A stretch of 39,698 bases of DNA from a virus. Of the stretch, positions 1 through 39,698 are shown one piece after another. The stretch is taken from the IMG/VR virus record IMGVR_UViG_3300021057_000023, positions 1 to 39,698 of that record. The stretch is one strand, 5' to 3'. The stretch's first letter is position 1. Every line of letters starts with the position of its first letter. The position numbers were made by a program, and so were the translations under genes. The notes beneath the pieces are model-generated. The model ran no database searches. It was not told the DNA's origin and saw only the letters and a program-made list of their open reading frames with translations.

Positions 1-127
1 CGTTCTTGGACGAGGACGGCTAACATGGGAATCCCTCCCGGATAAACAGGACGGACGTTTCCCTATATTACCACGAACTCCGCGTCTATTGACTTCTCCG
101 CCCGCTCCTGGAGCCGCTTTCGGAGCG
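1..127 (+). repeat. Terminal duplication, copy 1 (identical to 39572..39698)
   Basis: Read directly: cgttcttggacgaggacggctaacatggg...ggagccgctttcggagcg occurs at both ends. Length is 127 nt. Confidence 0.95.
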
Positions 128-263
128 CCTCGATCTCTGCGATGGCGGCTGGCAGATCTTCTTCGAGCAACCGCCGCACCGCCTGCGAGTGACCGTAGAC
201 GTTGGCGCGGACGCCGGGGGAAACGGCGCCCCATCTCGCACGGATCGCCGACAGATCGATCAC
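63..263 (-). CDS. Hypothetical protein (66 aa)
   Basis: GTG start overlaps the TGA of the upstream gene (GTGA), with GGGGAGG just upstream. It belongs to the tightly coupled minus-strand operon. Confidence 0.6.
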   Translation of the reverse strand: MIDLSAIRARWGAVSPGVRANVYGHSQAVRRLLEEDLPAAIAEIEALRKRLQERAEKSIDAEFVVI

Positions 264-511
264 GGCACCTCCCCTCGCGCGGGCTTGAAGACGCCGACCA
301 CGGCACGCATGACGCGCCGGCCATCTAGGTTCTCAACCACGTCGAACTGCGCGTAGCCCGACTTTACGAAGGCATCGGCGAGCGCCTTCGCCATCTGCAC
401 GCGGAGCTGCCGCGCAAGCGCCGGGCTCGGGTCGACGCCGGGCGCCAGAGCCGTCTGCACGTAGAGCATTTGCGGCAAAGCATTCCCAACGATGACGCCT
501 TCGCGAATCAC
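260..511 (-). CDS. Hypothetical protein (83 aa; trimmed from ORF 260..724)
   Basis: In-frame GTG at 511 overlaps the TGA of 508..738 and follows GGAGGGGCGGGGG. The longer N-terminal extension overlaps a better Zn-ribbon ORF. Confidence 0.6.
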   Translation of the reverse strand: MIREGVIVGNALPQMLYVQTALAPGVDPSPALARQLRVQMAKALADAFVKSGYAQFDVVENLDGRRVMRAVVGVFKPARGEVP

Positions 512-738
512 CCCCCGCCCCTCCGCCCTCGCCCCAGCGCCCGCTTGAGCGCGGCGATCAGCCCGTTGTTCGTCATCGGCGCCGGGAGGCACTTCGGGCA
601 GAGGTCGAATGAGGTAAAGCCCCCCGTGTCCTTGCCGTGGAATCTTGCGAGGTGAACGCGCGACCACGCCTTCTTGGCCTTGTGCTCCAAGATCGACGCG
701 CCGCACGAGTCGCACTGCGTCCAACTACTATCGCTCAC
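508..738 (-). CDS. Zinc-ribbon protein (76 aa)
   Basis: CDSC...CPKC cysteine pairs. GTG start is preceded by GGAGGGGCGGGGG. Confidence 0.7.
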   Translation of the reverse strand: MSDSSWTQCDSCGASILEHKAKKAWSRVHLARFHGKDTGGFTSFDLCPKCLPAPMTNNGLIAALKRALGRGRRGGG

Positions 739-1633
739 CCCCCGCCCCTCCGCCCTCGTCCTTCTTCACCTCAACCCACTTCCCGTCGCGCAGCTCTTTT
801 AGCGGATGCCGCTCGAAGTAGCCCTCGGGGATCACGTTGGGCGCCTTCTCCAACGCCTCACGGTCTACGTTGGGGCCGAGGCGAAGCTCCTCGTCAGGTG
901 GGACGGTGGGATTTCCCACGATCCCCATACCGAAGGTGAGCGTTTGCTCACCGCGTTGAGCAAATTTACTCATCCCCGTTTTGGCATTCGGTCCAGATTG
1001 CTCACGCCCCTCCTCGGCGGGGTTATAAGGCGCTCCAGGAAAACTCCTTATAACCTCCCGCAGCCTCGCCGCCTCGGCTTCGGCCTTCTCGCGCTCGTCA
1101 ATGGCACGATCAACCGTCCAGCCGATTGCCGTCCGCATGGCTTTGGCCTCGCGGAGCGCCCGACGGTAGAACAGCGCCCGCATTAGTGCCCGCCGCCGCA
1201 GCTCGCGCTCCTCGTCTCGCTGGCACTCAATAGCCCCCGCGTCGTCGCGCGACCATGCTAACTGCTTTGCGATGCTCTTGACCTGGGCCCGCGCCTCGTC
1301 CCGCTCGCGCTCGGCCTCGACTAGCTCGGTGAGGGACTCCTCCAGCTCGGCTTTCAGTCTGTCCCGCTCGCGCTCGGCGGCTTCGGCTCGCTGGTCGCGT
1401 TTCTCTGCTAGGGCCATCGCCATGTCACGGTCGGCCTCCAGCCTGCGCCGGTCCTCCAGCAGCTCGTTGATGCGCTGCGACATGGCCAGCGGATCGCGGG
1501 CGGCTAGCTCGGCCTCCAGGCGGTGGGCGTAGCGCACCAAGGGCAGCACGTCGGGATGCGAGTAGCGCGAGCCCGCGTCTCGCGCCTTCGTCGCCTGCGC
1601 CTCGATCGCGTCCAGGTCCGGCCTCTCACTCAT
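728..1633 (-). CDS. Coiled-coil protein (301 aa), function unknown
   Basis: Long E/R/A-rich heptad-like stretch. ATGA overlap with the upstream gene. Confidence 0.75.
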   Translation of the reverse strand: MSERPDLDAIEAQATKARDAGSRYSHPDVLPLVRYAHRLEAELAARDPLAMSQRINELLEDRRRLEADRDMAMALAEKRDQRAEAAERERDRLKAELEESLTELVEAERERDEARAQVKSIAKQLAWSRDDAGAIECQRDEERELRRRALMRALFYRRALREAKAMRTAIGWTVDRAIDEREKAEAEAARLREVIRSFPGAPYNPAEEGREQSGPNAKTGMSKFAQRGEQTLTFGMGIVGNPTVPPDEELRLGPNVDREALEKAPNVIPEGYFERHPLKELRDGKWVEVKKDEGGGAGGER

Positions 1634-1875
1634 TCCCGTCCCTTTCCGCCAGGTCGTGGCTGGGAGAGACGGCTATTTTGAGCCAACTTGTTCCAGGCCG
1701 CGATGGCCGTCTCGTCTCTCTTGTGACAGGTCCCCGTCTCGCAGGGCGGCGTGCTCGCGCACTCGACCCAGACGTAATTGCGCTTCATCTCGTGGCTCGT
1801 CAGCGTCCAGCGCGCATAGAGCTGCGCCGGCCCACCGCAGACGCCGCAAGGGCGTAGCTCAGGCTCGGCCATCAC
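1630..1875 (-). CDS. lar: Lar-like restriction-alleviation family protein (putative)
   Basis: LRPCGVCGG near the N-terminus, a second Cys cluster (VECAS..PCETGTC) and DETAIAAWNKLA near the C-terminus. This matches the CxxCG ... eAi.aWN pattern of the Lar family. Confidence 0.5.
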   Translation of the reverse strand: MMAEPELRPCGVCGGPAQLYARWTLTSHEMKRNYVWVECASTPPCETGTCHKRDETAIAAWNKLAQNSRLSQPRPGGKGRE

Positions 1876-2099
1876 CCGCCCCCGAGGGCGTCTCGGCCCC
1901 GAAGCCAGTGCCAGAGCGCCCGCCAGTAGCTCCCCCGGTAGACCATGAACGAGAACCCCTCGGTCTCGAAGACGGCCAGCGCGTCATAGACCATGGCCCA
2001 CGCCCCGCCGACCATGTTGCACTTGAGGCAGAGGCGTAGCGGCAGACCCCAGGCGATGACCTTGGCCGTCTCGTCGTCGCAGCGCGGGCACGTCTTCAT
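1872..2099 (-). CDS. Zinc-ribbon protein (75 aa; trimmed from 1872..2168)
   Basis: MKTCPRCDDE...CLKCN. The ATG at 2099 forms an ATGA overlap with the stop of 2096..2425. Confidence 0.65.
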   Translation of the reverse strand: MKTCPRCDDETAKVIAWGLPLRLCLKCNMVGGAWAMVYDALAVFETEGFSFMVYRGSYWRALWHWLRGRDALGGG

Positions 2100-2425
2100 T
2101 GCCCGCCCCCGAGGGCGTCGAGGGCTTCGCGTAGTGCCTTGAGGCGCTCCCGCGGCACGAGGACCCAACCGGGCGCGCGCTCATCGTCGTCGGGGACTAA
2201 CTGCTCCTCGTCAGGGATGCGAGCCGCCTCGGCGACGGCTAGCAAGGCGGGCAGGGCATTCCGCGCCGCCACGATCAGCTCCAGGTCCGCGCACAGGTAC
2301 GGCTTGCAGACCGTATAATCCGAAAGCTCGCTGCGGATGATCGGCACCGGACCATCGCAATTGATCGTCCACGGCGCCTTAGACGCGAGGTCGTCCCATT
2401 TGCGCAGCTCCTCCAGCCTACCCAT
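2096..2425 (-). CDS. Hypothetical protein (109 aa)
   Basis: ORF in the coupled operon with an 8-nt overlap with the upstream gene. C-terminal tail is ..ALDALGGGQ. Confidence 0.65.
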   Translation of the reverse strand: MGRLEELRKWDDLASKAPWTINCDGPVPIIRSELSDYTVCKPYLCADLELIVAARNALPALLAVAEAARIPDEEQLVPDDDERAPGWVLVPRERLKALREALDALGGGQ

Positions 2426-2627
2426 CGCCCGACCCCTCCTCGATCCTCTTCACCAGCCGCCCCCGCCTGCGGCGCATCCGGTCAAGCTGCCACTCGACGA
2501 CGATCTTGTAGGACCCGCACGCCTTGGTCACCTTGACCAATGCCCAGTCGGCGGCAACCGCTAGCGCGCCGATCCCGAGAACTAGCAACAGCAGGCGCCC
2601 GATCCAGAGCGCTACGACGTCAGCCAT
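2418..2627 (-). CDS. Small membrane protein (69 aa)
   Basis: Hydrophobic stretch ALWIGRLLLLVLGIGALAVAADWALV followed by a basic tail. Confidence 0.65.
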   Translation of the reverse strand: MADVVALWIGRLLLLVLGIGALAVAADWALVKVTKACGSYKIVVEWQLDRMRRRRGRLVKRIEEGSGDG

Positions 2628-2814
2628 CGCCCGACCCCTCGGCCTTCTCTCGCTGCCGCCCGCGTTCCAGCAGCATGCGCTCGATCCTGGCGCACTGCGC
2701 GGCGCCTTCCTTGGACAGTCCGACCTTTTCGACCAAGGCCCGCAGCTCTGACGGCGTCAGGCCGTCGATGACCCGCGCCATCGCGTCCAGCATCTCCATG
2801 ACGCTATCGCTCAT
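2620..2814 (-). CDS. Hypothetical protein (64 aa; trimmed from 2620..2895)
   Basis: The ATG at 2814 forms an ATGA overlap with the stop of the upstream gene. Translation begins MSDSVMEMLDAMARVIDGLTPSELRAL. Confidence 0.6.
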   Translation of the reverse strand: MSDSVMEMLDAMARVIDGLTPSELRALVEKVGLSKEGAAQCARIERMLLERGRQREKAEGSGDG

Positions 2815-3029
2815 TCCGCCCCCTCGGCCTTCTCGGGGGCGTCCTGTCCCCCTAGGTCCATCTGCGGCCAGAACATCGCCGCCAGCTCCCGGCACCGCCG
2901 TGGTTCCGTCTTCACCCGCTCAGGCATGTACGTCCGCATGAAGTCGGCGAACTCGCCCGGCCCGTCCATCCGGTCCGCGTAGGCTCGGAGCGCAGAGGCG
3001 ATCAGCGAGCGATCGGAGTCACTCAGCAT
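2811..3029 (-). CDS. Hypothetical protein (72 aa; trimmed from 2811..3098)
   Basis: ATG at 3029 is preceded by GGGGGAGGGGG. Confidence 0.6.
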   Translation of the reverse strand: MLSDSDRSLIASALRAYADRMDGPGEFADFMRTYMPERVKTEPRRCRELAAMFWPQMDLGGQDAPEKAEGAE

Positions 3030-3276
3030 CCGCCCCCTCCCCCAACCCCGCCTCGGCAAGCGCGGCGCGGGCCGTGCAGGGCCAGCACAAGCACGCAACG
3101 CCGCTAGTTGGGTCGCCTTGGCAGTAGGCTTGGGCGATCTGCCGCATCGCCGCCGCGAGGATGTCGCGTTGGCACTTCGTCTCCTCTAGTTCGGCGTCCA
3201 TTCGGTCCGTGATGTCCGTCACAACCTCGATGATGTCCTGGCGGGTCACGAGCGGATGCTTGTGGCGCTGCTTCAC
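3019..3276 (-). CDS. Hypothetical Cys-containing protein (85 aa; trimmed from 3019..3378)
   Basis: GTG at 3276 forms a GTGA overlap with the upstream stop, and GGAGGGA lies upstream. Confidence 0.6.
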   Translation of the reverse strand: MKQRHKHPLVTRQDIIEVVTDITDRMDAELEETKCQRDILAAAMRQIAQAYCQGDPTSGVACLCWPCTARAALAEAGLGEGADAE

Positions 3277-3524
3277 GATCCCTCCCCGCCGTCGCTTCGC
3301 TGGCCGAGATGCGCCCGCACCGCCTTGACCATGCTGCCGTGCGCGGCCGCAGACACGGCGTAGAGCGCGTACATCCAATCAGTCTGCTCGTCAGGCTGGA
3401 TGCACTCCTCGCGCAGCGCGCCGTCGCGGCCACGGACGATGACCCAAATCGGCTGGTTCGCCCAACCAGGGCCGGCCGCTGATTCCGCGTAGGCCGTCAC
3501 GATGCGGTCATCCTTGGTGAACAT
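3273..3524 (-). CDS. Hypothetical protein (83 aa)
   Basis: ATG at 3524 is preceded by GGGGAG. An alternative TTG lies at 3536. Confidence 0.6.
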   Translation of the reverse strand: MFTKDDRIVTAYAESAAGPGWANQPIWVIVRGRDGALREECIQPDEQTDWMYALYAVSAAAHGSMVKAVRAHLGQRSDGGEGS

Positions 3525-3723
3525 CGGGCTCCCCAAACGTCTCCACGATCCAGGCCGCGAGGGCGAGGGCTTCGGGGGGCGTGAGCGTACCCGCTAGCAG
3601 TTCAAGCTGTCCCGAGCCGCTGACATAGGCGCACGTCCAGTCGCCGCACGAGAACGTTGGCGCTCGCGCTGCTCTGCGATGCCGCGCGTCCATCTTTGCC
3701 GCATACTCACTCGCCTTGCTCAT
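3508..3723 (-). CDS. Hypothetical protein (71 aa)
   Basis: ATG start; overlaps its neighbours in the coupled operon. Confidence 0.6.
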   Translation of the reverse strand: MSKASEYAAKMDARHRRAARAPTFSCGDWTCAYVSGSGQLELLAGTLTPPEALALAAWIVETFGEPDVHQG

Positions 3724-3913
3724 CGGCCCTCCCCAACGCCTCTCTCAGCTTCGACAGCCCGCAGGTACATGGCCGCGCGAACGTCGCGGGGCACGTCGGG
3801 GCGTGGTGACGGATCGCCTTCGCCGCCTGGGCTAGCTCCAGCAACGCGCGAGCCATCCGGACCCCGCGGCGTCCCCGCTCAACTGTCGCGCGCGCCGATT
3901 CAAGCGGGCTCAT
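3707..3913 (-). CDS. Hypothetical protein (68 aa), N-terminal paralog of 3900..4172
   Basis: N-terminus MSPLESARATVERG resembles MTTPLEMARAIVSRG of the adjacent gene. Confidence 0.6.
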   Translation of the reverse strand: MSPLESARATVERGRRGVRMARALLELAQAAKAIRHHAPTCPATFARPCTCGLSKLREALGRADEQGE

Positions 3914-4172
3914 CGGGGCTCCTCTCGGTGCGGAGGCGCTTCAGCACGTCGCGCAGATGCAGCGCCCACGCGGGCAGCGGCTTGTCCTCGTCGCCTCGCC
4001 AAACCTCGGAGGCCAAGATCATCTCGCAGTTGTCGGCCAGGTCGATGAGGGCGCGGGCGACGACCTCAAGGTCCGTTGGCTGACGCTGCTCGCCATTGAC
4101 GCCTGCTGCGATCTCAGCCCATTGCTCGCCGCGCGAGACGATCGCGCGCGCCATCTCCAGCGGGGTGGTCAT
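3900..4172 (-). CDS. Hypothetical protein (90 aa)
   Basis: ATGA overlap with the upstream gene. N-terminus is similar to 3707..3913. Confidence 0.65.
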   Translation of the reverse strand: MTTPLEMARAIVSRGEQWAEIAAGVNGEQRQPTDLEVVARALIDLADNCEMILASEVWRGDEDKPLPAWALHLRDVLKRLRTERSPDEPA

Positions 4173-4381
4173 GGCTCGTCCTCGAAGGGCTCAGCAGGGC
4201 CCGCAGCAAGGCCGGCGCGCACGGCTAGGTTGTCGATCAGCCGGCGCTGACGATGGATCAAGCGCCACATCTCCGTGTTGTGGCGGTAGGCGCGCGCGAT
4301 CACGAAGGTGTAGAGCACGTTCACCCCCGCCAACGCGAGGATCATGGCGGTAAACACGGTCGCCTGCGTCTCTTGGCTCAC
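4169..4381 (-). CDS. Small membrane protein (70 aa)
   Basis: Hydrophobic stretch VFTAMILALAGVNVLYTFVIA. GTGA overlap at the start. Confidence 0.65.
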   Translation of the reverse strand: MSQETQATVFTAMILALAGVNVLYTFVIARAYRHNTEMWRLIHRQRRLIDNLAVRAGLAAGPAEPFEDEP

Positions 4382-4626
4382 GACATGCGCCCCGCGCGCC
4401 AGGCTTCGAGGGCCTTGAACACGTCGAATTTCGCGTCCTCGTACATCAGCTGCGCGTTTGGAGCTGGCGAGTCGTCAGCCTCCCAGAGCGCCGTCGTCGC
4501 GGCAGCCAAGGCCCGGAGCGCGCGCAGCTCGTCTAGCGCCAGCTTCATCCACTCCGCATTCGGCCGCCAACCATGGTCCGCGGCGTACTGGAGCTGCTCT
4601 AGGTCGATGTCCTTCAGCCACGCCAT
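4378..4626 (-). CDS. Hypothetical protein (82 aa)
   Basis: ATG start; part of the coupled operon. Confidence 0.65.
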   Translation of the reverse strand: MAWLKDIDLEQLQYAADHGWRPNAEWMKLALDELRALRALAAATTALWEADDSPAPNAQLMYEDAKFDVFKALEAWRAGRMS

Positions 4627-4628
4627 CG

Positions 4629-4940
4629 TTAGTCTCCAAGGCCCAGGCGGCGGGCTAGCGCGTCCACGTCTATGTCCATGACTCTGGGCGTAGTCTTACC
4701 GGCCACGTCGCAGTGGGCATCGCGAACAGCCTCCCAGAATTGCTCCCGCGTCACCGTCACGGGCGCGGGCTCGGTCTCCCAGTCGTCGGCGAGGATGTCT
4801 TCGGCGCTCGGCTGGAATACGCGCCGCGTGAACTCGCCGGCATCCATGACGATGCAGGCGCCGATATCGTTGCGATACCACCACCCCTGGAGGCATGCCC
4901 GGCGCCTAAACCGCCGGCCGGACTTTACGGCGGAGATCAA
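4629..4940 (-). CDS. Hypothetical protein (about 103 aa; start uncertain)
   Basis: A TTG at 4940 overlaps the TGA of the HNH gene (TTGA). The track's longer 4629..5069 extension overlaps the HNH gene. Confidence 0.5.
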   Translation of the reverse strand: MISAVKSGRRFRRRACLQGWWYRNDIGACIVMDAGEFTRRVFQPSAEDILADDWETEPAPVTVTREQFWEAVRDAHCDVAGKTTPRVMDIDVDALARRLGLGD

Positions 4941-5413
4941 GTCGATGACACATCCTCCCTCGGAAAATTCACGCGCGCGAGCGGCCCGTAGTATCGCAGC
5001 GCCAGCTCGTCGTATTTCTTCGCGGCGGCGACCTCGTCGTGGAAGTATCCGCCCGACTTCTTCTTCCACTCGACGCAGATCTGCACGTACCAGCAGGTCC
5101 GCTTCCAGGTGACGCCGATGAAGCGCGACGACGGCGGCGTTGCGCGCCGCGGCTTGTCGGCGTTCTGCCGATTCACCGACCGCGAAACGATCCGCAAGTT
5201 GGCCTTTCGGTTGTCCAGCTTGTTGCGATTGATGTGATCGACGTCGCGGGTCGTGTCAAAGTCACCGAGAACGAAACGATGCATCATCATCCGCCGCTGG
5301 CCGTGAACGGCATAGCCCGCGCCGCTCTTCTGCCAGGTTAGTGCCGCGACTCGCTCGAAGTCCTCGTCATCGACGATGGCGACCGCGCCGCGCGTCAACG
5401 GGATCGTCTTCAT
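4937..5413 (-). CDS. HNH endonuclease with C-terminal AP2-like DNA-binding domain (homing-endonuclease type)
   Basis: MHRFVLG...VDHINRNKLDNRKANLR (HNH_3 pattern), then FIGVTWKR..WYVQI...GGYFHDEVAAAKKYDELALRYYG..ARVNF (AP2 pattern). ATG at 5413 follows GGAGGGGG. Confidence 0.8.
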   Translation of the reverse strand: MKTIPLTRGAVAIVDDEDFERVAALTWQKSGAGYAVHGQRRMMMHRFVLGDFDTTRDVDHINRNKLDNRKANLRIVSRSVNRQNADKPRRATPPSSRFIGVTWKRTCWYVQICVEWKKKSGGYFHDEVAAAKKYDELALRYYGPLARVNFPREDVSST

Positions 5414-5523
5414 TCCCCCTCCATCTCCCGCTTCCACCCCACCGCCACCAGCGCCACCGCCAGCATCACCGTCGAGAGGGCGAAGATGACCGCGAGAGCG
5501 CGCCAGGCCCAGTCGGGGATCAT
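5410..5523 (-). CDS. Small membrane protein (37 aa)
   Basis: MIPDWAWRALAVIFALSTVMLAVALVAVGWKREMEGE. ATGA overlaps at both ends. It falls below the ORF-track cutoff. Confidence 0.45.
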   Translation of the reverse strand: MIPDWAWRALAVIFALSTVMLAVALVAVGWKREMEGE

Positions 5524-5756
5524 GCGTCGCTCTCCGGCCACCATCTCTCGTCTTCATAGGCGACCTCGGCGCGGGCCACGTTTTCTCCTTCGGGCGCGCG
5601 CACGAGAAGCTGGACGGCGCGCTTGTTGATCCGACAGATCCAGACCTCAACCCCGCCGGGCTCGCCGATCACAATTCCCTGGCCGAGCTTTCGGCCAATG
5701 ACGGAGACCGGCCTGTCGTCCGGCAGCGGCAGATCGACGGTTTGCTTGCGACTCAC
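5520..5756 (-). CDS. csrA: CsrA/RsmA-like RNA-binding protein (78 aa, with N-terminal extension)
   Basis: VSVIGRKLGQGIVIGEPGGVEVWICRINKRAVQLLVRAPEGENVARAEV aligns by eye to the E. coli CsrA pattern LTRRVGE.l.IGd.v.v.v......V.l...AP..V.v.R.E, including the Arg that corresponds to R44. GTG at 5756 follows GGAAGGAG. Confidence 0.6.
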   Translation of the reverse strand: MSRKQTVDLPLPDDRPVSVIGRKLGQGIVIGEPGGVEVWICRINKRAVQLLVRAPEGENVARAEVAYEDERWWPESDA

Positions 5757-5983
5757 CGCAGCTCCTTCCTCGGCCTCGAGCCCACGTGCCGCTCCCGGTC
5801 GCGCTTTCGCTGGAGCGACGTCCTGAAGGGCAGCGCCTTCAGGCAAGCCGGACATGACGTCACGTCAAGCCACGTCCCGGGCCGAGGGCCGCCTTTGCGG
5901 AAGTGCAGGGCGCCGCAGCCGCAAATGGCGTTCGCCATGCGGTAGGCCGCGGCTAGGCGGTAGGCGGGGGGTTGGGAGGTCAT
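5753..5983 (-). CDS. Zinc-ribbon protein (76 aa; trimmed from 5753..6064)
   Basis: CGCG...CPAC cysteine pairs. ATGA overlap at 5983 with GGGAGG upstream. Confidence 0.6.
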   Translation of the reverse strand: MTSQPPAYRLAAAYRMANAICGCGALHFRKGGPRPGTWLDVTSCPACLKALPFRTSLQRKRDRERHVGSRPRKELR

Positions 5984-6180
5984 CTCTTCACCACCGGCTC
6001 CCAGCACGTCGGCGGCAGCGTCGTCGCGTCGCACCAGGCGGGCCCGCCGTCGCGCATGAGCCACGTCTTCGGCTCATTCGAGATGAAGTAAGACCCGGGC
6101 TTGTGCGGCTGGCATGACGCCGCGCACGCGACGGCGACGACGAGAATCACGAAGAACGAATTCGCCTCGGACGTGGTCAT
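5980..6180 (-). CDS. Small lipoprotein (66 aa), paralog of the N-terminal domain of 7593..8048
   Basis: Signal and lipobox-like FFVILVVAVACAASC, plus the shared motif WCDATTLPPTCWEPV. ATG at 6180 follows GGAGGAG. Confidence 0.6.
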   Translation of the reverse strand: MTTSEANSFFVILVVAVACAASCQPHKPGSYFISNEPKTWLMRDGGPAWCDATTLPPTCWEPVVKR

Positions 6181-6274
6181 GCGAGCTCCTCCGGCGGACA
6201 AGACGAAGCATGGCAAAGCGAGACATGGCGCAACTGGACATGACCTAGCCTGGCGCGACACAACGTGATTGGAG

Positions 6275-6613
6275 TCATCCCGCCGTCCCCCACCGCGCCA
6301 GTTCGCGCTCGACGTCATCGATCGACCGCGCGACGAAGCCGATGCCGCCGGCCTTGCGAAAATCGTCCAGGAACCGCTCCTGCGCCTCGGTGGGCTTGCC
6401 GCGGGGCGCCTTGACCTCGATCGCCAACGGCCAGCCGAGCCAGATGCCGAGGATGTCCGAGACGCCGGGCCGGAAGTGTTTCCCGGGGCGCCGGTAGACC
6501 TTCTTCGTCGGGTCGAACAGGCCGACCGATGCCGTCGGCCAGGCGAGGCAGCGATGGGCTGCGAGCCAATCCAGAATGGCGTTCTGGATCGCCTTCTCGG
6601 GCGTCGTCTTCAA
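6275..6613 (-). CDS. VRR-NUC domain nuclease (PD-(D/E)XK fold)
   Basis: GVSDILGIW..PLAIEVKAPRGKPTEAQERFLDDFRKAGGIGFVARSIDDV matches the VRR-NUC D...E.K...Q pattern. It is the first gene of the leftward operon and uses a TTG start without a clear SD. Confidence 0.7.
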   Translation of the reverse strand: MKTTPEKAIQNAILDWLAAHRCLAWPTASVGLFDPTKKVYRRPGKHFRPGVSDILGIWLGWPLAIEVKAPRGKPTEAQERFLDDFRKAGGIGFVARSIDDVERELARWGTAG

Positions 6614-6803
6614 GGGAAGGACTCAGGCCGCGGGATGACCGCCGCTCATCGGTGGGGGTGATGTGCCCTTCTAGCCCGCGTCCGGCGCGGCGTCAACGAG
6701 ATCCGGGCGCGTGGCGTCGGCGTCGGCGGCGAGGTTCGGGGAGAGTCGGTTTCGTGCGGCCAAAACCCTTTAAAAATAGATGCAGGAACGCATGTGTTAT
6801 AAC

Positions 6804-6832
6804 TTGACGAGAGCCGCCCCGAGTCGTAACCT
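6804..6832 (+). promoter_or_regulatory. Candidate sigma70-like promoter for 6851..7195
   Basis: TTGACG (6804..6809), a 17-nt spacer, then TAACCT (6827..6832), in the only AT-rich patch of the intergenic region. Confidence 0.3.
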
Positions 6833-6850
6833 GAATGAGTAGATCCCAAG

Positions 6851-7195
6851 ATGACAGAACCCGCGCCCGAAGCCGCTTCCGCCCAGGTCGGTCAGCTCGA
6901 CGCCGAGATCGCCGCGCTCGCTGCCGACGTCACGTCCTTACGCCAAAAGCTTCGGCTGAAGATCCGACAGCGCCGCTCATTGGCGCCGGTTCAGCCGCTT
7001 CATGAGGTCGTCGCCGTGGTCCTCGCCGAGCACCCAAAGGGTATGAGCGTCAGCGACCTGATGCGCGCCATACAGGCGCGCGGACGGCTGCTGCATCTCG
7101 ACCACCCGCTAATCAACTTGGTCACGGCGCTGCGGCGTCACGAGCACCGCTTCGTTCGGAAGGACGGCCGCTGGAAGCTCCGGCGTCGGCCGTAA
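6851..7195 (+). CDS. Coiled-coil plus HARE-HTH-like winged-helix DNA-binding protein
   Basis: The C-terminal part VVAVVLAEHPKGMSVSDLMRAIQARGRLLHLDHPLINLVTALRRHEHRFVRKDGRWKL fits the HARE-HTH pattern (..pm...el...i...l....p...l.a.l....F.r...g.W.L). Confidence 0.5.
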   Translation: MTEPAPEAASAQVGQLDAEIAALAADVTSLRQKLRLKIRQRRSLAPVQPLHEVVAVVLAEHPKGMSVSDLMRAIQARGRLLHLDHPLINLVTALRRHEHRFVRKDGRWKLRRRP

Positions 7196-7372
7196 TCGTT
7201 CGGCGTTTACGGCCGCAGTGACGCGGCCGAAAAACGAAGCCTCGCTTGGGCTGCAACCCTTGCGAGGCGTCTAACATAGCTTGGCGCGTAAGGCCGAAGC
7301 GTATGCGTGTACTAATCAAGGTAGCGCGTCGGCCCTCTGCGCGTCAAGCGCGTCAAGGGAAGGACCGCGTCC

Positions 7373-7489
7373 ATGAAGTTCAGTACGAAGTGCCTGCTCG
7401 CGATCGCGATGGTCTGCGGCACGACGATCGTCACCGTCGTCGTGGTGAGCCGCAGCGGCGGGGAGGTGAGCTGCCGGTACAAGCACTGA
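7373..7489 (+). CDS. Small hydrophobic peptide (38 aa)
   Basis: MKFSTKCLLAIAMVCGTTIVTVVVVSRSGGEVSCRYKH. GGGAAGGA lies about 10 nt upstream and a strong hairpin pair follows. It falls below the ORF-track cutoff. Confidence 0.4.
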   Translation: MKFSTKCLLAIAMVCGTTIVTVVVVSRSGGEVSCRYKH

Positions 7490-7504
7490 TGCCGTAGACG
7501 ACGG

Positions 7505-7559
7505 ACGGGCCGCGTGGGGCAACCTGCGCGGCCCGTTCCTATCGCATCAAAAATGCGAT
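7505..7559. terminator. Two adjacent hairpins between convergent genes (bidirectional terminator candidate)
   Basis: ACGGGCCGCG (7505..7514) pairs with CGCGGCCCGT (7527..7536). ATCGCAT (7541..7547) pairs with ATGCGAT (7553..7559) around a caaaa loop. Confidence 0.5.
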
Positions 7560-7592
7560 GCCCGCCCCCACCTCGTCGTCGCGCCTCGGGGG

Positions 7593-8048
7593 CTACTTCG
7601 CCTCGCACTCCCACTCGTCCGGCATGTCGTAGGGCGCCTTGCAGACTTCGAGGATTCCGTTCGCGTTGCGGCCCTCGCAGACGTTGTAGACCCCCTCGCG
7701 GCGGCAAGCGTACTTGGCGCGGGCCTCGGTCGTCCTCGCCCTCTCGGCCGCCTTCTCGTCCTTCGTCTTGAGTCGAACCGTTCCCTTCGGGGGCGGAGGG
7801 GTCGACGACGCGTCGTCCTCGTCGTCAGCCTGGACGTCGACGATGCAATCACTTCGCCTTGAGTCGGAGGCGCACTGGACGGGCTTCCAACAGCGCGGCG
7901 GCATTGTCGAGGCGTCGCACCAATAGAACGCCGAAAGGCCCGTATACCAGTCGTTCGCGGAGATCCAGGAGCGAGGGGAATCGGAGATCGTTGAATGGCT
8001 CGTGCGGCACCCGACGATCAGGAGCCCCGCCGCAAGAATCCGTTTCAT
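7593..8048 (-). CDS. Lipoprotein (151 aa), Cys-rich; candidate lysogenic-conversion or superinfection-exclusion factor
   Basis: MKRILAAGLLIVGC lipobox, WCDASTMPPRCWKPV motif shared with 5980..6180, and a Cys-rich C-terminal domain. It lies directly downstream of the repressor gene on the same strand. Confidence 0.7.
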   Translation of the reverse strand: MKRILAAGLLIVGCRTSHSTISDSPRSWISANDWYTGLSAFYWCDASTMPPRCWKPVQCASDSRRSDCIVDVQADDEDDASSTPPPPKGTVRLKTKDEKAAERARTTEARAKYACRREGVYNVCEGRNANGILEVCKAPYDMPDEWECEAK

Positions 8049-8158
8049 CGCCGCCTCCCACCAAGTTGGTGAGGCCCGGATCGGTGGATTTCGGCGCTAG
8101 GTAAGACAAGATTTGCGCATAGGATTAAGACCCTATGGCTCAGCAGCGCGACATCAGG

Positions 8159-8479
8159 TTACGCTTTGCCTGAAGTCTTTCGCTTGATGACTAGTTCCGG
8201 CATGTGGGCGTTGACGACCCGGAGGGCCTCCCCAAGAGCCACAGGGACCGGCACTTTTGCCGGAGGCGCCCCTTCCAGGAGTAGCTCGTGAAGCGGAATA
8301 CCAAAAACCTCCGCCATCCCCTGAAGCGTTTCCTGCCCGATCCAGGTGTCCCCCGTCTCCAGCCGCGAGACGGTCGGGATCGATAGGCCCACCTTTGCCG
8401 CCAAATCCGCCTGGCTCCAGCCTCGCGCCTTGCGGAGTCGCCGGATGTTTTTCCCCAAGACCAACGCAGGCCGGGCCAT
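8159..8479 (-). CDS. XRE-family helix-turn-helix transcriptional repressor (CI-like)
   Basis: LGKNIRRLRKARGWSQADLAAKVGLSIPTVSRLETGD is a classic HTH_3 pattern. ATG at 8479 follows GGGGGAG. It is divergent from the rightward early operon. Confidence 0.8.
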   Translation of the reverse strand: MARPALVLGKNIRRLRKARGWSQADLAAKVGLSIPTVSRLETGDTWIGQETLQGMAEVFGIPLHELLLEGAPPAKVPVPVALGEALRVVNAHMPELVIKRKTSGKA

Positions 8480-8539
8480 GTCTCCCCCGTAAACGGGTTG
8501 AGCGACATGTAACACGGGCTTAGCGGCAATACCTTCAAT

Positions 8540-8579
8540 CATTGTAGCATATTATATACTCTACAATGCGTTAGCATTG
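8540..8579. promoter_or_regulatory. Operator-like nested inverted repeats in an AT-rich divergent promoter region
   Basis: CATTGTAG (8540..8547) is the inverted repeat of CTACAATG (8561..8568), and CAATGC (8564..8569) of GCATTG (8574..8579). TATACT and TATTAT -10-like hexamers lie between them. Confidence 0.5.
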
Positions 8580-8735
8580 CAGAATATCTAAACTCCGTGC
8601 TAAAAGGTTCCGACGAGCACGAAGCTCGCGGACGGCGCAGACACGGGGGGTGGCGGCGCAGTAGGCGGGTAAAAGGCTCAGGAATTTAGCTGGATTGGAC
8701 TTGCCGGGGCTTAGGGATGGGCACTGGCTTGGGTA

Positions 8736-8800
8736 GGGGCTCCTCAGGTTCTCCACGGAGGGTCTGAGGAGCCCCTCTGCTTTACCTCAGCCACGGAGGG
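8736..8800 (+). promoter_or_regulatory. Structured leader of the rightward early operon (12-bp hairpin with an alternative pairing partner)
   Basis: GGGGCTCCTCAG (8736..8747) pairs with CTGAGGAGCCCC (8764..8775) and is followed by tctgcttt. CCTCAG..CCACGGAGGG is repeated at 8742..8762 and 8785..8800, so CTGAGG could pair with either CCTCAG copy. Confidence 0.4.
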
Positions 8801-8821
8801 GAATTCAACCTAGGAGTTACG

Positions 8822-9346
8822 ATGAACGCCGCCCATCCCACCCGAGCCGAGCCGCTCGCCGCCATCTTCGATGCGTTGGCCGCTCACCGCACCGGCCGCG
8901 CGCCGCTTTCAGTCGACGCCCTGTCGGCTCTGCACGCCGCGCTGGTCGCGCGCGTCGACGAGGTCGTCGCGGCGCTCAATGAGGTGATGCGCGAGGAATC
9001 GAAAGAGCGCTCAGACGCCGCCGCCGCTGAGATCCGCGCGCGCATCCTTCAGTCGCGCCGCGAAATGATCGCCGAGGAGCTGGCCGTCGCCGTCGCCGCA
9101 ACGCCCGACGGCGCGGTCGAGAGCGCGAGATACAGCATCACGACGAAGCTGACGCCGGGTAAGGTCGAATACCTCGTCAAGCACCCGCCCGAGAGCCTCG
9201 TCGACGACCCGACGTGGGGCTCCTGCATCAAGTCGGAGCTGAAGTGGGACGGCAAGCGCCTCAACGCGCTGCTCACCACGGGCGTGCCGTGCTCGTTTGC
9301 GCGCCTCGTGCAAGACTTGAAGCCAGTCATCACCCAGAAAGGCTAG
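8822..9346 (+). CDS. Hypothetical protein (174 aa), first gene of the rightward early operon; weak resemblance to Mu Gam-type organisation
   Basis: AGGAG lies 6 nt upstream of the ATG. It has an N-terminal helical region and lies next to the Erf gene. The Gam idea rests only on size, position and a vague motif. Confidence 0.6.
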   Translation: MNAAHPTRAEPLAAIFDALAAHRTGRAPLSVDALSALHAALVARVDEVVAALNEVMREESKERSDAAAAEIRARILQSRREMIAEELAVAVAATPDGAVESARYSITTKLTPGKVEYLVKHPPESLVDDPTWGSCIKSELKWDGKRLNALLTTGVPCSFARLVQDLKPVITQKG

Positions 9347-9350
9347 TCCC

Positions 9351-10109
9351 ATGCAGAAATCCGACTCCATCAAGGCGATCGCCGCGGCGCTCCTCAAGGT
9401 GCAGGAGAAGCTGAAGGCAGTCCCCAAGAACAAGTTCAACCCGCACTTCAAGTCGCGCTACGCCGACCTCGCCGACTGCCTTGATACGTTGCGCCCGCTG
9501 CTCACCGAGAACGGCCTCCTGCTCTTGCAGCCACACGGCTCCGATGGCGACTTTGCGCGCGTGACGACGCTCATCGTCCACGTCGCCTCGGGCGAATTCA
9601 TCGGCGAGACGGCGGCCGTGAAGCTCGCCAAGCCCGGCCCGCAGGAGGTCGGCTCGGCCGTGACCTACCTGCGCCGCTACGGCCTCTCACTCGTCGGCCT
9701 GATCACTGACGAGGACGACGACGCCGAAGCCGCGCACGGCCGCGGGGGCGAGAAACAGCAGCGCCAAGCGGCACCCCGCCAGCAGCAGCAGGCCGAGCGC
9801 AAGCCGATCCACGCCGGCGCGCCGCAGGACGCCCCGCCGCCGCTCACCGACGGCTACGGCCGCCCCCAGCCTATGCCGGGAAACCCGCAGGCTCGGACGT
9901 CGGGGCCGACCGAGGCGCAGCTTCGGCGGCTGTTCGCCATCCAGCGCAATTCGGGCGTCGATGAGGCCAGCCTCAAGCGTTACATGGCGGCCAAGTGGAA
10001 CGTCCAGACGACCAAGGCGCTCACCCGCGAGCAGTACGACGACGTCTGCGGCTGGCTCGAGGCGCCGGACGCGATGGCGGACGAGGGGCTGAGCGAGACG
10101 CCGTTCTGA
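9351..10109 (+). CDS. erf: Erf-family single-strand annealing protein (recombinase)
   Basis: NPHFKSRYADLADCLDTLRPLLTENGL and GSAVTYLRRYGL are hallmark Erf motifs. A Q-rich linker and a C-terminal domain ending ..SETPF follow. Confidence 0.8.
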   Translation: MQKSDSIKAIAAALLKVQEKLKAVPKNKFNPHFKSRYADLADCLDTLRPLLTENGLLLLQPHGSDGDFARVTTLIVHVASGEFIGETAAVKLAKPGPQEVGSAVTYLRRYGLSLVGLITDEDDDAEAAHGRGGEKQQRQAAPRQQQQAERKPIHAGAPQDAPPPLTDGYGRPQPMPGNPQARTSGPTEAQLRRLFAIQRNSGVDEASLKRYMAAKWNVQTTKALTREQYDDVCGWLEAPDAMADEGLSETPF

Positions 10110-10149
10110 GGGGAATGGGATGTGGGGATACACGCCAAGCGGAGGGGCC

Positions 10150-10992
10150 ATGGCACGGATCAGGACGATCAAACCGCAGTTCTTCATGGACGAGAAGGTC
10201 GCGTCGCTGTCGCACTCGTGCGCGCTCTTTTTCGTCGGCCTTTGGACCATCGCCGACGACGAGGGGAAGTTCCGGAACAGCCCCCGGCAGCTCCACCTCA
10301 TGATGCCGATTTTCGAGACAAGGCACGTGCAGCGGTGGCTCATGGAGCTGACATGCAACGGACAACTGCGCATCAGCGAGGACTCATGCTGGTATCAAGT
10401 CGTCAACTGGCGGCATCAGCGGATTTCAAAGGTCATTCAGCCGCTCGTCAAGGCCGCGGAGATTAAGTGGAAACCGGTTTCCATTCCGAACCCGGACGAC
10501 ACCGGTAGACGCTCGGTAGACGCAAGGAATGGAAAGGAAAGGAATAGGAAGGGAAAGGATTCCCTAACGGGGCGCAGGTCCGGCTTGCGCGCCGCCGAGC
10601 CTCCGAAAGAGCAGCTCGCTCCGCTCGCGACGACGGCCGAGCCGTCGTCCCCCGTGAAAGACTTCATCGCGGTCTACTGCGATGCGTTCAAAGCCCGCTA
10701 CGGCACCTGGCCGACGGTGGGAAAGAAAGGCGCCGGGATCGCCCGCCGCATTGTCGCCGAGGTCGGCATCGCGAAGGCCAAGCTTTGCGCTCAGGCCTAC
10801 GTGGCGATGGGGGATGCGTGGTTCCTCACCCGCAACCACGACCTGGCGACGCTGGAGAGCAACCTCACGAAGGTCGCCGCCTACGCGGACACCGGCCAGA
10901 CCATCACGTCGGCCGGCGCCCGGCAGGCCGAGCTCTACTCGCACAACGCCGCCGTCGTCGACGCGATGCTTCGGGAGGACGGCGCGTCATGA
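10150..10992 (+). CDS. Putative replication organiser/initiator protein
   Basis: MARIRTIKPQFFMDEKVASLSHSCALFFVGLWTIADDEGKF is a conserved phage N-terminal pattern. ATG at 10150 follows GGAGGGG. The track's 10120 start is less likely. Confidence 0.5.
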   Translation: MARIRTIKPQFFMDEKVASLSHSCALFFVGLWTIADDEGKFRNSPRQLHLMMPIFETRHVQRWLMELTCNGQLRISEDSCWYQVVNWRHQRISKVIQPLVKAAEIKWKPVSIPNPDDTGRRSVDARNGKERNRKGKDSLTGRRSGLRAAEPPKEQLAPLATTAEPSSPVKDFIAVYCDAFKARYGTWPTVGKKGAGIARRIVAEVGIAKAKLCAQAYVAMGDAWFLTRNHDLATLESNLTKVAAYADTGQTITSAGARQAELYSHNAAVVDAMLREDGAS

Positions 10993-11573
10993 CCGAGCGC
11001 GAGGCGTTCTTGAAGATGCTCGCCGTGGTGGCCGACCTCTGCGCCTACCGTCTCTCGCCGGAGGTCGCCCGCCTCTACGCCGACCACATCGCCCCGCACG
11101 GACTCCTGGCGGCGGCGGAGGCGCTGAAGCGCCTGATGGTCGATCTCAAGCCCGGCCGCTCTTTCCCGTCGGTGAACGACGTCCTCTCGGCGATGGGCAA
11201 GACGCCGCTCTCTGACGACGCCCAGGCGCGCGACACGGTCTCGAAGATCGTCCAGGCCATCTCGACCCACGGCTACAACTGGCCGCACCGCGCGCGAGCT
11301 GCCGTCGGCGAGATCGGCTGGGCGATCGTCCACCGGATGGGCGGCTGGGAGACCGTCTGCGAGGACTACACCTACGCCCGCGAGAAGACCGTGATGCTCG
11401 CCCAGTGGCGCGAGCTGGCGAAAGCCTTGGCCGAGCGCGCCCGCTTCGGAGAGCTGGACGCGGCGCCAGCGCTGCCGCCGGATCCCGACGCGGCCCGACC
11501 GGCCGTCACCAACCCCTTCGCTCGTCGGGCTCTCGCCATCGCCAACGGGAAGCCACCTGAGGACGACGCATGA
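10989..11573 (+). CDS. Hypothetical replication-module protein (helicase-loader-like, G39P-type pattern)
   Basis: ATGA overlap with the upstream gene. The ..SFPSVNDVLSAMG.. context resembles loader/inhibitor proteins. This is a low-specificity call. Confidence 0.4.
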   Translation: MTEREAFLKMLAVVADLCAYRLSPEVARLYADHIAPHGLLAAAEALKRLMVDLKPGRSFPSVNDVLSAMGKTPLSDDAQARDTVSKIVQAISTHGYNWPHRARAAVGEIGWAIVHRMGGWETVCEDYTYAREKTVMLAQWRELAKALAERARFGELDAAPALPPDPDAARPAVTNPFARRALAIANGKPPEDDA

Positions 11574-11731
11574 GGCTCTCCCGTCTCGTCCGTTGGCTTC
11601 GCCTCGTCTGGCGCCGCCTCATCCGCCGACGCGATTCTAGACCCAAATCCGCCGGCCTGGTGCGGTCGAGCTACCAACCCCCTAGAGCCGCTCAACCTCT
11701 ACCGCCTCGACAAGCAAAGGAGACCCAAGCC

Positions 11732-11947
11732 ATGAGACACCGCGACGCCTGGATCCACTGCACCGGCTGCGGCCACGTCTACCCGCGAGGCTTCGACGCC
11801 GGCTGCAACTGCCAGATGGAGCTTCGTATCCTCGACCCCGAGGACGTGCCGCGGGAGGCCTGGGCGCGCTACGACGGCGGCGTGCATCCCTTGGACCGCG
11901 AGGGCGAGCGGGAGTGGGACTTGAGCGATCTTCGGGAGGGGTTGTGA
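11732..11947 (+). CDS. Small Cys-rich protein (71 aa)
   Basis: ATG at 11732 follows AAGGAGA. HCTGCGH...CNC cysteines. The track's upstream extension (11570..) is Arg-rich and of low quality. Confidence 0.55.
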   Translation: MRHRDAWIHCTGCGHVYPRGFDAGCNCQMELRILDPEDVPREAWARYDGGVHPLDREGEREWDLSDLREGL

Positions 11948-12276
11948 GCCTGCGGGACGACCTGAAGGCGATCCAGGACGCGCGTACCGCCGACTTCGCG
12001 GTGCTCGACGCGATCGGCGTGGAGATCAAAGAGGTCGAGGCGGCGCTCGAAGCCGCCGGCTTGCGCGAGGAGATCGAGGTGCCCATCGGCGACGGCGAGA
12101 ACCTCGTCTGGGCGCGCGGCAACGGGCGCCGGTGGCGACTCATGTACGACGACCCGGACCACGACTGCTTTCGGCCGCTAATCGAGACGCCGCAGGCGGT
12201 CCGCGCGCGGATGCGCGACCCGCTGCGCGAGTTCGTCGCGGCCGTCAGGCGGCGCGTCACGGAGGGACGCCGATGA
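11944..12276 (+). CDS. Hypothetical protein (110 aa)
   Basis: GTGA overlap start at 11944, preceded by GGGAGGGG. Confidence 0.6.
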   Translation: MSLRDDLKAIQDARTADFAVLDAIGVEIKEVEAALEAAGLREEIEVPIGDGENLVWARGNGRRWRLMYDDPDHDCFRPLIETPQAVRARMRDPLREFVAAVRRRVTEGRR

Positions 12277-12479
12277 GCCCGCGCGACAAGCCACGGGCCG
12301 GCGGCCTCGTCGTCAGCATGCGCGTTGGCGAGTCGGTGTTCGTCGGGACGGCGAAAATCACGCTCATCAAGCGTCGCAAAGGCGACGTCGGCGGCCTCCA
12401 GCTGCTCATCAAGGCGCCAAAGGATGTCCTCGTCGTGATGCCCCACCACAGAGCCGCCGCCAAGGAGGGTGACGAGTGA
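12273..12479 (+). CDS. Divergent CsrA-like protein (68 aa)
   Basis: LVVSMRVGESVFVGTAKITLIKRRKGDVGGLQLLIKAPKDVLVV follows the CsrA pattern L.l.R.vGE...iG....i.......v.l.i.APk.V.v, but the Arg equivalent to R44 is not conserved. ATGA overlap with GGAGGGA upstream. Confidence 0.45.
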   Translation: MSPRDKPRAGGLVVSMRVGESVFVGTAKITLIKRRKGDVGGLQLLIKAPKDVLVVMPHHRAAAKEGDE

Positions 12480-12652
12480 CCCCGCCAACCCCCGAATCCT
12501 CCCTCGACCGTCAGGTCAGAGAGATCGTCGCGGCTGTCCGCTGCCTCTGGCGCTGTCGGCGGTGCGGCCGGATCTACCGCGACGAGCCCTTGGTCTGCGA
12601 GCCTAGAGGGTGCGACGGCCTGAGCTTCGAGGCCGTGGAGGTACCCAATTGA
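12476..12652 (+). CDS. Zinc-ribbon protein (58 aa)
   Basis: GTGA overlap, with AAGGAGGG 6 nt upstream. CLWRCRRCG...VCEPRGC cysteines. It falls below the ORF-track cutoff. Confidence 0.5.
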   Translation: MTPPTPESSLDRQVREIVAAVRCLWRCRRCGRIYRDEPLVCEPRGCDGLSFEAVEVPN

Positions 12653-12966
12653 GCGTGGTCGTGGACTTCGAGCGCGTCTTAGAGCGCCAGCGGGAGCAGG
12701 CTGAGCGCGCCTATGACTTGGCGCTAGCCAGGGAGGCGGCCGACGACGCCTACCGCGAGCACGCCATTCGCGAGGAGCGGTACCAGTGCCTCCACGGCCT
12801 GCGCGCCGAGCTAAGGCGGGGCATCAAGCCTGGTCGCCTCACCGCGGAGAAGCTGGACGCCGTCGTCGATGAAGCCAAGCGCGACTTGGAGGAGGCGGAG
12901 ATGGCGCTAGACCTCGCGGTGGCCACGTATCTCAGACTCGGCGGCGATCCGCGCGAGTACCAATAG
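12649..12966 (+). CDS. Hypothetical helical protein (105 aa)
   Basis: TTG at 12649 overlaps the upstream TGA, with GGAGG 7 nt upstream. Confidence 0.55.
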   Translation: MSVVVDFERVLERQREQAERAYDLALAREAADDAYREHAIREERYQCLHGLRAELRRGIKPGRLTAEKLDAVVDEAKRDLEEAEMALDLAVATYLRLGGDPREYQ

Positions 12967-13037
12967 GCGAGTGAAAGAGCTGGCTTAGAGACGCGCAGCC
13001 GGCGTCCAGCTAACCCGGTTAAGGCCGGGGGCCGAAG

Positions 13038-13188
13038 GTCTACCCAGCGCCATAGACTAACGGTGCTTAAAATCCTGGGACCGAGAGGTCGTGCAGGTTC
13101 AAATCCTGCCGCGGGCACGCCACCTTACGGAGTTTTCCACCTGTGGACACACAGACTGAAAAGTCTACCGCCCATAGACTTTCTATGG
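13038..13188. promoter_or_regulatory. GTCTA-N-TAGAC palindromes flanking the tRNA fragment (candidate integrase/excisionase binding sites)
   Basis: GTCTAcccagcgccaTAGAC at 13038..13057, GTCTAccgcccaTAGAC at 13163..13179, and CCATAGActtTCTATGG at 13172..13188. Confidence 0.35.
13066..13117 (+). other. attP core candidate: 3' portion of a tRNA-Leu(TAA)-like gene (anticodon loop to discriminator)
   Basis: The elements are cttaaaa (anticodon-loop-like), a long variable-arm stem gacc-gaga-ggtc, a T arm gcagg-ttcaaat-cctgc and an acceptor 3' strand cgcgggc plus a. No complementary 5' acceptor strand or D arm lies upstream. The fragment sits 180 nt upstream of the integrase. Confidence 0.55.
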
Positions 13189-13299
13189 CGCCCGTCTCGC
13201 TTTGGGCTTACGCCCGGGCTAAGGCCATGCTCGAGGACGCCCGAAAGCTCGGTATCAAGGGGGCGACTCTAGAGGGCTTTTACGAGACGGGGCTCGAGC

Positions 13300-14385
13300 T
13301 TGAGAGGGCGCGACTTCTTTCACGTCCGAAAGCCCGGCGCCGCCGGCAAGCGGTGGGCGATCGCGCGCCAACGCCGGGGGGCTGACGGCAAGTCGACCTA
13401 CACGGTGATCCCCGAGAGCGACCTGCCCGAACTGGCCGCCATCAACCGCGCGTTCCTGGCCGGCATCCACGACTTCGATCAGGCCTACGCCCAGGTCTTA
13501 GACCTCCGAAAGCGGCTCTATAAGCGCGAGCGCGAGGCCGACCCCAAGCCCCTCACCCACGCCGAGAACGTGGCCTTGATGGAGCGCTACTGGGCGTCGG
13601 AGTACGTCGACCGCGATATCGTGGACCCCGGGTCCATGAAGCGCTCGCTGCGCCGCGCTGTCGAGGCGGTCGGCACGCTCTCGCTCCTCACCGCCACGCG
13701 CCAAGACCTCTGGCTGGCCTTGGCCAACCTGCCGGCCGAGAAGCAGCGCCGGGCGGCCAGCCGGCTAAACCAACTTTTGCGCTTTGCCGGCCGGACAGAC
13801 GTGCGCGTGCGGCTAAAGCGGCCTGAGCGTCCCGACGTCCGCTACGTGACCCTGGCCCAGCTTCGCGAGCTCTCCCCCAAGCTCACCCAGCCGGCGCGCG
13901 ATTTGGCGTGGATCGCCTTTGCCACGGGCCTAAGGGCTGGCGAGATCTTTGGCCTCCGCCCAGAGTCGGTGCGGATGGAGGGCCGCGAGGTCTACGTCGA
14001 GAGCCAGATCGTCCCCTCAGGCCAAAGGCGGCCGACGAAGACGAGAGAGCCCCGGTCGACGCTCGTGGTCCCCGCAGGCCTGCCGGCCCTCGAGCGGTGG
14101 CTAGCGCGCCCCGAGGCCGAGCGCCACGCGCTCCGGAATGAGCGCTACTCGAAAGAGATCAGGGACGCCGCCAGGCGGCTCTGGCCCCATGAGCCCCGGC
14201 GGCATGTGACGCTCCACGGCCTCCGCCACAGCTTCGCCATCCACCTGCTCTCCAAAGACATCGCCATCAAGCGCGTGGCCGAGCTCCTGGGAAACTCGGT
14301 CGTCGTCTGTGAGCGCTATTACGCGGGCTTCAAGACGGCCGACGATGACCTGGCGGCCTTAGCGAAGCGGCTAGCCAAGGCCTAG
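13300..14385 (+). CDS. int: Tyrosine recombinase / phage integrase
   Basis: ATGLRAGEIFGL (Arg I), HGLRHSFAIHLL (H-x-x-R) and VVCERYY (catalytic Tyr). The start is uncertain; a TTG lies at 13300. Confidence 0.85.
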   Translation: MRGRDFFHVRKPGAAGKRWAIARQRRGADGKSTYTVIPESDLPELAAINRAFLAGIHDFDQAYAQVLDLRKRLYKREREADPKPLTHAENVALMERYWASEYVDRDIVDPGSMKRSLRRAVEAVGTLSLLTATRQDLWLALANLPAEKQRRAASRLNQLLRFAGRTDVRVRLKRPERPDVRYVTLAQLRELSPKLTQPARDLAWIAFATGLRAGEIFGLRPESVRMEGREVYVESQIVPSGQRRPTKTREPRSTLVVPAGLPALERWLARPEAERHALRNERYSKEIRDAARRLWPHEPRRHVTLHGLRHSFAIHLLSKDIAIKRVAELLGNSVVVCERYYAGFKTADDDLAALAKRLAKA

Positions 14386-14396
14386 CCTTCCGAGGC

Positions 14397-14827
14397 ATGC
14401 TCAAGAAAGAAACAGCGAAGGTGCAGCGATCGCGAAGGGCAGGAAAACGGGCGGCAGGGACTTCGCCAAGGGCCAGTCGGGAAATCCGGCCGGCAGAGCG
14501 CCCATCCCGCCGGACCTGAAGGCGGTCAAGGCCCTCTCGGCCGACACCTTCAAGCGGCTCGCCACGGTCTACCTCGAGATGCCTTTCCCCGAGGTCGAGG
14601 CCACGGCCGAGGGCAACGGGCCGGCTCTGAACAAGCTGGTGGCGTCGATCATCGTCCAGGCCACCAAGTACGGGGACCACTCGCGGATGAACGCGCTCCT
14701 GGACCGGATCGTGGGCAAGGCGACGGACAAACTTGAGCTGACGCTGCCCGAGCCCTTCATCGTGCGGCGGCTGACGGGTGAGGAGGTCGTCATGGGAGCT
14801 AAGAAGCCCGACGAGGAGGCCTCGTGA
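14397..14827 (+). CDS. terS: Terminase small subunit-like protein (DUF5681-type GQSGNPxGR motif), apparently needing a -1 frame change
   Basis: FAKGQSGNPAGR is encoded at about 14462..14497 in the frame of ORF 14579..14827. That frame has no ATG, GTG or TTG upstream of 14579. ATG 14397 (MLKKETAKVQRSRRAGK) lies in the +1-offset frame. An ATG-only call would be 14579..14827. Confidence 0.55.
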
Positions 14828-15816
14828 CGCGGCTGTTCGAAGTCCGCCCCTACATCATCGCGGAAATCGGCTCCAACTGGCTCACCCTCTCCGACTGCCT
14901 CGAGTCGATCGCCAAGGCGAAGATGGTGGGCGCGGACGCGGTGAAGTTCCAGGCGTTCAGCCACGAGGCGCTGTACGGCTGGGACGACCGAAAGCTCGAC
15001 GCGCTCGGCTCGGTGGAAAGGCACCAGCTGCAGCTGACCTGGCTCCCGAAGCTCCGCGAGAAGGCCGACGCCTGCGGGATCGAGCTGGGCGTCACGGCGT
15101 TTAGCCCCGAGCTCGTGGCTGCGGTCGATCCCTACGTGGGGTGGCATAAGGTGGCGTCGAGCGACTGCGCGTGGCCGCAGCTGCTCGAGGCGGTGCGGCG
15201 GACCGGGAAGCCGGTCGTCATCAGCTTCGGGGCGCATGGGCGCGTGGACGTTGAGGAGGCCTTAAGGCGTCTCGAGGGCACGCCACGCGTGGCGATGTAC
15301 TGCGTCGCCGCCTACCCGGCCTACCACGTGGACCTCGCTGCCGGAGAGCTGTTCTACGAGATCCTTCCGCCCTACCGGCCCGACGAGCCCGTGGGCGTCG
15401 GCTTCTCCGACCACTCGCTCGGCACCGGGCTTGCGCTCGAGGCTGCGAGCCAGGGCTGCACCGTCATCGAAAAGCACGTCACCTTCATCGACGCCGACAC
15501 GCCCGACCGCCCGCACTCACTCGACGCCGACGGCTTCAAGCTGATGGTCGATACGATCCGGGGGAAGCGGGTGCCGACCTTGGGGCCGACGCCTGAGGAG
15601 AGGGCGATGGTGCTCCGTCATAACCGCAGGCTGATCGCCACCCGCGACGTCGCCCAGGGCGAGACGCTTCGCTACGGCGAGAACTTCGGCGCCTACCGCT
15701 CGCTCGAGGACGACTACCGCGGCCTCTCGCCATGGGCGTGGGAGCAGGTCGAGGGGAAGCGCGCCACCAAGGCGATCGCTAGGGGCAAGGGCGTGGGGCC
15801 GGGGGATTTTGAGTGA
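14824..15816 (+). CDS. neuB: NeuB-family nonulosonic acid synthase (sialic/pseudaminic/legionaminic acid synthase) with C-terminal SAF domain
   Basis: PYIIAEIGSNW, GADAVKFQ, WHKVASSD, GKPVVISFG, VGFSDHSLG and TVIEKHVTF follow the NeuB pattern. The C-terminal RRLIATRDVAQGETL...G is SAF-like. GTGA overlap with terS. Confidence 0.8.
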   Translation: MTRLFEVRPYIIAEIGSNWLTLSDCLESIAKAKMVGADAVKFQAFSHEALYGWDDRKLDALGSVERHQLQLTWLPKLREKADACGIELGVTAFSPELVAAVDPYVGWHKVASSDCAWPQLLEAVRRTGKPVVISFGAHGRVDVEEALRRLEGTPRVAMYCVAAYPAYHVDLAAGELFYEILPPYRPDEPVGVGFSDHSLGTGLALEAASQGCTVIEKHVTFIDADTPDRPHSLDADGFKLMVDTIRGKRVPTLGPTPEERAMVLRHNRRLIATRDVAQGETLRYGENFGAYRSLEDDYRGLSPWAWEQVEGKRATKAIARGKGVGPGDFE

Positions 15817-15911
15817 GTGAGCTCACGAAACAACAGATCCGTCTAACTGTCGTCTATCTGGCAGGCGCGCTCACCAGCCTATTCGTGCTGTGGGTCGCGG
15901 GCCGGCTCTGA
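15813..15911 (+). CDS. Possible small membrane peptide (32 aa)
   Basis: VSELTKQQIRLTVVYLAGALTSLFVLWVAGRL. GTGA overlap with neuB, and its stop abuts the terL ATG (TGAATG). Confidence 0.3.
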   Translation: MSELTKQQIRLTVVYLAGALTSLFVLWVAGRL

Positions 15912-17234
15912 ATGCCTGAATGGCGCCCCCACAGCCCAAAGCAGGAGCGCGCGGTCTTCACCGACCGGCGGATCACGCTGCTCGCCACCGGTATCCAGTT
16001 CGGGAAAACCGCTGCCGGCGCCGTGCGGATGAAGATGGCCCTCCATACGCACACCGACCCGTCGGACGCCTTTCTCATCGTGGCGCCGACCTACAAAGTG
16101 ATGCAGCAGTCCACGCTCCCGGCGTTCCTGAACGTCATGCGAGGCTATGGGGAGTACTCGAAGGCCGACGCGGTCTTTGAGACCTCGTGGGGCACCAAGG
16201 TCTACTGCCGCACGACCTCCGACCCGGACGCCATCGTTGGCATTACGAACATTCGCGCCGTCTGGGCCGACGAGGCCGGGCTCATGAGCTTGTATGCGTG
16301 GGAGAACCTTCAGGCCAGAGCCGCCTTCAAAGAGGCGCCCATCGTCCTCACGACGAGTCCGTACACGCTGAACTGGGTCTTCTCGGAGATCATCCGCCCC
16401 CGGCAGAAGGACCCCGCAGCGCGCCCCGACGTCGAGCTGGTGCAGGCCCGCTCGGACGAAAATCCGTACTTCCCCAAAGAGGAGTACGAGCGCCGCAAGG
16501 CAACCATGGACCCCCGGCGCTTCCGGATGGTCTTCGGCGGCCAGTGGGAGAAGATGGAAGGCCTCGTCTACGACTGCTTCGACGACGACGAGAACGTCGT
16601 GGACCCCTTCCCGCTGCCCGCCGGCACCCGCTTCTACGGCGGGATCGACTGGGGCTATAACCCGGACCCCTTCGTCCTCCTGATCCGGGCTGTGACGCCT
16701 GACGGCAAGCACTTCGAGGTCTCCGAGCACTATCAGACGGGGCTCACGCCCTCGCAGATGGTCTCGCTGGTGCAGCAAAAGCGCCAGGTCTGGGGCGTGA
16801 GGCAGTTCTTCTGCGACCCGAGCCAGCCAGGCCTCATCGCCGAGCTCAATCGCCACGGGTGCGTCGCCACCGGGGCCGACAACGACATCCTGGTGGGCAT
16901 CGGCCGGCACTATGAGCTCGTGAAGACCCGCCGCTACCGGGTCTTCAGAGGGGCGTGCCCGCACCTACTCGACGAGCTGTCGATGTATCATTACCCTGAG
17001 CCCCAAGATCTAAAGCCCGACCAGAATCCCAAAGAGCCAAAGCCCGTGGACCAGCACAATCACGCGGCCGACGCCATGCGCTACGTGACCATGGGGACCT
17101 GGAACCTAGCCGGCGAGCGGCGGCCCATCGTGCCGAGCGGCGAGGGCGGCCGGCCCAAGCCCGAAGAAGACCAGTTCAAGCGCATCGAGAGACTAAAGCG
17201 CCGCTCGGCTCGGGGCGGTTTGGAGGAGTGGTGA
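15912..17234 (+). CDS. terL: Terminase large subunit
   Basis: Walker A-like ATGIQFGKT, Walker B VWADEAG and nuclease-domain motifs GIDWGY and HAADAMRY. Confidence 0.9.
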   Translation: MPEWRPHSPKQERAVFTDRRITLLATGIQFGKTAAGAVRMKMALHTHTDPSDAFLIVAPTYKVMQQSTLPAFLNVMRGYGEYSKADAVFETSWGTKVYCRTTSDPDAIVGITNIRAVWADEAGLMSLYAWENLQARAAFKEAPIVLTTSPYTLNWVFSEIIRPRQKDPAARPDVELVQARSDENPYFPKEEYERRKATMDPRRFRMVFGGQWEKMEGLVYDCFDDDENVVDPFPLPAGTRFYGGIDWGYNPDPFVLLIRAVTPDGKHFEVSEHYQTGLTPSQMVSLVQQKRQVWGVRQFFCDPSQPGLIAELNRHGCVATGADNDILVGIGRHYELVKTRRYRVFRGACPHLLDELSMYHYPEPQDLKPDQNPKEPKPVDQHNHAADAMRYVTMGTWNLAGERRPIVPSGEGGRPKPEEDQFKRIERLKRRSARGGLEEW

Positions 17235-17524
17235 CGACCGAAGAGCGCGAGAAGCTCTGCGAGCCACAAGGCCTCGCCGAGGCCGCCGACCTAGTTGAGA
17301 GCGCCGCTCTCGTCGGGTGGGAGTTCGGCCTATCCTACAAAGACGGCGCTTGGGCGGCGCGCTTCAGTCGCGGCGAGGTCAGTGTGACTGAGTCCGCGCC
17401 GAGCCTCATTCGCGCCGTGGCGGAAGCAACCATCCGCGCGAATGGCTACGTGATCACCGAACAGGGTAAGGTCCGCGAGGGCTGGTATGAGTGCCACGTT
17501 GTCAAGCGGGAGAGCCTTAGCTGA
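17228..17524 (+). CDS. Hypothetical protein (98 aa)
   Basis: ORF coupled to the terL stop, with good third-position GC. Confidence 0.6.
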   Translation: MVTTEEREKLCEPQGLAEAADLVESAALVGWEFGLSYKDGAWAARFSRGEVSVTESAPSLIRAVAEATIRANGYVITEQGKVREGWYECHVVKRESLS

Positions 17525-17889
17525 TGCCGTCCTACCCATACTCCTGCGCCGTCTGCGTCGATTCGGCCTTCGAGGTCGTCCACCGGATCAGCGACTGGAA
17601 CGCCGCTGAAGTCTGCCGCCGGTGCGGCGGTCCGGCTCACCGCACCATCTGCGCCGTAAACTTCAACGGCGCCTCCGACTGGGGCAAGGTCGAGTTCAAC
17701 CACGGCTTGGGGCAGTGGACGACGGGCAAAAGGGACCGCGATGAGAAGGCCAAGCGCCAAGGGATGGTCGAGATCGGAAACGACTTCGGCTCGCCCGAAA
17801 AGCAGATCGCCCACGACGAGAAGCGCAGAGAGGAGCGGCGCCAGCAGCGCTGGGCCGACGCCCTCCGAGAAAAGGTCTACGAGGACTGA
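17524..17889 (+). CDS. FmdB-like zinc-ribbon protein (121 aa)
   Basis: YPYSCAVC...FEVVHRIS...CRRCGG matches the CxxC_CxxC putative regulatory zinc-ribbon pattern. Confidence 0.6.
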   Translation: MPSYPYSCAVCVDSAFEVVHRISDWNAAEVCRRCGGPAHRTICAVNFNGASDWGKVEFNHGLGQWTTGKRDRDEKAKRQGMVEIGNDFGSPEKQIAHDEKRREERRQQRWADALREKVYED

Positions 17890-17913
17890 CGCCGCGCCTG
17901 TGTACATGGATTT

Positions 17914-19839
17914 ATGGACATGGGGCCGCGTGGCCCTCGAGATGGAGCCCGCCAGATGCTAGACGAGCACGCCCCCAGGACCGGCCCCGAGGACGAGAAA
18001 AAGCCCGCCCAAGAGGCCTGGGAGGGGACGCCGGCCGAGCGAAAGCTGGTCAAGCGGCTCAAGAAGAAGTTCGAGGAGGCCAAGAAGCACAAGAGCCTCT
18101 TCGACGCCAATTGGCTCACCTACTACAAGATGTACCGCGGCCGGCAGTGGGAGACGATGCGCCCCTCCTACCGCCACGGCGAGGTCGTAAACTTCATCTT
18201 TCAGAACGCCCAGAGCATGGTGCCGATCATGCTCGACACGAGGCCCAAGTTCGAGTTCATGGCGACCGAGCCGACCGACCGCGAGTTTGCCGAGATCATG
18301 AACGACCTGGCGGCCTCGGACTGGGAGAAAAAGGGCTGGATGGGCGTTCTGACGGAAGTGGCGTTCGACGGCTGGCAGTACGGCTCTGGCCTCTCTCGCA
18401 TGAAGTACGACCCCGAGGCCGGCCAGGGCTTAGGCGAGATCGACTACCGCTCGGCCGACCCGTTCTACTGCTTTCCCGACCCGGATAGCTCCAAGGTGAA
18501 CGACGAGGACCCCTTCGTCGGCTCCGACTACTTCTGCTACGCGCAGCCGGTCTCCCTTCGGAAGCTGAAAAAGGCCTTCCCGAAGTACGCCAAGTACATG
18601 AAGGCCGACCTGGTCGATCTCACGAGCGACACCAAGCACGACGTGACGCCGCTTCGGATTCGCTCGCCGATCGACAACCGCTCGGTGGTCGAGACGACGG
18701 CCGAGACGGAGTTTCAGCTCCGCGACAAGGCGCTCATGATCGAGATGGTCTGGCGCTGCGACGAGATCGAAGAGATCGAGGTCCCAGGCGGTGTGGACGC
18801 CAACGGCGCGCCCGTGCCGCCGGTCTATGAGCAGCGGCTTAAGTACCCCAACGGCCGCTACACGGTGATCGTCAACGACATCCCCGTCTTTGACGGCCCA
18901 GCGCCCTTGGAGGACGGGACCTTCCCGTGGCAGAAGTTCGACAACTACGTGCTCCAGCGCGAATTCTGGGGCGTGTCGGAGGTCGAGAACCTCAAGAGCC
19001 CGCAGCAGGTCTTCAACAAGCTCGTCTCCTTCTCGCTCGACGTCCTGGCGCTGATGGGCAACCCCATTTGGCTGAACCCCTTTGACTCAGGCGTCGAGGA
19101 CGACCAGCTTGAGAACCGCACGGGCCTCGTCATCCCGCACAACCGCGAGGCGCCGCCGCAGCGGATCGAGGGGGTAAACCTCCAGCCGTGGGTGAGCCAG
19201 TTCATCGACAAGTTCGCCGACTGGTTCAACCAGGTGGGCGGCAGCCAGGACATCACGAGAGGCGTGAACCCCACGGGCGTCACCGCCGCGTCGGCCATCT
19301 CGAGCCTCCAGGACGCCGCGCAGACGAGAGTCCGCCAGAAGTCGCGGAATCTGGACCTCTACCTCCAGCAAGTCGGCCAGTGCTACGCCCAGCTCGTGAT
19401 GCAGCATTACTCGGCGCCCCGGGTTTTCCGGCTCACCGGCAAAGACGGCGCGCAGACCTACTTCAAAGCGCACATCTCCAAGGCCCAGGACGGGACGACC
19501 ATGCTCGTGAGAGAGACCTTCTCGCCCGAAGGCCTCTCGACCGGCATCCAGGAGTACGCGCTCAGAGGGAAGCTCGACGTTCGCGTCTCCACGGGCTCCT
19601 CGCTGCCGTTCAACAAGGCCGAAAAGCGCTCCCAGACGTTGGAGCTGTTCGACCGCGGCCTCATCGACCAGGAGGAGGCCTTGAAGCACGTCGACTGGCC
19701 GAATTACGAGGCCGTCCTGCAACGCATGCAGGCCGCCGCCGCTCAAGCCCAGGCCGCCGAGGCCGAAGCGGCGGCTATGAAAGCCGGCGGCAGCGGCGCA
19801 GCACCCGCTCCCTCAGCGCCGCCGCCACCGGCTGCCTAA
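17914..19839 (+). CDS. Portal protein
   Basis: 641 aa and just downstream of terL. N-terminal WLTYYKMYRGRQW motif, with an Ala-rich C-terminal tail. The start may instead be 17956. Confidence 0.75.
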   Translation: MDMGPRGPRDGARQMLDEHAPRTGPEDEKKPAQEAWEGTPAERKLVKRLKKKFEEAKKHKSLFDANWLTYYKMYRGRQWETMRPSYRHGEVVNFIFQNAQSMVPIMLDTRPKFEFMATEPTDREFAEIMNDLAASDWEKKGWMGVLTEVAFDGWQYGSGLSRMKYDPEAGQGLGEIDYRSADPFYCFPDPDSSKVNDEDPFVGSDYFCYAQPVSLRKLKKAFPKYAKYMKADLVDLTSDTKHDVTPLRIRSPIDNRSVVETTAETEFQLRDKALMIEMVWRCDEIEEIEVPGGVDANGAPVPPVYEQRLKYPNGRYTVIVNDIPVFDGPAPLEDGTFPWQKFDNYVLQREFWGVSEVENLKSPQQVFNKLVSFSLDVLALMGNPIWLNPFDSGVEDDQLENRTGLVIPHNREAPPQRIEGVNLQPWVSQFIDKFADWFNQVGGSQDITRGVNPTGVTAASAISSLQDAAQTRVRQKSRNLDLYLQQVGQCYAQLVMQHYSAPRVFRLTGKDGAQTYFKAHISKAQDGTTMLVRETFSPEGLSTGIQEYALRGKLDVRVSTGSSLPFNKAEKRSQTLELFDRGLIDQEEALKHVDWPNYEAVLQRMQAAAAQAQAAEAEAAAMKAGGSGAAPAPSAPPPPAA

Positions 19840-19901
19840 TGTTGCGGCAATTTCGCCGATAAGGCACATTGGATCTAGCCCAGCACTTTCCGTTTTCTCC
19901 C

Positions 19902-19927
19902 CGGCGACCTTAGGGTCGCCGCTATTT
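19902..19927 (+). terminator. Hairpin with short T tract after the portal gene
   Basis: CGGCGACC-ttag-GGTCGCCG followed by ctattta. Confidence 0.45.
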
Positions 19928-19974
19928 AGCGCCTAGATTTCCCCAAAAACTCGCAGCGAGAAGCGAGGCATTCC

Positions 19975-20244
19975 ATGGGTCCATCCATGGGGGGAAACGG
20001 CGCCGCGCCGTCGGCTCCGGCCGAAGCCCCCGACGAGCGCTCCCCCGAAGGTCTGGTCGATCAAGTCGGCTCGGGCCTCATGGCCTTGGCGCAAGGCGCG
20101 CCGCCGGCCATCGGCCGCAAGCTTGAGGCGCTCGCCCAGGCCTTTGCCGGCGTCGTCGACGAGCTGAAGTCCGGCCCGTCTAAAGCCTCGGGCGCCGCTC
20201 CGGTGGAAGCAGGCGCTAACGAGGACGTTCAACCCGCGTACTGA
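19975..20244 (+). CDS. Hypothetical Ala/Gly/Pro-rich protein (89 aa)
   Basis: ORF between the portal and scaffold genes, with GAGG 8 nt upstream. Confidence 0.55.
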   Translation: MGPSMGGNGAAPSAPAEAPDERSPEGLVDQVGSGLMALAQGAPPAIGRKLEALAQAFAGVVDELKSGPSKASGAAPVEAGANEDVQPAY

Positions 20245-20258
20245 CGGACGCCAGCCGC

Positions 20259-21221
20259 ATGCTCATGCCCGAATCCGGCCCCGAGGACAGCAGCTTCGAC
20301 GCCGACAGCTTTCTGTCGACGCTCTCCGGTCCGTCCTCCCACATTCAAGACGACGCGCCGCCCTCCGACGAGGAGCCCGGTGCTGATACCGCTCCTCCGC
20401 AAACGCCTGAGACGTCCGGCTCCCAGGCTCCGGCGACTTCCGCACCAAAGACGCCGGAGCCGTTTCAGGGGCTAGAGTTCGACGCCGCCGGCAAGCGCGT
20501 CCAAGTGCCATTTGCCGACCCGCGCGTCAAGCAGTGGGTCGCCCAGGGCTACGACTACGCCCAGCGCATGGCGGCCTTCAAGCAGGAGCAGCAGGCGTGG
20601 GAGGCCCAAAGGCAGGGCTACTCCAAGTACGCCGAGATCGACCAGTTCGTTAAGTCCGACCCCCGCGGCAAAGACTGGCTCGAGCACGTCAACCGCGCCT
20701 GGGAGCAGCGTGAGCAGCTCCTCGCCAATGGCCAGCTTGACCCAGTGAAGGCGACCGTGGAGCAGCTCGTTCAAGAGCGGCTGGCGCCCTTCCAAAAAGA
20801 CCTCGAGGCACGGCAGGCAGCCGAGCGCGAGGCGAAGATTCAGCACGAAAACGAGGCTCTCGACCAGGAGATCAAGTCCATCCGCGACCAGTTCGCGGAT
20901 CTAGACTGGGATGCTCCCGGCCAAGACGGTCTCTCGCTAGAGCTGCGCGTTCTGAAGCATGCCAACCAAAACGGCATCAACTCGTTTCGCGCCGCCTTCC
21001 GGGACCTGATGGCCGACGACTTGGTGAAGAGAGCCGAGGCCCGCGGCAAGGAGGCCGCGGCGAAAGAGATCCAGGCCACAAAGCGCCAGGGACTACTTGG
21101 GACTTCCCGAGCTCCCACCAAGGGCGAGCTTCAGACGGCCGCGGATCGCCGGGGAAAGAGCCTTCGGGACCTCACGCGTGAGGGCCTGGACGAGCTCGGC
21201 ATTCAAATCGACGGCCTATAA
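20259..21221 (+). CDS. Scaffolding protein (putative)
   Basis: Acidic, Q/E/A-rich helical protein immediately upstream of the capsid gene. Confidence 0.55.
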   Translation: MLMPESGPEDSSFDADSFLSTLSGPSSHIQDDAPPSDEEPGADTAPPQTPETSGSQAPATSAPKTPEPFQGLEFDAAGKRVQVPFADPRVKQWVAQGYDYAQRMAAFKQEQQAWEAQRQGYSKYAEIDQFVKSDPRGKDWLEHVNRAWEQREQLLANGQLDPVKATVEQLVQERLAPFQKDLEARQAAEREAKIQHENEALDQEIKSIRDQFADLDWDAPGQDGLSLELRVLKHANQNGINSFRAAFRDLMADDLVKRAEARGKEAAAKEIQATKRQGLLGTSRAPTKGELQTAADRRGKSLRDLTREGLDELGIQIDGL

Positions 21222-21227
21222 GGGGGG

Positions 21228-22160
21228 ATGGGCGCCATGGCGCTTACCTGGAACCAAGTCAATGCGCTGACCGAGAAGAAGTGGCTTCCGAAACTGGTCG
21301 ACAACATCTTCGACTCCGACCCGCTTCTGGCGCGCTCGAAGTCGGAGGGCTGGTACACGAAGGAGGACGGCGGCACCTCCATCATGCAGCCGCTCCTCTA
21401 CGCCTCGCTCACCGCCGCCGGCTGGTATCAGGGGGCCGACACCCTGTCCACCGCCGACAATGAGACCTTCACGGCGGCCGAGTTCGCCTGGAAGCAGCTC
21501 TACGTCAACGTCACGATCTCGCGCCGTGACGAGCTGATCAACTCGGGCGACGCCGCCAAGATCAAGCTGGTGGAGAGCAAGCTTCAGGTCGCCGAGAAGA
21601 CCATGAAGGACTACCTGGGCGACGGCCTCTACAACGCCGGCACCGACTCCAAGGCGATCGGCGGCCTGCGCCACATCGTCTCGACGTCGAACACGGTGGG
21701 CGGCATCGCCCAGGGGACCTATTCGTGGTGGCAGGCCGAGGTCGATTCGTCGACCACGACGCTCACCCTCTCGGCCCTTCAGACCATGGACTCCAACCTC
21801 ACCATCGACGGCGAGGGGCCGACGGTCTGGATCGCGACCCGGGCCAACTACAACCGGCTCTACGCGCTCCTGCAGCCGCAGCAGCGGTTCGTGGACCAGA
21901 AGACGGCCAAGGCCGGCTTCACGAGCCTGATGTTCAACGGCAAGCCGTACATCGTCGGCTCCAAGGTCCCGGCCAACTACATCTTCGCGCTCAACGAGAA
22001 GTACCTGAAGCTGGTCGCCCACAAAGACGAGGACATGCGTATGAGCAAGTTCCTCGACTTCACCAACCAGAACGCCCGGACGGCCAAGCTTTACTGGATG
22101 GGTAACCTCACCAGCTCCAACAACCGCATGCACGGCGTCTTCAGCGCCGTCGCCGCCTAA
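21228..22160 (+). CDS. Major capsid protein
   Basis: 310 aa, follows the scaffold gene and precedes the decoration gene. The sequence looks typical of HK97-fold capsid proteins (..FNGKPYIVGSKVPANYIFALNEKYLKL..). Confidence 0.75.
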   Translation: MGAMALTWNQVNALTEKKWLPKLVDNIFDSDPLLARSKSEGWYTKEDGGTSIMQPLLYASLTAAGWYQGADTLSTADNETFTAAEFAWKQLYVNVTISRRDELINSGDAAKIKLVESKLQVAEKTMKDYLGDGLYNAGTDSKAIGGLRHIVSTSNTVGGIAQGTYSWWQAEVDSSTTTLTLSALQTMDSNLTIDGEGPTVWIATRANYNRLYALLQPQQRFVDQKTAKAGFTSLMFNGKPYIVGSKVPANYIFALNEKYLKLVAHKDEDMRMSKFLDFTNQNARTAKLYWMGNLTSSNNRMHGVFSAVAA

Positions 22161-22172
22161 GGAGGTACCCCC

Positions 22173-22655
22173 ATGACCGTCTACGCGCAAAACGCGGGCG
22201 CTTGGTTCGACTCGGTCTCGATGGTGACGGCGACGCTGGGCACCAATGACCCGGAAGTTGGCACGGTGCGCCGCGAAGGGGACGAGGAGTACCTCTTCGT
22301 CTACAACACCGGCTCCAACGCCCAGATCAGCCCCGGCTACGTGGCCACGGTCTCGGCCGTCACCGGTTACTCGGTCACCGTCTCGACGACGACGATGATC
22401 GACCACCCGGTGGGCGTCTGTAAGCACGCCACGATCACGACGGGCGCCTACGGCTGGCTCCTCCGCTACGGCTTCGGCACGGCGAAGATGCCCGCCAACT
22501 CCGGCTGTGCGGCGGGTCAACTGCTCACGGTGGGCGCCGACGGCGTCTCGGCCGTGAAGTCGATCTCCACCGACGCGCCGGGGATCGTCTACGGCAAGGT
22601 TATGGAAGCGACCGGCTCGGCCGGCGTCGCCACGGCCTTCTTCAAGTTCTTCTGA
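22173..22655 (+). CDS. Head decoration protein (DUF2190-like, putative)
   Basis: It follows the capsid gene. PVGVCKHATITTGAYGWLLRYG....AAGQLLTVGADG fits the decoration/cement protein pattern. Confidence 0.45.
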   Translation: MTVYAQNAGAWFDSVSMVTATLGTNDPEVGTVRREGDEEYLFVYNTGSNAQISPGYVATVSAVTGYSVTVSTTTMIDHPVGVCKHATITTGAYGWLLRYGFGTAKMPANSGCAAGQLLTVGADGVSAVKSISTDAPGIVYGKVMEATGSAGVATAFFKFF

Positions 22656-22672
22656 CGGAACGAGGCTAGCGA

Positions 22673-23689
22673 GTGGTCAAAAAGGCCGAGGTCTACCTTA
22701 GCTACCAGGGGCTCATCTCAGAGCCCCCGGTGGCCCGCAGCGCCCTCTACAGCCAGGCGTGCTCCAACGACGGCGTCACGATCTCCTCGTGGCGGCCGAC
22801 TTGGATCAAGCACGCCAAGGCCAACAAGAAGCGTTTCGGGTCGTTTAAGGACCACTCGCTAGGCCAGCTTTGGGGGAAGGGACTTTACCGCCCGGCGATC
22901 ATCGCCGGCGCGGGACCTTCCCTCAAAGGCAACGCGCATCTGCTGAAAGACCGAGGCGAGGGCATCCCGCTCGTCTCGTGTCTGCACAACTTCCACTACC
23001 TCGAGGACTTGGGCTGCCCGGCGGACTACTACGTCTCGCTGGACGCCGGCGAGGTCGTGGTCGAGGAGGTTTCCGAAGGCGGGCAGCGCTCGGCCGACGA
23101 GTATTGGGCGCTGACGAAGGATCGGACGCTGATCTGCTACATCGGGACTCACCCCGAGCTCCTCGAGAAGTGGCAGGGCCGGATCCTGTTCTTCAACTGC
23201 CCCGTGCCGGACGACGAGCTGAAGAAGGCCCTCTCGGAGATCGAGACCTTCGGCTGCCACGTCTCCAACGGCGGCAACGTGCTCGGGGCCTGCCTCTACA
23301 TCGCCAAGGGGTATCTCGGGGCCTCTGACATCGTCTTCGTGGGGGCGGACTTCTGCTTCTCCTACGATCACAAGTTCCACGCCTGGGACTCCAAGTACGA
23401 CAAGCACCTTGGCCACTGCGTGAGCCTCACCGACGTCTACGGCGTGCGGCGGCTCACCTGGCAGTCCTATGCCAACTTCAAGGCGTGGTTCGACCACATC
23501 GCTTTGACGGTCCCCGGGACCTGGGTGAACGCCACCGAGGGCGGCTGCCTTGGGTCCTACCCGACCGGGAACCTTGCGGCCTTCAAGTACATGGACCTAG
23601 CCGACGTCTTCAAGACCTGGCGCATGCTGGAACATACGCGCAAGCAGGCCTTCGAGCCCGAGGCCGACGACAAAACCATCCTCTTCTAA
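22673..23689 (+). CDS. maf: Maf-like DUF115 (MAF_flag10) protein: putative nonulosonic-acid glycosyltransferase
   Basis: PAIIAGAGPSLKGNAHLLKD...PLVSC...GCPADYYVSLD and GGNVLGACLYIAKGYLGASDIVFVGADFCFS match the two conserved DUF115 blocks of motility-accessory-factor proteins. Confidence 0.65.
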   Translation: MVKKAEVYLSYQGLISEPPVARSALYSQACSNDGVTISSWRPTWIKHAKANKKRFGSFKDHSLGQLWGKGLYRPAIIAGAGPSLKGNAHLLKDRGEGIPLVSCLHNFHYLEDLGCPADYYVSLDAGEVVVEEVSEGGQRSADEYWALTKDRTLICYIGTHPELLEKWQGRILFFNCPVPDDELKKALSEIETFGCHVSNGGNVLGACLYIAKGYLGASDIVFVGADFCFSYDHKFHAWDSKYDKHLGHCVSLTDVYGVRRLTWQSYANFKAWFDHIALTVPGTWVNATEGGCLGSYPTGNLAAFKYMDLADVFKTWRMLEHTRKQAFEPEADDKTILF

Positions 23690-23701
23690 GGGAGGCCTGC
23701 C

Positions 23702-23977
23702 ATGGCCTGGACCGTGACCCGGTATCCGACCGTCTTCGGGAACAAGGCCGCCGTGGGTCTGAAGCTCACCGCCGACGCGGCGACGCAGACCATCGAGACG
23801 GGCCTTAAGACCATCGAGTGGTACGCGCTTGGTACCTTCAACTCCATGGCGAGCCAGACCGGCCGCTACATCTACATCAACAGCAACGCCTCGGGCGTGC
23901 AGTCCCACGGCGTCCTGGGCTGCTCGGGCTTTGCCGCGGGCGACGACGTCTACGTCACCGTCTTCGGCACGCGGTGA
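23702..23977 (+). CDS. Hypothetical virion-module protein (91 aa)
   Basis: GGGAGG upstream; lies in the late operon. Confidence 0.65.
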   Translation: MAWTVTRYPTVFGNKAAVGLKLTADAATQTIETGLKTIEWYALGTFNSMASQTGRYIYINSNASGVQSHGVLGCSGFAAGDDVYVTVFGTR

Positions 23978-23983
23978 CGCGCC

Positions 23984-24334
23984 ATGCCGCACCGCGGACT
24001 AAAGACCTTCACGGTCACCATGGCCTCGGGCGAGAGCCTGACGGCCGCCTTTCAGCCGGGCGGGCCGTGGTCGGCCGTCTATGCGCTCATCCCGAGCTTC
24101 TCGACGAACGCCGCCGTCGAGGTCTTCGGGTCTAACGACGGGACGACCTACAACCGGGTCATGCACCCGCCCATCAACTCGTCCACGGTCGGCACCAACG
24201 CCTTCGTCGTCGCCTCGGGCGTCACGGGCTGGGTACCGATCCATCCGGCCGGAGCCTTCTACTCGGTGAAGCTCCATGCCACCGGCGCGGTCGCCAACGG
24301 CGCCGAATTCAAGATCATCTGCGCGCAAAGCTAG
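23984..24334 (+). CDS. Hypothetical virion-module protein (116 aa)
   Basis: ORF in the late operon with high third-position GC. Confidence 0.65.
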   Translation: MPHRGLKTFTVTMASGESLTAAFQPGGPWSAVYALIPSFSTNAAVEVFGSNDGTTYNRVMHPPINSSTVGTNAFVVASGVTGWVPIHPAGAFYSVKLHATGAVANGAEFKIICAQS

Positions 24335-24342
24335 GAGAGCCG

Positions 24343-24771
24343 ATGCCACTGGTCCGCGTTTGGAACGACAACGTCCACCCCTTCCGCCAGACCTTCAAGG
24401 GCGAGGAGATCGCCATCCCGCCGCGGTCTTTCATCATGATGGACCGCGAGGAGGCGATTCAGTTCAAGGGGACCTTCTCGCCCATCGAGAGAGACGGCGG
24501 CGGCGTGCCGCTGCCGACCTCCTACAAGATGATCCGGGTCGAGAGGACGCCGCCGTCGCCAGAGGAGCGCGAGGCCGTCGAGGCGCAGCACGTGAACCCG
24601 GTCACTGGCCGGCGTTTTGCCACCAAGGCCGAACTCGAAGCTGACCTGAAGGCCTACGCCACCGAGCACCCGGACGCCGTGGCGCATGACGCCGAGGCCG
24701 AAGCTGAGATCAAGGCGCAGGTGCCGCGGCGCGGCCCAGGCCGCCCCAAGAAGGCCGAGGTGCCGCAGTGA
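24343..24771 (+). CDS. Hypothetical virion-module protein (142 aa)
   Basis: AGGAGAG upstream; lies in the late operon. Confidence 0.65.
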   Translation: MPLVRVWNDNVHPFRQTFKGEEIAIPPRSFIMMDREEAIQFKGTFSPIERDGGGVPLPTSYKMIRVERTPPSPEEREAVEAQHVNPVTGRRFATKAELEADLKAYATEHPDAVAHDAEAEAEIKAQVPRRGPGRPKKAEVPQ

Positions 24772-25223
24772 GCGATTCGGGCTTCATCAAGGTCTACGGC
24801 CGGTGGACGAAGACGCTCACCGGCCCGGACGGCGCCGTTAAGGCGCAGCTTGAGGGCCCGAACGTCGTCACCACGGTCGGGAAGGAATTCCTGGCGAGCT
24901 TCCTCTACTCGGCCGCCGCCGCGGCGTCGACCTTCACCGCGAAGTACGTGGCGATTGGCACCGACGCCACGGCCGAGGCCGTGGGCAATACGAGCCTTGG
25001 GACCGAGCTGGCGCGCCATACGGGCACCGTCTCCTACATCTCGGGCGCCATCTACCGCGTCACGGCGACGTTCGCGGCCGGCACCGGCACCGGCGCCATC
25101 GTCGAGTACGGGCTTCTCTCGTCCTCGACGGGCGGGACCTTGCTCGCGCGCGACACGGAGTCGGTCATCAACAAGGGCGCCTCGGACACCCTCACCGTGC
25201 AGGCCAACTTCACCTTCTCATGA
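24768..25223 (+). CDS. Virion structural protein (tail-collar/fibre-like beta pattern, putative)
   Basis: GTGA overlap. The pattern VTTVGKEFLA....AIGTDATAEAVGNTSLGTELAR.......IVEYGLLSS..GGTLLAR is reminiscent of tail-collar-type proteins. Confidence 0.5.
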   Translation: MSDSGFIKVYGRWTKTLTGPDGAVKAQLEGPNVVTTVGKEFLASFLYSAAAAASTFTAKYVAIGTDATAEAVGNTSLGTELARHTGTVSYISGAIYRVTATFAAGTGTGAIVEYGLLSSSTGGTLLARDTESVINKGASDTLTVQANFTFS

Positions 25224-25229
25224 TGGGCC

Positions 25230-25625
25230 ATGGCGGATTTCAGCGTCACGATCAACAACTCCATCAATTCGTGGGGGCCCGCCCCCTCGAACAAGTGGGG
25301 CGCGTGGAACTGGAACGCCTTCAAGTGGGGCGAGGGGACGCACGACCTCACGACCGAAACGGTCAAGGTCTCATCTGAGACCCTCTCGCTGAGCCAGTCC
25401 CTCTCGCTCGCCGCCGACTTCGTCATCTCGCTCGCGAACTCCGTCGCCTCCGCCGAGGACCTGGGCTCCGAGGTCCTCCGCTCCGGCTCCTACTCCTACG
25501 TCTTCCCCTCGAACGTGACCGACGGCGAGAGCCGGTCGTTTGCCACCTGGACCTCGGGCTCCGTGGCGTCGGTCACCTGGACCTCGGGCACGGCCACCTC
25601 AACCTCGTGGAGTAGCGCCGCATGA
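25230..25625 (+). CDS. Ser/Thr/Trp-rich virion-module protein (131 aa)
   Basis: The C-terminus contains repeated TWTSG motifs: FATWTSGSVASVTWTSGTATSTSWSSAA. Confidence 0.6.
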   Translation: MADFSVTINNSINSWGPAPSNKWGAWNWNAFKWGEGTHDLTTETVKVSSETLSLSQSLSLAADFVISLANSVASAEDLGSEVLRSGSYSYVFPSNVTDGESRSFATWTSGSVASVTWTSGTATSTSWSSAA

Positions 25626-26251
25626 CGCCGCTCGAGATCGAGACCATGGCGCGCCAGCGCTACAACGCCGTCGGCGACAGCTTTTGGGCGTCGACCGAGA
25701 TGATGGGCCTCATCTGGCAGGCCTGCCAGGAGCTGGCCAGAGAGGCGAAGTGCATCCGGCGCGTCTTCACGACGACGACTGTGGCAGGCACCCGCGAGTA
25801 CGCCTTCCCGACCAACGTCACCGCCATCAAGCGGATCATCTACAACGGGATTCGCTTGGACGAGGTGCAGTTCACGGTCGATGACGACCTCACGAGCTTC
25901 TACGAGACGACGACGAACCAGGGCCCGCCGGAGACCTTCGTCCAGTGGAACGAGACGCTCTATCTCAGGCCCATCCCCGACGGCGCCTACACGCTGAAAA
26001 TCTATGGGTACTGCGAGCCGCAGGAGGTCACCTCGACTTCGACGCTCGAGGTTCCGACTGAGTACCATCAAGGCCTCTGCGACTACCTCAATATGATGAT
26101 GGCGGCCAAGGATAAGAACCTCCAGGCCGCCCAGTGGTTCGAGAAGCGCTGGGACCTCACCAAGGCCAAGGCCGTCCGCCAGGAGCGGGCGAAATACCGG
26201 GGCGGAAACCTCATCTCGGTCTATGACGCCGAAGGCTGGCTGTCGCGGTGA
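25622..26251 (+). CDS. Head-tail adaptor / tail tubular protein A-like (putative)
   Basis: 209 aa, directly upstream of a large beta-rich tail protein. Position and size match T7 gp11-type adaptors. Confidence 0.4.
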   Translation: MTPLEIETMARQRYNAVGDSFWASTEMMGLIWQACQELAREAKCIRRVFTTTTVAGTREYAFPTNVTAIKRIIYNGIRLDEVQFTVDDDLTSFYETTTNQGPPETFVQWNETLYLRPIPDGAYTLKIYGYCEPQEVTSTSTLEVPTEYHQGLCDYLNMMMAAKDKNLQAAQWFEKRWDLTKAKAVRQERAKYRGGNLISVYDAEGWLSR

Positions 26252-28149
26252 GGCGTGACGGCTACAACGTCGTCTTCCCCCCCGACGGCCGGCAGGCCTT
26301 CGACGGCGGCATGAACTCGAAGTTCGAGCGGGCGCTGATCGCTCCGAACGAGAGCCCGGACTGCCAGAACGTCGTCTTTGCCAACGGCGCGGTGGCCACG
26401 AGAGAGGCGGCGACCCAGCTCAACACGACGGCCGTGGGCTCGTTCGTCTGCGACGGCATCTACACGCGGCGCGCCAATACGGGCGCTGAGACCATGGTCG
26501 CCTGGTTCGGCGGCACGGCCTGGAACCTCACCGGCACGTCGACCTTCGCCACGATCGCCTCGGCGCAGTCGGTCTACACGGCTGGCCAGCGCGTGGGGGC
26601 GGCGCAGTACGAGAACCACATCTTTTTCGGCAACGGCGGCACGCTCCCCTACAAGTGGAACGGCACCGATTTCACCCGCCACGGCGTCTATCCGCCGACC
26701 CAGACGGCGACAGCGGCGAGCATCGCCGGAACGCTCTCGGGCGATCAGTCCTACAAGATGACCTACGTCAACAGCCAGCTCGCCGAAAGCGACCTGGGGC
26801 CGGCGACGACGTTCTCGGTCACGGCCACGGGCGGCGGCGTGCGCCTTTCCTCTCTGCCGGTGGCGCCGCAGAGCTTCGGCGTCTCCAGCCGGCGCATCTA
26901 CCGCTACGACTCTGGCTCCTATAAGCGCGTCGGCACCATCGGCGACAACACGACGACGACGTTTGACGACGCGGGCGCGACGGCCGGCGCCACCGCCCCC
27001 ACCGACAACGGCGTACCGCCGCTCTGGCGCGTGGCCGTGGCCCACCAAGACCGGCTCTTCATGATCGATGCCACGACCCCCAACCAGGTCTGGTACTCGA
27101 ACCTGGGCGAGCCGTACACGGTGGCCTCCACCAACTTCGACACCTTCGGCGACGCCTCGGCCGATCTGCCGAAGGCGCTCGAGGTCTACGACAACTCGCT
27201 GGTCGTCATCTGCGAGAACAGCCAGTGGGTCTGGTACATGCCGTCCACGACGGTCTCCGACTGGCGCAAGGTCAAGGTCCGCTCCTCCTACGGCAGCCGC
27301 TCCCCTTACGGCGCCGCCCAGGTCGACGGCGGCGTCATGTTCCCGGCCATCCAGAACAGCAAGCTCGTGGGCTTTGGCGTCGTCTCTGGCGACACCTTGC
27401 AGCCGTCGACGACCCTTCTCACCGTCTCGGCCATGCAGTCGGATCTGGCGTCGGACCGGATCGAGCCCGAGATCTTCGACATCCAAGAGGCCTACGTCTC
27501 GAACATCTCGGCCTTCGTCTTTAGGAACAAGGCCTATCTGGCCGTCACCTACGGCTCGGGCGCGACGACCAACAACCGCGTCTTCGTCTACGACTTCTCG
27601 GTGCAGCGTCTGAACAAACCGCAGCGCGCCGCCTGGACCATCTACAAGGGCGCCAACGCCGCCCAGTTCACGGTCTATGACGGGAAACTGTACTTCGGCT
27701 CGGCCACGGCCAACGGCCTCGTCTACCGGCTCGAGCACGAGTCGGTCTACACGGACGCAGGCTCGGCGGCGATCGACAGCTACTTCTGGACGAAGGAATT
27801 CGCGGGGCTCAAGGGCCACGAGAACCTCGAGAAAGACTTCCGCTGGGCCAAGGTCTTGGTCGACATGGCCGGCGCCTACTACATGACGATGCGCTACCGC
27901 ACCGACTCCGACTCGGGCGATGGCCAGTCGGTGCAGCTCTCGCTCAACCCCGGCTCGATGATTTGGGGGACGGGCGTCTGGGGGCAATCAACCTGGGGCT
28001 CGGGCTCGACGCAGAAAGAGATCTCGGTGCCTCTGGGGCAGTGCCGGGGAAAACGCATCCAGTTCCAGTTCTCCAACCAAAACACCGCGGGCCAGCGCTT
28101 TAAGGTCCACGGCCTCAACTTCACCTACAACGTCAAAGGGGAGCGCTGA
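26248..28149 (+). CDS. Tail tubular protein B / nozzle-like structural protein (putative)
   Basis: 633 aa with a beta-propeller-like repetitive pattern. Its position matches T7 gp12. Confidence 0.45.
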   Translation: MRRDGYNVVFPPDGRQAFDGGMNSKFERALIAPNESPDCQNVVFANGAVATREAATQLNTTAVGSFVCDGIYTRRANTGAETMVAWFGGTAWNLTGTSTFATIASAQSVYTAGQRVGAAQYENHIFFGNGGTLPYKWNGTDFTRHGVYPPTQTATAASIAGTLSGDQSYKMTYVNSQLAESDLGPATTFSVTATGGGVRLSSLPVAPQSFGVSSRRIYRYDSGSYKRVGTIGDNTTTTFDDAGATAGATAPTDNGVPPLWRVAVAHQDRLFMIDATTPNQVWYSNLGEPYTVASTNFDTFGDASADLPKALEVYDNSLVVICENSQWVWYMPSTTVSDWRKVKVRSSYGSRSPYGAAQVDGGVMFPAIQNSKLVGFGVVSGDTLQPSTTLLTVSAMQSDLASDRIEPEIFDIQEAYVSNISAFVFRNKAYLAVTYGSGATTNNRVFVYDFSVQRLNKPQRAAWTIYKGANAAQFTVYDGKLYFGSATANGLVYRLEHESVYTDAGSAAIDSYFWTKEFAGLKGHENLEKDFRWAKVLVDMAGAYYMTMRYRTDSDSGDGQSVQLSLNPGSMIWGTGVWGQSTWGSGSTQKEISVPLGQCRGKRIQFQFSNQNTAGQRFKVHGLNFTYNVKGER

Positions 28150-29000
28150 TGGCCATGCCGGCAGCTCAAGCCCAAGGCCCCGACGAGTTCGAGCTCGCCA
28201 GACGGCGCGCGCAGCAGCAGGTCACCGCCGCGACGCAGGCCAAGACCGACGCCATCAAGCGCCGCATGTCGGCCGCTGGGGCGCTGAACTCCGGGGCGGC
28301 GATCAAGCAGGAGCAGATCGCCCATGACGAGGGCCAGCAGCAGCTCCAGCAGGCCACCGAGCAAGTGGACGCAGCCGAGCGGGCGGAGTTTCGCCGCCGG
28401 CGTGAGGTGCAGGAGGGGCGGGACTTCGCGCGAAGCGAGCGGGAAGCGAGCCAGCAGTTCGCCTCGGGCGAGACGGCGCTGGCGCGCCGCTTCCAGGAGC
28501 AGATGCAGGGCAAGCAATTTGACTTCACGCGCGGCGAGCGCGAAGCCGGGCAGACCTTCCAAGCGGGCCAGCTCGAAAAGCAGATGGGCCAGCAGGCCGA
28601 GCAGTTCAAGGCCGACCTTGACAGCCGCATGAAGATCGCCGCCGACCAGATCGCGGCGCAGGAGCGGCAAGGCCAACTCACTCGCGAGCAGGCCGCCAAG
28701 GCGCTTGAGGAGACCAGGCGCCAGTTCGACGCCGAGCTGCGCGAAAACATCAAGACCAACGTCGTCAACACGATCATCTCGGCCCACAACTCGAAGATGT
28801 CGCCCGACCAGATGAAGGGCCTCCTGGGCGGCCTGAACCTCGAAGGCCTCGGGCTCGACCTGGCGAGCCTGCTCAATGCCGCGCCCGCCGCCCCGCAGCC
28901 GCCGGCGATCCCGGGCGTGCCGACGCAGCCGCAGTTCGGGGCACCGATCCCCAACGGCAACTGGAACTACAACGCCGGCAACCCCAACCCCTACGGCTAA
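28149..29000 (+). CDS. Internal virion protein (Q/E-rich, with an internal repeat)
   Basis: DFARSEREASQQFASGE and DFTRGEREAGQTFQAGQ form an internal repeat. Position follows the nozzle gene. Confidence 0.5.
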   Translation: MAMPAAQAQGPDEFELARRRAQQQVTAATQAKTDAIKRRMSAAGALNSGAAIKQEQIAHDEGQQQLQQATEQVDAAERAEFRRRREVQEGRDFARSEREASQQFASGETALARRFQEQMQGKQFDFTRGEREAGQTFQAGQLEKQMGQQAEQFKADLDSRMKIAADQIAAQERQGQLTREQAAKALEETRRQFDAELRENIKTNVVNTIISAHNSKMSPDQMKGLLGGLNLEGLGLDLASLLNAAPAAPQPPAIPGVPTQPQFGAPIPNGNWNYNAGNPNPYG

Positions 29001-29012
29001 GGGAGACGACCA

Positions 29013-29411
29013 ATGGCCATTCGCGGAGTTCAGCCCGTCGCCGCCCAAGATCAGGTGACCGACTACAAGCCGGCGCGTCAGGGCGGAGGCAAAGCCGGTC
29101 AGATGGTCGGCGGCTTTCTCGGCGGCATCGCCGGCATCCCCGGCGGCCCGGCCGGTGTCATGGCGGGCGTCGCCACGGGCTCGAGCCTGGGCGGCGTCGT
29201 CGGCAATGCCATCTCGCCTGAAAAGGCCGCGTCGACGGCCATCGAGCGGCGGCTGCAATCAGCCGGCCCGCAGGTTCAGAGCTCGCCGCAGACCGAGCGC
29301 CTCAAGCAGTCGGTCCTGGCGCTACACCAGGCGCCGCCCGACATCAAAGCTGAGTACGCCGCGCCGCTCGTGAAGGCCTATATGGTCTCGGCCGCCAAGG
29401 ACTACGCCTAA
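29013..29411 (+). CDS. Glycine-zipper membrane-active internal virion protein (putative)
   Basis: GGFLGGIAGIPGGPAGVMAGVATGSSLGGVVG is a glycine-zipper stretch. Confidence 0.5.
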   Translation: MAIRGVQPVAAQDQVTDYKPARQGGGKAGQMVGGFLGGIAGIPGGPAGVMAGVATGSSLGGVVGNAISPEKAASTAIERRLQSAGPQVQSSPQTERLKQSVLALHQAPPDIKAEYAAPLVKAYMVSAAKDYA

Positions 29412-29426
29412 GGGAGCACCGCCGCC

Positions 29427-30602
29427 ATGGGTATCAACACCGTCTCGGTCGTCGGCCCGCGGGCTGAGCCACAGCAGCAGGAAAAGCCCAAGAAGGACAC
29501 CCTGGAGATGATTCTCCAGGGCCTCCAGATCGCCAACTCGGCCATGGGGATCGGCGCGAACTTCACGACGATCCAGAAGCACATGGACGAGCGGGCCGTC
29601 GCCCAGGATCTCCGCCAGGGCATCCTGTCGCAGAAGGACAAGGCGGCCCACCTGTCGACGCTCGAGAACGTCCCCGAGAACACGCCCGGCGCGACGCCGA
29701 TGAAGTATCGCGTGGCCGATGGCGACGAGCCGGGCGCCGTCGAGACCCTCTGGCAGATGGCCAAGAAGACGGAGCCCAAGGCGCCGGAGATGAAGACCCG
29801 GCTGGTCGAGACGAAGAGTCCGGACGGCAAACCGGTTCAGAAGATCGTCGAGGACAAGGTCGGCGCAGAGTTCCCTTCCTACGAGAAGCCCAAGGACACG
29901 GCCGTCGCCGACGCGAAGAAGGACGAGCGCCATAAGGCGGCCGTCGAGCGAGCGCAGGGGAAGCTGAATCAGGAACTCCTGAAGGTGCGCGAGGAGGTGA
30001 ACGTCGCCTCCCAGGTGCGCGAGATGGCGGAGCTGGGGAAGCTCAACCCCATCGCCGCCGCAAACCTTGGCTCCCGGCTGGCGCGCGCCAACGGCGAAAA
30101 GGGCGTCCTAACCGATAAGGACGTCGACCGCCACGGCGGCAGCCAAGCCCTTGCCGACAAGATCGCTCGCTACGTGAAGCGGGCCGAAGAGGGCACTCTG
30201 ACCGACGAGGACGCGCGCTTCTCGATCGAGATGGCCGATATGCTCGAGCGGTCTGCGAGGCAGAAGGAGACCCAAGTCTCCGAGCATTTCGTCCGCCAGT
30301 TCACGAGAAACTACGGCGGCGACTTCGCCGAAAACTACGGCGTGATCGTCGGCACCGATTACGAGCCTCCGGCGTCGACGCAGGCCCCGGGCGAGCCGCA
30401 GCGGAAGCCCGAAAGCGGCACGGCTTTCGCCGCGCCCGCGAGCGAGGGCCTCACGGTCCCCGTTCCCATGCGGGGCGCCACGGGTGTCGCGCCTAAGCCT
30501 ACGGCCGACGACCTCAAGGCGATGGACTGGGCGAAGCAGAATCCCAAGGATCCCCGCGCCCAGCAAATCCGGCAAACCCTCCAGGCGAAGGGGCTTCTCT
30601 AA
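29427..30602 (+). CDS. Internal virion / ejection protein (putative)
   Basis: 391 aa, K/E-rich and helical, located in the internal-protein block. Confidence 0.5.
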   Translation: MGINTVSVVGPRAEPQQQEKPKKDTLEMILQGLQIANSAMGIGANFTTIQKHMDERAVAQDLRQGILSQKDKAAHLSTLENVPENTPGATPMKYRVADGDEPGAVETLWQMAKKTEPKAPEMKTRLVETKSPDGKPVQKIVEDKVGAEFPSYEKPKDTAVADAKKDERHKAAVERAQGKLNQELLKVREEVNVASQVREMAELGKLNPIAAANLGSRLARANGEKGVLTDKDVDRHGGSQALADKIARYVKRAEEGTLTDEDARFSIEMADMLERSARQKETQVSEHFVRQFTRNYGGDFAENYGVIVGTDYEPPASTQAPGEPQRKPESGTAFAAPASEGLTVPVPMRGATGVAPKPTADDLKAMDWAKQNPKDPRAQQIRQTLQAKGLL

Positions 30603-32299
30603 TGCCCGGCTTCGATCCGGACAAGTACTTGGCCCAGAACTCGGCGCCCGCCAAAAAGGACGCCGACGGCGGCTTTGACCCGGATCGCTATCTGGCGAAC
30701 GAGCGGCCGCGGCCGCGCCTCTCGCCCGTCGAATCGGCCATCTCAGGCGCCGCCCAGGGCCTCACCTTCGGCTTCTCGGACGAGATCATCGGCGCGGCGC
30801 GTGCGGGGGTCGGGAAGCTGAAAGGCGAGGGGTCGTTTACCGACCTCTACCCGAAGTATCGCGACGAGCAGCGCCAGCACATCGGGCACGCCAAGAGCGA
30901 TAACCCCATCTCGTTTGGCGTAGGAACCGTGGGGTCTCTCGTCGTCCCGGGCGTCGCCGCGGCGAAGGGCGCCTCGGTCTTCTCGCTCCTGCCCAGGGCC
31001 GCGTCGAGCACGGCTGCCAACGTCGCCAAAGCGGGTGCGGCCGGAGCGCTCACCGGCGCCGGTTACTCCAATGCGAATCCGACCGAGTCGCCGGCGAAGC
31101 TGAAGGAGTTCGGCAAGGACGTCGCGGTCGGCGGGGCCGTCGGCGCTGCGCTCCAGGGCGCGTTCAGCGCTGTCGCCGGCATCGGCAACGCCCTTAGGCC
31201 CTCGTCGCTCAGAAAGTTGGCCGAGGAGAAGGCCGTGAAGGCCGCCGGCGCCATGACCCGCGAACAGCGCGAACTCGCCAGGGCAGGGACACTCCGCCCG
31301 TTGGGCCGAGAACTCCTCGACAAGAAGATCGTCACCTTCGGCGCCTCGCTCGAGGACGTCGCCGAGAGAGCGGGCGCCCAAAAGGCAGCGGCCGGCCAAG
31401 AGATCGGCAACGCATTGCAGAAGGTCGACGACCTCGTCGCCGCAGCTAAGGGCGCGGCCGACGACGGGACGATCGCTCTGCCGGAGCAGGCCAAGGCAGC
31501 GTTCAAGGCGCAGCTCGACGACGCCTACCAGTTCAACATGCAGCGAATCGGCCAGCGCATCGAAAAAGAGATCATCGCGCCGAACGCCAAGAACCCGCTC
31601 CTACGCGGCGAGATGCAGAAGCTCGCAGCCATCGCCGACGACTTCAAGAGCCAGGCGCCGCAGACGCTCGCCGAAGGCAACGTCATCAAAGGGACGCAGG
31701 GCAAGATTACCAACTTCAACTCGGACACGGTCCCGCAGGCCTTCAAGCAGGAGGTCTATGGGATCATCAAGACCGAGCTCGAGGACGTGGTCGAAAAGAC
31801 GGCGCAGCTCCAAGCCGCGGTCGCCAAGAACACGGGCCTCCAGGTCCCGAAGCTGGCCGAGGGGGCGAAGGACGCCAAGGCCGCCTATGTCGCCGCAAAA
31901 AAGTCCTACGGGCTCTCGAAAGAGGCCGAGGAAATCGCCGAGCGGCGCCTAGGGACGGTTCGCTCCAACCGCGAACTCAGCCTCACCGACTACATCGCCG
32001 GCGGCGCCGGCCTTGCCTCTGGAGGCCCCGCGCAAGCCCTGCTTCTGGGCGGCGCCAACAAGCTTCTGCGGCGCTATGGCGACGCGGCGCTGGCGGTCGG
32101 CGCGGACAAGTTGGCTCTCGTCATCGAGAAGTCGCCCGAGGCCCTGGGCAAGTTCGGGCCGCTGCTCATCAAAGCCGCTCGCGACAACACGTCCCTGATG
32201 GCGACCCACACGGCGCTCATGAAGGACCCCGAGTACGCCGCCATCATCAAGAACACGCCGACCAACGCCATCCAGCGCCGCCTCCAGGGAGGGAGATAG
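30602..32299 (+). CDS. Large internal virion / ejection protein (putative)
   Basis: 565 aa and Ala/Gly-rich. Its position is analogous to T7 gp15/gp16. Confidence 0.5.
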   Translation: MPGFDPDKYLAQNSAPAKKDADGGFDPDRYLANERPRPRLSPVESAISGAAQGLTFGFSDEIIGAARAGVGKLKGEGSFTDLYPKYRDEQRQHIGHAKSDNPISFGVGTVGSLVVPGVAAAKGASVFSLLPRAASSTAANVAKAGAAGALTGAGYSNANPTESPAKLKEFGKDVAVGGAVGAALQGAFSAVAGIGNALRPSSLRKLAEEKAVKAAGAMTREQRELARAGTLRPLGRELLDKKIVTFGASLEDVAERAGAQKAAAGQEIGNALQKVDDLVAAAKGAADDGTIALPEQAKAAFKAQLDDAYQFNMQRIGQRIEKEIIAPNAKNPLLRGEMQKLAAIADDFKSQAPQTLAEGNVIKGTQGKITNFNSDTVPQAFKQEVYGIIKTELEDVVEKTAQLQAAVAKNTGLQVPKLAEGAKDAKAAYVAAKKSYGLSKEAEEIAERRLGTVRSNRELSLTDYIAGGAGLASGGPAQALLLGGANKLLRRYGDAALAVGADKLALVIEKSPEALGKFGPLLIKAARDNTSLMATHTALMKDPEYAAIIKNTPTNAIQRRLQGGR

Positions 32300-32359
32300 T
32301 CCGGCTCATGTGATAGACATCACGAGCCGCAAACACTGTCCCGCCAAGGAGTACAAGCG

Positions 32360-32830
32360 ATGGGCAAGGGCTGGAAATCGACCGATACGATCGAGCAACG
32401 GTTCTACAAGTTCGTCGAGAAGACGGACGCCTGTTGGCTTTGGCGCGGCACCCTCGCGAACGTCGGCTACGGCTTTATGACCTTCCAGGGCAAGCGCCTG
32501 CAGACCCACCGCACGTCCTACGAGATGCACAAGGGACCGATCCCGGAGGGCATGTTCGTCTGCCATAAGTGCGACGTGCGGGCGTGCGTGAATCCAGACC
32601 ATCTCTTTCTCGGAACGATCCAGGACAACCGCGCCGACTGCGTTCAGAAGCGCCGCCATGGGCACGGCGACACGCACGGCAATGCCAAGCTGTCCGCGAA
32701 TGACGTCATCACGATGCGGCGCCTGTTCGCTTCAGGGAAGTATACGAAAGCCGCTCTGGCTAGGCGCTTTGGCGTGACTCCACCGACGGCGCAAAAGGTC
32801 ATCGACAGAAAAAACTGGACACATCTCTAG
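32360..32830 (+). CDS. HNH homing endonuclease
   Basis: CWLWRG....GYGF......HRTSYEMHKGPIPEGMFVCHKCDVRACVNPDHLFLGTIQDNRADC is an HNH_3-type pattern, followed by a C-terminal HTH-like tail. AAGGAG lies upstream. Confidence 0.8.
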   Translation: MGKGWKSTDTIEQRFYKFVEKTDACWLWRGTLANVGYGFMTFQGKRLQTHRTSYEMHKGPIPEGMFVCHKCDVRACVNPDHLFLGTIQDNRADCVQKRRHGHGDTHGNAKLSANDVITMRRLFASGKYTKAALARRFGVTPPTAQKVIDRKNWTHL

Positions 32831-32845
32831 GGAAGGAGAGGGGCC

Positions 32846-33751
32846 ATGCCGGCGCCATCGCTGACGTACACGCTCACTAACGGCTCGACCGCGGACGCGA
32901 GTCAGGTCATGCAGGACCTGAACGATCTGCTCAACGGCATCACCGACGGCACGAAAGACCTCTCCATCTCGGCGCTCACCGTCGCCGGCACGCTGACTGC
33001 CAACGGCAACGTCAACCTGGGCAACGCCTCGGGCGACGACCTGACGATCACGGCGTCGCTGGCGTCGACAATCCCCATCAAGACGACGGCGAGCTATGAC
33101 ATCGGCTCGTCGACACTTGGCCTCCGGGCGATCTACTTCGGCCGCAACGGCCAGACGGTGAACGTCGTCGGCTCGTCGTCCATGTCGGCGACGTGGACCT
33201 TGACGCTCCCGGTGTCGGCGGGGACGGCGAACTACCTGCTCACCACCAACGGCTCGGGCGTGACGTCGTGGACGGCCATCTCGGACTCGAACTTTCTCGC
33301 GACCTCGTCGGCCGGTGGCACCGTCTCCTATTACGCCGACAACGGCACGTTCACGCCGACGCTCAAGGGCTCTACGGCAGATCCGACGAGTATCAGCTAC
33401 ACGGCGCAGCACGGCTTCTACGTGCGTATCGGCAAGCTAGTCGTCATGTGGGGCCGCCTCGGCTGGGACGCGGCCACGGGCGGGACAGGGACGCTTCGCG
33501 TCGGCGCCATCCCGTTTGCGGCGACCGGGACCTCGAACTACCGTGCCCAGATTTTCCTCGCGACCTCGAACATCGCGCAGTCGGGGATCACGAGCGACGG
33601 CTGGTTCACTGGCGAGATCGAGGCGAGCCAGCAGTTCATAAACGTCAACCACTCCTACGAGGGCTCCGGCCAGGCGTCAACCTCGGTCGGCGACAACAAC
33701 GGCGCCGTGGCGCGCACGATCTTCTTCTCCGGCTGCTACCTCGTCGCCTGA
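32846..33751 (+). CDS. Tail fibre / receptor-binding protein
   Basis: N-terminus TNGSTADASQVMQDLNDLLNGI is a typical tail-fibre N-terminal motif. The body is S/T/G-rich and beta-like, and the gene is the last structural gene. Confidence 0.65.
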   Translation: MPAPSLTYTLTNGSTADASQVMQDLNDLLNGITDGTKDLSISALTVAGTLTANGNVNLGNASGDDLTITASLASTIPIKTTASYDIGSSTLGLRAIYFGRNGQTVNVVGSSSMSATWTLTLPVSAGTANYLLTTNGSGVTSWTAISDSNFLATSSAGGTVSYYADNGTFTPTLKGSTADPTSISYTAQHGFYVRIGKLVVMWGRLGWDAATGGTGTLRVGAIPFAATGTSNYRAQIFLATSNIAQSGITSDGWFTGEIEASQQFINVNHSYEGSGQASTSVGDNNGAVARTIFFSGCYLVA

Positions 33752-33756
33752 GCATT

Positions 33757-33773
33757 GCCTCGGACCCCGAGGC
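33757..33773 (+). terminator. Hairpin after the tail fibre gene
   Basis: GCCTCGG-acc-CCGAGGC. No clear T tract follows. Confidence 0.3.
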
Positions 33774-33786
33774 CTGCTACCCTGCC

Positions 33787-33805
33787 CGATAAATCAGATT
33801 TATCG
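33787..33805. promoter_or_regulatory. Perfect 19-bp palindrome upstream of the sugar cassette
   Basis: CGATAAATC-A-GATTTATCG in a locally AT-rich segment. GATTT recurs twice more before the ATG at 33823. Confidence 0.4.
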
Positions 33806-33822
33806 CCGTCGGATTTCTATTG

Positions 33823-34101
33823 ATGGATTTAATCACCTGGGCTCTCGCCCTCGGCCTATTAACCGTCGTGCAGGCCGCAGGGTTCATGGCCTGGCGTCTC
33901 CGAAGGGAGCGCCAGGCCTATAGCGCAGCGCTCGCCGCCCATGAAAAGCGCGCCGCCGAGCAGCTAGCCGCAGCCGAGAAGGCGCCGGCACCGACCCATG
34001 ACGCCAAGCGCGTCTTGGCCGCCCTGGCGTCCTCGTCGGCCATCGTCCGCATCGACGTCCTCGATCCGGGGGACTTCTTCATCCGCTCACCACGGGGGTA
34101 G
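33823..34101 (+). CDS. Membrane-anchored hypothetical protein (92 aa)
   Basis: N-terminal hydrophobic stretch LITWALALGLLTVVQAAGFMAW. It is the first gene of the cassette. Confidence 0.55.
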   Translation: MDLITWALALGLLTVVQAAGFMAWRLRRERQAYSAALAAHEKRAAEQLAAAEKAPAPTHDAKRVLAALASSSAIVRIDVLDPGDFFIRSPRG

Positions 34102-34103
34102 CG

Positions 34104-34997
34104 ATGCGCTACGTCATCGTCGGCGGCACGGGGACCATGGGCCGGGCGCTCACCAAGGCGCTCTTGGCCAGGAAAGACACCGAGCGCGTCCTCATCGTCT
34201 CGCGCGGGGAGCTAAAGCAAAAGGAGCTTAGGGACGCCAACCCCGGCGAGTACGCGCGTGGGCGCCTGCGCTTTGTGATCGGCGACGTGCGCGACAAAGA
34301 CGCGATGTACGAGGCGATCGACCCGGGCGTCTCGGCCGTCTTTCTCTGCGCGGCTTTGAAGCACGTCGACGTCGCCGAGGACAACCCGCTAGAGGCCCTG
34401 AAAACCAACGCTCTCGGCGTCGCCAACGTCGCCGAGGCGGCGATGACGGCCGACGTCCCGCACGTCGTCTTCAGCTCGACCGACAAGGCCTGTCTGCCGG
34501 TGAACGCCTACGGCATGAGCAAGGCCTGGGCCGAGCGGTATCTGTGGGCCATGAACCGCCGGCAGGTGGGCACCCGCTTTGCCGTCTACCGCTGGGGGAA
34601 CGTCCTGGGCTCGCGCGGCTCGGTGATCCACGACTTCATCCGAACGCTTGAAACCTCGCGCTCGGTCTCGGTCACCGACCCTCGGATGACGCGCTTTTGG
34701 CTCAAGATCGAGGAGGCCGTCGCCTTCATGCTCTCGACCTACCGCGACGCCGCCCCTGATCGGCCGATGATTCCCAAGATGCGGGCCTCGAGCGTCATGG
34801 AGCTGGCCGAGGCGACCGCCCGGCTCATGAAGATGACCGACTTCGAGGTCAAGGTGGTCGGCATCCGCAACGGCGAGAAGCTTCACGAGACCATCGAATC
34901 GACGCACGAGAAGTGCCTCAGGTCCGACACGGCCGAACGCTTCTCGAAAGAGGACCTTGAGGCCCTCATTGCTCCGCTCATCGAGGGCTGCGCGTGA
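34104..34997 (+). CDS. pseB: PseB/FlaA1/CapD-type UDP-GlcNAc 4,6-dehydratase (short-chain dehydrogenase fold)
   Basis: VGGTGTMG, GDVRDKD, AALKHVDVAEDNPLEALKTN, STDKACLPVNAYGMSKAWAE, RWGNVLGSRGSVIHDF, TDPRMTRFW and GIRNGEKLHE follow the Polysacc_synt_2 pattern. Confidence 0.8.
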   Translation: MRYVIVGGTGTMGRALTKALLARKDTERVLIVSRGELKQKELRDANPGEYARGRLRFVIGDVRDKDAMYEAIDPGVSAVFLCAALKHVDVAEDNPLEALKTNALGVANVAEAAMTADVPHVVFSSTDKACLPVNAYGMSKAWAERYLWAMNRRQVGTRFAVYRWGNVLGSRGSVIHDFIRTLETSRSVSVTDPRMTRFWLKIEEAVAFMLSTYRDAAPDRPMIPKMRASSVMELAEATARLMKMTDFEVKVVGIRNGEKLHETIESTHEKCLRSDTAERFSKEDLEALIAPLIEGCA

Positions 34998-35617
34998 GAA
35001 AGGTCTGCCTCGTCGGTCACCGCGGCGGCATGGGTCGCCGCTATCAGGCGGTCCTCAAGCACCTCGGCTACCGGGTCGTCGGCCACGACTTGGCCGACGG
35101 CTACAAGCCCCTGCGCGTCCGTATCGCCGAAGCCCAGGGATGCGACGGGGTACTCATCGCCACGCCGACCGACGCCCACATTGCGTCCATCCACGAGTAC
35201 ATGCGCGCCGGGCGCCCCATCCTCTGCGAGAAGCCCATCTCCCGCGACCCCTTTGCGCTGCGCGCGCTCTTAGACGACGTGCAGGCCCGAAAGGCGCCGC
35301 TCCAGATGGTCCGCCAGTACGAGAGGCTGGTGGAGGAGAAGGACGAGGGCCTCACCGAGTACGACTACTTTCGCTCAGGATCGGACGGCCTCCATTGGGA
35401 CTGCATCTCGATCGTGTCGCTGGCCAAGGGGACGGTCCGGCTGGCAAGCGAGAGCCCCCTGTGGAAGTGCCAGATCAACGGCCGGCGTCTGTCGCTTGCC
35501 GACATGGACCGTGCCTACGTGGAGATGGTGGACGAATGGCTGAAGGCCCCGCGCGACGACTCCGGGCGGCTCATGGAGTGGCACCTGAAGGTCGCCCAGA
35601 TGAAGGCCTCGGCGTGA
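34994..35617 (+). CDS. Gfo/Idh/MocA-family NAD(P)-dependent oxidoreductase (short form)
   Basis: KVCLVGHRGGMGRRY and LIATPTDAHIASIHEYMRAGRPILCEKPIS match the family signature. GTGA overlap. Confidence 0.65.
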   Translation: MRKVCLVGHRGGMGRRYQAVLKHLGYRVVGHDLADGYKPLRVRIAEAQGCDGVLIATPTDAHIASIHEYMRAGRPILCEKPISRDPFALRALLDDVQARKAPLQMVRQYERLVEEKDEGLTEYDYFRSGSDGLHWDCISIVSLAKGTVRLASESPLWKCQINGRRLSLADMDRAYVEMVDEWLKAPRDDSGRLMEWHLKVAQMKASA

Positions 35618-36345
35618 AGACGGTACTCATCGGCATCCAGGCCCGGTCGACCTCGACGCGGCTGCCGAGAAAGGCGTTTGCCACGATCGGCGATCGGATG
35701 CTCCTAGACCACGTCTTGAAGGCCTGTAAGGACTCGGCCTTTTACCTCAACAACGCGCGCCGCCGGACCCAACTGGCCCGCGTGGCCCTGCTCGTGCCCG
35801 AGGGCGATCCGATCGCCGCGGCCTTTCGCGACCGCTGCTACATCGTCGAAGGCCCCGAGGACGACGTCCTGACGCGCTATGCTTACGCCGCCCAGGAGTT
35901 TAGCGCCCACTACGTGGTCCGAATCACGGCCGACTGCCCCAAGATCCCGCCCTACGTGATCTCGGCCCACGTCGCTCGTGCCCTGGCACCCGGGACGCCG
36001 CTCGACTATCTGTCCAACGTCGACGAGGACGCCCGCACGTCGCCCGACGGCCACGACTGCGAGGTCATCAGCCGGCGGCTTCTGGACCACGTCCACGCCG
36101 AGGCGAAGTCGGCCTTTGACAGAGAGCACGTGACGACCTTCATCCGCCGCGGCGTGAGAGAGAGGACGCTCTCTAGGGACTTTCGCTGCAAGGTGACCGT
36201 GGGCTTTACCGACGACTCGGCCAAAAAGCTTTCCGTCGACACCGAGGACGACCTAAGGCGCGTCAGAGAGGATGACGACCGCGTCGAGGCCAAGATCCGC
36301 CGGGGCCTTGAGATCTACGGCCCCGAGGGAGTCCTGCGCCTATGA
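35614..36345 (+). CDS. pseF: SpsF/PseF-like cytidylyltransferase (CTP_transf_3 family), putative CMP-sugar synthetase
   Basis: LIGIQARSTSTRLPRKAF...DDVLTRY...VVRITADCPKIPP matches the IQAR.gStRLPgK / RiTaDcP pattern. GTGA overlap at 35614. The track's 462-aa ORF is an artefactual upstream extension. Confidence 0.7.
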   Translation: MKTVLIGIQARSTSTRLPRKAFATIGDRMLLDHVLKACKDSAFYLNNARRRTQLARVALLVPEGDPIAAAFRDRCYIVEGPEDDVLTRYAYAAQEFSAHYVVRITADCPKIPPYVISAHVARALAPGTPLDYLSNVDEDARTSPDGHDCEVISRRLLDHVHAEAKSAFDREHVTTFIRRGVRERTLSRDFRCKVTVGFTDDSAKKLSVDTEDDLRRVREDDDRVEAKIRRGLEIYGPEGVLRL

Positions 36346-37553
36346 TCGACTTCTCGGATCAGCGCCGCGCCAATCTCTCGATCGCGCAAGGGGCGCTCAC
36401 CAACTCCAAGCGCCCTGAGATCTTCGTAAAGGGCGTCTACCCCACGCACGTCATCCGCGGCCGAGGCTGCTTTCTCTGGGACACGGCTGGCCGCAAGTAC
36501 GTGGACTTTGTCTGCGGCCTGGGCTCGAACCTCCTGGGCTACGCGCACGAGACCATTACGTCGGCCGTGATCTCGCAGATGGGCGCCGGTACGACGCTCT
36601 CGCTCTCGACCGTGCTCGAGATGGAGGTGGCCGAGCGGATCAAGGGCCTCGTGCCCTTCATTGACGCCGTGAAGTTCCTAAAGACCGGCACCGAGGCCTG
36701 CATGGCGGCGATCAAGATTGCCCGGGCCAAGACAGGCAGAAGGCTAGTCTTATCAGATGGATACCATGGCTGGTCGGACCCCTTCGTCTCGCTCACGCCG
36801 CCCGCCGCCGGCGTCGTCCCCGACTCTAAGTCGCTCTGCGTGGCCAAGCTCACCGACTTCTCGCAGATCACGCCGTCGGTGGCCGCGGTCATCGTCGAGC
36901 CCGTCGTCACCGACTGGTCGGCCGAGCGCCGCCGCTATCTTGAGCAGCTGCGCGCGGCCTGCGATCGGGCCGGCGCGCTCCTCATCTACGACGAGGTCAT
37001 CACCGGCTGGCGCTGGCCGAGCTACACGGTCGCGCAGGCCTGGGGCGTGACGCCGGATCTCATCTGCCTCGGCAAGGCCATCGGCGGGGGGCTGCCGCTG
37101 TCGGTCGTCGGTGGCAAGTACGCCGTGATGAATGGCTCTGAGTACTTCGTCTCGTCCACGTTCGCCGGCGACCAGGCGGCCCTGGCGGCGGCCAACTCGG
37201 TCATGGCTCTGCTCGGGGGTCGTTACTCGCTCTCGCGCCTTTGGGAGCAGGGGGCGGCGTTTCTCGAGCGCTTCAATCGCCTCTGGCCGGACGCCGTCAA
37301 GATCGTCGGCTATCCCACCCGCGGCGCCTTCCAGGGGGACGCCGGGGTCAAGGCGCTGCTGTGGCAGGAGGCCTGCCGCGCGGGGATTCTGCTCGGGCCA
37401 TCGTGGTTCTACTGCTTCCCGCACATCGACGAGCAGGAGGCCGTCCTGGGGACCTTGGCGGACATCATGAAGCGCATCCGCGCGGGCCAGGTGGAACTGA
37501 AAGGCGAGCCGCCGCGCTCGCCGTTTGCCGCACAGGTGAGGGGGAAGGCGTGA
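36342..37553 (+). CDS. Class-III PLP-dependent aminotransferase (glutamate-1-semialdehyde aminomutase-like)
   Basis: DFVCGLGSNLLGY, DEVITGWRW and LGKAIGGGLPLSVVGGK (Schiff-base Lys context) are typical Aminotran_3 motifs. ATGA overlap. Confidence 0.75.
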   Translation: MIDFSDQRRANLSIAQGALTNSKRPEIFVKGVYPTHVIRGRGCFLWDTAGRKYVDFVCGLGSNLLGYAHETITSAVISQMGAGTTLSLSTVLEMEVAERIKGLVPFIDAVKFLKTGTEACMAAIKIARAKTGRRLVLSDGYHGWSDPFVSLTPPAAGVVPDSKSLCVAKLTDFSQITPSVAAVIVEPVVTDWSAERRRYLEQLRAACDRAGALLIYDEVITGWRWPSYTVAQAWGVTPDLICLGKAIGGGLPLSVVGGKYAVMNGSEYFVSSTFAGDQAALAAANSVMALLGGRYSLSRLWEQGAAFLERFNRLWPDAVKIVGYPTRGAFQGDAGVKALLWQEACRAGILLGPSWFYCFPHIDEQEAVLGTLADIMKRIRAGQVELKGEPPRSPFAAQVRGKA

Positions 37554-38320
37554 ACGTGACCTTGGAGCTCGGACCGCTCGAGAGCTGCCTCATCGAGACG
37601 TTTCGCCGCTGGCGTAACGATCCTCGGATCTGGCGGTGGACGAGACAGAACGACTTCATCTCGGACATCTCGCAGCGCGACTGGCTAGACCGCATGGCCA
37701 AGTGCAACCAGACGCGCATGTACCAGATCAACCTGCGGATCGACGACAGGCCCGCAGAGCCCGTTGGCGTCTGCGGCCTCACCAACATCGACTGGGGGAA
37801 CCGCCGGACCGAGCTGTCGCTCTATATCGCGCCCGAGCACCATCGCAAAGGCTTTGGCCGCAGGGCCTGCGATCTGCTCCTCATGCACGCCTTCGTGAAC
37901 CTCAACCTCAGGCTCGTCTGGGCTGAGAGCTTCGACGGGAATCCTGCGATCAAGATGTTCGAGAGCCTGGGGTTTGTTCGCGAGGGCACCCGGCGTGACT
38001 TCTACTGGAAGGACGGCAGATATTGGAACGCCCACCTTCTTTCGATCAAGGTAGACGAATGGATTACCTCGAAATCGCCCACCTCGCCATCAGCCTCGCC
38101 ATCCTCGTCCTCATCGCCATCGGCTTCCGTAGCTCCCTTGGATGCAGCCGTCAGCACGCCCCAGAAGATCGCGACCGCCATGAGGCGCCCGCGCGGCAGG
38201 CCCCGGAGGCTAGGCCAACCCCTCCCCCCGGCAGCGCCTACGCCGGCCCCCCTAGAGCCGCTAGCGGAAGCGGCAAGCGACGCCCCATCGCCATCGACGA
38301 CGCCCGGGCTTACCGGCTAG
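37550..38320 (+). CDS. pseH: GNAT-family N-acetyltransferase (PseH-like) with a 90-aa S/P-rich readthrough tail
   Basis: RRWRNDPRIWRW....ISQRDWLDRM....VGVCGLTNIDWGNRRTELSLYI..EHHRKGFGRRA......NLRLVWAESFDGNPAIKMFESLGFVREG. The domain ends near 38050 and the rest overlaps a better-coded ORF in another frame. Confidence 0.65.
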   Translation: MNVTLELGPLESCLIETFRRWRNDPRIWRWTRQNDFISDISQRDWLDRMAKCNQTRMYQINLRIDDRPAEPVGVCGLTNIDWGNRRTELSLYIAPEHHRKGFGRRACDLLLMHAFVNLNLRLVWAESFDGNPAIKMFESLGFVREGTRRDFYWKDGRYWNAHLLSIKVDEWITSKSPTSPSASPSSSSSPSASVAPLDAAVSTPQKIATAMRRPRGRPRRLGQPLPPAAPTPAPLEPLAEAASDAPSPSTTPGLTG

Positions 38321-38367
38321 AGCGGCGCCGCGAGCGTGAGGCGGCCGACGACGATGGTATAATCTAG
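38059..38367 (+). CDS. Small membrane protein (102 aa) overprinted on the 3' tail of the GNAT ORF
   Basis: MDYLEIAHLAISLAILVLIAIGF is a transmembrane-like helix. Third-position GC is clearly higher in this frame than in the GNAT frame over 38059..38320. Confidence 0.5.
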   Translation: MDYLEIAHLAISLAILVLIAIGFRSSLGCSRQHAPEDRDRHEAPARQAPEARPTPPPGSAYAGPPRAASGSGKRRPIAIDDARAYRLERRREREAADDDGII

Positions 38368-38394
38368 GGCAGACCCGTCCGATCAGGATTTCAG

Positions 38395-38428
38395 AGGCCT
38401 CCACGTCGAAAGACGTCGGGGCCTTTTT
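38395..38428 (+). terminator. Rho-independent terminator closing the sugar cassette
   Basis: AGGCCTCCACGTC-gaaa-GACGTCGGGGCCT followed by TTTTT. The 13-bp stem has one mismatch and one G-U pair, with a GNRA loop. Confidence 0.8.
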
Positions 38429-38515
38429 GGTTCCTATCGGACGGAGCTTTGCGCACTGAGCTCTCCAATACGGATGGCCCCCGGGGCGACTGCGCTTCGG
38501 GGGCCCTTTCCCCCG

Positions 38516-38782
38516 ATGGACGCAATCACCGACAGCTTCATCAAGTGGGCCGTGGGCGCCATCTGCACGGGCGCCGTCTGGCTCGTCAAAACCGTCTGGG
38601 CGACGCGCCGCGACGTCGACCAGGCCTTTCGCAAAATCCGCGCGCTGGAGGCACGCTATGACCGAGGTCATGAGGATCGAGATCCCGCCGCCTGCGCCTG
38701 CCCCCAAGAAGGCCTGGCAGAGCAAAACGGTCTGGACGAACATCGCTCTGGCCGTCGCCCCACTGATCCCGGGGGCGAGTGA
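38516..38782 (+). CDS. Small membrane protein (possible holin partner or antiholin); 3' part overlaps the holin gene
   Basis: MDAITDSFIKWAVGAICTGAVWLVKTVWATRRDVDQAFRKIRALEARY. Coding quality drops after about 38660, where the holin frame takes over. The start could be 38474. Confidence 0.4.
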   Translation: MDAITDSFIKWAVGAICTGAVWLVKTVWATRRDVDQAFRKIRALEARYDRGHEDRDPAACACPQEGLAEQNGLDEHRSGRRPTDPGGE

Positions 38783-38888
38783 GTGGATCGCCGCCAATCC
38801 GGAGACCTTCGGTGCCGTGGTCGGCGTCCTGAACGTCGTCCTTAGGGCCGTGACGACCAGGGGCCTCTCGTGGTCGGTGAAGCTGTGA
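38658..38888 (+). CDS. Holin (putative, two hydrophobic segments)
   Basis: KAWQSKTVWTNIALAVAPLIPGA...FGAVVGVLNVVLRAVTT matches a common small phage holin pattern. It lies immediately upstream of the endolysin with a GTGA overlap. Confidence 0.55.
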   Translation: MTEVMRIEIPPPAPAPKKAWQSKTVWTNIALAVAPLIPGASEWIAANPETFGAVVGVLNVVLRAVTTRGLSWSVKL

Positions 38889-39334
38889 CGATCGAGGTTG
38901 ATCGCGAGCTGATCTATGACCTGGCCCTCTCACTTGTCGGCCTGCCCTACCGATACGGCGGGGCGAGCCCGATGGAGGGCCTCGACTGCTCGGGGCTTTG
39001 TGTCGAGCTCCTTCAGGCCTGGGGCCGGGTAGGTCACGGAACAGACCTCTCGGCTCAGGGCCTGCATGACCGCTTCAAGATGCTGGCCTCGACCTTGGGC
39101 GCCGGCACCAAGCCCGACTTCGGGTGGCTGGCCTTCTACGGCAAGGGGCCGGCCGTGGTGACCCACGTCGGCTTCTGCCTCTCGGGGAACTCGATCCTCG
39201 AGGCCGGCGGCGGCGACGCCCAGACGACGACCTTGGAGGCCGCGATCAAGCGCCGGGCCTTCGTCCGCGTCCGCCCGATCAAATACCGCCGCGACTTTCT
39301 CTGCTGCTATCCCACCGCGCCCGGGGCGGTATAA
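38885..39334 (+). CDS. NlpC/P60-family peptidoglycan endopeptidase (endolysin)
   Basis: GLPYRYGGASPMEGLDCSGLCVELL (catalytic Cys context) and VTHVGFCL (His). The track's alternative start is 38870. Confidence 0.75.
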   Translation: MTIEVDRELIYDLALSLVGLPYRYGGASPMEGLDCSGLCVELLQAWGRVGHGTDLSAQGLHDRFKMLASTLGAGTKPDFGWLAFYGKGPAVVTHVGFCLSGNSILEAGGGDAQTTTLEAAIKRRAFVRVRPIKYRRDFLCCYPTAPGAV

Positions 39335-39378
39335 TAGCGGCATCCCACCACGCCCCTCTCTCGGATGCGCGCCGAAGG

Positions 39379-39418
39379 TCACGCCTGCCCAGCCCCGGCG
39401 GCGGCGTGATTCTTCTCG
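39379..39418. terminator. Terminator hairpin at the end of the late operon, between convergent operons
   Basis: TCACGCCtGCC (39379..39389) pairs with GGCGGCGTGA (39400..39409) with one bulge, followed by ttcttctc. Confidence 0.55.
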
Positions 39419-39420
39419 GC

Positions 39421-39597
39421 CTAGTTGACGGCGTGGAACAGCTCGCGGCGCTCTAGCTCGATCTGCCGGTCGATCTCGGCGAGCCAGGCTTCCAAGGATG
39501 CGCGGCGGCAGTAGTCAACCCACTCCGGCTCAACGGCTTCGAGGCGAGCGAGCTGGGCGAGGATGGCGCGACGTTCTTGGACGAGGACGGCTAACAT
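39421..39597 (-). CDS. Hypothetical 58-aa protein, last gene of the leftward early operon (start lies inside the terminal duplication)
   Basis: ATG at 39597 is preceded by GGGAGGG and the stop is TAG at 39421. Translation is MLAVLVQERRAILAQLARLEAVEPEWVDYCRRASLEAWLAEIDRQIELERRELFHAVN. It falls below the ORF-track size cutoff. Confidence 0.5.
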   Translation of the reverse strand: MLAVLVQERRAILAQLARLEAVEPEWVDYCRRASLEAWLAEIDRQIELERRELFHAVN

Positions 39598-39698
39598 GGG
39601 AATCCCTCCCGGATAAACAGGACGGACGTTTCCCTATATTACCACGAACTCCGCGTCTATTGACTTCTCCGCCCGCTCCTGGAGCCGCTTTCGGAGCG
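39572..39698 (+). repeat. Terminal duplication, copy 2 (identical to 1..127)
   Basis: Exact match to 1..127. The length equals a common maximum assembler k-mer, which suggests a circular contig overlap. Confidence 0.95.

Follow-up and report, generated by a model that had tools for sequence, protein, structure and literature searches.

Alleles of csrA in phages have been documented in surveys (PMC7366521, PMC8450108). Temperate phages encode CsrA-domain proteins such as the RsmM-type alleles (F116, H66) and Bci (bacteriophage control infection) of the Pseudomonas aeruginosa prophage AUS531phi, and in the case of Bci, loss of the gene is reported to influence phage infectivity, quorum sensing, motility, biofilm and pyocyanin (PMC7546807). 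CsrA homologues are also carried by plasmid pQBR103 (RsmQ, with a reported takeover of host regulation; PMC9928087) and by a Legionella ICE (CsrT, as cited in PMC7366521); they are extra CsrA proteins brought in by a mobile element, rewiring host translation or controlling the element's own genes. Two further precedents are closest to the present locus: 1) the phrog_8397 clade ("CsrA-like regulator"), which includes proteins of Erwinia phages PEp14 and Pavtok, Burkholderia phages Bcep22, BcepIL02 and BcepMigl, and related Klebsiella, Serratia and Pseudomonas podophages, and for which we found no functional test in the literature; and 2) Bacillus phage vB_BspP_Dartukuta (MW749009.1), which has two CsrA-like genes, one canonical and one divergent.

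The window analysed here is the whole ~39.6-kb genome of a complete, circular, temperate phage from soil metagenomes, the host of which is probably a planctomycete, although this placement is tentative. It also carries two CsrA-like genes, ORF A and ORF B (Table 1), both located among non-structural genes. The original prediction placed one copy in each of two divergent early operons. The genes do lie on opposite strands and flank the XRE/cI-type repressor gene, but a plus-strand gene intervenes between the leftward string containing ORF A and the repressor, and we infer the "early" status of the two operons from their position. Next to the integrase gene, a fragment similar to a tRNA-Leu 3' end looks like an attP site.

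Table 1. Features of the two CsrA-like loci and their surroundings in the phage genome
Feature	Position	Strand	Evidence or remarks
Downstream hydrophobic (membrane-type) gene, 37 aa	5410..5523	minus	3' boundary of the cassette
ORF A, CsrA-family protein, 78 aa	5520..5756	minus	Pfam CsrA, residue map, GC by codon position
Swapped cassette	5524..5752	minus	Between the GTGA start overlap and the next gene's ATGA start; different sequence here in sibling phages L001-L003
Upstream gene, 76 aa	5753..5983	minus	Translationally coupled to ORF A; conserved in sibling phages
ORF A Shine-Dalgarno sequence, AGGAAGGAG	5762..5770	minus	Same in sibling phages, with an unrelated 79-aa gene behind it
Intervening gene	6851..7195	plus	Between the ORF A string and the repressor
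XRE/cI-type repressor	8159..8479	minus	PHROG transcriptional repressor families; HTH_3/HTH_31 in sibling loci
Palindrome TTGTAG-N13-CTACAA	8542-8566		Divergent control region near the repressor
Rightward-operon leader	8640..8821	plus	Candidate target without statistical support
Leader hairpin, 19 bp	8735-8776		CACGGAGG at its tip (8754-8761)
Second leader CACGGAGG	8792-8799		
Leader Shine-Dalgarno AGGAG	8812-8816		
CACGGAGGGA	12258..12267	plus	Contains the ORF B Shine-Dalgarno sequence; same 9-mer twice in the rightward-operon leader
ORF B, divergent phage-type CsrA-like protein, 68 aa	12273..12479	plus	phrog_8397, relatives' profile, fold model
tRNA-Leu 3'-end-like fragment	about 13060-13122		By the integrase gene
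Tyrosine integrase	13300..14385	plus	Follows the ORF B gene string

Shine-Dalgarno sequences, start/stop overlaps and coding-type GC by codon position all indicate that both ORFs are genuine genes with the boundaries predicted. ORF A starts with GTG (5756), which overlaps the stop codon of the upstream gene (GTGA), and its GC contents at the three codon positions are 0.72/0.46/0.77, the last of these (GC3) being below that of its neighbours (0.86–0.92). ORF B starts with ATG (12273), is preceded by GGAGGG (12261-12266) and overlaps its neighbours on both sides (ATGA upstream, GTGA downstream). Longer reading frames, reaching 5855 for ORF A and 12132 for ORF B, were rejected as non-coding in the added parts (GC3 of 0.58 vs 0.77 inside ORF A, and 0.51 vs 0.86 inside ORF B).

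CsrA families ranked first for both proteins in the HMM searches of Pfam, PHROG and NCBIfam, in agreement with the original prediction. ORF A matched Pfam CsrA (PF02599) with 34.5 bits (E 2e-8), above the cut-off of 27, its residues 19–66 corresponding to profile positions 3–48 of 53. Its match to TIGR00202 (E 7e-6) was far under the NCBIfam equivalog cut-off (70 bits), which neither ORF reaches; ORF A and ORF B are not orthologues of the housekeeping regulator, and they share no more than about 22–29% identity with E. coli CsrA. ORF A has five predicted beta strands, preceded by an N-terminal extension of 17 aa and followed by an acidic tail at the C-terminus. It keeps the pattern G9, G15, A36-P37, V42, R44 and E46, with R6, K7 (equivalent to R7), V42, R44 and V47 (equivalent to I47) at canonical positions, the importance of which is documented (PMC7652899, PMC6692469), and retains both canonical RNA-binding regions. 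The key Arg was said to be present in ORF A and missing from ORF B, and this is what we found: the R44 position is occupied by Arg in ORF A (APEGENVARAEV) and by Met in ORF B (APKDVLVVMPHH). Non-conservative changes in ORF A are Ser at L2 and Glu at V40, which, like the acidic tail and the extension before beta1, distinguish it from canonical CsrA. Single-sequence modelling of ORF A gave a poor result (pLDDT 54), and CsrA was absent from the results of a fold search with the model.

ORF A was found to be an optional cassette gene of the leftward operon. When the window was aligned with the sibling phage L001, identity stopped just past the GTGA overlap and returned at the ATGA where the next gene starts; in the siblings, the slot between these points is filled by the 79-aa gene, which has its ribosome-binding site and start codon in common with ORF A and whose sole match was a sub-threshold one to Trans_reg_C. 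The ORF A protein was present on only 3 metagenome contigs, and protein and contig searches detected no relatives of it.

ORF B, in contrast to ORF A, scored under the Pfam CsrA cut-off (18.4 bits, E 0.002) but is a significant member of phrog_8397 (28.5 bits, E 2.2e-6), being 35–40% identical to members of that clade. A profile built from ORF B and its relatives matched nine CsrA/RsmE/RsmA sequences in the PDB (E 4e-7 to 5e-3), including RsmE (2jpp, E 3.9e-7) and E. coli CsrA (1y00, E 3.8e-5), and the alignment-free, single-sequence AlphaFold model superposes on CsrA and RsmE of the canonical family (E. coli CsrA, P. fluorescens RsmE), its four best PDB matches being CsrA/RsmE/RsmA structures (TM-score 0.5–0.59, probability 0.99–1.0). 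The protein has an 11-aa N-terminal extension before beta1 and no C-terminal helix, and differs from canonical CsrA also by the substitutions R6 to M, R44 to M and E45 to P and by the lack of I47. It retains L2, V4, R7, V40 and V42, as well as the motifs RVGE and APKDV, which correspond to the conserved RVGE and APxDV motifs found in beta1 and beta5, the RNA-binding strands. With a pI of 10.4 and a net charge of +5.7, ORF B is strongly basic, a property more in line with nucleic-acid binding than with an inert decoy. The identical protein occurs on 15 contigs and in every related contig, including a phage backbone with an integrase only 49% identical, and ORF B is a core gene of its phage group. 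The N-terminal extensions of both proteins adjoin the strand that forms the RNA-binding edge, an observation that counts against the function proposed below.

Loss of R44 was considered as a private degeneration of ORF B, but this was rejected, as the same loss is found in the phrog_8397 subgroup P0011-P0014 and in Dartukuta gp46, which also share with ORF B a Pro just after beta5. R6 is lost in all aligned members of the clade, which often lack Arg44 and the C-terminal helix as well. ORF B differs from the clade, however, by its N-terminal extension and by three residues inserted in the beta3-beta4 turn, and it lies in a replication/recombination operon upstream of the integrase, whereas the gene in the other phages of the clade is located in the structural module by capsid or tail genes; this location in other phages could point to a non-regulatory role. 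The arrangement in Dartukuta is similar to that found here, with the canonical-type csrA on the minus strand left of an HTH switch region and the R44-less copy on the plus strand. However, its canonical copy is about 81–84% identical to E. coli CsrA, suggesting recent capture, whereas ORF A is an orphan, and its divergent copy lies in a late rather than an early module. Bci and the RsmM-type proteins are 55–69% identical to bacterial CsrA, some having long C-terminal extensions, while RsmQ and CsrT have canonical RNA-binding residues and are not paired with a divergent second copy. No word-level similarity to ORF A or ORF B was detectable in a set of 5.8 billion proteins. The two ORFs are of different lineage and differ in status.

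The junctions of the genome had been described as saturated with GGA/GGAGG motifs. GGA does occur within 25 nt upstream of 39 of the 58 genes, but nearly always at -8 to -15, i.e. as plain Shine-Dalgarno sequence, and CsrA-type sites were not enriched in the genome (CANGGANG, 25 vs 24.4 expected; CACGGAGG, 3 vs 2.6 expected), so that any targets proposed are post hoc. The segment 8480-8821 has 10 plus-strand GGA vs 5.4 expected, and the leader of the rightward operon is conserved in siblings, including those with a different operator region and first gene; the spacings between its sites are 38 nt and about 19 nt. CACGGAGGGA is a weak lead as a candidate autoregulatory site of ORF B.

It is highly improbable that one or both ORFs are only spuriously similar to CsrA and are short beta-rich proteins of another fold, e.g. 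an AbrB/MazE-like swapped hairpin. The sub-threshold Pfam score of ORF B, the failure of the low-confidence ORF A model to retrieve CsrA and an exhaustive phmmer search with ORF B that gave zero significant relatives could be read in this way, but the first rank of CsrA in three libraries, the ORF A score above a curated cut-off, and the CsrA and RsmE matches obtained with the relatives' profile and the ORF B model argue otherwise, and no AbrB-type family appeared even at E values up to 10. Another possibility, which we consider rather unlikely, is that ORF B-type proteins are small assembly or structural accessory proteins sharing the CsrA beta-sandwich, with the copy here relocated. In PEp14, Pavtok and the P0014 contig, the next gene after the homologue is that of the major capsid protein; in Dartukuta, the homologue is flanked by genes for a structural protein and a minor tail protein; and R44 is often missing in the clade. 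A position before the capsid gene could just as well reflect translational control of capsid production, however, and ORF B itself is far from the capsid genes and keeps the motifs of both RNA-binding strands.

It was also suggested that the divergent copy might pair with or poison the other, ORF B acting as an anti-CsrA, i.e. as a subunit defective in RNA binding that joins host CsrA or ORF A in inactive heterodimers, or as a mimic of a CsrA partner, and thereby de-represses CsrA-controlled genes. The CsrA fold of ORF B lacking R6, R44 and the helix would suit such a role, and Planctomycetes, the tentative host phylum, are among the phyla having CsrA plus FliW (PMC4682653). The suggestion is weakened, however, since siblings keep an identical ORF B where ORF A has been replaced, which argues against an obligate pair, and since clade relatives are found in phages of Burkholderia, hosts in which chromosomal csrA is reported to be absent (PMC7366521), a finding that argues against a role needing host CsrA. 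In addition, an interdigitated heterodimer is uncertain at ~25–30% identity to canonical CsrA, and the net positive charge would be unexpected in a mere poison subunit; we regard this explanation as unlikely. Similarly doubtful is the view of ORF A as a moron, a passenger gene that plays no part in the life cycle of the phage, transient in one sub-lineage and acting on lysogen physiology or not at all. Its restriction to three contigs, precise replaceability, lower GC3 and lack of detected relatives point in that direction, but the gene is intact, has a strong Shine-Dalgarno sequence and is translationally coupled in its operon, and its RNA-binding residues have been kept despite strong divergence from any bacterial CsrA, suggesting continued selection.

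We favour the reading, with a probability of roughly 0.55, that the phage carries two CsrA-fold genes, ORF B being an autonomous RNA-binding core gene and ORF A an optional ordinary CsrA. In canonical CsrA, loss of R44 abolishes binding, and ORF B, lacking R44, R6 and the helix, may not bind GGA RNA at all. Under the favoured reading, ORF B would most likely be a small, basic, dimeric RNA-binding protein that is self-sufficient without host CsrA and that would adjust the translation of phage messages by covering ribosome-binding regions that contain GGA, with its own Shine-Dalgarno sequence and the rightward-operon leader as candidate sites. ORF A would most likely be an ordinary CsrA that represses translation by binding GGA and is supplied to the cell during infection or induction, and could target host Csr messages as well as phage messages. 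Phage csrA genes and a phage with two copies are already on record, and the present phage is a further example; ORF A could plausibly take over the Csr network of the tentatively placed host.

The phage most likely encodes two independent regulators with the CsrA fold, here called ORF A and ORF B, as judged from their sequences. ORF A starts at a GTG located 5 nt 3' of AGGAAGGAG and overlapping the stop codon of the preceding 76-aa gene (GTGA), and its own stop overlaps the start (ATGA) of a 37-aa hydrophobic gene. ORF B starts at an ATG behind GGAGGG, with start/stop overlaps with its neighbours on both sides. GC3, which is 0.885 in the large genes of this genome, is 0.77 in ORF A and 0.86 in ORF B, as against 0.58 and 0.51 in the extensions of the respective mechanical ORFs (to 5855 and from 12132). 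Both genes are real, and the low GC3 of these extensions indicates that the longer frames are non-coding and that the starts assigned in the original prediction are correct.

Location of the two CsrA-like ORFs and of other features of the phage genome
Feature	Position	Strand	Remarks
Terminal repeat	1-127 and 39572-39698		first 127 bases identical to last 127
ORF A	5520..5756	-	78 aa
Small genes with lipoprotein-type signal peptides	7593-8048 and 5980-6180	-	MKRILAAGLLIVGC...; ...VAVACAASC...
HARE-HTH gene	6851..7195	+	between repressor and leftward string of ORF A
XRE/cI-type repressor	8159..8479	-	adjoins AT-rich control region
Palindrome TTGTAG-N13-CTACAA	8542-8566		in AT-rich control region
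Hairpin	8735-8776		19 bp, nearly perfect, then UCUGCUUUA; leader of rightward operon
CACGGAGG, copies 1, 2 and 3	8754, 8792 and 12258		all on rightward transcript
Replication-initiator gene	10150..10992		in rightward string
Two 11-bp direct repeats (CGGTAGACGCT), then seven AAGGA	10503-10559		replication-initiator linker
AAGGA x7	10524-10559		densest plus-strand GGA cluster
ORF B	12273..12479	+	68 aa
tRNA-Leu-3'-like fragment	about 13060-13122		variable arm, T-arm, acceptor, CCA; upstream of integrase
Tyrosine integrase	13300-14385
NeuB-type nonulosonic acid synthase	14824-15816		128 bits; first of five sugar-pathway intervals listed
Other listed sugar-pathway intervals	22673-23689, 34104-34997, 34994-35617, 36342-37553
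MptE-like/Maf-type domain protein			79 bits; just after capsid genes
Polysacc_synt_2 (PseB/FlaA1-type) dehydratase			257 bits
Oxidoreductase; class-III aminotransferase

ORF A matched the Pfam CsrA family (PF02599) with 34.5 bits (E 2e-8; residues 19–66 against profile positions 3–48 of 53), above the curated gathering score of 27 bits. Its 26 bits against the NCBIfam models TIGR00202 (E 7e-6) and NF002469 (E 1e-4) are far under the equivalog cut-off of 70–73 bits, so that it belongs to the family without being an orthologue of the housekeeping gene. On this HMM evidence, the assignment of ORF A to the CsrA family is firm. A word-index homologue search of 5.8 billion proteins returned only the query itself, no match was obtained by tblastn against phages or in JGI metagenome contigs, and phmmer with the single sequence did not retrieve CsrA from the PDB. 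The single-sequence AlphaFold model had five strands and a short helix at low confidence (pLDDT 54); an uninformative fold search with this model did not return CsrA, and its best matches, to Acb4 (E 0.3), were set aside as noise because the model is too poor.

ORF B scored 18.4 bits against PF02599 (E 0.0022) and 16 bits against the NCBIfam CsrA equivalogs, in each case under the cut-off, and matched the PHROG phage family phrog_8397, annotated as CsrA-like regulator, with 28.5 bits (E 2.2e-6; residues 13–66 against profile positions 4–54 of 64); it is 35–40% identical to members of this clade. The HMM searches thus recovered both ORFs that had been called CsrA-like by eye, ORF A by Pfam and ORF B by the phage family. 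A word-index search of 5.8 billion proteins found only ORF B itself, and exhaustive phmmer against 1.8 billion cluster representatives found, besides the query, one spurious repeat protein (P0003), which was rejected as a relative since its score was inflated by three EVE/ASCH-like repeats. With tblastn against 50,697 phage records, weak matches were obtained in PEp14, Pavtok and Stean only, those in the Erwinia phages PEp14 and Pavtok being annotated CsrA-like regulators and that in Stean a related unannotated region. A profile of ORF B and these proteins recovered eleven relatives, and the resulting 13-sequence profile matched Pseudomonas fluorescens RsmE (2jpp, E 3.9e-7), Escherichia coli CsrA (1y00, E 3.8e-5) and seven further CsrA/RsmA chains in the PDB; the profile was needed, as phmmer with ORF B alone reached CsrA in the PDB only at E 0.7. 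An AlphaFold2 model made without an alignment (pLDDT 65) had as its top four PDB matches CsrA 5z38, RsmE 2mfc, RsmA 2bti and Geobacillus CsrA 5dmb (probability 0.99–1.0, TM-score 0.47–0.59). Homology of ORF B to CsrA is therefore well supported, if indirectly, by the phrog_8397 match and by the profile of its relatives against the PDB. An unrelated fold of the AbrB type, named beforehand as the alternative, was discarded: no AbrB/MazE-type family matched either ORF at E ≤10 in Pfam, PHROGs or NCBIfam, and the PDB structures matched by the ORF B model include none of the AbrB/MazE type. Since the two ORFs are only 26% identical (pairwise E 0.001), they did not arise by recent duplication.

The CsrA positions ranked as important for RNA binding are R44, V42, L2, I47, V40, L4, R6 and R7, with L4 and R44 singled out (PMC6692469, PMC7652899); in E. 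coli numbering, L2, L4, R6 and R7 belong to β1 and V40, V42, R44 and I47 to β5/helix. In our alignment, ORF A keeps or conserves 6 of these 8 positions, with R6, V42 and R44 identical and L4, R7 and I47 replaced by Ile, Lys and Val; L2 and V40 are replaced by Ser and Glu. ORF B has L2, R7, V40 and V42 together with Val for L4, and has lost R6, R44 and I47 (to Met, Met and His). The critical residue set thus appears essentially retained in ORF A but not in ORF B, and the key Arg is present in ORF A and missing from ORF B, as originally predicted. In ORF A, β5 is followed by a stretch able to form the usual C-terminal helix; in ORF B, position 44 is immediately followed by a Pro, and the prediction contains no helix. 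Loss of R44 is not unique to ORF B, as its relatives P0011 to P0014 read VLVNLPKK and gp46, the divergent CsrA-like protein of Bacillus phage vB_BspP_Dartukuta, reads TPITTPK there; PEp14 and Pavtok retain the Arg. With a pI of 10.4 and a net charge of +5.7, ORF B is a strongly basic protein, and ORF A is acidic overall (pI 5.1) with a basic core (pI 9.3). Ahead of strand 1, ORF A carries an N-terminal extension of 17 residues and ORF B one of 11, both with a P-x-D-x-P motif that canonical CsrA and the PEp14 clade do not have.

The two genes differ in distribution. Fifteen metagenome or MAG contigs encode an identical ORF B protein. In one of these, a related contig binned in a Phycisphaerales MAG (GCA_035626935.1, DASPMT010000198.1), ORF B and the next small gene are present almost base for base, with a single synonymous change in ORF B, although the integrase is 49% identical to that of the window and the late genes differ, which indicates exchange of the ORF B module between distinct phage backbones. 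ORF A was found on three contigs only. In three sibling phages (L001 to L003), identity to the window extends over the upstream gene, the Shine-Dalgarno sequence and the GTG start codon, is then lost completely, and returns at the ATGA where the next gene starts. Their slot is filled by an unrelated 79-aa ORF (L001:2918-3154, minus strand, corresponding to 5524-5752 of the window) that matches a winged-helix model (Trans_reg_C) below threshold and carries a CPRCG motif at its C-terminus; it may be another small regulator, translated from the shared ribosome-binding site and start codon. This exact replacement indicates that ORF A is an exchangeable cassette and ORF B a conserved gene. Sibling phages also have, in the left arm, a 78-aa gene (L001 225-461, minus strand) with a weak Acb2/Tad1-hairpin Pfam match, suggestive of an anti-CBASS/Thoeris sponge type.

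The terminal repeat of 127 bases indicates that the window is a complete circular assembly with a true genome of ~39,571 bp; the sibling contigs measure 39,707–39,750 bp. The phage is temperate. The rightward string comprises Erf, the replication initiator, several small genes, ORF B, a zinc-ribbon ORF and a 105-aa ORF, followed by the attP-like tRNA-Leu fragment, the integrase, and the terminase, portal, capsid and tail genes. The leftward string comprises a VRR-NUC nuclease, small genes, ORF A, an HNH endonuclease and more small genes. The proposal that each of two divergent early operons holds one CsrA-like gene is thus approximately right, except that the plus-strand HARE-HTH gene separates the repressor from the string of ORF A; a sigma-70 promoter scan found nothing and did not help to delimit the operons. 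The lipoprotein-type gene at 7593-8048 lies directly 3' of the repressor. Superinfection-exclusion genes often sit directly downstream of a repressor. PADLOC gave no defence-family matches for either ORF or their neighbours, and a megablast search of phage genomes with 25 kb of the window was negative.

ARAGORN detected no tRNA in the window, and the tRNA-Leu-like fragment is probably the attP core. A 46-nt attP-like pattern had no exact match in GTDB genomes, and a 27-nt T-arm/acceptor pattern matched only tRNA-Leu(CAG) of a Verrucomicrobiales MAG; identification of the host by the latter was rejected, as T-arm and acceptor alone are not diagnostic. Taken together, the contig in the Phycisphaerales MAG and the Verrucomicrobiales tRNA arm point to a PVC-group host that is probably a planctomycete, a reasonable but weak assignment. 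Planctomycetes are among the phyla that have CsrA with FliW (PMC4682653). No FliW-like or other partner domain was detected in the genes neighbouring the two ORFs. Modification of virion proteins or of host surface structures is a possible role of the sugar-pathway genes of the phage; elsewhere, NeuB-, Maf- and PseB-type genes glycosylate flagellin.

GGA motifs, which according to the original prediction saturate the gene junctions, do not bear on regulation by CsrA. GGA lies within 25 nt of the start in 39 of 58 genes, nearly always at -8 to -15, these being Shine-Dalgarno sequences, and the CsrA/RsmE-type site CANGGANG is not enriched (25 seen, 24.4 expected); gene-start positions and expected counts thus rule out such enrichment as a sign of regulation. 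No Rfam family, and hence no Csr/Rsm-type sponge RNA, was found in the window. The array of seven AAGGA could be taken for an RNA sponge, but it lies inside the replication-initiator gene beside the 11-bp repeats, for which an origin-type repeat is the simpler explanation; the repeat region as a whole probably serves as the origin of replication, by analogy with lambda O.

Three copies of CACGGAGG (2.6 expected) offer one lead to RNA targets. Copy 1 is at the tip of the leader hairpin; copy 2 is 38 nt past it and precedes the first gene's Shine-Dalgarno sequence by 19 nt; and copy 3 serves ORF B itself as Shine-Dalgarno sequence. CsrA dimers bridge sites 10–63 nt apart (PMC7652899), a range that the spacing of the candidate leader sites would fit, at a count not above chance. 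Caution is also called for because part of the GGA at the tip of the hairpin is base-paired, and because the hairpin with UCUGCUUUA could equally be a terminator. Sibling phages that differ in operator region and first gene retain this hairpin; its possible roles are those of a terminator requiring antitermination, of a site for processing or of a binding element for a regulator.

Phage-borne csrA is known: csrA alleles were found in 30 of 2,517 phage genomes, including Burkholderia phages, Burkholderia being without chromosomal csrA, and roles in host manipulation or CRISPR-Cas repression were proposed (PMC7366521, PMC8450108). Deletion of Bci, a prophage protein with a CsrA domain, has phenotypes (PMC7546807), and the plasmid homologue RsmQ is reported to rewire its host (PMC9928087). 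Queries of the current phage collection with E. coli CsrA and with the PEp14-type protein retrieve 88 records (one copy in each) and 28 records, respectively, and only Dartukuta is in both sets. A canonical and a phage-type CsrA in one phage is thus already deposited and annotated. As in the window, the canonical csrA of Dartukuta lies to the left of an HTH switch and is accompanied by a divergent R44-less CsrA-like regulator, the latter, however, in the late module. Homologues of the phrog_8397 clade adjoin capsid or tail genes, recurrently directly before the major capsid gene, whereas ORF B has the replication genes on one side and the integrase on the other. ORF A and ORF B are a new, very divergent example of known phage CsrA-like genes.

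For both proteins we infer RNA binding, dimerisation, targets and timing. ORF B, the conserved phage-type copy, would act independently of a host CsrA and with a possibly altered RNA specificity, and ORF A, the optional canonical-type copy, would be able to plug into GGA-dependent control. The R44-less ORF B had alternatively been proposed to poison CsrA by forming inactive heterodimers; since ORF B is conserved where the ORF A slot holds another gene, its function cannot depend on ORF A, and with host CsrA as the partner this explanation is disfavoured. Two independent regulators therefore remain the preferred reading. A wider proposal, which we consider unlikely, would join these points: the phage proteins without R44 and the helix (ORF B, P0011 to P0014, gp46 and some of the Bcep22/PEp14 clade) would form a functionally distinct family of phage-autonomous post-transcriptional regulators with another RNA specificity or ligand; early ORF B would set translation of the rightward operon via CACGGAGGG (8754, 8792 and 12258); and the swappable ORF A would separately reprogramme the host CsrA-FliW circuit, a role that might be tied to the Maf/PseB/NeuB-type sugar genes of the phage.

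Almost no phage CsrA homologue has been characterised experimentally, and for the divergent phage-specific clade no function was found in the literature. The present phage extends CsrA-like phage genes to a probable planctomycete host without opening a new category. Its main value is as a natural presence/absence system in which the action of phage CsrA-like proteins could be examined: an R44-less copy conserved in all relatives can be compared with a canonical-type copy that occupies a precisely defined slot in some phages and is missing from others, a contrast that could separate phage-autonomous from host-directed roles of these proteins.

Follow-up and report, generated by a model that had tools for sequence, protein, structure and literature searches.

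The window analysed here, 39,698 nt (~39.6 kb) of uncultured phage DNA, is a complete circular assembly, and the genome is that of a temperate-type podophage, with an integrase gene, a CI-like repressor and ERF. The phage is a member of a large uncultured family. Dozens of related contigs carry the same seven-gene sugar set in the same order, which excludes chance assortment, and the family loci sampled range from 37 to 67% GC, suggesting many host taxa. A sequence-only reading of this DNA had singled out these seven genes as a nonulosonic-acid pathway with its transferase, presumably expressed with the virion proteins. All seven are present where it placed them, on the + strand, and profile-HMM searches put each in the family claimed with a score above the Pfam gathering threshold (Table 1). 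They lie in the late region, as proposed, among the terminase, portal and major capsid genes, and co-expression with these genes is presumed. The claims about layout held in part: all the genes are on the structural strand in this genome but not family-wide, since the five-gene cassette is inverted in two relatives (L036 and L073), and stop/start coupling joins NeuB to the 82-aa ORF upstream and, through four 4-nt overlaps, the five cassette genes, but not the large terminase gene, which is separated from NeuB by 95 nt.

Table 1. Positions of the sugar genes, their neighbours and the cassette boundaries in the window.
Feature	Position	Strand	Basis or remark
Integrase	13300-14385		temperate-type gene
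82-aa ORF	14579..14827	+	stop overlaps NeuB start (GTGA)
NeuB-family ulosonic-acid synthase with SAF domain	14824..15816	+	NeuB 127.8 bits, SAF 32 bits (Pfam)
Terminase (TerL)	15912-17234		context gene
Portal	17914-19839		context gene
Major capsid protein	21228..22160	+	phrog_9953 major head protein, E 1.1e-55; possible acceptor
Capsid cement/decoration protein, 160 aa	22173..22655	+	favoured candidate acceptor
Minimal, core-only Maf-type glycosyltransferase, 338 aa	22673..23689	+	PF01973 MptE-like/DUF115, 78.9 bits
Tail-fibre gene	32846-33751		conserved N-terminus
Two hairpins, upstream cassette boundary	33751..33812	+	directly 3' of tail-fibre stop codon
Small single-pass membrane protein	33820..34101	+	N-terminal hydrophobic helix
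PseB/FlaA1-like UDP-GlcNAc 4,6-dehydratase	34104..34997	+	Polysacc_synt_2, 256.8 bits
Truncated Gfo/Idh/MocA NAD-binding oxidoreductase, 207 aa	34994..35617	+	PF01408 (GFO_IDH_MocA), 29.4 bits
SpsF-type cytidylyltransferase	35614..36345	+	CTP_transf_3, 52.2 bits
Class-III (HemL-like) PLP aminotransferase	36342..37553	+	Aminotran_3, 152.3 bits
GNAT N-acetyltransferase with Ser/Pro-rich C-terminal tail	37550..38320	+	Acetyltransf_3, 62 bits
Hairpin and U-run, terminator-like downstream cassette boundary	38394..38430	+	RNA fold

A Maf-type protein in the head module

The Maf/DUF115 assignment is borne out by several lines of comparison. The Pfam score lies well clear of its cut-off of 34.6, and the predicted structure (pLDDT 91.9) has Maf 5MU5 as its top Foldseek match (E 1.3e-8; 14% identity over the aligned model), followed by MptE HPPK and the sialyltransferase ST8SiaIII. 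A family profile also matches 5MU5 (E 0.002), with D124 aligned to E324 of MmMaf, whose E324 and D415 positions are required for activity (bioRxiv 10.1101/2020.06.03.131540). Among 121 close homologues D124 is invariant (100%) and D226 is retained in 93%, and the GPSL, D124, GxD226 and TEGG motifs are common to the phage protein and Maf-length homologues (at least 500 aa), which align through the central part only (1e-13 to 1e-9). On the strength of the fold match and the retained catalytic Asp, the phage enzyme looks active. Alternatively, the PF01973 protein might be an MptE-like pyrophosphokinase or a structural or assembly protein, with the sugar genes as unrelated metabolic cargo. The Pfam family does include the archaeal MptE HPPK, the second-best structural match (8SD5, E 5e-5), and half the length of characterised Mafs is missing. 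We nevertheless regard this explanation as very improbable, because the best match of both profile and structure is a Maf, with sialyltransferases next, the acidic residue aligned with the catalytic E324 is invariant, a CMP-sugar pathway accompanies Maf in every locus open to checking, and the complete genome contains no folate or pterin genes.

Bacterial Mafs (M. magneticum 5MU5, C. botulinum CbMaf, G. kaustophilus GkMaf, Shewanella Maf-1 and Maf-2/GlfM) share with the phage protein the PF01973 central domain, the fold, the GPSL, GxD and TEGG motifs and an acidic residue at the E324 position, and in flagellar glycosylation islands Maf is found beside a NeuB synthase and a CMP-sugar synthetase, as it is in the phage. 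They are, however, ~570-660 aa long and bind flagellin via a C-terminal TPR domain or a GlfM partner (bioRxiv 10.1101/2023.12.03.569772). At only 338 aa the phage protein has no TPR or flanking domains, so the acceptor-binding domains of bacterial Mafs are absent. No helical GlfM-like gene adjoins it, the phage genome contains no flagellin gene, and, unlike the flagellin Mafs, it is encoded in the head module.

Within that module Maf is a core gene. It follows the capsid and cement genes in all 13 of the loci collected via the capsid protein alone, in every relative it lies between the cement gene and further small structural genes, and the genes around it have short gaps and Shine-Dalgarno-like sequences. 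Per-residue conservation is highest in Maf, with a median identity of 55% and 1.09 bits per residue; the capsid protein reaches 53% and 1.01 bits, TerL 47% and the portal 41%. The Maf value is inflated by loci L002-L030, which were collected via Maf itself; across the capsid-anchored and p633-anchored sets Maf spans 40-58% and the capsid protein 41-68%. By these alignments Maf is as conserved as the capsid protein, and conservation at this level across 37-67% GC is a better fit to an acceptor that is phage-encoded and conserved than to one that varies with the host. A virion acceptor is likewise favoured by the position of Maf as a core head-module gene directly after capsid and cement, and by its lack of the flagellin-binding domains of bacterial Mafs.

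The sugar genes and the putative donor

Among solved structures, the NeuB-type synthase comes closest to the pseudaminic acid synthase of C. jejuni (8H2C, E 6.5e-22), with the SDHS and EKH motifs aligned. The NeuB gene precedes TerL in 16 of the 17 loci reaching that region; it was not found at this usual place in two lineages (L068 and L029), and one lineage has two copies. The ORF upstream, conserved at 32-49% identity ahead of NeuB in relatives, occupies the slot that a small-terminase-like gene has there; L022 shows a weak GP3_package match (26.8 bits, below the cut-off of 29.4) for the gene preceding NeuB.

As for the cassette, the Gfo-cytidylyltransferase-aminotransferase-GNAT portion is present in every locus reaching its position. 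The PseB-like protein is closest among solved structures to H. pylori FlaA1 2GN4 (E 6e-52; STDKA and YGxxK motifs aligned). Its gene is variable, being split into two ORFs in L075 and not seen before Gfo in L065-67, and appears to be dispensable or decaying in some relatives. The PF01408 match of the oxidoreductase covers residues 45-102 only, but the protein also hits the iolG model (E 6.7e-11) and 4HKT (E 1.7e-8; EKP motif aligned); it is labelled or detected in most loci covering its position and undetected by tblastn in L033 and L041. The cytidylyltransferase, whose nearest solved relative is 6OEW (E 4.8e-15), has 896 homologues, of which the best 120 are ~232-254 aa long, with many on 35-40 kb contigs and several named SpsF by JGI. 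GSA aminomutases are the closest solved relatives of the aminotransferase (E ~1e-44), which also matches sugar C-6' aminotransferases (PDB 9AU3, 7LLD) and the neamine transaminase NeoN. It is thus a class-III enzyme and not one of the DegT/PseC type. The GNAT protein matches PseH 4XPK (E 2.9e-4), with SpeG-type enzymes scoring better; its domain ends at ~38080, and the Ser/Pro-rich remainder of the ORF is absent from relatives (118-264 aa).

Set against the CMP-Pse (PseB, PseC, PseH, PseG, PseI, PseF) and CMP-Leg pathways, the phage has a PseB/FlaA1-like dehydratase, a NeuB/PseI-like synthase, a cytidylyltransferase of the CTP_transf_3 family and a GNAT that weakly resembles PseH, and the nearest solved relatives of its enzymes include FlaA1/PseB and C. 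jejuni PseI. The family resemblance claimed for Pse-type enzymes holds, but the NCBIfam equivalog scores all fall far below their cut-offs (PseB TIGR03589, 233.7 bits against 407.75; PseH TIGR03585, 65 against 93.1; PseI, 118 against 340), so that "Pse-type" denotes resemblance only. Moreover, the complete genome contains neither a PseG/NeuC/LegG-type nucleotide-sugar hydrolase nor a DegT-type aminotransferase (PseC). De novo synthesis by known pathways is therefore untraceable, and no complete Pse or Leg pathway can be recognised. The pathway is instead non-canonical, with a class-III aminotransferase and a truncated oxidoreductase in place of PseG and PseC.

Taken together, NeuB, CTP_transf_3 and the Maf/sialyltransferase-like fold point to a CMP-ulosonic acid donor. 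We infer that a sialic-acid-like 2-keto-3-deoxy sugar acid, linked to CMP, is made by the phage, or at least completed and activated by it. The NeuB-type synthase would condense PEP with a sugar, the dehydratase, oxidoreductase, aminotransferase and GNAT of the cassette would form the tailoring set, and the SpsF-type cytidylyltransferase would yield the CMP-activated product.

The backbone may, however, come from the host. According to this alternative, which we find tenable but on balance doubtful, the Gfo, cytidylyltransferase, aminotransferase and GNAT proteins remodel an ulosonic acid, or a precursor, that the host has made (Kdo, Pse, Leg or Neu5Ac) by oxidising, aminating and N-acetylating one position, followed by CMP activation for Maf, with NeuB and PseB being optional. 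This alternative addresses where the donor comes from and which sugar it is, and would suit a virion or a host acceptor alike. An oxidoreductase, an aminotransferase and an acetyltransferase make up a known route from hydroxyl to acetamido, exemplified by WbpB/E/D and by KdnB/KdnA of Kdo8N synthesis, and the phage trio may follow such a route. Related class-III aminotransferases act on sugar aldehydes (the C-6' aminotransferases and NeoN), and the lack of hydrolase and DegT aminotransferase in a complete genome, along with the lineages in which PseB is split or in which PseB or NeuB was not found in its usual place, is readily accommodated. CbMaf is able to transfer Kdo and Neu5Ac (bioRxiv 10.1101/2020.06.03.131540), and phage genes that tailor a host-made nonulosonic acid are exemplified by EpaA (CTP_transf_3 plus reductase) and EpaB of an A. 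baumannii prophage, which convert host Pse to 8-epi-Pse on the capsule (PMC12053666). On the other hand, NeuB is present in most lineages, as is a PseB-like protein with aligned catalytic motifs, which suggests that the backbone is usually phage-made; ~7.6 kb of the genome of a NeuB-less lineage lies outside the sequence covered, so NeuB may be there; and dependence on host nonulosonic acid pathways would narrow the host range, whereas the GC range of the family is wide.

Cassette boundaries and the host surface

The five cassette genes, which have the tail-fibre gene on one side and lysis genes on the other, look like a separable, hairpin-bounded unit. The upstream hairpins fold at -24.5 kcal/mol (z -3.3) and the 81-nt stretch 38370-38450 with the downstream hairpin at -45.7 kcal/mol (z -6.5), in both cases with 0 of 200 shuffles as strong. 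The cassette is always preceded by a small membrane protein, here 2 nt from the PseB-like gene; counterparts of the same build, with a C-terminal "(R/K)SPR", lie directly upstream of it in L070, L065 and L075. In its hairpins, inversion and membrane protein the unit resembles cargo that is expressed independently and may have a membrane-linked role.

These features keep alive the main rival to virion glycosylation, in which the cassette and Maf would add an acidic sugar to a structure of the host envelope (flagellin, pilin, S-layer, LPS or capsule). In a lysogen the change would amount to lysogenic conversion, made possible by the integrase, CI-like repressor and ERF, or to superinfection exclusion; during infection it would stop progeny from adsorbing to lysed cells. 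The EpaA/EpaB system offers a precedent, as it too consists of phage-borne genes acting on a nonulosonic acid, has a CTP_transf_3 domain and alters the host capsule by lysogenic conversion, but it only epimerises host-made Pse and includes no synthase or transferase. We consider remodelling of the host surface unlikely. Maf sits outside the cassette, in the head module of every relative, and has neither TPR nor GlfM features for binding flagellin; its capsid-like conservation over the family's GC range is hard to square with a host-specific acceptor; NeuB adjoins the terminase gene; and a scan of one genome each of 185,579 species found no prophage copy, yielding only three MAG contigs.

Candidate acceptors on the virion

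The reading that we favour, with a probability of about 0.55, is glycosylation by the phage of its own virion, with the capsid decoration protein as the most likely target. This reading is drawn wholly from homology and gene context: sugar enzymes and a flagellin-type transferase near the capsid genes suggest that phages of this family probably coat their particles with an acidic sugar. Of the virion glycosylation system put forward in the sequence-only reading, the gene identities, the Maf call and the placement survive, and a recognisable complete Pse or Leg pathway does not. The minimal Maf-type enzyme would link the sugar to Ser/Thr residues of a protein of the phage. The likeliest is the cement/decoration protein, whose gene directly precedes that of Maf, or else the major capsid protein, which shares 30-34% identity with those of Mx8 and Mx9, and the outcome would be a particle with an acidic glycan coat. 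The cement protein is surface-exposed and has an invariant Ser/Thr-rich strand: PF09956 Phage_cement_2 is matched by 10 of its 32 homologues, its model (pLDDT 80) matches the phi29 head-fibre base, the Pam3, TW1 and T1 cement proteins and DUF2190/capsid-fibre proteins, and Y66, S67, T69 and S71 are invariant within "GYSVTVSxTT".

It is also conceivable, though quite unlikely in our view, that the sugar goes to the tail fibre or receptor-binding apparatus instead of the capsid, where a glycan could modulate adsorption or shield the fibres. The fibre gene is closely followed by the cassette in most of the relatives examined, the fibre protein is Ser- and Thr-rich, and the glycosylated protein of Halorubrum pleomorphic virus HRPV-1 is its receptor-binding spike (PMC6137143). 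Maf, however, adjoins the genes for capsid and cement proteins, at a distance of ~9 kb upstream from the fibre gene, and is strongly conserved, whereas fibre C-termini are highly variable (29-76% identity, often with only the N-terminus aligning), and the slot beside the fibre gene is a usual slot for cargo as well.

If virion glycosylation is correct, this would be a phage that coats its own particles with an acidic sugar, for which we found no description in any phage. The impression that the system has no known phage equivalent agrees with our searches: tblastn found no Maf relatives in 50,697 deposited phage records, none of Maf, NeuB, Gfo and the cytidylyltransferase has a PHROG family, and the literature searched contained no description of such a phage system. 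Mycobacteriophages reportedly use conventional glycosyltransferases and host nucleotide sugars, whereas our phage has a Maf-type transferase, a putative CMP-ulosonic acid donor and sugar biosynthesis genes of its own. Phage-encoded transferases are common to both, and the target, the capsid protein for Che8 and its relatives, is a proposed one for our phage; that virion glycosylation exists in mycobacteriophages is credited to Freeman 2023, as cited in PMC11256854. A nonulosonic acid displayed on a prokaryotic virus particle, which is proposed for our phage, is known from HRPV-1, an enveloped archaeal virus whose spike VP4 carries 5-N-formyl-legionaminic acid, a host-made derivative implicated in adsorption (PMC6137143). 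There the glycan is N-linked, and the pathway and transferase are entirely the host's, with none virus-encoded.

The Maf-type protein and the head module

The PF01973 (Maf_flag10/MptE-like) protein encoded in the head module matches its family over residues 61-231 with 78.9 bits against a gathering cut-off of 34.6. A model of this protein built from an alignment of 27 homologues (pLDDT 91.9) finds its best PDB match in the Maf of Magnetospirillum magneticum (MmMaf; 5MU5, E 1.3e-8), followed by the archaeal MptE kinase and human ST8SiaIII, and structure comparison gives it the fold of the central MmMaf domain, a modified GT-A fold that resembles sialyltransferases. The sequence profile of the family likewise ranks 5MU5 first (E 0.002) and places an invariant D124 opposite E324, which with D415 forms the pair of acidic residues reported to be essential for MmMaf activity (bioRxiv 10.1101/2020.06.03.131540). 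The equivalent of D415 is likely to be D226 of a GxD motif, judging by its position in the sequence only. Four elements, GPSL (81-84), D124, G224-x-D226 and T288-E-G-G, are common to 121 close homologues and 29 of Maf length (at least 500 aa). A reading as an MptE-type kinase was set aside, since the match to Maf is the better one and the genomic context is that of a CMP-sugar pathway, and we regard any non-transferase role for the PF01973 protein as very improbable.

An exhaustive search of 1.84 billion representatives returned strong matches of 330-420 aa, and proteins of 570-630 aa matched only at 1e-13 to 1e-9, via their central part. Together with the length of 338 aa, this indicates that the phage protein is a core-only Maf; flanking or TPR acceptor-recognition domains are absent from it. 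Bacterial Mafs recognise flagellin by a C-terminal TPR domain or through GlfM (bioRxiv 10.1101/2023.12.03.569772). No helical gene for a GlfM-like partner lies beside the phage Maf gene, the 91-aa product encoded immediately downstream not looking helical by eye, and a flagellin gene is missing from the complete genome. Phage and bacterial systems thus have the catalytic core in common, and in both the transferase gene is linked to those for nonulosonic acid synthesis; they differ in size, in acceptor modules and in the acceptor, which for the phage is a proposed one.

Immediately upstream of Maf lies the gene for a 160-aa protein that itself has no Pfam match; 10 of its 32 homologues match PF09956 (Phage_cement_2). 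Structures that match its model (pLDDT 80) are the base of the phi29 head fibre and, among cement or decoration proteins, those of the Pam3, TW1, T1 and XM1 capsids; in BFVD they are DUF2190 and capsid-fibre proteins. From these matches we read the gene order as capsid, cement protein, Maf. Across the family alignment of the cement protein, Y66-S67-x-T69-x-S71 is invariant, inside the stretch GYSVTVSxTT.

This arrangement is a property of a large phage family. The Maf query recovered 1,524 protein clusters, the best 120 of which are 336-359 aa long and 57-99% identical, many of them on contigs of 35-40 kb. In tblastn matrices of 48 loci the order is fixed: (82-aa ORF)-NeuB-TerL-portal-capsid-cement-Maf-...-633-aa tail protein-...-fibre-PseB-Gfo-CT-AT3-GNAT, where CT is the cytidylyltransferase and AT3 the class-III aminotransferase. 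Because the first loci had been found via Maf, we resampled the family through the capsid protein alone, and Maf lay just downstream in 13/13 loci whose capsid protein reaches 41% identity or more; one outlier locus, with a capsid protein of 24% identity, lacks it. Maf also has the highest per-residue score of all genes (median identity 55%, 1.09 bits/residue), compared with 53% and 1.01 bits/residue for the capsid protein and median identities of 47% for TerL and 41% for the portal. The GC content of the loci spans 37-67%, which suggests many different host taxa.

We propose that the minimal Maf would transfer a sugar onto a phage-encoded acceptor, the cement or capsid protein in particular, and we give the reading that the phage glycosylates its own virion, with one of these two proteins as the favoured substrate, a probability of roughly 0.55, each of its steps being inferred. 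A phage-encoded acceptor is favoured because Maf is a fixed gene of the head module, because its conservation equals that of the capsid protein in phages whose host taxa appear to be many, because the modules by which bacterial Mafs are directed to flagellin are missing from it, and because the gene upstream encodes a capsid protein that is surface-exposed and whose Ser/Thr strand is invariant. The fibre, whose gene directly precedes the sugar genes in the fixed order, is a distinctly improbable substitute for the capsid as acceptor. Virion glycosylation had been suggested by the sequence-only reading, and the family-level evidence strengthens it; the pathway, for its part, proves non-canonical, and the acceptor has the standing of a candidate.

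A proposed non-canonical route to the sugar

That same reading had assigned seven genes to a nonulosonic acid pathway and its transferase, and profile searches bear out the family of each, all seven ORFs matching above the Pfam gathering score. Every equivalog model, by comparison, falls far below its curated cut-off for the NeuB and cassette proteins. The PseB-like dehydratase reaches 233.7 bits with TIGR03589 (cut-off 407.75); its closest PDB relative is H. pylori FlaA1/PseB (2GN4, E 6e-52), with the STDKA (DK) and YGxxK (YxxxK) motifs aligned. For the NeuB synthase the closest structure is C. jejuni PseI (8H2C, E 6.5e-22), and the PseI model (118 bits, cut-off 340) scores almost equally with the NeuB model (113). 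The GNAT is a weak PseH match (65 bits against 93.1), and the cytidylyltransferase, an SpsF-type enzyme, has only weak KdsB matches in NCBIfam. The aminotransferase is of class III, HemL-like and also similar to sugar C-6' aminotransferases, rather than of the DegT/PseC type, and the oxidoreductase is a truncated Gfo/Idh/MocA protein of 207 aa that keeps the EKP motif.

Two steps are missing from this set. The complete genome has no ORF for a PseC (DegT/DnrJ/EryC1-type aminotransferase), the class-III enzyme being its sole aminotransferase, and no PseG/NeuC/LegG-type hydrolase was found in it among 39 ORFs searched against Pfam and 27 against PHROGs, a scan that covered ORFs below ~130 aa in part, these being too short for a PseG (~270 aa or more). 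A 301-aa early ORF was considered as a hidden PseG and rejected: it matches only, and weakly, the helical part of a hexosaminidase, has no match in Pfam or PHROGs and bears no likeness to PseG/NeuC-type enzymes. With neither the hydrolase nor a DegT aminotransferase, none of the known nonulosonic acid pathways can be followed from end to end. Compared with the CMP-pseudaminic acid pathway (PseBCHGIF), the phage set is without PseC and PseG; the closest PDB relatives of its dehydratase and synthase are Pse-type.

The combination of NeuB, a CTP_transf_3 enzyme and a sialyltransferase-like Maf points to a CMP-linked 2-keto-3-deoxy sugar acid as the predicted donor; judging by the tailoring enzymes, the sugar may be Pse-like, with an acetamido substituent and probably deoxy. 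As a clue to its identity, bacterial homologues of the cytidylyltransferase were tried and set aside: the best 120 matches (~232-254 aa, many on 35-40 kb contigs) look like members of the phage family.

The pathway also varies within the family. Pfam-labelled maps show the full seven-gene set in genomes of further lineages (39.4, 38.0 and 36.7 kb). The PseB-like gene is split in the related locus L075, and in the L065-L068 lineage Maf and Gfo-CT-AT3-GNAT are accompanied neither by NeuB ahead of TerL nor by PseB ahead of Gfo, ~7.6 kb of the genome lying outside the sequence covered. NeuB is likewise absent before TerL in L029, whose Maf is the most divergent (40% identity). Among the sampled loci, then, the invariant core is Maf plus Gfo-CT-AT3-GNAT, with NeuB nearly universal and PseB variable. 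Salvage and tailoring of a host-made ulosonic acid would account both for the missing steps and for the lineages without NeuB or PseB; we consider it rather unlikely, and it is compatible with glycosylation of the virion. At odds somewhat short of even, we would extend our preferred reading to a global, uncultured family of ~36-40 kb podophages that may make its own CMP-activated sialic-acid-like sugar, with a class-III transaminase replacing PseC and no PseG, and use a Maf re-targeted from flagellin to the cement protein.

The GNAT ORF of the window carries some 80 additional residues that form a Ser/Pro/Ala-rich low-complexity tail. Most relatives (118-212 aa) lack it, the form in L070 has 264 aa, and the tail may be a real linker or mere ORF run-on in GC-rich sequence.

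The cassette, the host surface and known systems

The five cassette genes are joined by four 4-nt stop/start overlaps. Targeted folding finds, at the upstream border, two hairpins directly after the fibre stop codon (z -3.3) and, at the downstream border past the GNAT gene, a strong hairpin followed by a U-run (z -6.5); in L036 and L073 the orientation of the cassette is reversed relative to the tail genes. The border hairpins and the inversion mark the cassette as a separable unit. Maf is outside it, and so is NeuB, whose gene overlaps an 82-aa ORF on its upstream side and is separated by 95 nt from the large terminase gene. In 4/4 lineages examined, the gene directly upstream of the cassette encodes a small membrane protein in which a KAPAxT stretch and, at the C-terminus, an (R/K)SPR motif are conserved; it travels with the cassette and not with the endolysin gene, keeping the same position wherever the latter is. 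Several relatives have a further conserved, helical-looking ORF, which could be an accessory or specificity factor and which is missing from the window because the aminotransferase and GNAT genes overlap there.

This architecture, the small membrane protein and the temperate-type genes lend some support to host-surface remodelling or lysogenic conversion, for which EpaA and EpaB of A. baumannii prophages, which tailor host Pse, are a precedent (PMC12053666). Set beside lysogenic-conversion cassettes of the EpaAB or O-antigen modification kind, which would be bounded cargo units of integrated prophages acting on host glycans, the phage cassette gives a mixed picture: hairpins bound it and it is inverted in some relatives, and Maf and NeuB stand outside it. 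The position and conservation of Maf argue against such a role, as does the finding that, despite the temperate-type module, no clear integrated copy turned up among 185,579 bacterial and archaeal species, each represented by one genome. In that scan the Maf alignment hit three MAG contigs only (Saccharibacteria, "uncultured bacterium" and Glaciecola), probably mis-binned phage contigs. On balance we judge modification of the host surface unlikely.

Named relatives were scarce. Among 50,697 deposited phage records, megablast with window positions 14000-38400 gave no match, tblastn with Maf no homologue, NeuB just two weak, unrelated matches, and the capsid protein only distant ones (Mx8, Mx9 and Brucella phage). 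Maf, NeuB, the Gfo-type protein and the cytidylyltransferase are without a family in PHROGs, and a full-text literature search of incomplete coverage found no description of a phage with such a system.

Phage particles are usually regarded as bare protein, a documented exception being the glycosylated capsid of mycobacteriophages. Glycosylation of mycobacteriophages reportedly relies on conventional glycosyltransferases and host sugars. That mycobacteriophage virions are glycosylated is stated in PMC11256854, citing Freeman 2023, and the spike of HRPV-1 carries a host-made legionaminic acid derivative (PMC6137143). In the present phage, the gene for the predicted transferase adjoins those for the capsid and cement proteins. 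Virion glycosylation and Maf-type nonulosonic acid glycosylation are thus each already known; what is new here is the predicted donor, the enzyme with its predicted activity and the virus-encoded pathway. If our reading is correct, a "sialylated" phage capsid and a Maf with a viral acceptor in place of flagellin would here be known for the first time. An acidic, sialic-acid-like coat would be new chemistry for virion surfaces and could influence adsorption, aggregation, stability, grazing, immune recognition and recognition by other microbes. The fixation of the trait throughout a large environmental family (1,524 Maf clusters; sampled loci of 37-67% GC) makes it likely to be of importance in nature. 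For studying acceptor choice, the 338-aa core-only Maf and its co-encoded candidate acceptor would also offer a simpler system than the flagellar Mafs, and the enzyme could become a compact tool for glyco-engineering of the protein-sialylation type. From the non-canonical pathway, a new nonulosonic or ulosonic acid sugar, or a new way of making one, may emerge.

Genome layout and variable regions

The ends of the window are an exact 127-bp direct repeat, from which we take it to be a complete circular (or terminally overlapping) assembly of ~39,571 unique bases, with a GC content of 66%. Its left arm consists mainly of small minus-strand genes, including those for a CI-like HTH repressor, a Tad2-like protein and an HNH endonuclease. 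From ~8.8 kb on, all genes are on the plus strand: first an ERF recombinase, a replication initiator and an integrase; then the large terminase, a P22/SU10-type portal, a gene in the scaffold position and the major capsid protein, which shares 30-34% identity with its counterparts in Myxococcus phages Mx8 and Mx9; and last an SU10-type adaptor, tail genes, the tail fibre, the sugar cassette and an NlpC/P60 lysin. The window has no tRNA genes, and scans of it for promoter and terminator consensus sequences gave matches no more numerous than in shuffled sequence.

Features of the window and of related loci (L-numbers denote loci or contigs of the same uncultured phage family)
Feature	Sequence	Position	Strand	Remark
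Direct repeat	window	1-127; 39572-39698		
301-aa early ORF	window	728-1633	-	
Tad2-like (Thoeris anti-defence 2) protein	window	4629-5069	-	146 aa; 27.2 bits, cut-off 25
HNH_3 endonuclease	window	4937-5650	-	
CI-like HTH repressor	window	8159-8542	-	temperate-type module
ERF recombinase	window	9351-10109	+	temperate-type module
Tyrosine integrase	window	13300-14385	+	temperate-type module
NeuB synthase	window	14824-15816	+	
Capsid protein	window	21228-22160		
Cement protein	window	22173-22655		
Maf	window	22673-23689	+	
151-aa protein	window	24768-25223		between Maf and SU10-type adaptor; phrog_5417; weak tail-fibre-like match
Distal tail block	window	28482-32825		
HNH_3 endonuclease	window	32360-32830	+	tail module, directly before fibre gene; counterpart only in L014/L036
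Fibre	window	32846-33751		
Small single-pass membrane protein	window	33820-34101		directly upstream of cassette
Same	L070	8228-8545		
Same	L065	9145-9366		
Same	L075	8283-8498		
PseB-like dehydratase	window	34104-34997		cassette
Gfo/Idh/MocA oxidoreductase	window	34994-35617		cassette
Cytidylyltransferase	window	35614-36345		cassette
Class-III aminotransferase	window	36342-37553		cassette
GNAT	window	37550-38320		cassette
GNAT tail	window	38080-38320		
Conserved 65-74 aa ORF	L065	11918-12115		between aminotransferase and GNAT genes
Same	L073	4817-5041		
Same	L075	11917-12120		
Tandem NeuB region	L072	1-3414		
NeuB region	L022	69-3068		

A close, mosaic relative, IMG/VR contig IMGVR_UViG_3300020215_000094, is 90-99% identical along most of the window. 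The distal tail block, with genes for proteins of 283, 132, 391 and 565 aa and an HNH gene, has no nucleotide match in that contig and represents a mosaic exchange of distal tail genes; the HNH_3 gene before the fibre looks like a homing-endonuclease insertion. The 151-aa protein downstream of Maf shows the top identity across the family (median 63%, maximum 74%). In the early region, the Tad2-like protein is a possible anti-defence gene.

The terminase-side slot in which NeuB lies collects cargo genes in this phage family. In the 38-kb relative L072, two tandem NeuB paralogues (328 and 331 aa) precede TerL, and the Tet_JBP dioxygenase and Methyltransf_21 genes upstream of them suggest DNA base hypermodification in that lineage. 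In L022, NeuB sits between a weak P22 gp3-like small-terminase match (26.8 bits, cut-off 29.4) and a Dam-like methyltransferase, with an N6_N4 DNA methylase gene upstream.

Follow-up and report, generated by a model that had tools for sequence, protein, structure and literature searches.

The window that we analyzed is a stretch of 39,698 nt representing an uncultured virus (IMG/VR record IMGVR_UViG_3300021057_000023), and it carries a head-gene block, in which a Maf-like gene follows the major capsid protein (MCP) and cement protein genes, together with a set of sugar biosynthesis genes (Table 1). The Maf-like open reading frame is real: its GTG start has a GAGG Shine-Dalgarno sequence 7 nt to the 5' side and coincides with the point at which over 100 full-length homologs begin, and its stop codon occupies 23687-23689. 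The intergenic gaps beside the gene are only 12-17 nt, and terminator-like sites around it show no excess over chance. A preliminary description of this DNA had placed a Maf/DUF115-like transferase immediately after the genes for the major capsid protein and a decoration protein, and that position is borne out by the phrog_9953 match of the capsid protein and by the 160-aa cement protein encoded between the two.

Table 1. Head genes, sugar pathway genes, and candidate acceptors in the window.
Feature	Coordinates	Strand	Remarks
Nonulosonic acid synthase (NeuB family + SAF domain)	14824..15816	+	Best named match PseI, below equivalog cut-off
Major capsid protein (HK97-type)	21228..22160	+	phrog_9953, E=1.1e-55; alternative candidate acceptor
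Capsid cement/decoration protein p160, 160 aa	22173..22655	+	Top candidate acceptor (predicted)
Maf-like gene	22673..23689	+	Short-form PF01973, putative CMP-nonulosonic-acid:protein transferase, 338 aa
phrog_5417 protein	24768..25223	+	Weak tail-fiber-like match; 24.5% Ser+Thr; further possible acceptor
131-aa protein	25230..25625	+	32% Ser+Thr, Ser/Thr-rich C-terminus; further possible acceptor
Tail-fiber-like protein	32846..33751	+	26% Ser+Thr; further possible acceptor
PseB/FnlA-like UDP-GlcNAc 4,6-dehydratase	34104..34997	+	Polysacc_synt_2
Short Gfo/Idh/MocA-type NAD-binding oxidoreductase, 207 aa	34994..35617	+	GTGA overlap with upstream gene
Cytidylyltransferase (CTP_transf_3), putative CMP-nonulosonic acid synthetase	35614..36345	+	GTG start in GTGA overlap
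Class-III (HemL-like) PLP aminotransferase, in place of PseC/LegC	36342..37553	+	
GNAT N-acetyltransferase	37550..38320	+	Best named match PseH, below cut-off; GTG start, GTGA overlap

The Maf-like protein matches the Pfam family PF01973 (MptE-like, formerly named DUF115/MAF_flag10) over residues 61-231 with E=5.2e-22 and 78.9 bits, far beyond chance and well above the curated cut-off of 34.6 bits, which confirms the DUF115/Maf membership proposed previously. Both conserved DUF115 blocks are present in the translation, as AIIAGAGPSL...PADYYVSLD and GGNV...GASDIVFVGADF, though they had been spelled slightly inaccurately: the first block had been written with PDYYVSLD in place of PADYYVSLD, and the stretch between GGNV and GA, drawn as 7 residues, is 12 residues long. 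The AF2 model (pLDDT 93, pTM 0.91) contains the central-domain fold of Mafs, a sialyltransferase-like Rossmann variant, and comparison with known structures agrees with the earlier assignment, since the top PDB fold match found by Foldseek is the Magnetospirillum Maf 5mu5 (E=3.2e-9 over 259 columns, TM relative to the query 0.54). The lower fold matches are the MptE kinase 8sd5, which is second-best at 6.3e-5, and GT29 sialyltransferases (3.4e-4), which are CMP-sialic-acid-dependent. A profile of the family searched against PDB sequences recovers 5mu5 with E=1.9e-20 and MptE 8sd5 with 4.6e-11, and this profile was required, as a single-sequence phmmer search of the PDB returned noise only. Searches of PHROGs and NCBIfam gave no match for the protein, and the family is unnamed in databases, where entries read "MptE-like" or "hypothetical." The HMM match, the PDB profile match, and the fold support placing the gene product in the Maf family, as a short form with one domain.

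The phage protein shares with the bacterial Mafs (5mu5, CbMaf, GkMaf, and Shewanella Maf-1 and Maf-2) the PF01973 core and fold, as well as the motifs GxGPSLxxN, PDxxxxxD, GGxV, GxDxxF, KxHA, and NATEGG, but it is 338 aa long, compared with about 570-670 aa for the bacterial enzymes, and corresponds to their central region only, so that "compact phage version" was an apt characterization. Its residues from about 33 to 333 align to about 170-480 of homologs of 570-630 aa, and its alignment on 5mu5 covers 259-438. The Mafs are built of three domains, the central one being flanked by a Rossmann-like domain at the N-terminus and by a helical or TPR domain that binds the acceptor at the C-terminus, and the bacterial enzymes recognize flagellin through extra domains or partner proteins (PMC11339370; 10.1101/2023.12.03.569772). 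The phage protein has neither the N-terminal Rossmann-like domain nor the C-terminal helical or TPR domain, and thus none of the extra domains that bacterial Mafs use for flagellin recognition.

Essential residues have been tested in the Mafs of M. magneticum, C. botulinum (CbMaf), and G. kaustophilus (GkMaf), and the essential acidic positions are E324 and D415 in 5mu5, D272 and D357 in CbMaf, and D285 and N379 in GkMaf. Residue D124 of the phage protein, which is invariant, aligns with E324 of 5mu5, and D226 aligns with D415, being Asp in 29 of 33 clade members, Asn in three, and Ser in one; GkMaf itself has Asn at this position. We predict from this alignment that D124 and D226 form the catalytic acidic pair, both members of which are retained in the phage protein. 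The Ser of the GGSV motif is essential in CbMaf (S334) and GkMaf (S356), whereas the corresponding residue, mapped by alignment and by its spacing of 23 residues ahead of the second acidic residue, is Asn (N202, in GGNV) in all 33 clade members; elsewhere, other short forms have Asn, His, or Cys here and the 570-630 aa homologs mostly Ser. Because a residue that is essential in bacterial Mafs is replaced by an invariant Asn, the phage enzyme is no plain miniature of a bacterial Maf. The phage protein and the 570-630 aa homologs also have in common two C-terminal motifs specific to Mafs, KxHA and NATEGG, which are invariant in the clade, while an insertion, xLGSYPEGN, that follows the EGG motif is specific to the phage clade and sets it apart from the bacterial enzymes.

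The pathway invoked in the preliminary description does exist, as six genes within the window that are tightly linked to the Maf-like gene across the clade, and such a genetic link to a CMP-nonulosonate pathway is a further likeness to the bacterial Mafs. The pathway enzymes all fall below the NCBIfam equivalog cut-offs (best named matches PseB, 233 bits against 408; PseH, 64 against 93; PseI, 118 against 340), and the cytidylyltransferase is assigned at the Pfam level only. PseC is replaced by the HemL-like class-III aminotransferase, an unusual class, the Gfo/Idh/MocA oxidoreductase is an addition to the canonical PseB, C, H, G, I, and F, and no PseG/LegG-type hydrolase was found in the window. 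Given the scores below cut-off, the lack of a PseG/LegG hydrolase, and the unusual aminotransferase, we describe the pathway as divergent and only pseudaminic-acid-like, and it may depend on host steps. A 462-aa open reading frame (34957-36345) was considered as a fusion of an unknown domain with the cytidylyltransferase, with a PseG-like domain being sought in it, and was rejected: its N-terminal half is an out-of-frame Arg/Pro/Gly-rich artifact common only to a near-identical contig, and the region hidden under it is occupied by the 207-aa oxidoreductase.

The Maf-like protein has 1524 homologs, and the best 120 of these are 336-359 aa long, nearly all full-length, with many on contigs of 35-40 kb. 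A large clade of uncultured podophages has this gene in its core set, where it is about as conserved as the gene for the major capsid protein, with a median identity over 97 loci of 55.6% for the Maf-like protein, 54.5% for MCP, 49% for TerL, and 41% for the portal protein. Every locus seen has the genes for MCP, the cement protein, and the Maf-like protein in this order, including that of a 32% GC relative (L151) whose MCP is only 35% identical, and as the order spans phages of 32 to 67% GC, it is kept across very different hosts. A search of viral contigs for a distant short-form subgroup mostly gave back the same clade, and only L151 was informative. NeuB was found in 26 of the 30 loci with at least 9 kb of upstream sequence, and the loci apparently without it were L001, L062, L086, and L091. 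One of these, on contig 3300021062_000086, was rejected as an exception because the contig is circularly permuted and carries the cassette at its start, and the contigs of the other three were seen in part only. Every well-covered contig with the Maf-like gene carries the cytidylyltransferase, the aminotransferase, and the GNAT protein, and when the aminotransferase was used as a probe it identified 36 loci, nearly all of them within the Maf-bearing clade; in one clade contig there was no match to PseB or NeuB within the 90% seen. The INPHARED phage genomes gave no DNA or tblastn match to the Maf-like gene or its neighborhood, and thus no cultured relative for comparison, and no homologs of the protein were found in about 50,000 deposited phage genomes. 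Among 185,579 bacterial genomes (GTDB) there were almost no copies, only three short MAG contigs with no host or prophage context, and lysogens are therefore rare or absent.

The gene adjoining the Maf-like gene upstream had been described as a putative decoration protein, and this holds. PF09956 ("Phage cement protein") matches 11 of 34 members of the p160 family, with a best E of 1e-5, though it is below detection in the window copy itself, and the AF2 model of p160 (pLDDT 79) has Foldseek matches to phi29 gp8.5 (9e-5), Pam3 (2.5e-4), and the decoration proteins of HFTV1, TW1, and T1. By these family and fold matches, p160 is a capsid cement/decoration protein. Single-sequence and profile searches of PDB sequences with p160 and p151 gave nothing, and p160 was caught by the fold search only. 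It has in common with the known cement proteins (PF09956; the phi29 gp8.5 base, Pam3, HFTV1, TW1, T1) the fold and, weakly, the family, but it differs from them in having a conserved strand of Ser/Thr residues, of which S67, T69, and S71 are invariant (S-x-T-x-S), and in being paired genetically with a Maf-like enzyme. We know of no evidence that known cement or decoration proteins are glycosylated. Among the other possible acceptors, the phrog_5417 protein is the most conserved protein of the clade, and the tail-fiber-like protein has a conserved N-terminus and a variable C-terminus; the latter and the 131-aa protein had already been listed as candidates in the preliminary description. All characterized Mafs have flagellin as their acceptor, whereas neither the window nor the related loci contain flagellin or flagellar genes, and the neighbors of the phage gene encode MCP, the cement protein, and head-tail connectors. 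The predicted acceptor is therefore a virion protein, and the conserved gene order together with the Ser/Thr strand of p160 would point to the head proteins.

The reading that we favor, and which we judge somewhat probable, is that the Maf-like enzyme takes a CMP-nonulosonic acid made by the phage and transfers it to Ser/Thr residues in one of the virion proteins, for which the neighboring cement protein or the capsid protein is the best candidate. Late in infection, the PseB-like dehydratase, the oxidoreductase, the class-III aminotransferase, the PseH-like GNAT protein, the NeuB/PseI-like synthase, and the cytidylyltransferase would start from UDP-HexNAc and produce a 5,7-diamino nonulosonic acid of the pseudaminic acid type, activated with CMP. 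The Maf-like gene would be co-transcribed with the head genes, and its product would bind the CMP-sugar through the GxGPSL/GGNV/GADF core. Catalysis would depend on the pair D124 and D226, and the enzyme would load the sugar onto Ser/Thr hydroxyls either ahead of virion assembly or in the course of it. The likeliest recipient would be the S67/T69/S71 strand of the upstream cement protein, or else MCP, with the tail-fiber-like proteins as second choice, and the particle would gain a negatively charged glycan coat. Several considerations count against this model: the acceptor is chosen by adjacency and conservation, Asn stands where CbMaf and GkMaf need a Ser, the pathway enzymes diverge from the canonical ones, a clade contig of which 90% was seen gave no PseB or NeuB match, and the genome has a repressor and an integrase and carries its sugar genes in moron-like positions, which fits lysogenic conversion too.

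The enzyme could instead be a nonulosonate transferase with an acceptor on the host cell, for example flagellin, pilin, an S-layer protein, or a surface glycan. The system would then serve to mask receptors, to exclude superinfecting phages, or to bring about lysogenic conversion, and not to decorate the virion; we regard this as unlikely. The genome is of a temperate type, with an integrase, a CI-like repressor, and ERF, and its sugar genes lie beside the integrase and on the downstream side of the tail genes, which are typical sites of conversion modules, but the Maf-like gene holds no moron position, being tightly spaced inside the head block, and is a core gene conserved to the same degree as MCP, whereas conversion genes are usually variable. 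The flagellin substrate of all characterized Mafs, and the resemblance of the fold to glycan-directed sialyltransferases also, would fit a host acceptor, but the phage protein has no flagellin-binding C-terminal or TPR domain, and both the persistence of its gene order across so wide a GC range and its near-absence from bacterial genomes argue against one. Phage DNA is a most improbable acceptor, although a hypermodification against restriction, in which a CMP-ulosonic acid is joined to a hydroxymethylated base, would have a precedent in phage glycosyltransferases that reportedly modify 5-hydroxymethylcytosine with a sugar assigned as the ulosonic acid Kdo. A relative, L003, has a gene for a C5 cytosine methyltransferase, and a PAPS-reductase/DUF3440 protein is encoded close to the terminase in L001, but Pfam searches of the window ORFs tested gave no cytosine methyltransferase, TET-like dioxygenase, dCMP/dUMP hydroxymethylase, or phage DNA polymerase. 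Moreover, the DNA glycosyltransferase of the precedent has a GT-B fold, that paper does not mention MptE or nonulosonic acids, and the Maf-like gene lies among head genes rather than replication genes.

It is also highly doubtful that the protein is no glycosyltransferase at all, whether as a pyrophosphokinase like MptE or as a structural or assembly factor that has kept the fold but is catalytically dead. The archaeal MptE (6-hydroxymethyl-7,8-dihydropterin pyrophosphokinase, 8sd5), after which PF01973 is named, shares with the phage protein the Pfam family, a Rossmann-like core, and the GxGPS loop, and its rank in the fold search and the exchange of the essential Ser for Asn would both be consistent with such a function. 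MptE is, however, a much weaker match than Maf, which is ahead of it by 4 to 9 orders of magnitude, and the alignment to the 241-residue MptE chain stops before the C-terminal half of the phage protein, which bears the clade-invariant KxHA and NATEGG. Both catalytic acidic residues are conserved, the putative active-site motifs are invariant over hundreds of sequences, and the genetic context is that of a CMP-sugar pathway, with no pterin or folate genes found in the window.

The transfer of a nonulosonic acid to a virion protein, as favored here, may be compared with two kinds of virus. Mycobacteriophages of the Che8, Corndog, and Myrna type, whose virion glycosylation was reportedly described by Freeman et al. 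in 2023, are similar in that phage-encoded glycosyltransferases modify the phage's own capsid and tail proteins. Those phages are said to use conventional GT-A/GT-B enzymes, hexose-type sugars, and host nucleotide sugars, whereas here the enzyme would be of the Maf type, the sugar a nine-carbon sialic-acid-like acid, and the donor pathway phage-encoded. Capsid glycosylation in mycobacteriophages is also mentioned elsewhere (PMC12363180). The archaeal virus HRPV-1, whose spike protein VP4 carries legionaminic acid, is similar in displaying a nonulosonic acid on a structural protein of a prokaryotic virus, but there the acid is part of an N-linked glycan made by host machinery, and the virus has no pathway or transferase genes (PMC6137143). 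Our literature search found nothing on a phage Maf, on DUF115 in phage structural modules, or on nonulosonate on phage virions. To our knowledge, phage virion glycosylation has so far been seen only in some mycobacteriophages, with ordinary sugars.

We put forward only tentatively, as a possibility a little short of probable, the full proposal that a widespread clade of uncultured podophages of roughly 36-40 kb, with hosts that range from 36 to 67% GC, makes its own CMP-activated sialic-acid-like sugar and O-glycosylates its cement protein or capsid with a minimal, single-domain Maf. If it is true, no earlier bacteriophage would be known to "sialylate" its own particles and no earlier Maf to have an acceptor other than flagellin, and the virion surface would have a new chemistry, negatively charged and sialic-acid-like, that is both made and attached by the phage. 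Such a coat may serve colloidal stability, escape from non-productive adsorption or grazing, or immune and lectin interactions. Maf proteins are poorly understood, large, and multi-domain, and a well-folding one-domain version of 338 aa with a candidate acceptor encoded next to it would be a tractable model, which would help to separate catalysis from acceptor recognition and provide a test of why Asn can stand for the Ser that bacterial Mafs need. As the family is large, assigning it correctly would change the annotation of thousands of viral proteins.

The Maf-like ORF comprises 338 codons and a stop, starts with GTG preceded 7 nt upstream by a GAGG Shine-Dalgarno sequence, and encodes a protein whose N-terminus coincides with that of more than 100 full-length homologs; long ORFs in other frames or on the opposite strand over the gene were dismissed as the usual by-products of 66% GC DNA. 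The protein scores 78.9 bits (E = 5.2e-22) with Pfam PF01973, a family now named MptE-like and formerly DUF115/MAF_flag10, where the curated cut-off is 34.6 bits, which confirms the family assignment of the preliminary description, and both DUF115 blocks quoted there are present in the translation, with a trivial difference in spelling. An alignment-based AlphaFold2 model of the protein is very confident (pLDDT 93.2, pTM 0.91), and the comparison of this model with known structures, also envisaged there, returned a Maf as the top Foldseek match in the PDB (5mu5, the Maf glycosyltransferase of Magnetospirillum magneticum, E = 3.2e-9, 259 aligned columns), along with the archaeal MptE pyrophosphokinase 8sd5 (E = 6.3e-5) and the CMP-sialic-acid-dependent GT29 sialyltransferase ST8SiaIII (5bo9 and 5bo8, E = 3.4e-4 to 6.2e-4). 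When 1.84 billion representatives were searched exhaustively with an HMM, 3672 relatives were found, the nearest of which are 300-420 aa long, and those of bacterial Maf length (570-630 aa) align through their central region (~170-480) to phage residues ~33-333, so that the 338-aa phage protein corresponds to the central part of a bacterial Maf and is compact, as had been proposed.

In M. magneticum Maf, residues E324 and D415 are critical, and the Clostridium botulinum and Geobacillus kaustophilus enzymes require D272 and D357 (CbMaf) or D285 and N379 (GkMaf) as well as a conserved serine, S334 or S356, respectively (preprint on CbMaf and GkMaf). Mapping through HMM alignments to 5mu5, with conservation scored over 33 clade members, establishes that the acidic residues are kept within the Maf-family fold: E324 corresponds to the invariant D124 of the phage protein, and D415 to D226, which is Asp in 29 of the 33 members, Asn, as in GkMaf, in three and Ser in one. 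The position of CbMaf S334 (T392 in 5mu5, 23 residues before the second acid) is taken by N202 of the GGNV motif, an invariant Asn; most 570-630 aa homologs have GGSV here, whereas the residue varies among N, H and C in other short forms. The motifs GxGPSLxxN, KxHA and NATEGG are common to the phage protein and the 570-630 aa homologs, and the short forms have an additional insertion, xLGSYPEGN, after EGG. We conclude from these comparisons that the protein is a true, if divergent, enzyme of the Maf family in which one active-site position is notably changed.

The window represents a podophage genome of temperate type, the lifestyle being indicated by the CI-like repressor, ERF recombinase and integrase genes. 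The Maf-like gene is flanked by gaps of 12-17 nt, terminator-like sites in the head block are no more frequent than chance, and in every related locus inspected the portal gene is followed by those for the scaffold, the MCP and a protein of ~155 aa, then by the Maf-like gene, five small genes and the adaptor gene, which establishes a fixed place in the head operon beside the cement protein.

Features of the window, with the matches that support selected assignments
Feature	Coordinates	Strand	Remarks
CI-like repressor	8159-8542	-	
ERF recombinase	9351-10109	+	
Integrase	13300-14385	+	
NeuB-family synthase	14824-15816	+	SAF domain; best named match PseI
Large terminase	15912-17234	+	
P22/SU10-type portal	17914-19839	+	
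Probable scaffold	20259-21221	+	position only; no family match
Major capsid protein (MCP)	21228-22160	+	
p160	22173-22655	+	160 aa
Maf-like gene	22673-23689	+	
Five small genes	23702-25625	+	
p151	24768-25223		
p131	25230-25625		131 aa
SU10-type adaptor	25622-26251	+	
Tail genes	26248-33751	+	
HNH endonuclease	32360-32830		
p301	32846-33751		tail-fibre-like
Sugar cassette	34104-38320	+	
PseB/FnlA-type 4,6-dehydratase	34104-34997	+	Polysacc_synt_2 E = 3e-76; top NCBIfam match PseB
Short Gfo/Idh/MocA oxidoreductase	34994-35617	+	207 aa; PF01408 E = 1.4e-6
Cytidylyltransferase	35614-36345	+	GTG start 35614; CTP_transf_3 E = 1.5e-14
HemL-like class-III aminotransferase	36342-37553	+	Aminotran_3 E = 2e-44
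GNAT acetyltransferase	37550-38320	+	best named match PseH
NlpC/P60 protein, probable endolysin	38870-39334	+	

A collection of 5.8 billion proteins contains 1524 homologs at E<=1e-3, the best 120 of which are 336-359 aa long, 57-99% identical and nearly all full-length, with many on contigs of 35-40 kb, the size of a whole phage genome; no source names any homolog other than as MptE-like or hypothetical. The gene has at least 147 copies in IMG/VR, no detectable copy at the DNA or protein level among 50,697 deposited phage genomes, and only three occurrences, all on short MAG contigs, in 185,579 species genomes of bacteria and archaea, where despite the temperate genes no integrated prophage was seen; the clade is therefore uncultured. 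The GC content of the Maf-bearing loci ranges from 36 to 67%, which implies diverse hosts. Across 97 loci the median identity to the window copy is 55.6%, compared with 54.5% for the MCP, 49% for the terminase and 41% for the portal; the Maf-like gene is thus under strong constraint and belongs to the core rather than the accessory gene set.

The IMG/VR contig UViG_3300020215_000094 is nearly identical to the window, but window positions 28530-32824 have no DNA match to it between flanks of 98.9% and 94% identity. This segment, which encodes the C-terminal part of a 283-aa protein, tail proteins of 132, 391 and 565 aa and the HNH endonuclease, has the look of a module for tail fibres or host range that was exchanged recently, perhaps in connection with the HNH gene. 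Two other relatives (L001, 576-2878; L003, 1-650) encode ParB-like proteins upstream of the terminase, together with a PAPS-reductase/DUF3440 protein in L001 and a C5 cytosine DNA methyltransferase in L003, all of which are absent from the window.

The product of the gene preceding the Maf-like gene, p160, had been described as a putative decoration protein, and this description holds: it has 321 homologs, PF09956 (Phage cement protein) matches 11 of 34 family members, and its model (pLDDT 79) resembles the phi29 head-fibre base gp8.5 and the cement/decoration proteins of Pam3, HFTV1, TW1, T1, FCWL1, BB1 and XM1. Its alignment includes a conserved Ser/Thr-rich strand, S61-x-V-T/S-G-Y-S67-V-T69-V-S71-S/T-T-T, in which the invariant S67, T69 and S71 are interspersed one by one with hydrophobic residues. 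Even in the remote phage L151 (32% GC, MCP 35% identical) the MCP gene is followed by one for a 165-aa p160 homolog (hhalign probability 93.5%; strand version TGYTVKVDTT) and a Maf-like gene whose product is 32% identical (profile E = 6.5e-33), indicating that the cement/Maf pairing is old and maintained. Further downstream, the p151 protein (24.5% Ser+Thr; phrog_5417, function unknown, with a weak tail-fibre-like match) is the most conserved of the whole clade, its median identity of 64% exceeding that of the capsid protein, and p131 (32% Ser+Thr), which ends in TWTSG-like repeats (SVTWTSGTATSTSWS), might form a fibre-like appendage or serve as a target of glycosylation.

The Maf-like gene is also linked to a putative CMP-nonulosonate pathway, for which the window encodes six enzymes. 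The cytidylyltransferase, aminotransferase and GNAT genes occur in all well-covered Maf contigs, and PseB and NeuB in most. Of 30 loci in which 9 kb or more precede the Maf gene, 26 have a NeuB homolog; among the apparent exceptions, one was explained by circular permutation of the contig, and L001, L062 and L091 were scored from part of the contig. Probing IMG/VR with the aminotransferase gave 36 loci, nearly all with the clade structural genes. The five cassette genes are joined by 4-nt GTGA/ATGA overlaps, suggesting translational coupling (GTGA read directly at 34994, 35614 and 37550; the overlap at 36342 from ORF coordinates), and a listed 462-aa ORF at 34957-36345 is a high-GC artefact, its first ~220 residues being Arg/Pro/Gly-rich and read out of frame; the oxidoreductase and cytidylyltransferase genes are the real ones there. 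The NeuB-like gene lies ~18 kb away, between integrase and terminase, and its product is only ~70% identical to that of UViG_3300020215_000094, with a central stretch of ~220 nt that is unalignable. All named matches fall below NCBIfam equivalog cut-offs and no PseG- or LegG-type hydrolase was detected in the window, and we therefore describe a divergent pseudaminic-acid-like nonulosonate pathway with no defined product. Usual nonulosonate pathways employ a DegT/PseC/LegC aminotransferase, whereas this one has a HemL-like class-III enzyme; the pathway may yield a non-canonical sugar or may depend on steps supplied by the host. In an unrelated, larger viral contig of 57 kb (L149, IMGVR_UViG_3300003690_002946), NeuB, PseB, cytidylyltransferase and aminotransferase homologs occur, with no clade structural genes and no Maf match in the 20.9 kb seen, and the pathway may circulate in other phage types too.

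The Maf-like protein is very probably a CMP-nonulosonate-dependent transferase. A kinase or an inactive fold is opposed by the much better Maf match, since the family profile, which includes distant relatives, finds 5mu5 (residues 259-438) at E = 1.9e-20 and MptE at only 4.6e-11, by the Maf-specific motifs, of which KxHA and NATEGG fall outside the stretch alignable to the 241-residue MptE chain, and by the invariance of the putative active site. As to what the predicted transferase modifies, DNA would recall the sugar assigned as Kdo that is reported on 5hmC in other phages, but among the window ORFs tested no base-hydroxymethylating or methylating enzyme and no DNA polymerase was detected. 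A host-surface acceptor, with a role in lysogenic conversion or receptor masking, would suit a genome that has temperate genes and in which the sugar genes sit at moron-like positions; against this, the Maf-like gene lies inside the head operon and is conserved as a core gene, its product lacks flagellin-binding domains, the system persists in hosts that differ widely in GC, and prophages are almost absent.

The balance leans modestly toward a virion protein. Late in infection the phage would make a CMP-nonulosonic acid, which the Maf-like enzyme would move onto Ser/Thr of this protein; the leading candidates, tentatively, are the cement protein and the MCP, with p151, p131 and p301 as alternatives. 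In bacterial Mafs a Rossmann-like domain lies at the N-terminus and a helical domain resembling flagellin and FliS at the C-terminus, and acceptor recognition is left to extra domains or partners: Shewanella Maf-1 binds flagellin through a C-terminal TPR domain, and Maf-2 relies on GlfM, a small specificity factor that is a separate protein (PMC11339370; 10.1101/2023.12.03.569772). The phage protein has none of these domains, and the one-domain enzyme plausibly recognizes its acceptor directly, perhaps via the insertion peculiar to the clade together with the extensions conserved at both termini. It belongs to the PF01973 superfamily and is predicted to work like a Maf, from which it differs in lacking the multi-domain architecture, the essential Ser and the flagellar-gene linkage of characterized members. 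Some mycobacteriophages glycosylate capsids and tails with conventional glycosyltransferases. The nearest precedents are this modification of mycobacteriophage virions (capsid glycosylation is mentioned in PMC12363180) and the legionaminic acid on the HRPV-1 spike, which is made by the archaeal host (PMC6137143). In full-text literature searches, neither a phage Maf nor DUF115 in phage head modules turned up, and no paper described phage enzymes that put nonulosonic acids on phage virions.

A BFVD fold search with the Maf model found unannotated MptE-like/DUF115 proteins of 200-700 aa in many uncultured Caudovirales and in ChoanoV1, a giant virus that encodes GT29-like proteins as well; Maf-like enzymes of viruses may thus extend far beyond this clade. 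Family membership, genomic context and plausibility support the Maf interpretation, with a predicted activity and a candidate acceptor. The enzyme family and the pathway are known; the architecture is new and, if our reasoning holds, so is the class of acceptor. The hypothesis is specific; it would reveal a new side of phage surface biology and also give Maf enzymology a tractable model.

Follow-up and report, generated by a model that had tools for sequence, protein, structure and literature searches.

A block of seven plus-strand genes, at positions 33823-38367 of the viral sequence analysed here (IMG/VR record IMGVR_UViG_3300021057_000023; the whole 39,698-nucleotide stretch is referred to below as the window), appears from gene content and order to be a conserved ancestral module, part of the core gene set in a large uncultured family of podovirus-like phages of ~35-40 kb. 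The module shifts as a whole from one genomic slot to another. We lean towards the view that it serves a phage-owned, late-expressed route to a CMP-activated amino-nonulosonate, which a small Maf-like protein encoded among the head genes (mini-Maf) would use to glycosylate a protein, probably one of the virion.

The genes of the block lie in the order TM1, PseB-like dehydratase, mini-Gfo, cytidylyltransferase, class-III aminotransferase, GNAT acetyltransferase and TM2. A first-pass annotation had described a discrete unit, and the organisation bears this out: the five enzyme genes are translationally coupled, with neighbours abutting or overlapping by 4 nt, and gaps flank the cassette at both ends. 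The cassette shares the orientation of the late structural genes and is placed after them. Pfam and NCBIfam searches confirm the Polysacc_synt_2/PseB-like, GFO_IDH_MocA, CTP_transf_3, Aminotran_3 and GNAT assignments, and with them a non-canonical enzyme set in which the expected PseC and PseG give way to a class-III aminotransferase and a protein of the Gfo/Idh/MocA type. The claimed absence of PseC and PseG also held, as profile scans of the sizeable window ORFs gave no DegT/PseC or PseG-type match, and neither the window nor the cassette of any relative yielded a UDP-sugar hydrolase of the PseG or NeuC type. All cassette enzymes, together with NeuB (below), score under the NCBIfam equivalog cut-offs, so the scores do not tell Pse from Leg or from another nonulosonate.

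The first enzyme gene (34104-34997) encodes a 297-amino acid PseB-like UDP-GlcNAc 4,6-dehydratase/5-epimerase of the SDR type (Pfam Polysacc_synt_2, 3e-76), scoring 233.7 bits against the TIGR03589 PseB model with its cut-off of 407.75. The nearest solved structure is H. pylori FlaA1/PseB (2GN4), the STDK and YGxSK motifs are kept, and alignment to 2GN4 shows a Tyr where FnlA/CapE have Met. Next comes the 207-amino acid mini-Gfo (34994-35617), for which Pfam recognises the N-terminal domain only and which comprises a Rossmann domain and a shortened C-terminal domain. Nearly all of its ~100 homologues are 185-245 amino acids long and almost all are on phage-sized contigs; beyond these short proteins, the next match is a full-length inositol dehydrogenase at 38 bits. 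Conserved motifs include GxGxMGRRY, ATPTxxH, ILCEKP and DGLxWDC. The AF2 model (pLDDT 96.8) has as its best Foldseek matches WlbA/WbpB, GnnA and GenD2, each of which we take to be the dehydrogenase half of a dehydrogenase-aminotransferase pair, and on this modelled fold mini-Gfo is probably a sugar dehydrogenase of the type that feeds aminotransferases.

The divergent cytidylyltransferase (35614-36345, start codon adopted from the gene call in relative L086; Pfam CTP_transf_3, 1.3e-14) is, on its sequence, presumed to be a CMP-nonulosonate synthetase. It gave weak KdsB-type matches only in NCBIfam, with no PseF-equivalog match, and its lone PDB sequence relative, 6OEW, was deposited as a cytidylyltransferase. 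The 403-amino acid class-III (HemL-like) PLP aminotransferase (36342-37553; Pfam 2e-44) reaches 184-196 bits against HemL models, far under their cut-offs of 398-527, and its PLP lysine is invariant (GK245A). Its homologues at 54-62% identity number over 100, with many of them on contigs of 35-41 kb; HemL heads its PDB relatives, followed by the aminoglycoside C-6' aminotransferases GenB and NeoN. The GNAT N-acetyltransferase (37550-38320; Pfam Acetyltransf_3, 5.7e-17) has PseH as its best match (TIGR03585, 65 bits against a cut-off of 93.1). Its conserved core extends to ~38182 and is followed by a non-conserved Ser/Pro-rich C-terminal tail that overlaps TM2; against the 98%-identical relative L001, residues 1-211 alone align.

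Two small single-pass membrane proteins, not described as such in the first-pass annotation, bracket these enzymes, TM1 (33823-34101) always being encoded by the first gene of the module and TM2 (38059-38367; ORF from 38023, likely ATG at 38059) by the last. TM1 has an N-terminal transmembrane helix followed by basic residues and a conserved C-terminal AxVRIExxDP..FxRSPR motif, and gave weak sub-threshold matches to Pfam and PHROG, none convincing. TM2 has a conserved C-terminal KPxxxDDxxxW/YxxEQE motif and is 98% conserved in L001. In ~20 divergent contigs a TM1-equivalent ORF lies 5' of the first enzyme gene, irrespective of cassette position, and likewise in ~20 a TM2-equivalent lies after, or overlaps, the 3' end of GNAT, so that the pair escorts the cassette wherever it sits. 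Together they probably anchor the pathway at the membrane's inner face.

Two genes outside the block complete the picture. The NeuB-family nonulosonate synthase (14824-15816, plus strand; Pfam NeuB and SAF domains) is encoded directly 5' of the large terminase gene, and precedes TerL in nearly all relatives covering the region. Its product scores 118 bits as PseI and 113 bits as NeuB, both far under cut-off. In L140 and L141 the gene lies within the cassette, and in L131 and L170 it adjoins it; NeuB would supply the condensation step for the cassette. The second gene (22673-23689, plus strand) lies in the head-gene block, with the capsid gene on one side and head-completion genes on the other, and encodes mini-Maf, a 338-amino acid MptE-like/DUF115 protein (PF01973, 5.2e-22) presumed from its modelled fold (AF2 pLDDT 91.8) to be a CMP-nonulosonate:protein glycosyltransferase. 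Its best Foldseek match is the Maf flagellin glycosyltransferase 5MU5 (E 1e-8), followed by archaeal HPPK pterin kinases and ST8SiaIII, and the N- and C-terminal domains present in flagellin Mafs are missing from it. It has 1524 homologues; the 120 listed span 336-359 amino acids, most of them 336-341.

Mini-Maf, encoded in the structural module and overlooked in the first-pass annotation, is the strongest clue to the use of the sugar. Upstream lie the genes for the major capsid protein (21228-22160, plus strand; NF033394 capsid_maj_Podo, 1e-74), whose tblastn relatives are the Mx8, Mx9 and Brucella-phage capsid proteins, and, immediately 5' of mini-Maf, for g22173, a 160-amino acid Ser/Thr-rich protein (22173-22655, plus strand). 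Both are, by gene position, candidate glycosylation acceptors. All 13 contigs retrieved independently through the capsid protein have the order capsid gene, small gene (g22173 where recognisable) and Maf, ~30 contigs retrieved through Maf uphold both the NeuB-TerL and the capsid-Maf synteny, and in all relatives examined mini-Maf is encoded 3' of the capsid protein.

Further evidence for a core module comes from the relatives sampled, ~35 metagenomic phage contigs of 35-66% GC. The order PseB, Gfo, cytidylyltransferase, aminotransferase, GNAT is kept in these ~35 divergent contigs, with the cassette sitting in different genomic slots. Cassette proteins diverge by 36-59% at the amino acid level, against 45-57% for the backbone gene g26248, and GC3 is 0.86-0.90 in the cassette versus 0.87-0.94 in structural genes. 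Reduced variants without the PseB and/or Gfo gene occur in L126 and L143 (L143 retains cytidylyltransferase, aminotransferase and GNAT without mini-Gfo), implying that the pathway is not self-contained throughout the family, and fitting the earlier proposal that missing steps are borrowed from the host. GNAT is always 3' of the aminotransferase and in L140 a formyltransferase is inserted between the two, which together suggest that N-acylation follows amination. A methylase is linked to the cassette in one variant, and no other cassette-linked DNA-modification enzymes were seen.

Both elements reported at the upstream edge are present as described and lie in an intergenic gap, of which the window has few. 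Directly after the tail-fibre stop (33751) lies a GC-rich plus-strand hairpin (33757-33773; GCCTCGG-ACC-CCGAGGC, a 7-bp stem with a 3-nt loop) that folds at -15.2 kcal/mol (z -4.3) and lacks a T-run; L001 retains the stem with a loop changed from ACC to GCT. A perfect 19-bp AT-rich palindrome, CGATAAATCaGATTTATCG (33787-33805), follows, 18 nt before the start codon (ATG) of the first cassette gene; the patch around it has 54% GC where the genome has 66%, and the palindrome is unchanged in L001. The window contains 48 perfect 7-bp hairpins, against 31±5.5 in simulations, so such hairpins are common; for palindromes with 9-bp arms, the 2 observed match the chance expectation of 2.2 from simulation. 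The upstream elements are therefore notable by position alone. Inverted repeats of differing sequence, with arms of at least 8 nt, occupy the matching place in L004, L120, L126 and L131; overall, 5 of 21 relatives have an inverted repeat just 5' of the first gene and the 16 others do not. The palindrome is a candidate operator or leader structure.

Downstream, the claim of the best terminator in the window found support in a custom hairpin and T-run scan, where the element at 38396-38428 (GGCCTCCACGTC-GAAA-GACGTCGGGGCC followed by TTTTT) ranks first on the plus strand. Its 12-position stem contains one C-C mismatch, which caused a simple consensus terminator scan to pass over it, and one G-T pair; with flanks it folds at -25.8 kcal/mol (z -3.9). 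The element is identical in L001 and not clearly conserved beyond near-identical genomes. A second strong GC hairpin on the plus strand, GGCCCCCGGGGCG..CGCTTCGGGGGCC followed by CTTTCC (38476-38508), lies in the third most stable 45-nt window of the whole sequence (-31.7 kcal/mol) and is a possible tandem terminator ahead of the lysis genes; this hairpin and those at 8734-8778 and 7495-7539 are stronger than the ones flanking the cassette. The upstream inverted repeat and downstream terminator(s) plausibly act as transcription or translation punctuation of the module. A sigma-70 promoter scan gave no matches anywhere in the window, the cassette included, and so says little about the cassette itself.

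From the gene families, their conservation and synteny, and the folds, we infer that cassette and NeuB probably provide a non-canonical pathway that starts at UDP-GlcNAc and ends in a CMP-activated nonulosonate of the 5,7-diamino (pseudaminic acid-like) type. The PseB-like enzyme would generate a UDP-4-keto-6-deoxy sugar, the class-III aminotransferase would aminate a keto group and GNAT would N-acetylate the new amine. Once an enzyme of the host, or a phage enzyme not recognised as such, had removed UDP, NeuB would condense the sugar with PEP and the cytidylyltransferase would activate the product, which mini-Maf would use for O-glycosylation of a protein in the late phase of infection. To judge by gene position, a protein of the virion is the most likely acceptor: the capsid protein, g22173 or the tail fibre. 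Tentatively, the aminotransferase may replace PseC at C4 of the hexose, with mini-Gfo performing an accessory redox step. Somewhat doubtful is an arrangement in which mini-Gfo, aminotransferase and GNAT add an extra acetamido group to a nucleotide-activated sugar, the host giving PseC, PseH and PseG. We know of no class-III aminotransferase acting on NDP-4-keto-6-deoxyhexoses. Furthermore, the homologous aminotransferase in bacterial loci accompanies DegT/PseC (L007 cluster; PMC3694923; PMC7874193), which argues against simple replacement of PseC.

The block had initially been taken for a moron-type insertion, and such a unit, transcribed independently from the prophage for lysogenic conversion, would remodel a glycoconjugate on the host surface, be it flagellin, pilin, LPS or capsule, with effects on immune recognition or on phage receptors like those of prophage EpaAB in Acinetobacter. 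An integrase gene (identified by profile search) and an attP-like tRNA fragment indicate that the phage is temperate and make prophage expression conceivable; the flanking gaps, 5' inverted repeat, 3' terminator and mobility between slots suit such a unit, and there is documented precedent for nonulosonate tailoring enzymes encoded by prophages (PMC12053666). However, every relative sampled has the cassette in the same gene order, with backbone-like GC3 and divergence, and it is co-oriented with the late structural genes and 3' of them. We therefore reject a recent extra-gene insertion: the cassette is core and tied to the core genes NeuB and mini-Maf, whose positions before the terminase gene and in the head-gene block, in nearly all relatives covering those regions, lead us to expect expression late rather than in lysogens. 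Lysogenic conversion is thus an unlikely role.

A role confined to tailoring is possible, though we doubt it. Here the host would make standard Pse or Leg and the phage cytidylyltransferase, mini-Gfo, aminotransferase and GNAT would build a phage-specific tri-amino derivative, the CMP-sugar being oxidised, transaminated and N-acetylated at C8 or C4, with PseB and NeuB merely boosting flux. The absence of PseC and PseG from the phage is consistent with this, as are the pairing of mini-Gfo's structural neighbours with aminotransferases and, in bacteria, both a cytidylyltransferase-aminotransferase fusion and the presence of the aminotransferase alongside DegT/PseC. Yet hosts across a 35-66% GC range would all need PseC, PseH and PseG, L143 has the other three genes without mini-Gfo, PseB, NeuB and a PseH-like GNAT exceed the needs of tailoring, and the predicted 8-amino or 4-amino nonulosonate has, to our (non-exhaustive) knowledge, no natural example. 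Precedents for the chemistry are ElaA, a Gfo/Idh/MocA enzyme proposed to oxidise CMP-Leg at C8 (PMC13656337), and EpaA, a CTP_transf_3-aldo/keto-reductase fusion (PMC12053666). Finally, it is highly improbable that the enzymes make some other nucleotide-linked amino sugar, for example for DNA, with the MptE-like protein acting as a kinase. The sub-threshold equivalog scores and the archaeal HPPK folds ranked second for that protein would allow it, but a NeuB-family synthase, CTP_transf_3 and a Maf-like fold always occur together within one genome, the signature of nonulosonate use, NeuB is embedded in the cassette of some relatives and, bar the one methylase, DNA-modification enzymes are unlinked to it.

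The preferred route, to a nonulosonate for protein glycosylation, resembles the Maf flagellin islands (PseB-C-H-G-I-F) in its PseB-like, PseH-like GNAT, NeuB-family, CTP_transf_3 and Maf-fold components. In contrast to those islands, the phage lacks DegT/PseC, PseG and flagellin, its Maf is only 338 amino acids long without flagellin-binding domains, its genes are spread over three genome sites and two small membrane proteins bracket the cassette. In Aeromonas group I flagellin islands, pseF is followed by a class-III aminotransferase, as in the phage, but an aldo/keto reductase is found there instead of the 207-amino acid mini-Gfo (PMC7874193). The same cytidylyltransferase/class-III aminotransferase pair is seen in a Legionella non-Sg1 LPS locus (PMC3694923), and the L007 nonulosonate cluster encodes a CTP_transf_3-Aminotran_3 fusion.

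Redox tailoring offers a second parallel. The phage-borne EpaA and EpaB of an Acinetobacter baumannii prophage convert Pse5Ac7Ac to 8-epi-Pse (PMC12053666), and in the ElaABC system for 8-epi-legionaminic acid the Gfo/Idh/MocA dehydrogenase ElaA acts on the CMP-sugar (PMC13656337). Both couple a CTP_transf_3 cytidylyltransferase with redox enzymes, but they only epimerise a host-made sugar and lack any aminotransferase, synthase, dehydratase or transferase; moreover, EpaAB is sporadic accessory prophage cargo that alters the host capsule, whereas the present set is a near-complete pathway and core to its family. The dehydrogenases of the WbpB/WlbA-WbpE, GnnA-GnnB and GenD2-GenS2 couples are the best structural matches of mini-Gfo, whose gene lies two genes 5' of the aminotransferase gene, with an N-acyltransferase next. 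The partner aminotransferases WbpE, GnnB and GenS2 are of the DegT type, not class III. In the phage, by contrast, the presumed partner is class III and mini-Gfo lacks much of the C-terminal domain.

The primary work on mycobacteriophage capsid and tail glycosylation by phage-encoded glycosyltransferases is reportedly that of Freeman et al. 2023. As in the present phage, glycosyltransferase genes lie amid structural genes and virion decoration is proposed (PMC11256854). The mycobacteriophages differ in using ordinary GT-family enzymes and host nucleotide sugars, with no nonulosonate pathway or Maf-type enzyme; for the phage described here, virion glycosylation is a prediction.

The stretch analysed here is a complete temperate phage genome of ~39.7 kb and 66% GC. 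Early genes occupy the left end on the minus strand, with an ERF recombinase encoded at 9351–10109 and an integrase at 13300–14385. A long late block on the plus strand opens with NeuB (14824–15816) and continues with the large terminase (15912–17234), a P22-like portal (17914–19839), the major capsid protein (21228–22160), an SU10-type adaptor (25622–26251), tail genes, an HNH endonuclease and a tail-fibre-like gene (32846–33751) that lies directly before the sugar cassette; an NlpC/P60 endolysin (38870–39334) follows it. The segment GCAGGTTCAAATCCTGCCGCGGGCA (13093–13125), some 175 nt before the integrase gene, resembles a tRNA T-arm plus 3′ acceptor strand and is probably the attP core, which could reveal the host; ARAGORN found no complete tRNA at this position and the scan found no tRNA genes. 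Of all local hairpins in the genome, those at 8734–8778, 7495–7539 and 38476–38508 are the most stable, and one of the three, with a perfect 19-bp stem, is at the divergent early/late junction. A contig from a related phage, L121 (Ga0613798_000080, 76,537 bp), looks like two copies of a 38 kb genome joined head to tail (compare 37,881 bp for its relative L120), in keeping with genomes that are circularly permuted or terminally redundant across this phage family.

The identities that the first-pass annotation had given to the five cassette enzymes were borne out by Pfam and NCBIfam searches. They are a PseB-like SDR (34104–34997), a Gfo/Idh/MocA-type protein of 207 aa (34994–35617, hereafter mini-Gfo), a CTP_transf_3 cytidylyltransferase (35614–36345), a class-III aminotransferase (36342–37553) and a GNAT acetyltransferase with PseH as best match (37550–38320). 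Neighbouring genes of the cassette abut or overlap by 4 nt, consistent with a single translationally coupled unit. None of the enzymes is an orthodox PseB, PseH, PseF or HemL, as all fall far under the NCBIfam equivalog thresholds. The PseB-like enzyme scores 233.7 bits against TIGR03589 (cut-off 407.75), with family and catalytic motifs present: STDK and YGxSK as in H. pylori FlaA1, and Tyr where FnlA and CapE have Met. For the GNAT, the best NCBIfam match is TIGR03585 PseH at 65 bits (cut-off 93.1), whilst NeuB reaches 118 bits with PseI and 113 bits with NeuB against cut-offs of 340 and 400. The cytidylyltransferase belongs to PF02348 and has no match to the PseF equivalog in NCBIfam at E ≤ 1e-3. 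The aminotransferase scores 183.9 bits against the HemL equivalog TIGR00713, under its cut-off of 527.3, and its neighbours are sugar genes, not haem genes.

That this enzyme set is non-canonical, as was first suggested from the lack of a DegT-type PseC and of a PseG-like hydrolase, is upheld. The sole aminotransferase among the scanned window ORFs is the class-III enzyme (PF00202), with no DegT/PseC found there or in the cassettes of relatives. Neither PseG- nor NeuC-like proteins were detected among the same ORFs, and the relatives' gene calls include no hydrolase of this type. NeuB, Maf, the cytidylyltransferase and mini-Gfo are without a PHROGs family.

Full-length Gfo/Idh/MocA proteins are ~300–350 aa in length; in the 207-aa mini-Gfo an N-terminal Rossmann domain (PF01408) with the EKP motif was detected, but no C-terminal Pfam domain. 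The shortened form is characteristic of a tight family of ~100 members, nearly all 185–245 aa, the next match beyond which is a full-length inositol dehydrogenase at 38 bits. Across the family the ILCEKP motif hardly varies (no change at L, E or K; I, C and P conserved in at least 90%) and the dinucleotide-binding motif is also kept. The predicted structure has a pLDDT of 96.8, and the solved structures closest to it in Foldseek are WlbA/WbpB, GnnA and GenD2, with TM-scores of ~0.72 normalised on the query and ~0.5 on the targets. These are sugar dehydrogenases that make a keto group for a partner aminotransferase.

Small single-pass membrane proteins are encoded by the first and last genes of the cassette, TM1 (33823–34101) and TM2 (38059–38367). 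Neither has a convincing Pfam or PHROG family match. Both have conserved C-terminal motifs, and they flank the cassette in ~20 divergent phage contigs, whatever its genomic position. The basic residues that follow each TM helix indicate that the C-terminal domains are probably cytoplasmic; a tethering role for the two proteins is our guess. TM2 overlaps, in another frame, the Ser/Pro-rich tail of the GNAT ORF (38183–38320), a tail that is not conserved in L001, a 98%-identical relative.

A candidate transferase for the sugar is encoded away from the cassette, at 22673–23689. This 338-aa MptE-like/DUF115 protein scores 78.9 bits against PF01973 (cut-off 34.6). Its predicted structure (pLDDT 91.8) has as top Foldseek match 5MU5, the Maf flagellin nonulosonate glycosyltransferase (E 1e-8), followed by archaeal HPPK and the sialyltransferase ST8SiaIII. 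A PDB sequence search gave no match, the kinship being seen by fold search. The alignment covers 240 of the 632 positions of 5MU5, and the three-domain architecture of full Maf proteins (~600–650 aa), with its flagellin-recognition domain, is not present; as the protein spans the central catalytic domain only, we call it mini-Maf. Homologues number 1524, on phage-sized contigs, and among the 120 matches listed their lengths are 336–359 aa, most being 336–341 aa.

No flagellin gene is found in the window. The mini-Maf gene lies between the capsid gene, together with that for a 160-aa Ser/Thr-rich protein, and the head-completion genes, and all parts of the sugar system are co-oriented with the late genes. 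This location and orientation make glycosylation of the virion the likelier role, and we favour it with some reserve, the acceptor being read from gene position alone. Conversion of the host surface, in which the sugar would be destined for the bacterial envelope instead, we regard as improbable.

Is the cassette foreign cargo or part of the phage core? The first-pass annotation had viewed it as a separately regulated moron-type insertion. Related contigs drawn from IMG/VR, JGI, NCBI, ENA and Logan, ranging from 35% to 66% GC, speak against insertion: every relative covering the region has the cassette, whole or reduced, so that its presence is not patchy, and its composition (GC 0.61–0.67, GC3 0.82–0.90) is that of the backbone (0.63–0.69 and 0.79–0.94). 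The gene that does deviate is an HNH_3 homing-type endonuclease between tail genes (32360–32830; GC 0.60, GC3 0.80, below its neighbours), found in the same slot in the relatives L101 and L120 and missing from most others; its low GC and patchy occurrence make recent mobile insertion more plausible for it than for the sugar cassette.

More than 100 homologues of the aminotransferase were recovered at 54–62% identity, many on contigs of 35–41 kb. Reduced variants apart, the enzyme order PseB–Gfo–CT–AT3–GNAT (CT, cytidylyltransferase; AT3, class-III aminotransferase) is constant in the related contigs recovered, and amino-acid identities are 36–59% for cassette genes and 45–57% for the nearby tail gene g26248. 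The two genes located elsewhere are equally conserved. NeuB directly precedes the terminase gene in nearly all relatives covering that region, and mini-Maf directly follows the capsid gene and the 160-aa gene in ~30 contigs found through mini-Maf itself, the same order being seen in 13/13 contigs ascertained independently via the capsid protein. Constant order, backbone-like identity and GC3, and the matching conservation of NeuB and mini-Maf thus leave moron-type insertion unsupported: the non-canonical enzyme set, NeuB and mini-Maf belong to the core of a large family of phages. Of the original interpretation, the non-canonical enzymes and the modular block stand and the moron does not.

The block is nonetheless a discrete unit, as had been claimed, since it shifts position as a whole among relatives. 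Most often it comes after the fibre gene, but it is found downstream of the endolysin in L127 and L129, between early genes and a lysin in L122, and immediately upstream of the terminase genes in L140–L142, with NeuB inside the cassette in L140 and L141 (PseB–NeuB–Gfo–CT–AT3–GNAT). Content also varies: the reduced cassette of L143 (4536–7095) comprises TM1–CT–AT3–GNAT–TM2 only, L126 (5096–9473) has no PseB and an unknown 295-aa ORF in its stead, and in L140 the cassette includes genes for an N6/N4 DNA methylase and for a formyltransferase (6267–6998 and 9329–9877), the latter between aminotransferase and GNAT.

Two further observations concern the relatives. NeuB (14824–15816) is only 70% identical to its counterpart (10001–10972) in L119, an otherwise near-identical phage (integrase 99%, TerL 90%, portal 100%), which suggests that recombination or mosaicism is concentrated at the NeuB slot. 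Contigs L003–L004, L085 and L120–L143 range from 35% to 66% GC with the same synteny of structural and sugar genes throughout; by implication, the host range of the lineage is very broad.

The regulatory-looking elements said to bracket the cassette are present: a hairpin at 33757–33773, a perfect 19-bp palindrome at 33787–33805 and, downstream, an element at 38396–38428 that is the top hairpin-plus-T-run on the plus strand. This last has the sequence features of a rho-independent terminator (a GC-rich stem–loop, then a T-run, at the end of the unit), and a second very stable hairpin (38476–38508) comes after it. The upstream hairpin and palindrome are not statistically unusual alone, as the window contains 48 perfect 7-bp hairpins against ~31 expected and two palindromes with 9-bp arms against ~2.2 expected; what draws attention to them is where they lie, a locally AT-rich patch within one of the rare gaps between genes. 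In L004, L120, L126 and L131, inverted repeats of unrelated sequence (arms of at least 8 nt) occur within 30 nt of the TM1 start, and 16 other relatives have none there; L004 further shows TTGACT-17-TATAGT at the same spot, and L001 retains the hairpin stem with a different loop. The terminator is conserved in near-identical genomes only. A sigma-70 promoter scan of the whole window, uninformative at this GC content, returned no site, and Rfam gave nothing above noise for either flank. The segment GGTATAAT, just after the GNAT gene, was considered as an extended −10 promoter and rejected: it encodes the C-terminal end of TM2, and its conservation is explained by the protein (DGII-stop in the window, EGV-stop in L120). 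Given the patchy inverted repeats, the promoter-like match in L004 and the narrow conservation of the terminator, the cassette may be separately transcribed. The tandem hairpins before the holin and endolysin genes suggest punctuation ahead of the lysis genes, not insulation of a foreign insert.

The GenBank phage collection that we searched contains no deposited relative. Megablast with the block found no match there, nor did tblastn with mini-Maf, and tblastn with the aminotransferase gave only distant HemL/acetylornithine-type matches (≤36% identity), many in plainly bacterial contigs. The capsid protein is ~30% identical to those of Mx8, Mx9 and Brucella phages. Scanning genome contigs with an aminotransferase profile yielded matches of 27–40% identity, apparently ordinary hemL-type genes, with a linked cytidylyltransferase only in L007, an alphaproteobacterial MAG locus. 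From the metagenome scan came additional phage contigs together with hemL-like genes of low GC; it yielded no integrated prophage. Literature searches on phage-encoded nonulosonate pathways and phage Maf proteins returned no description of such a system.

What might these proteins make? We consider it probable that the cassette and NeuB together produce a CMP-activated amino-nonulosonate that is used by mini-Maf, the PseB-type first enzyme placing the product towards the pseudaminic-acid side. It is quite possible, if short of an even chance, that the aminotransferase replaces PseC at hexose C4, in which case the new amine would be acetylated by the GNAT that always follows, or formylated in L140; that L143 has neither Gfo nor PseB favours this scheme. 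We entertain more tentatively a scheme in which mini-Gfo, the aminotransferase and the GNAT would add an extra acetamido group to the activated sugar, with PseC, PseH and PseG supplied by the host. This second scheme draws support from the structural neighbours of mini-Gfo, from the co-occurrence of the bacterial aminotransferase with PseC and from the existence of a CT–AT3 fusion. As all the genomes lack the UDP-hydrolase step, the pathway probably depends in part on the host, or on an enzyme that escaped recognition. Two other roles were rejected. Action of the Gfo protein and aminotransferase at hexose C3, as in GnnA/GnnB, fails by our own reasoning, as that carbon becomes the one bearing the ring-forming C6-OH of the nonulosonate, and for DNA glycosylation, a recent paper on glycosylated hydroxycytosine names none of the cassette enzyme types.

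Taken together, these results hint, as a speculative synthesis, at a globally distributed family of uncultured podoviruses of ~35–40 kb, with hosts from 35% to 66% GC, that would place a sialic-acid-like sugar on their own virions by means of a minimal self-encoded system. In such a system a hitherto uncharacterised biosynthetic branch of mini-Gfo and class-III aminotransferase would replace or extend the PseC step, possibly yielding a new amino-nonulosonate, a pared-down 338-aa Maf would recognise a phage structural protein rather than flagellin, and TM1 and TM2 would act as dedicated membrane tethers. If this is correct, a near-complete nonulosonic acid pathway with its protein transferase belongs to the core genes of a phage lineage and is not sporadic cargo, and virion "sialylation", with possible effects on adsorption, on stability and on escape from recognition by hosts or animals, may be a widespread phage trait. 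The cassette would also offer compact, portable enzymes for making and transferring bacterial nonulosonates, and the small phage system a tractable setting for working out the function of the class-III aminotransferase; mini-Maf would define how little of a poorly understood family of glycosyltransferases is needed for catalysis.

Known systems provide parallels for several of these features. Redox tailoring of CMP-activated nonulosonates has precedent in ElaA, a Gfo/Idh/MocA enzyme for which oxidation of CMP-Leg at C8 has been proposed (PMC13656337), and in the prophage-encoded EpaA (a CTP_transf_3–AKR fusion) and EpaB, which convert Pse to 8-epi-Pse (PMC12053666). In L007 (9110–11182) CTP_transf_3 and class-III aminotransferase are fused in one 690-aa protein, a Rosetta-stone link for the CT–AT3 pairing, inside a nonulosonate cluster with two NeuB, DegT, a PtmE-like transferase, HisH/F homologues, a formyltransferase and an aldo/keto reductase. 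Bacterial loci for flagellin and LPS commonly contain this pair. The group I flagellin islands of Aeromonas have the order pseB–pseC–AKR–pseF–class III aminotransferase–pseG–(pseH)–pseI (PMC7874193), and in an LPS locus of non-serogroup-1 Legionella pneumophila a CT/class-III pair lies beside PseG, DegT and an oxidoreductase (PMC3694923). We found no established role for the class-III aminotransferase in these three loci. All three also carry DegT/PseC, and the pairing of cytidylyltransferase with class-III aminotransferase is shared by the phage cassette with the L007, Aeromonas and Legionella loci.
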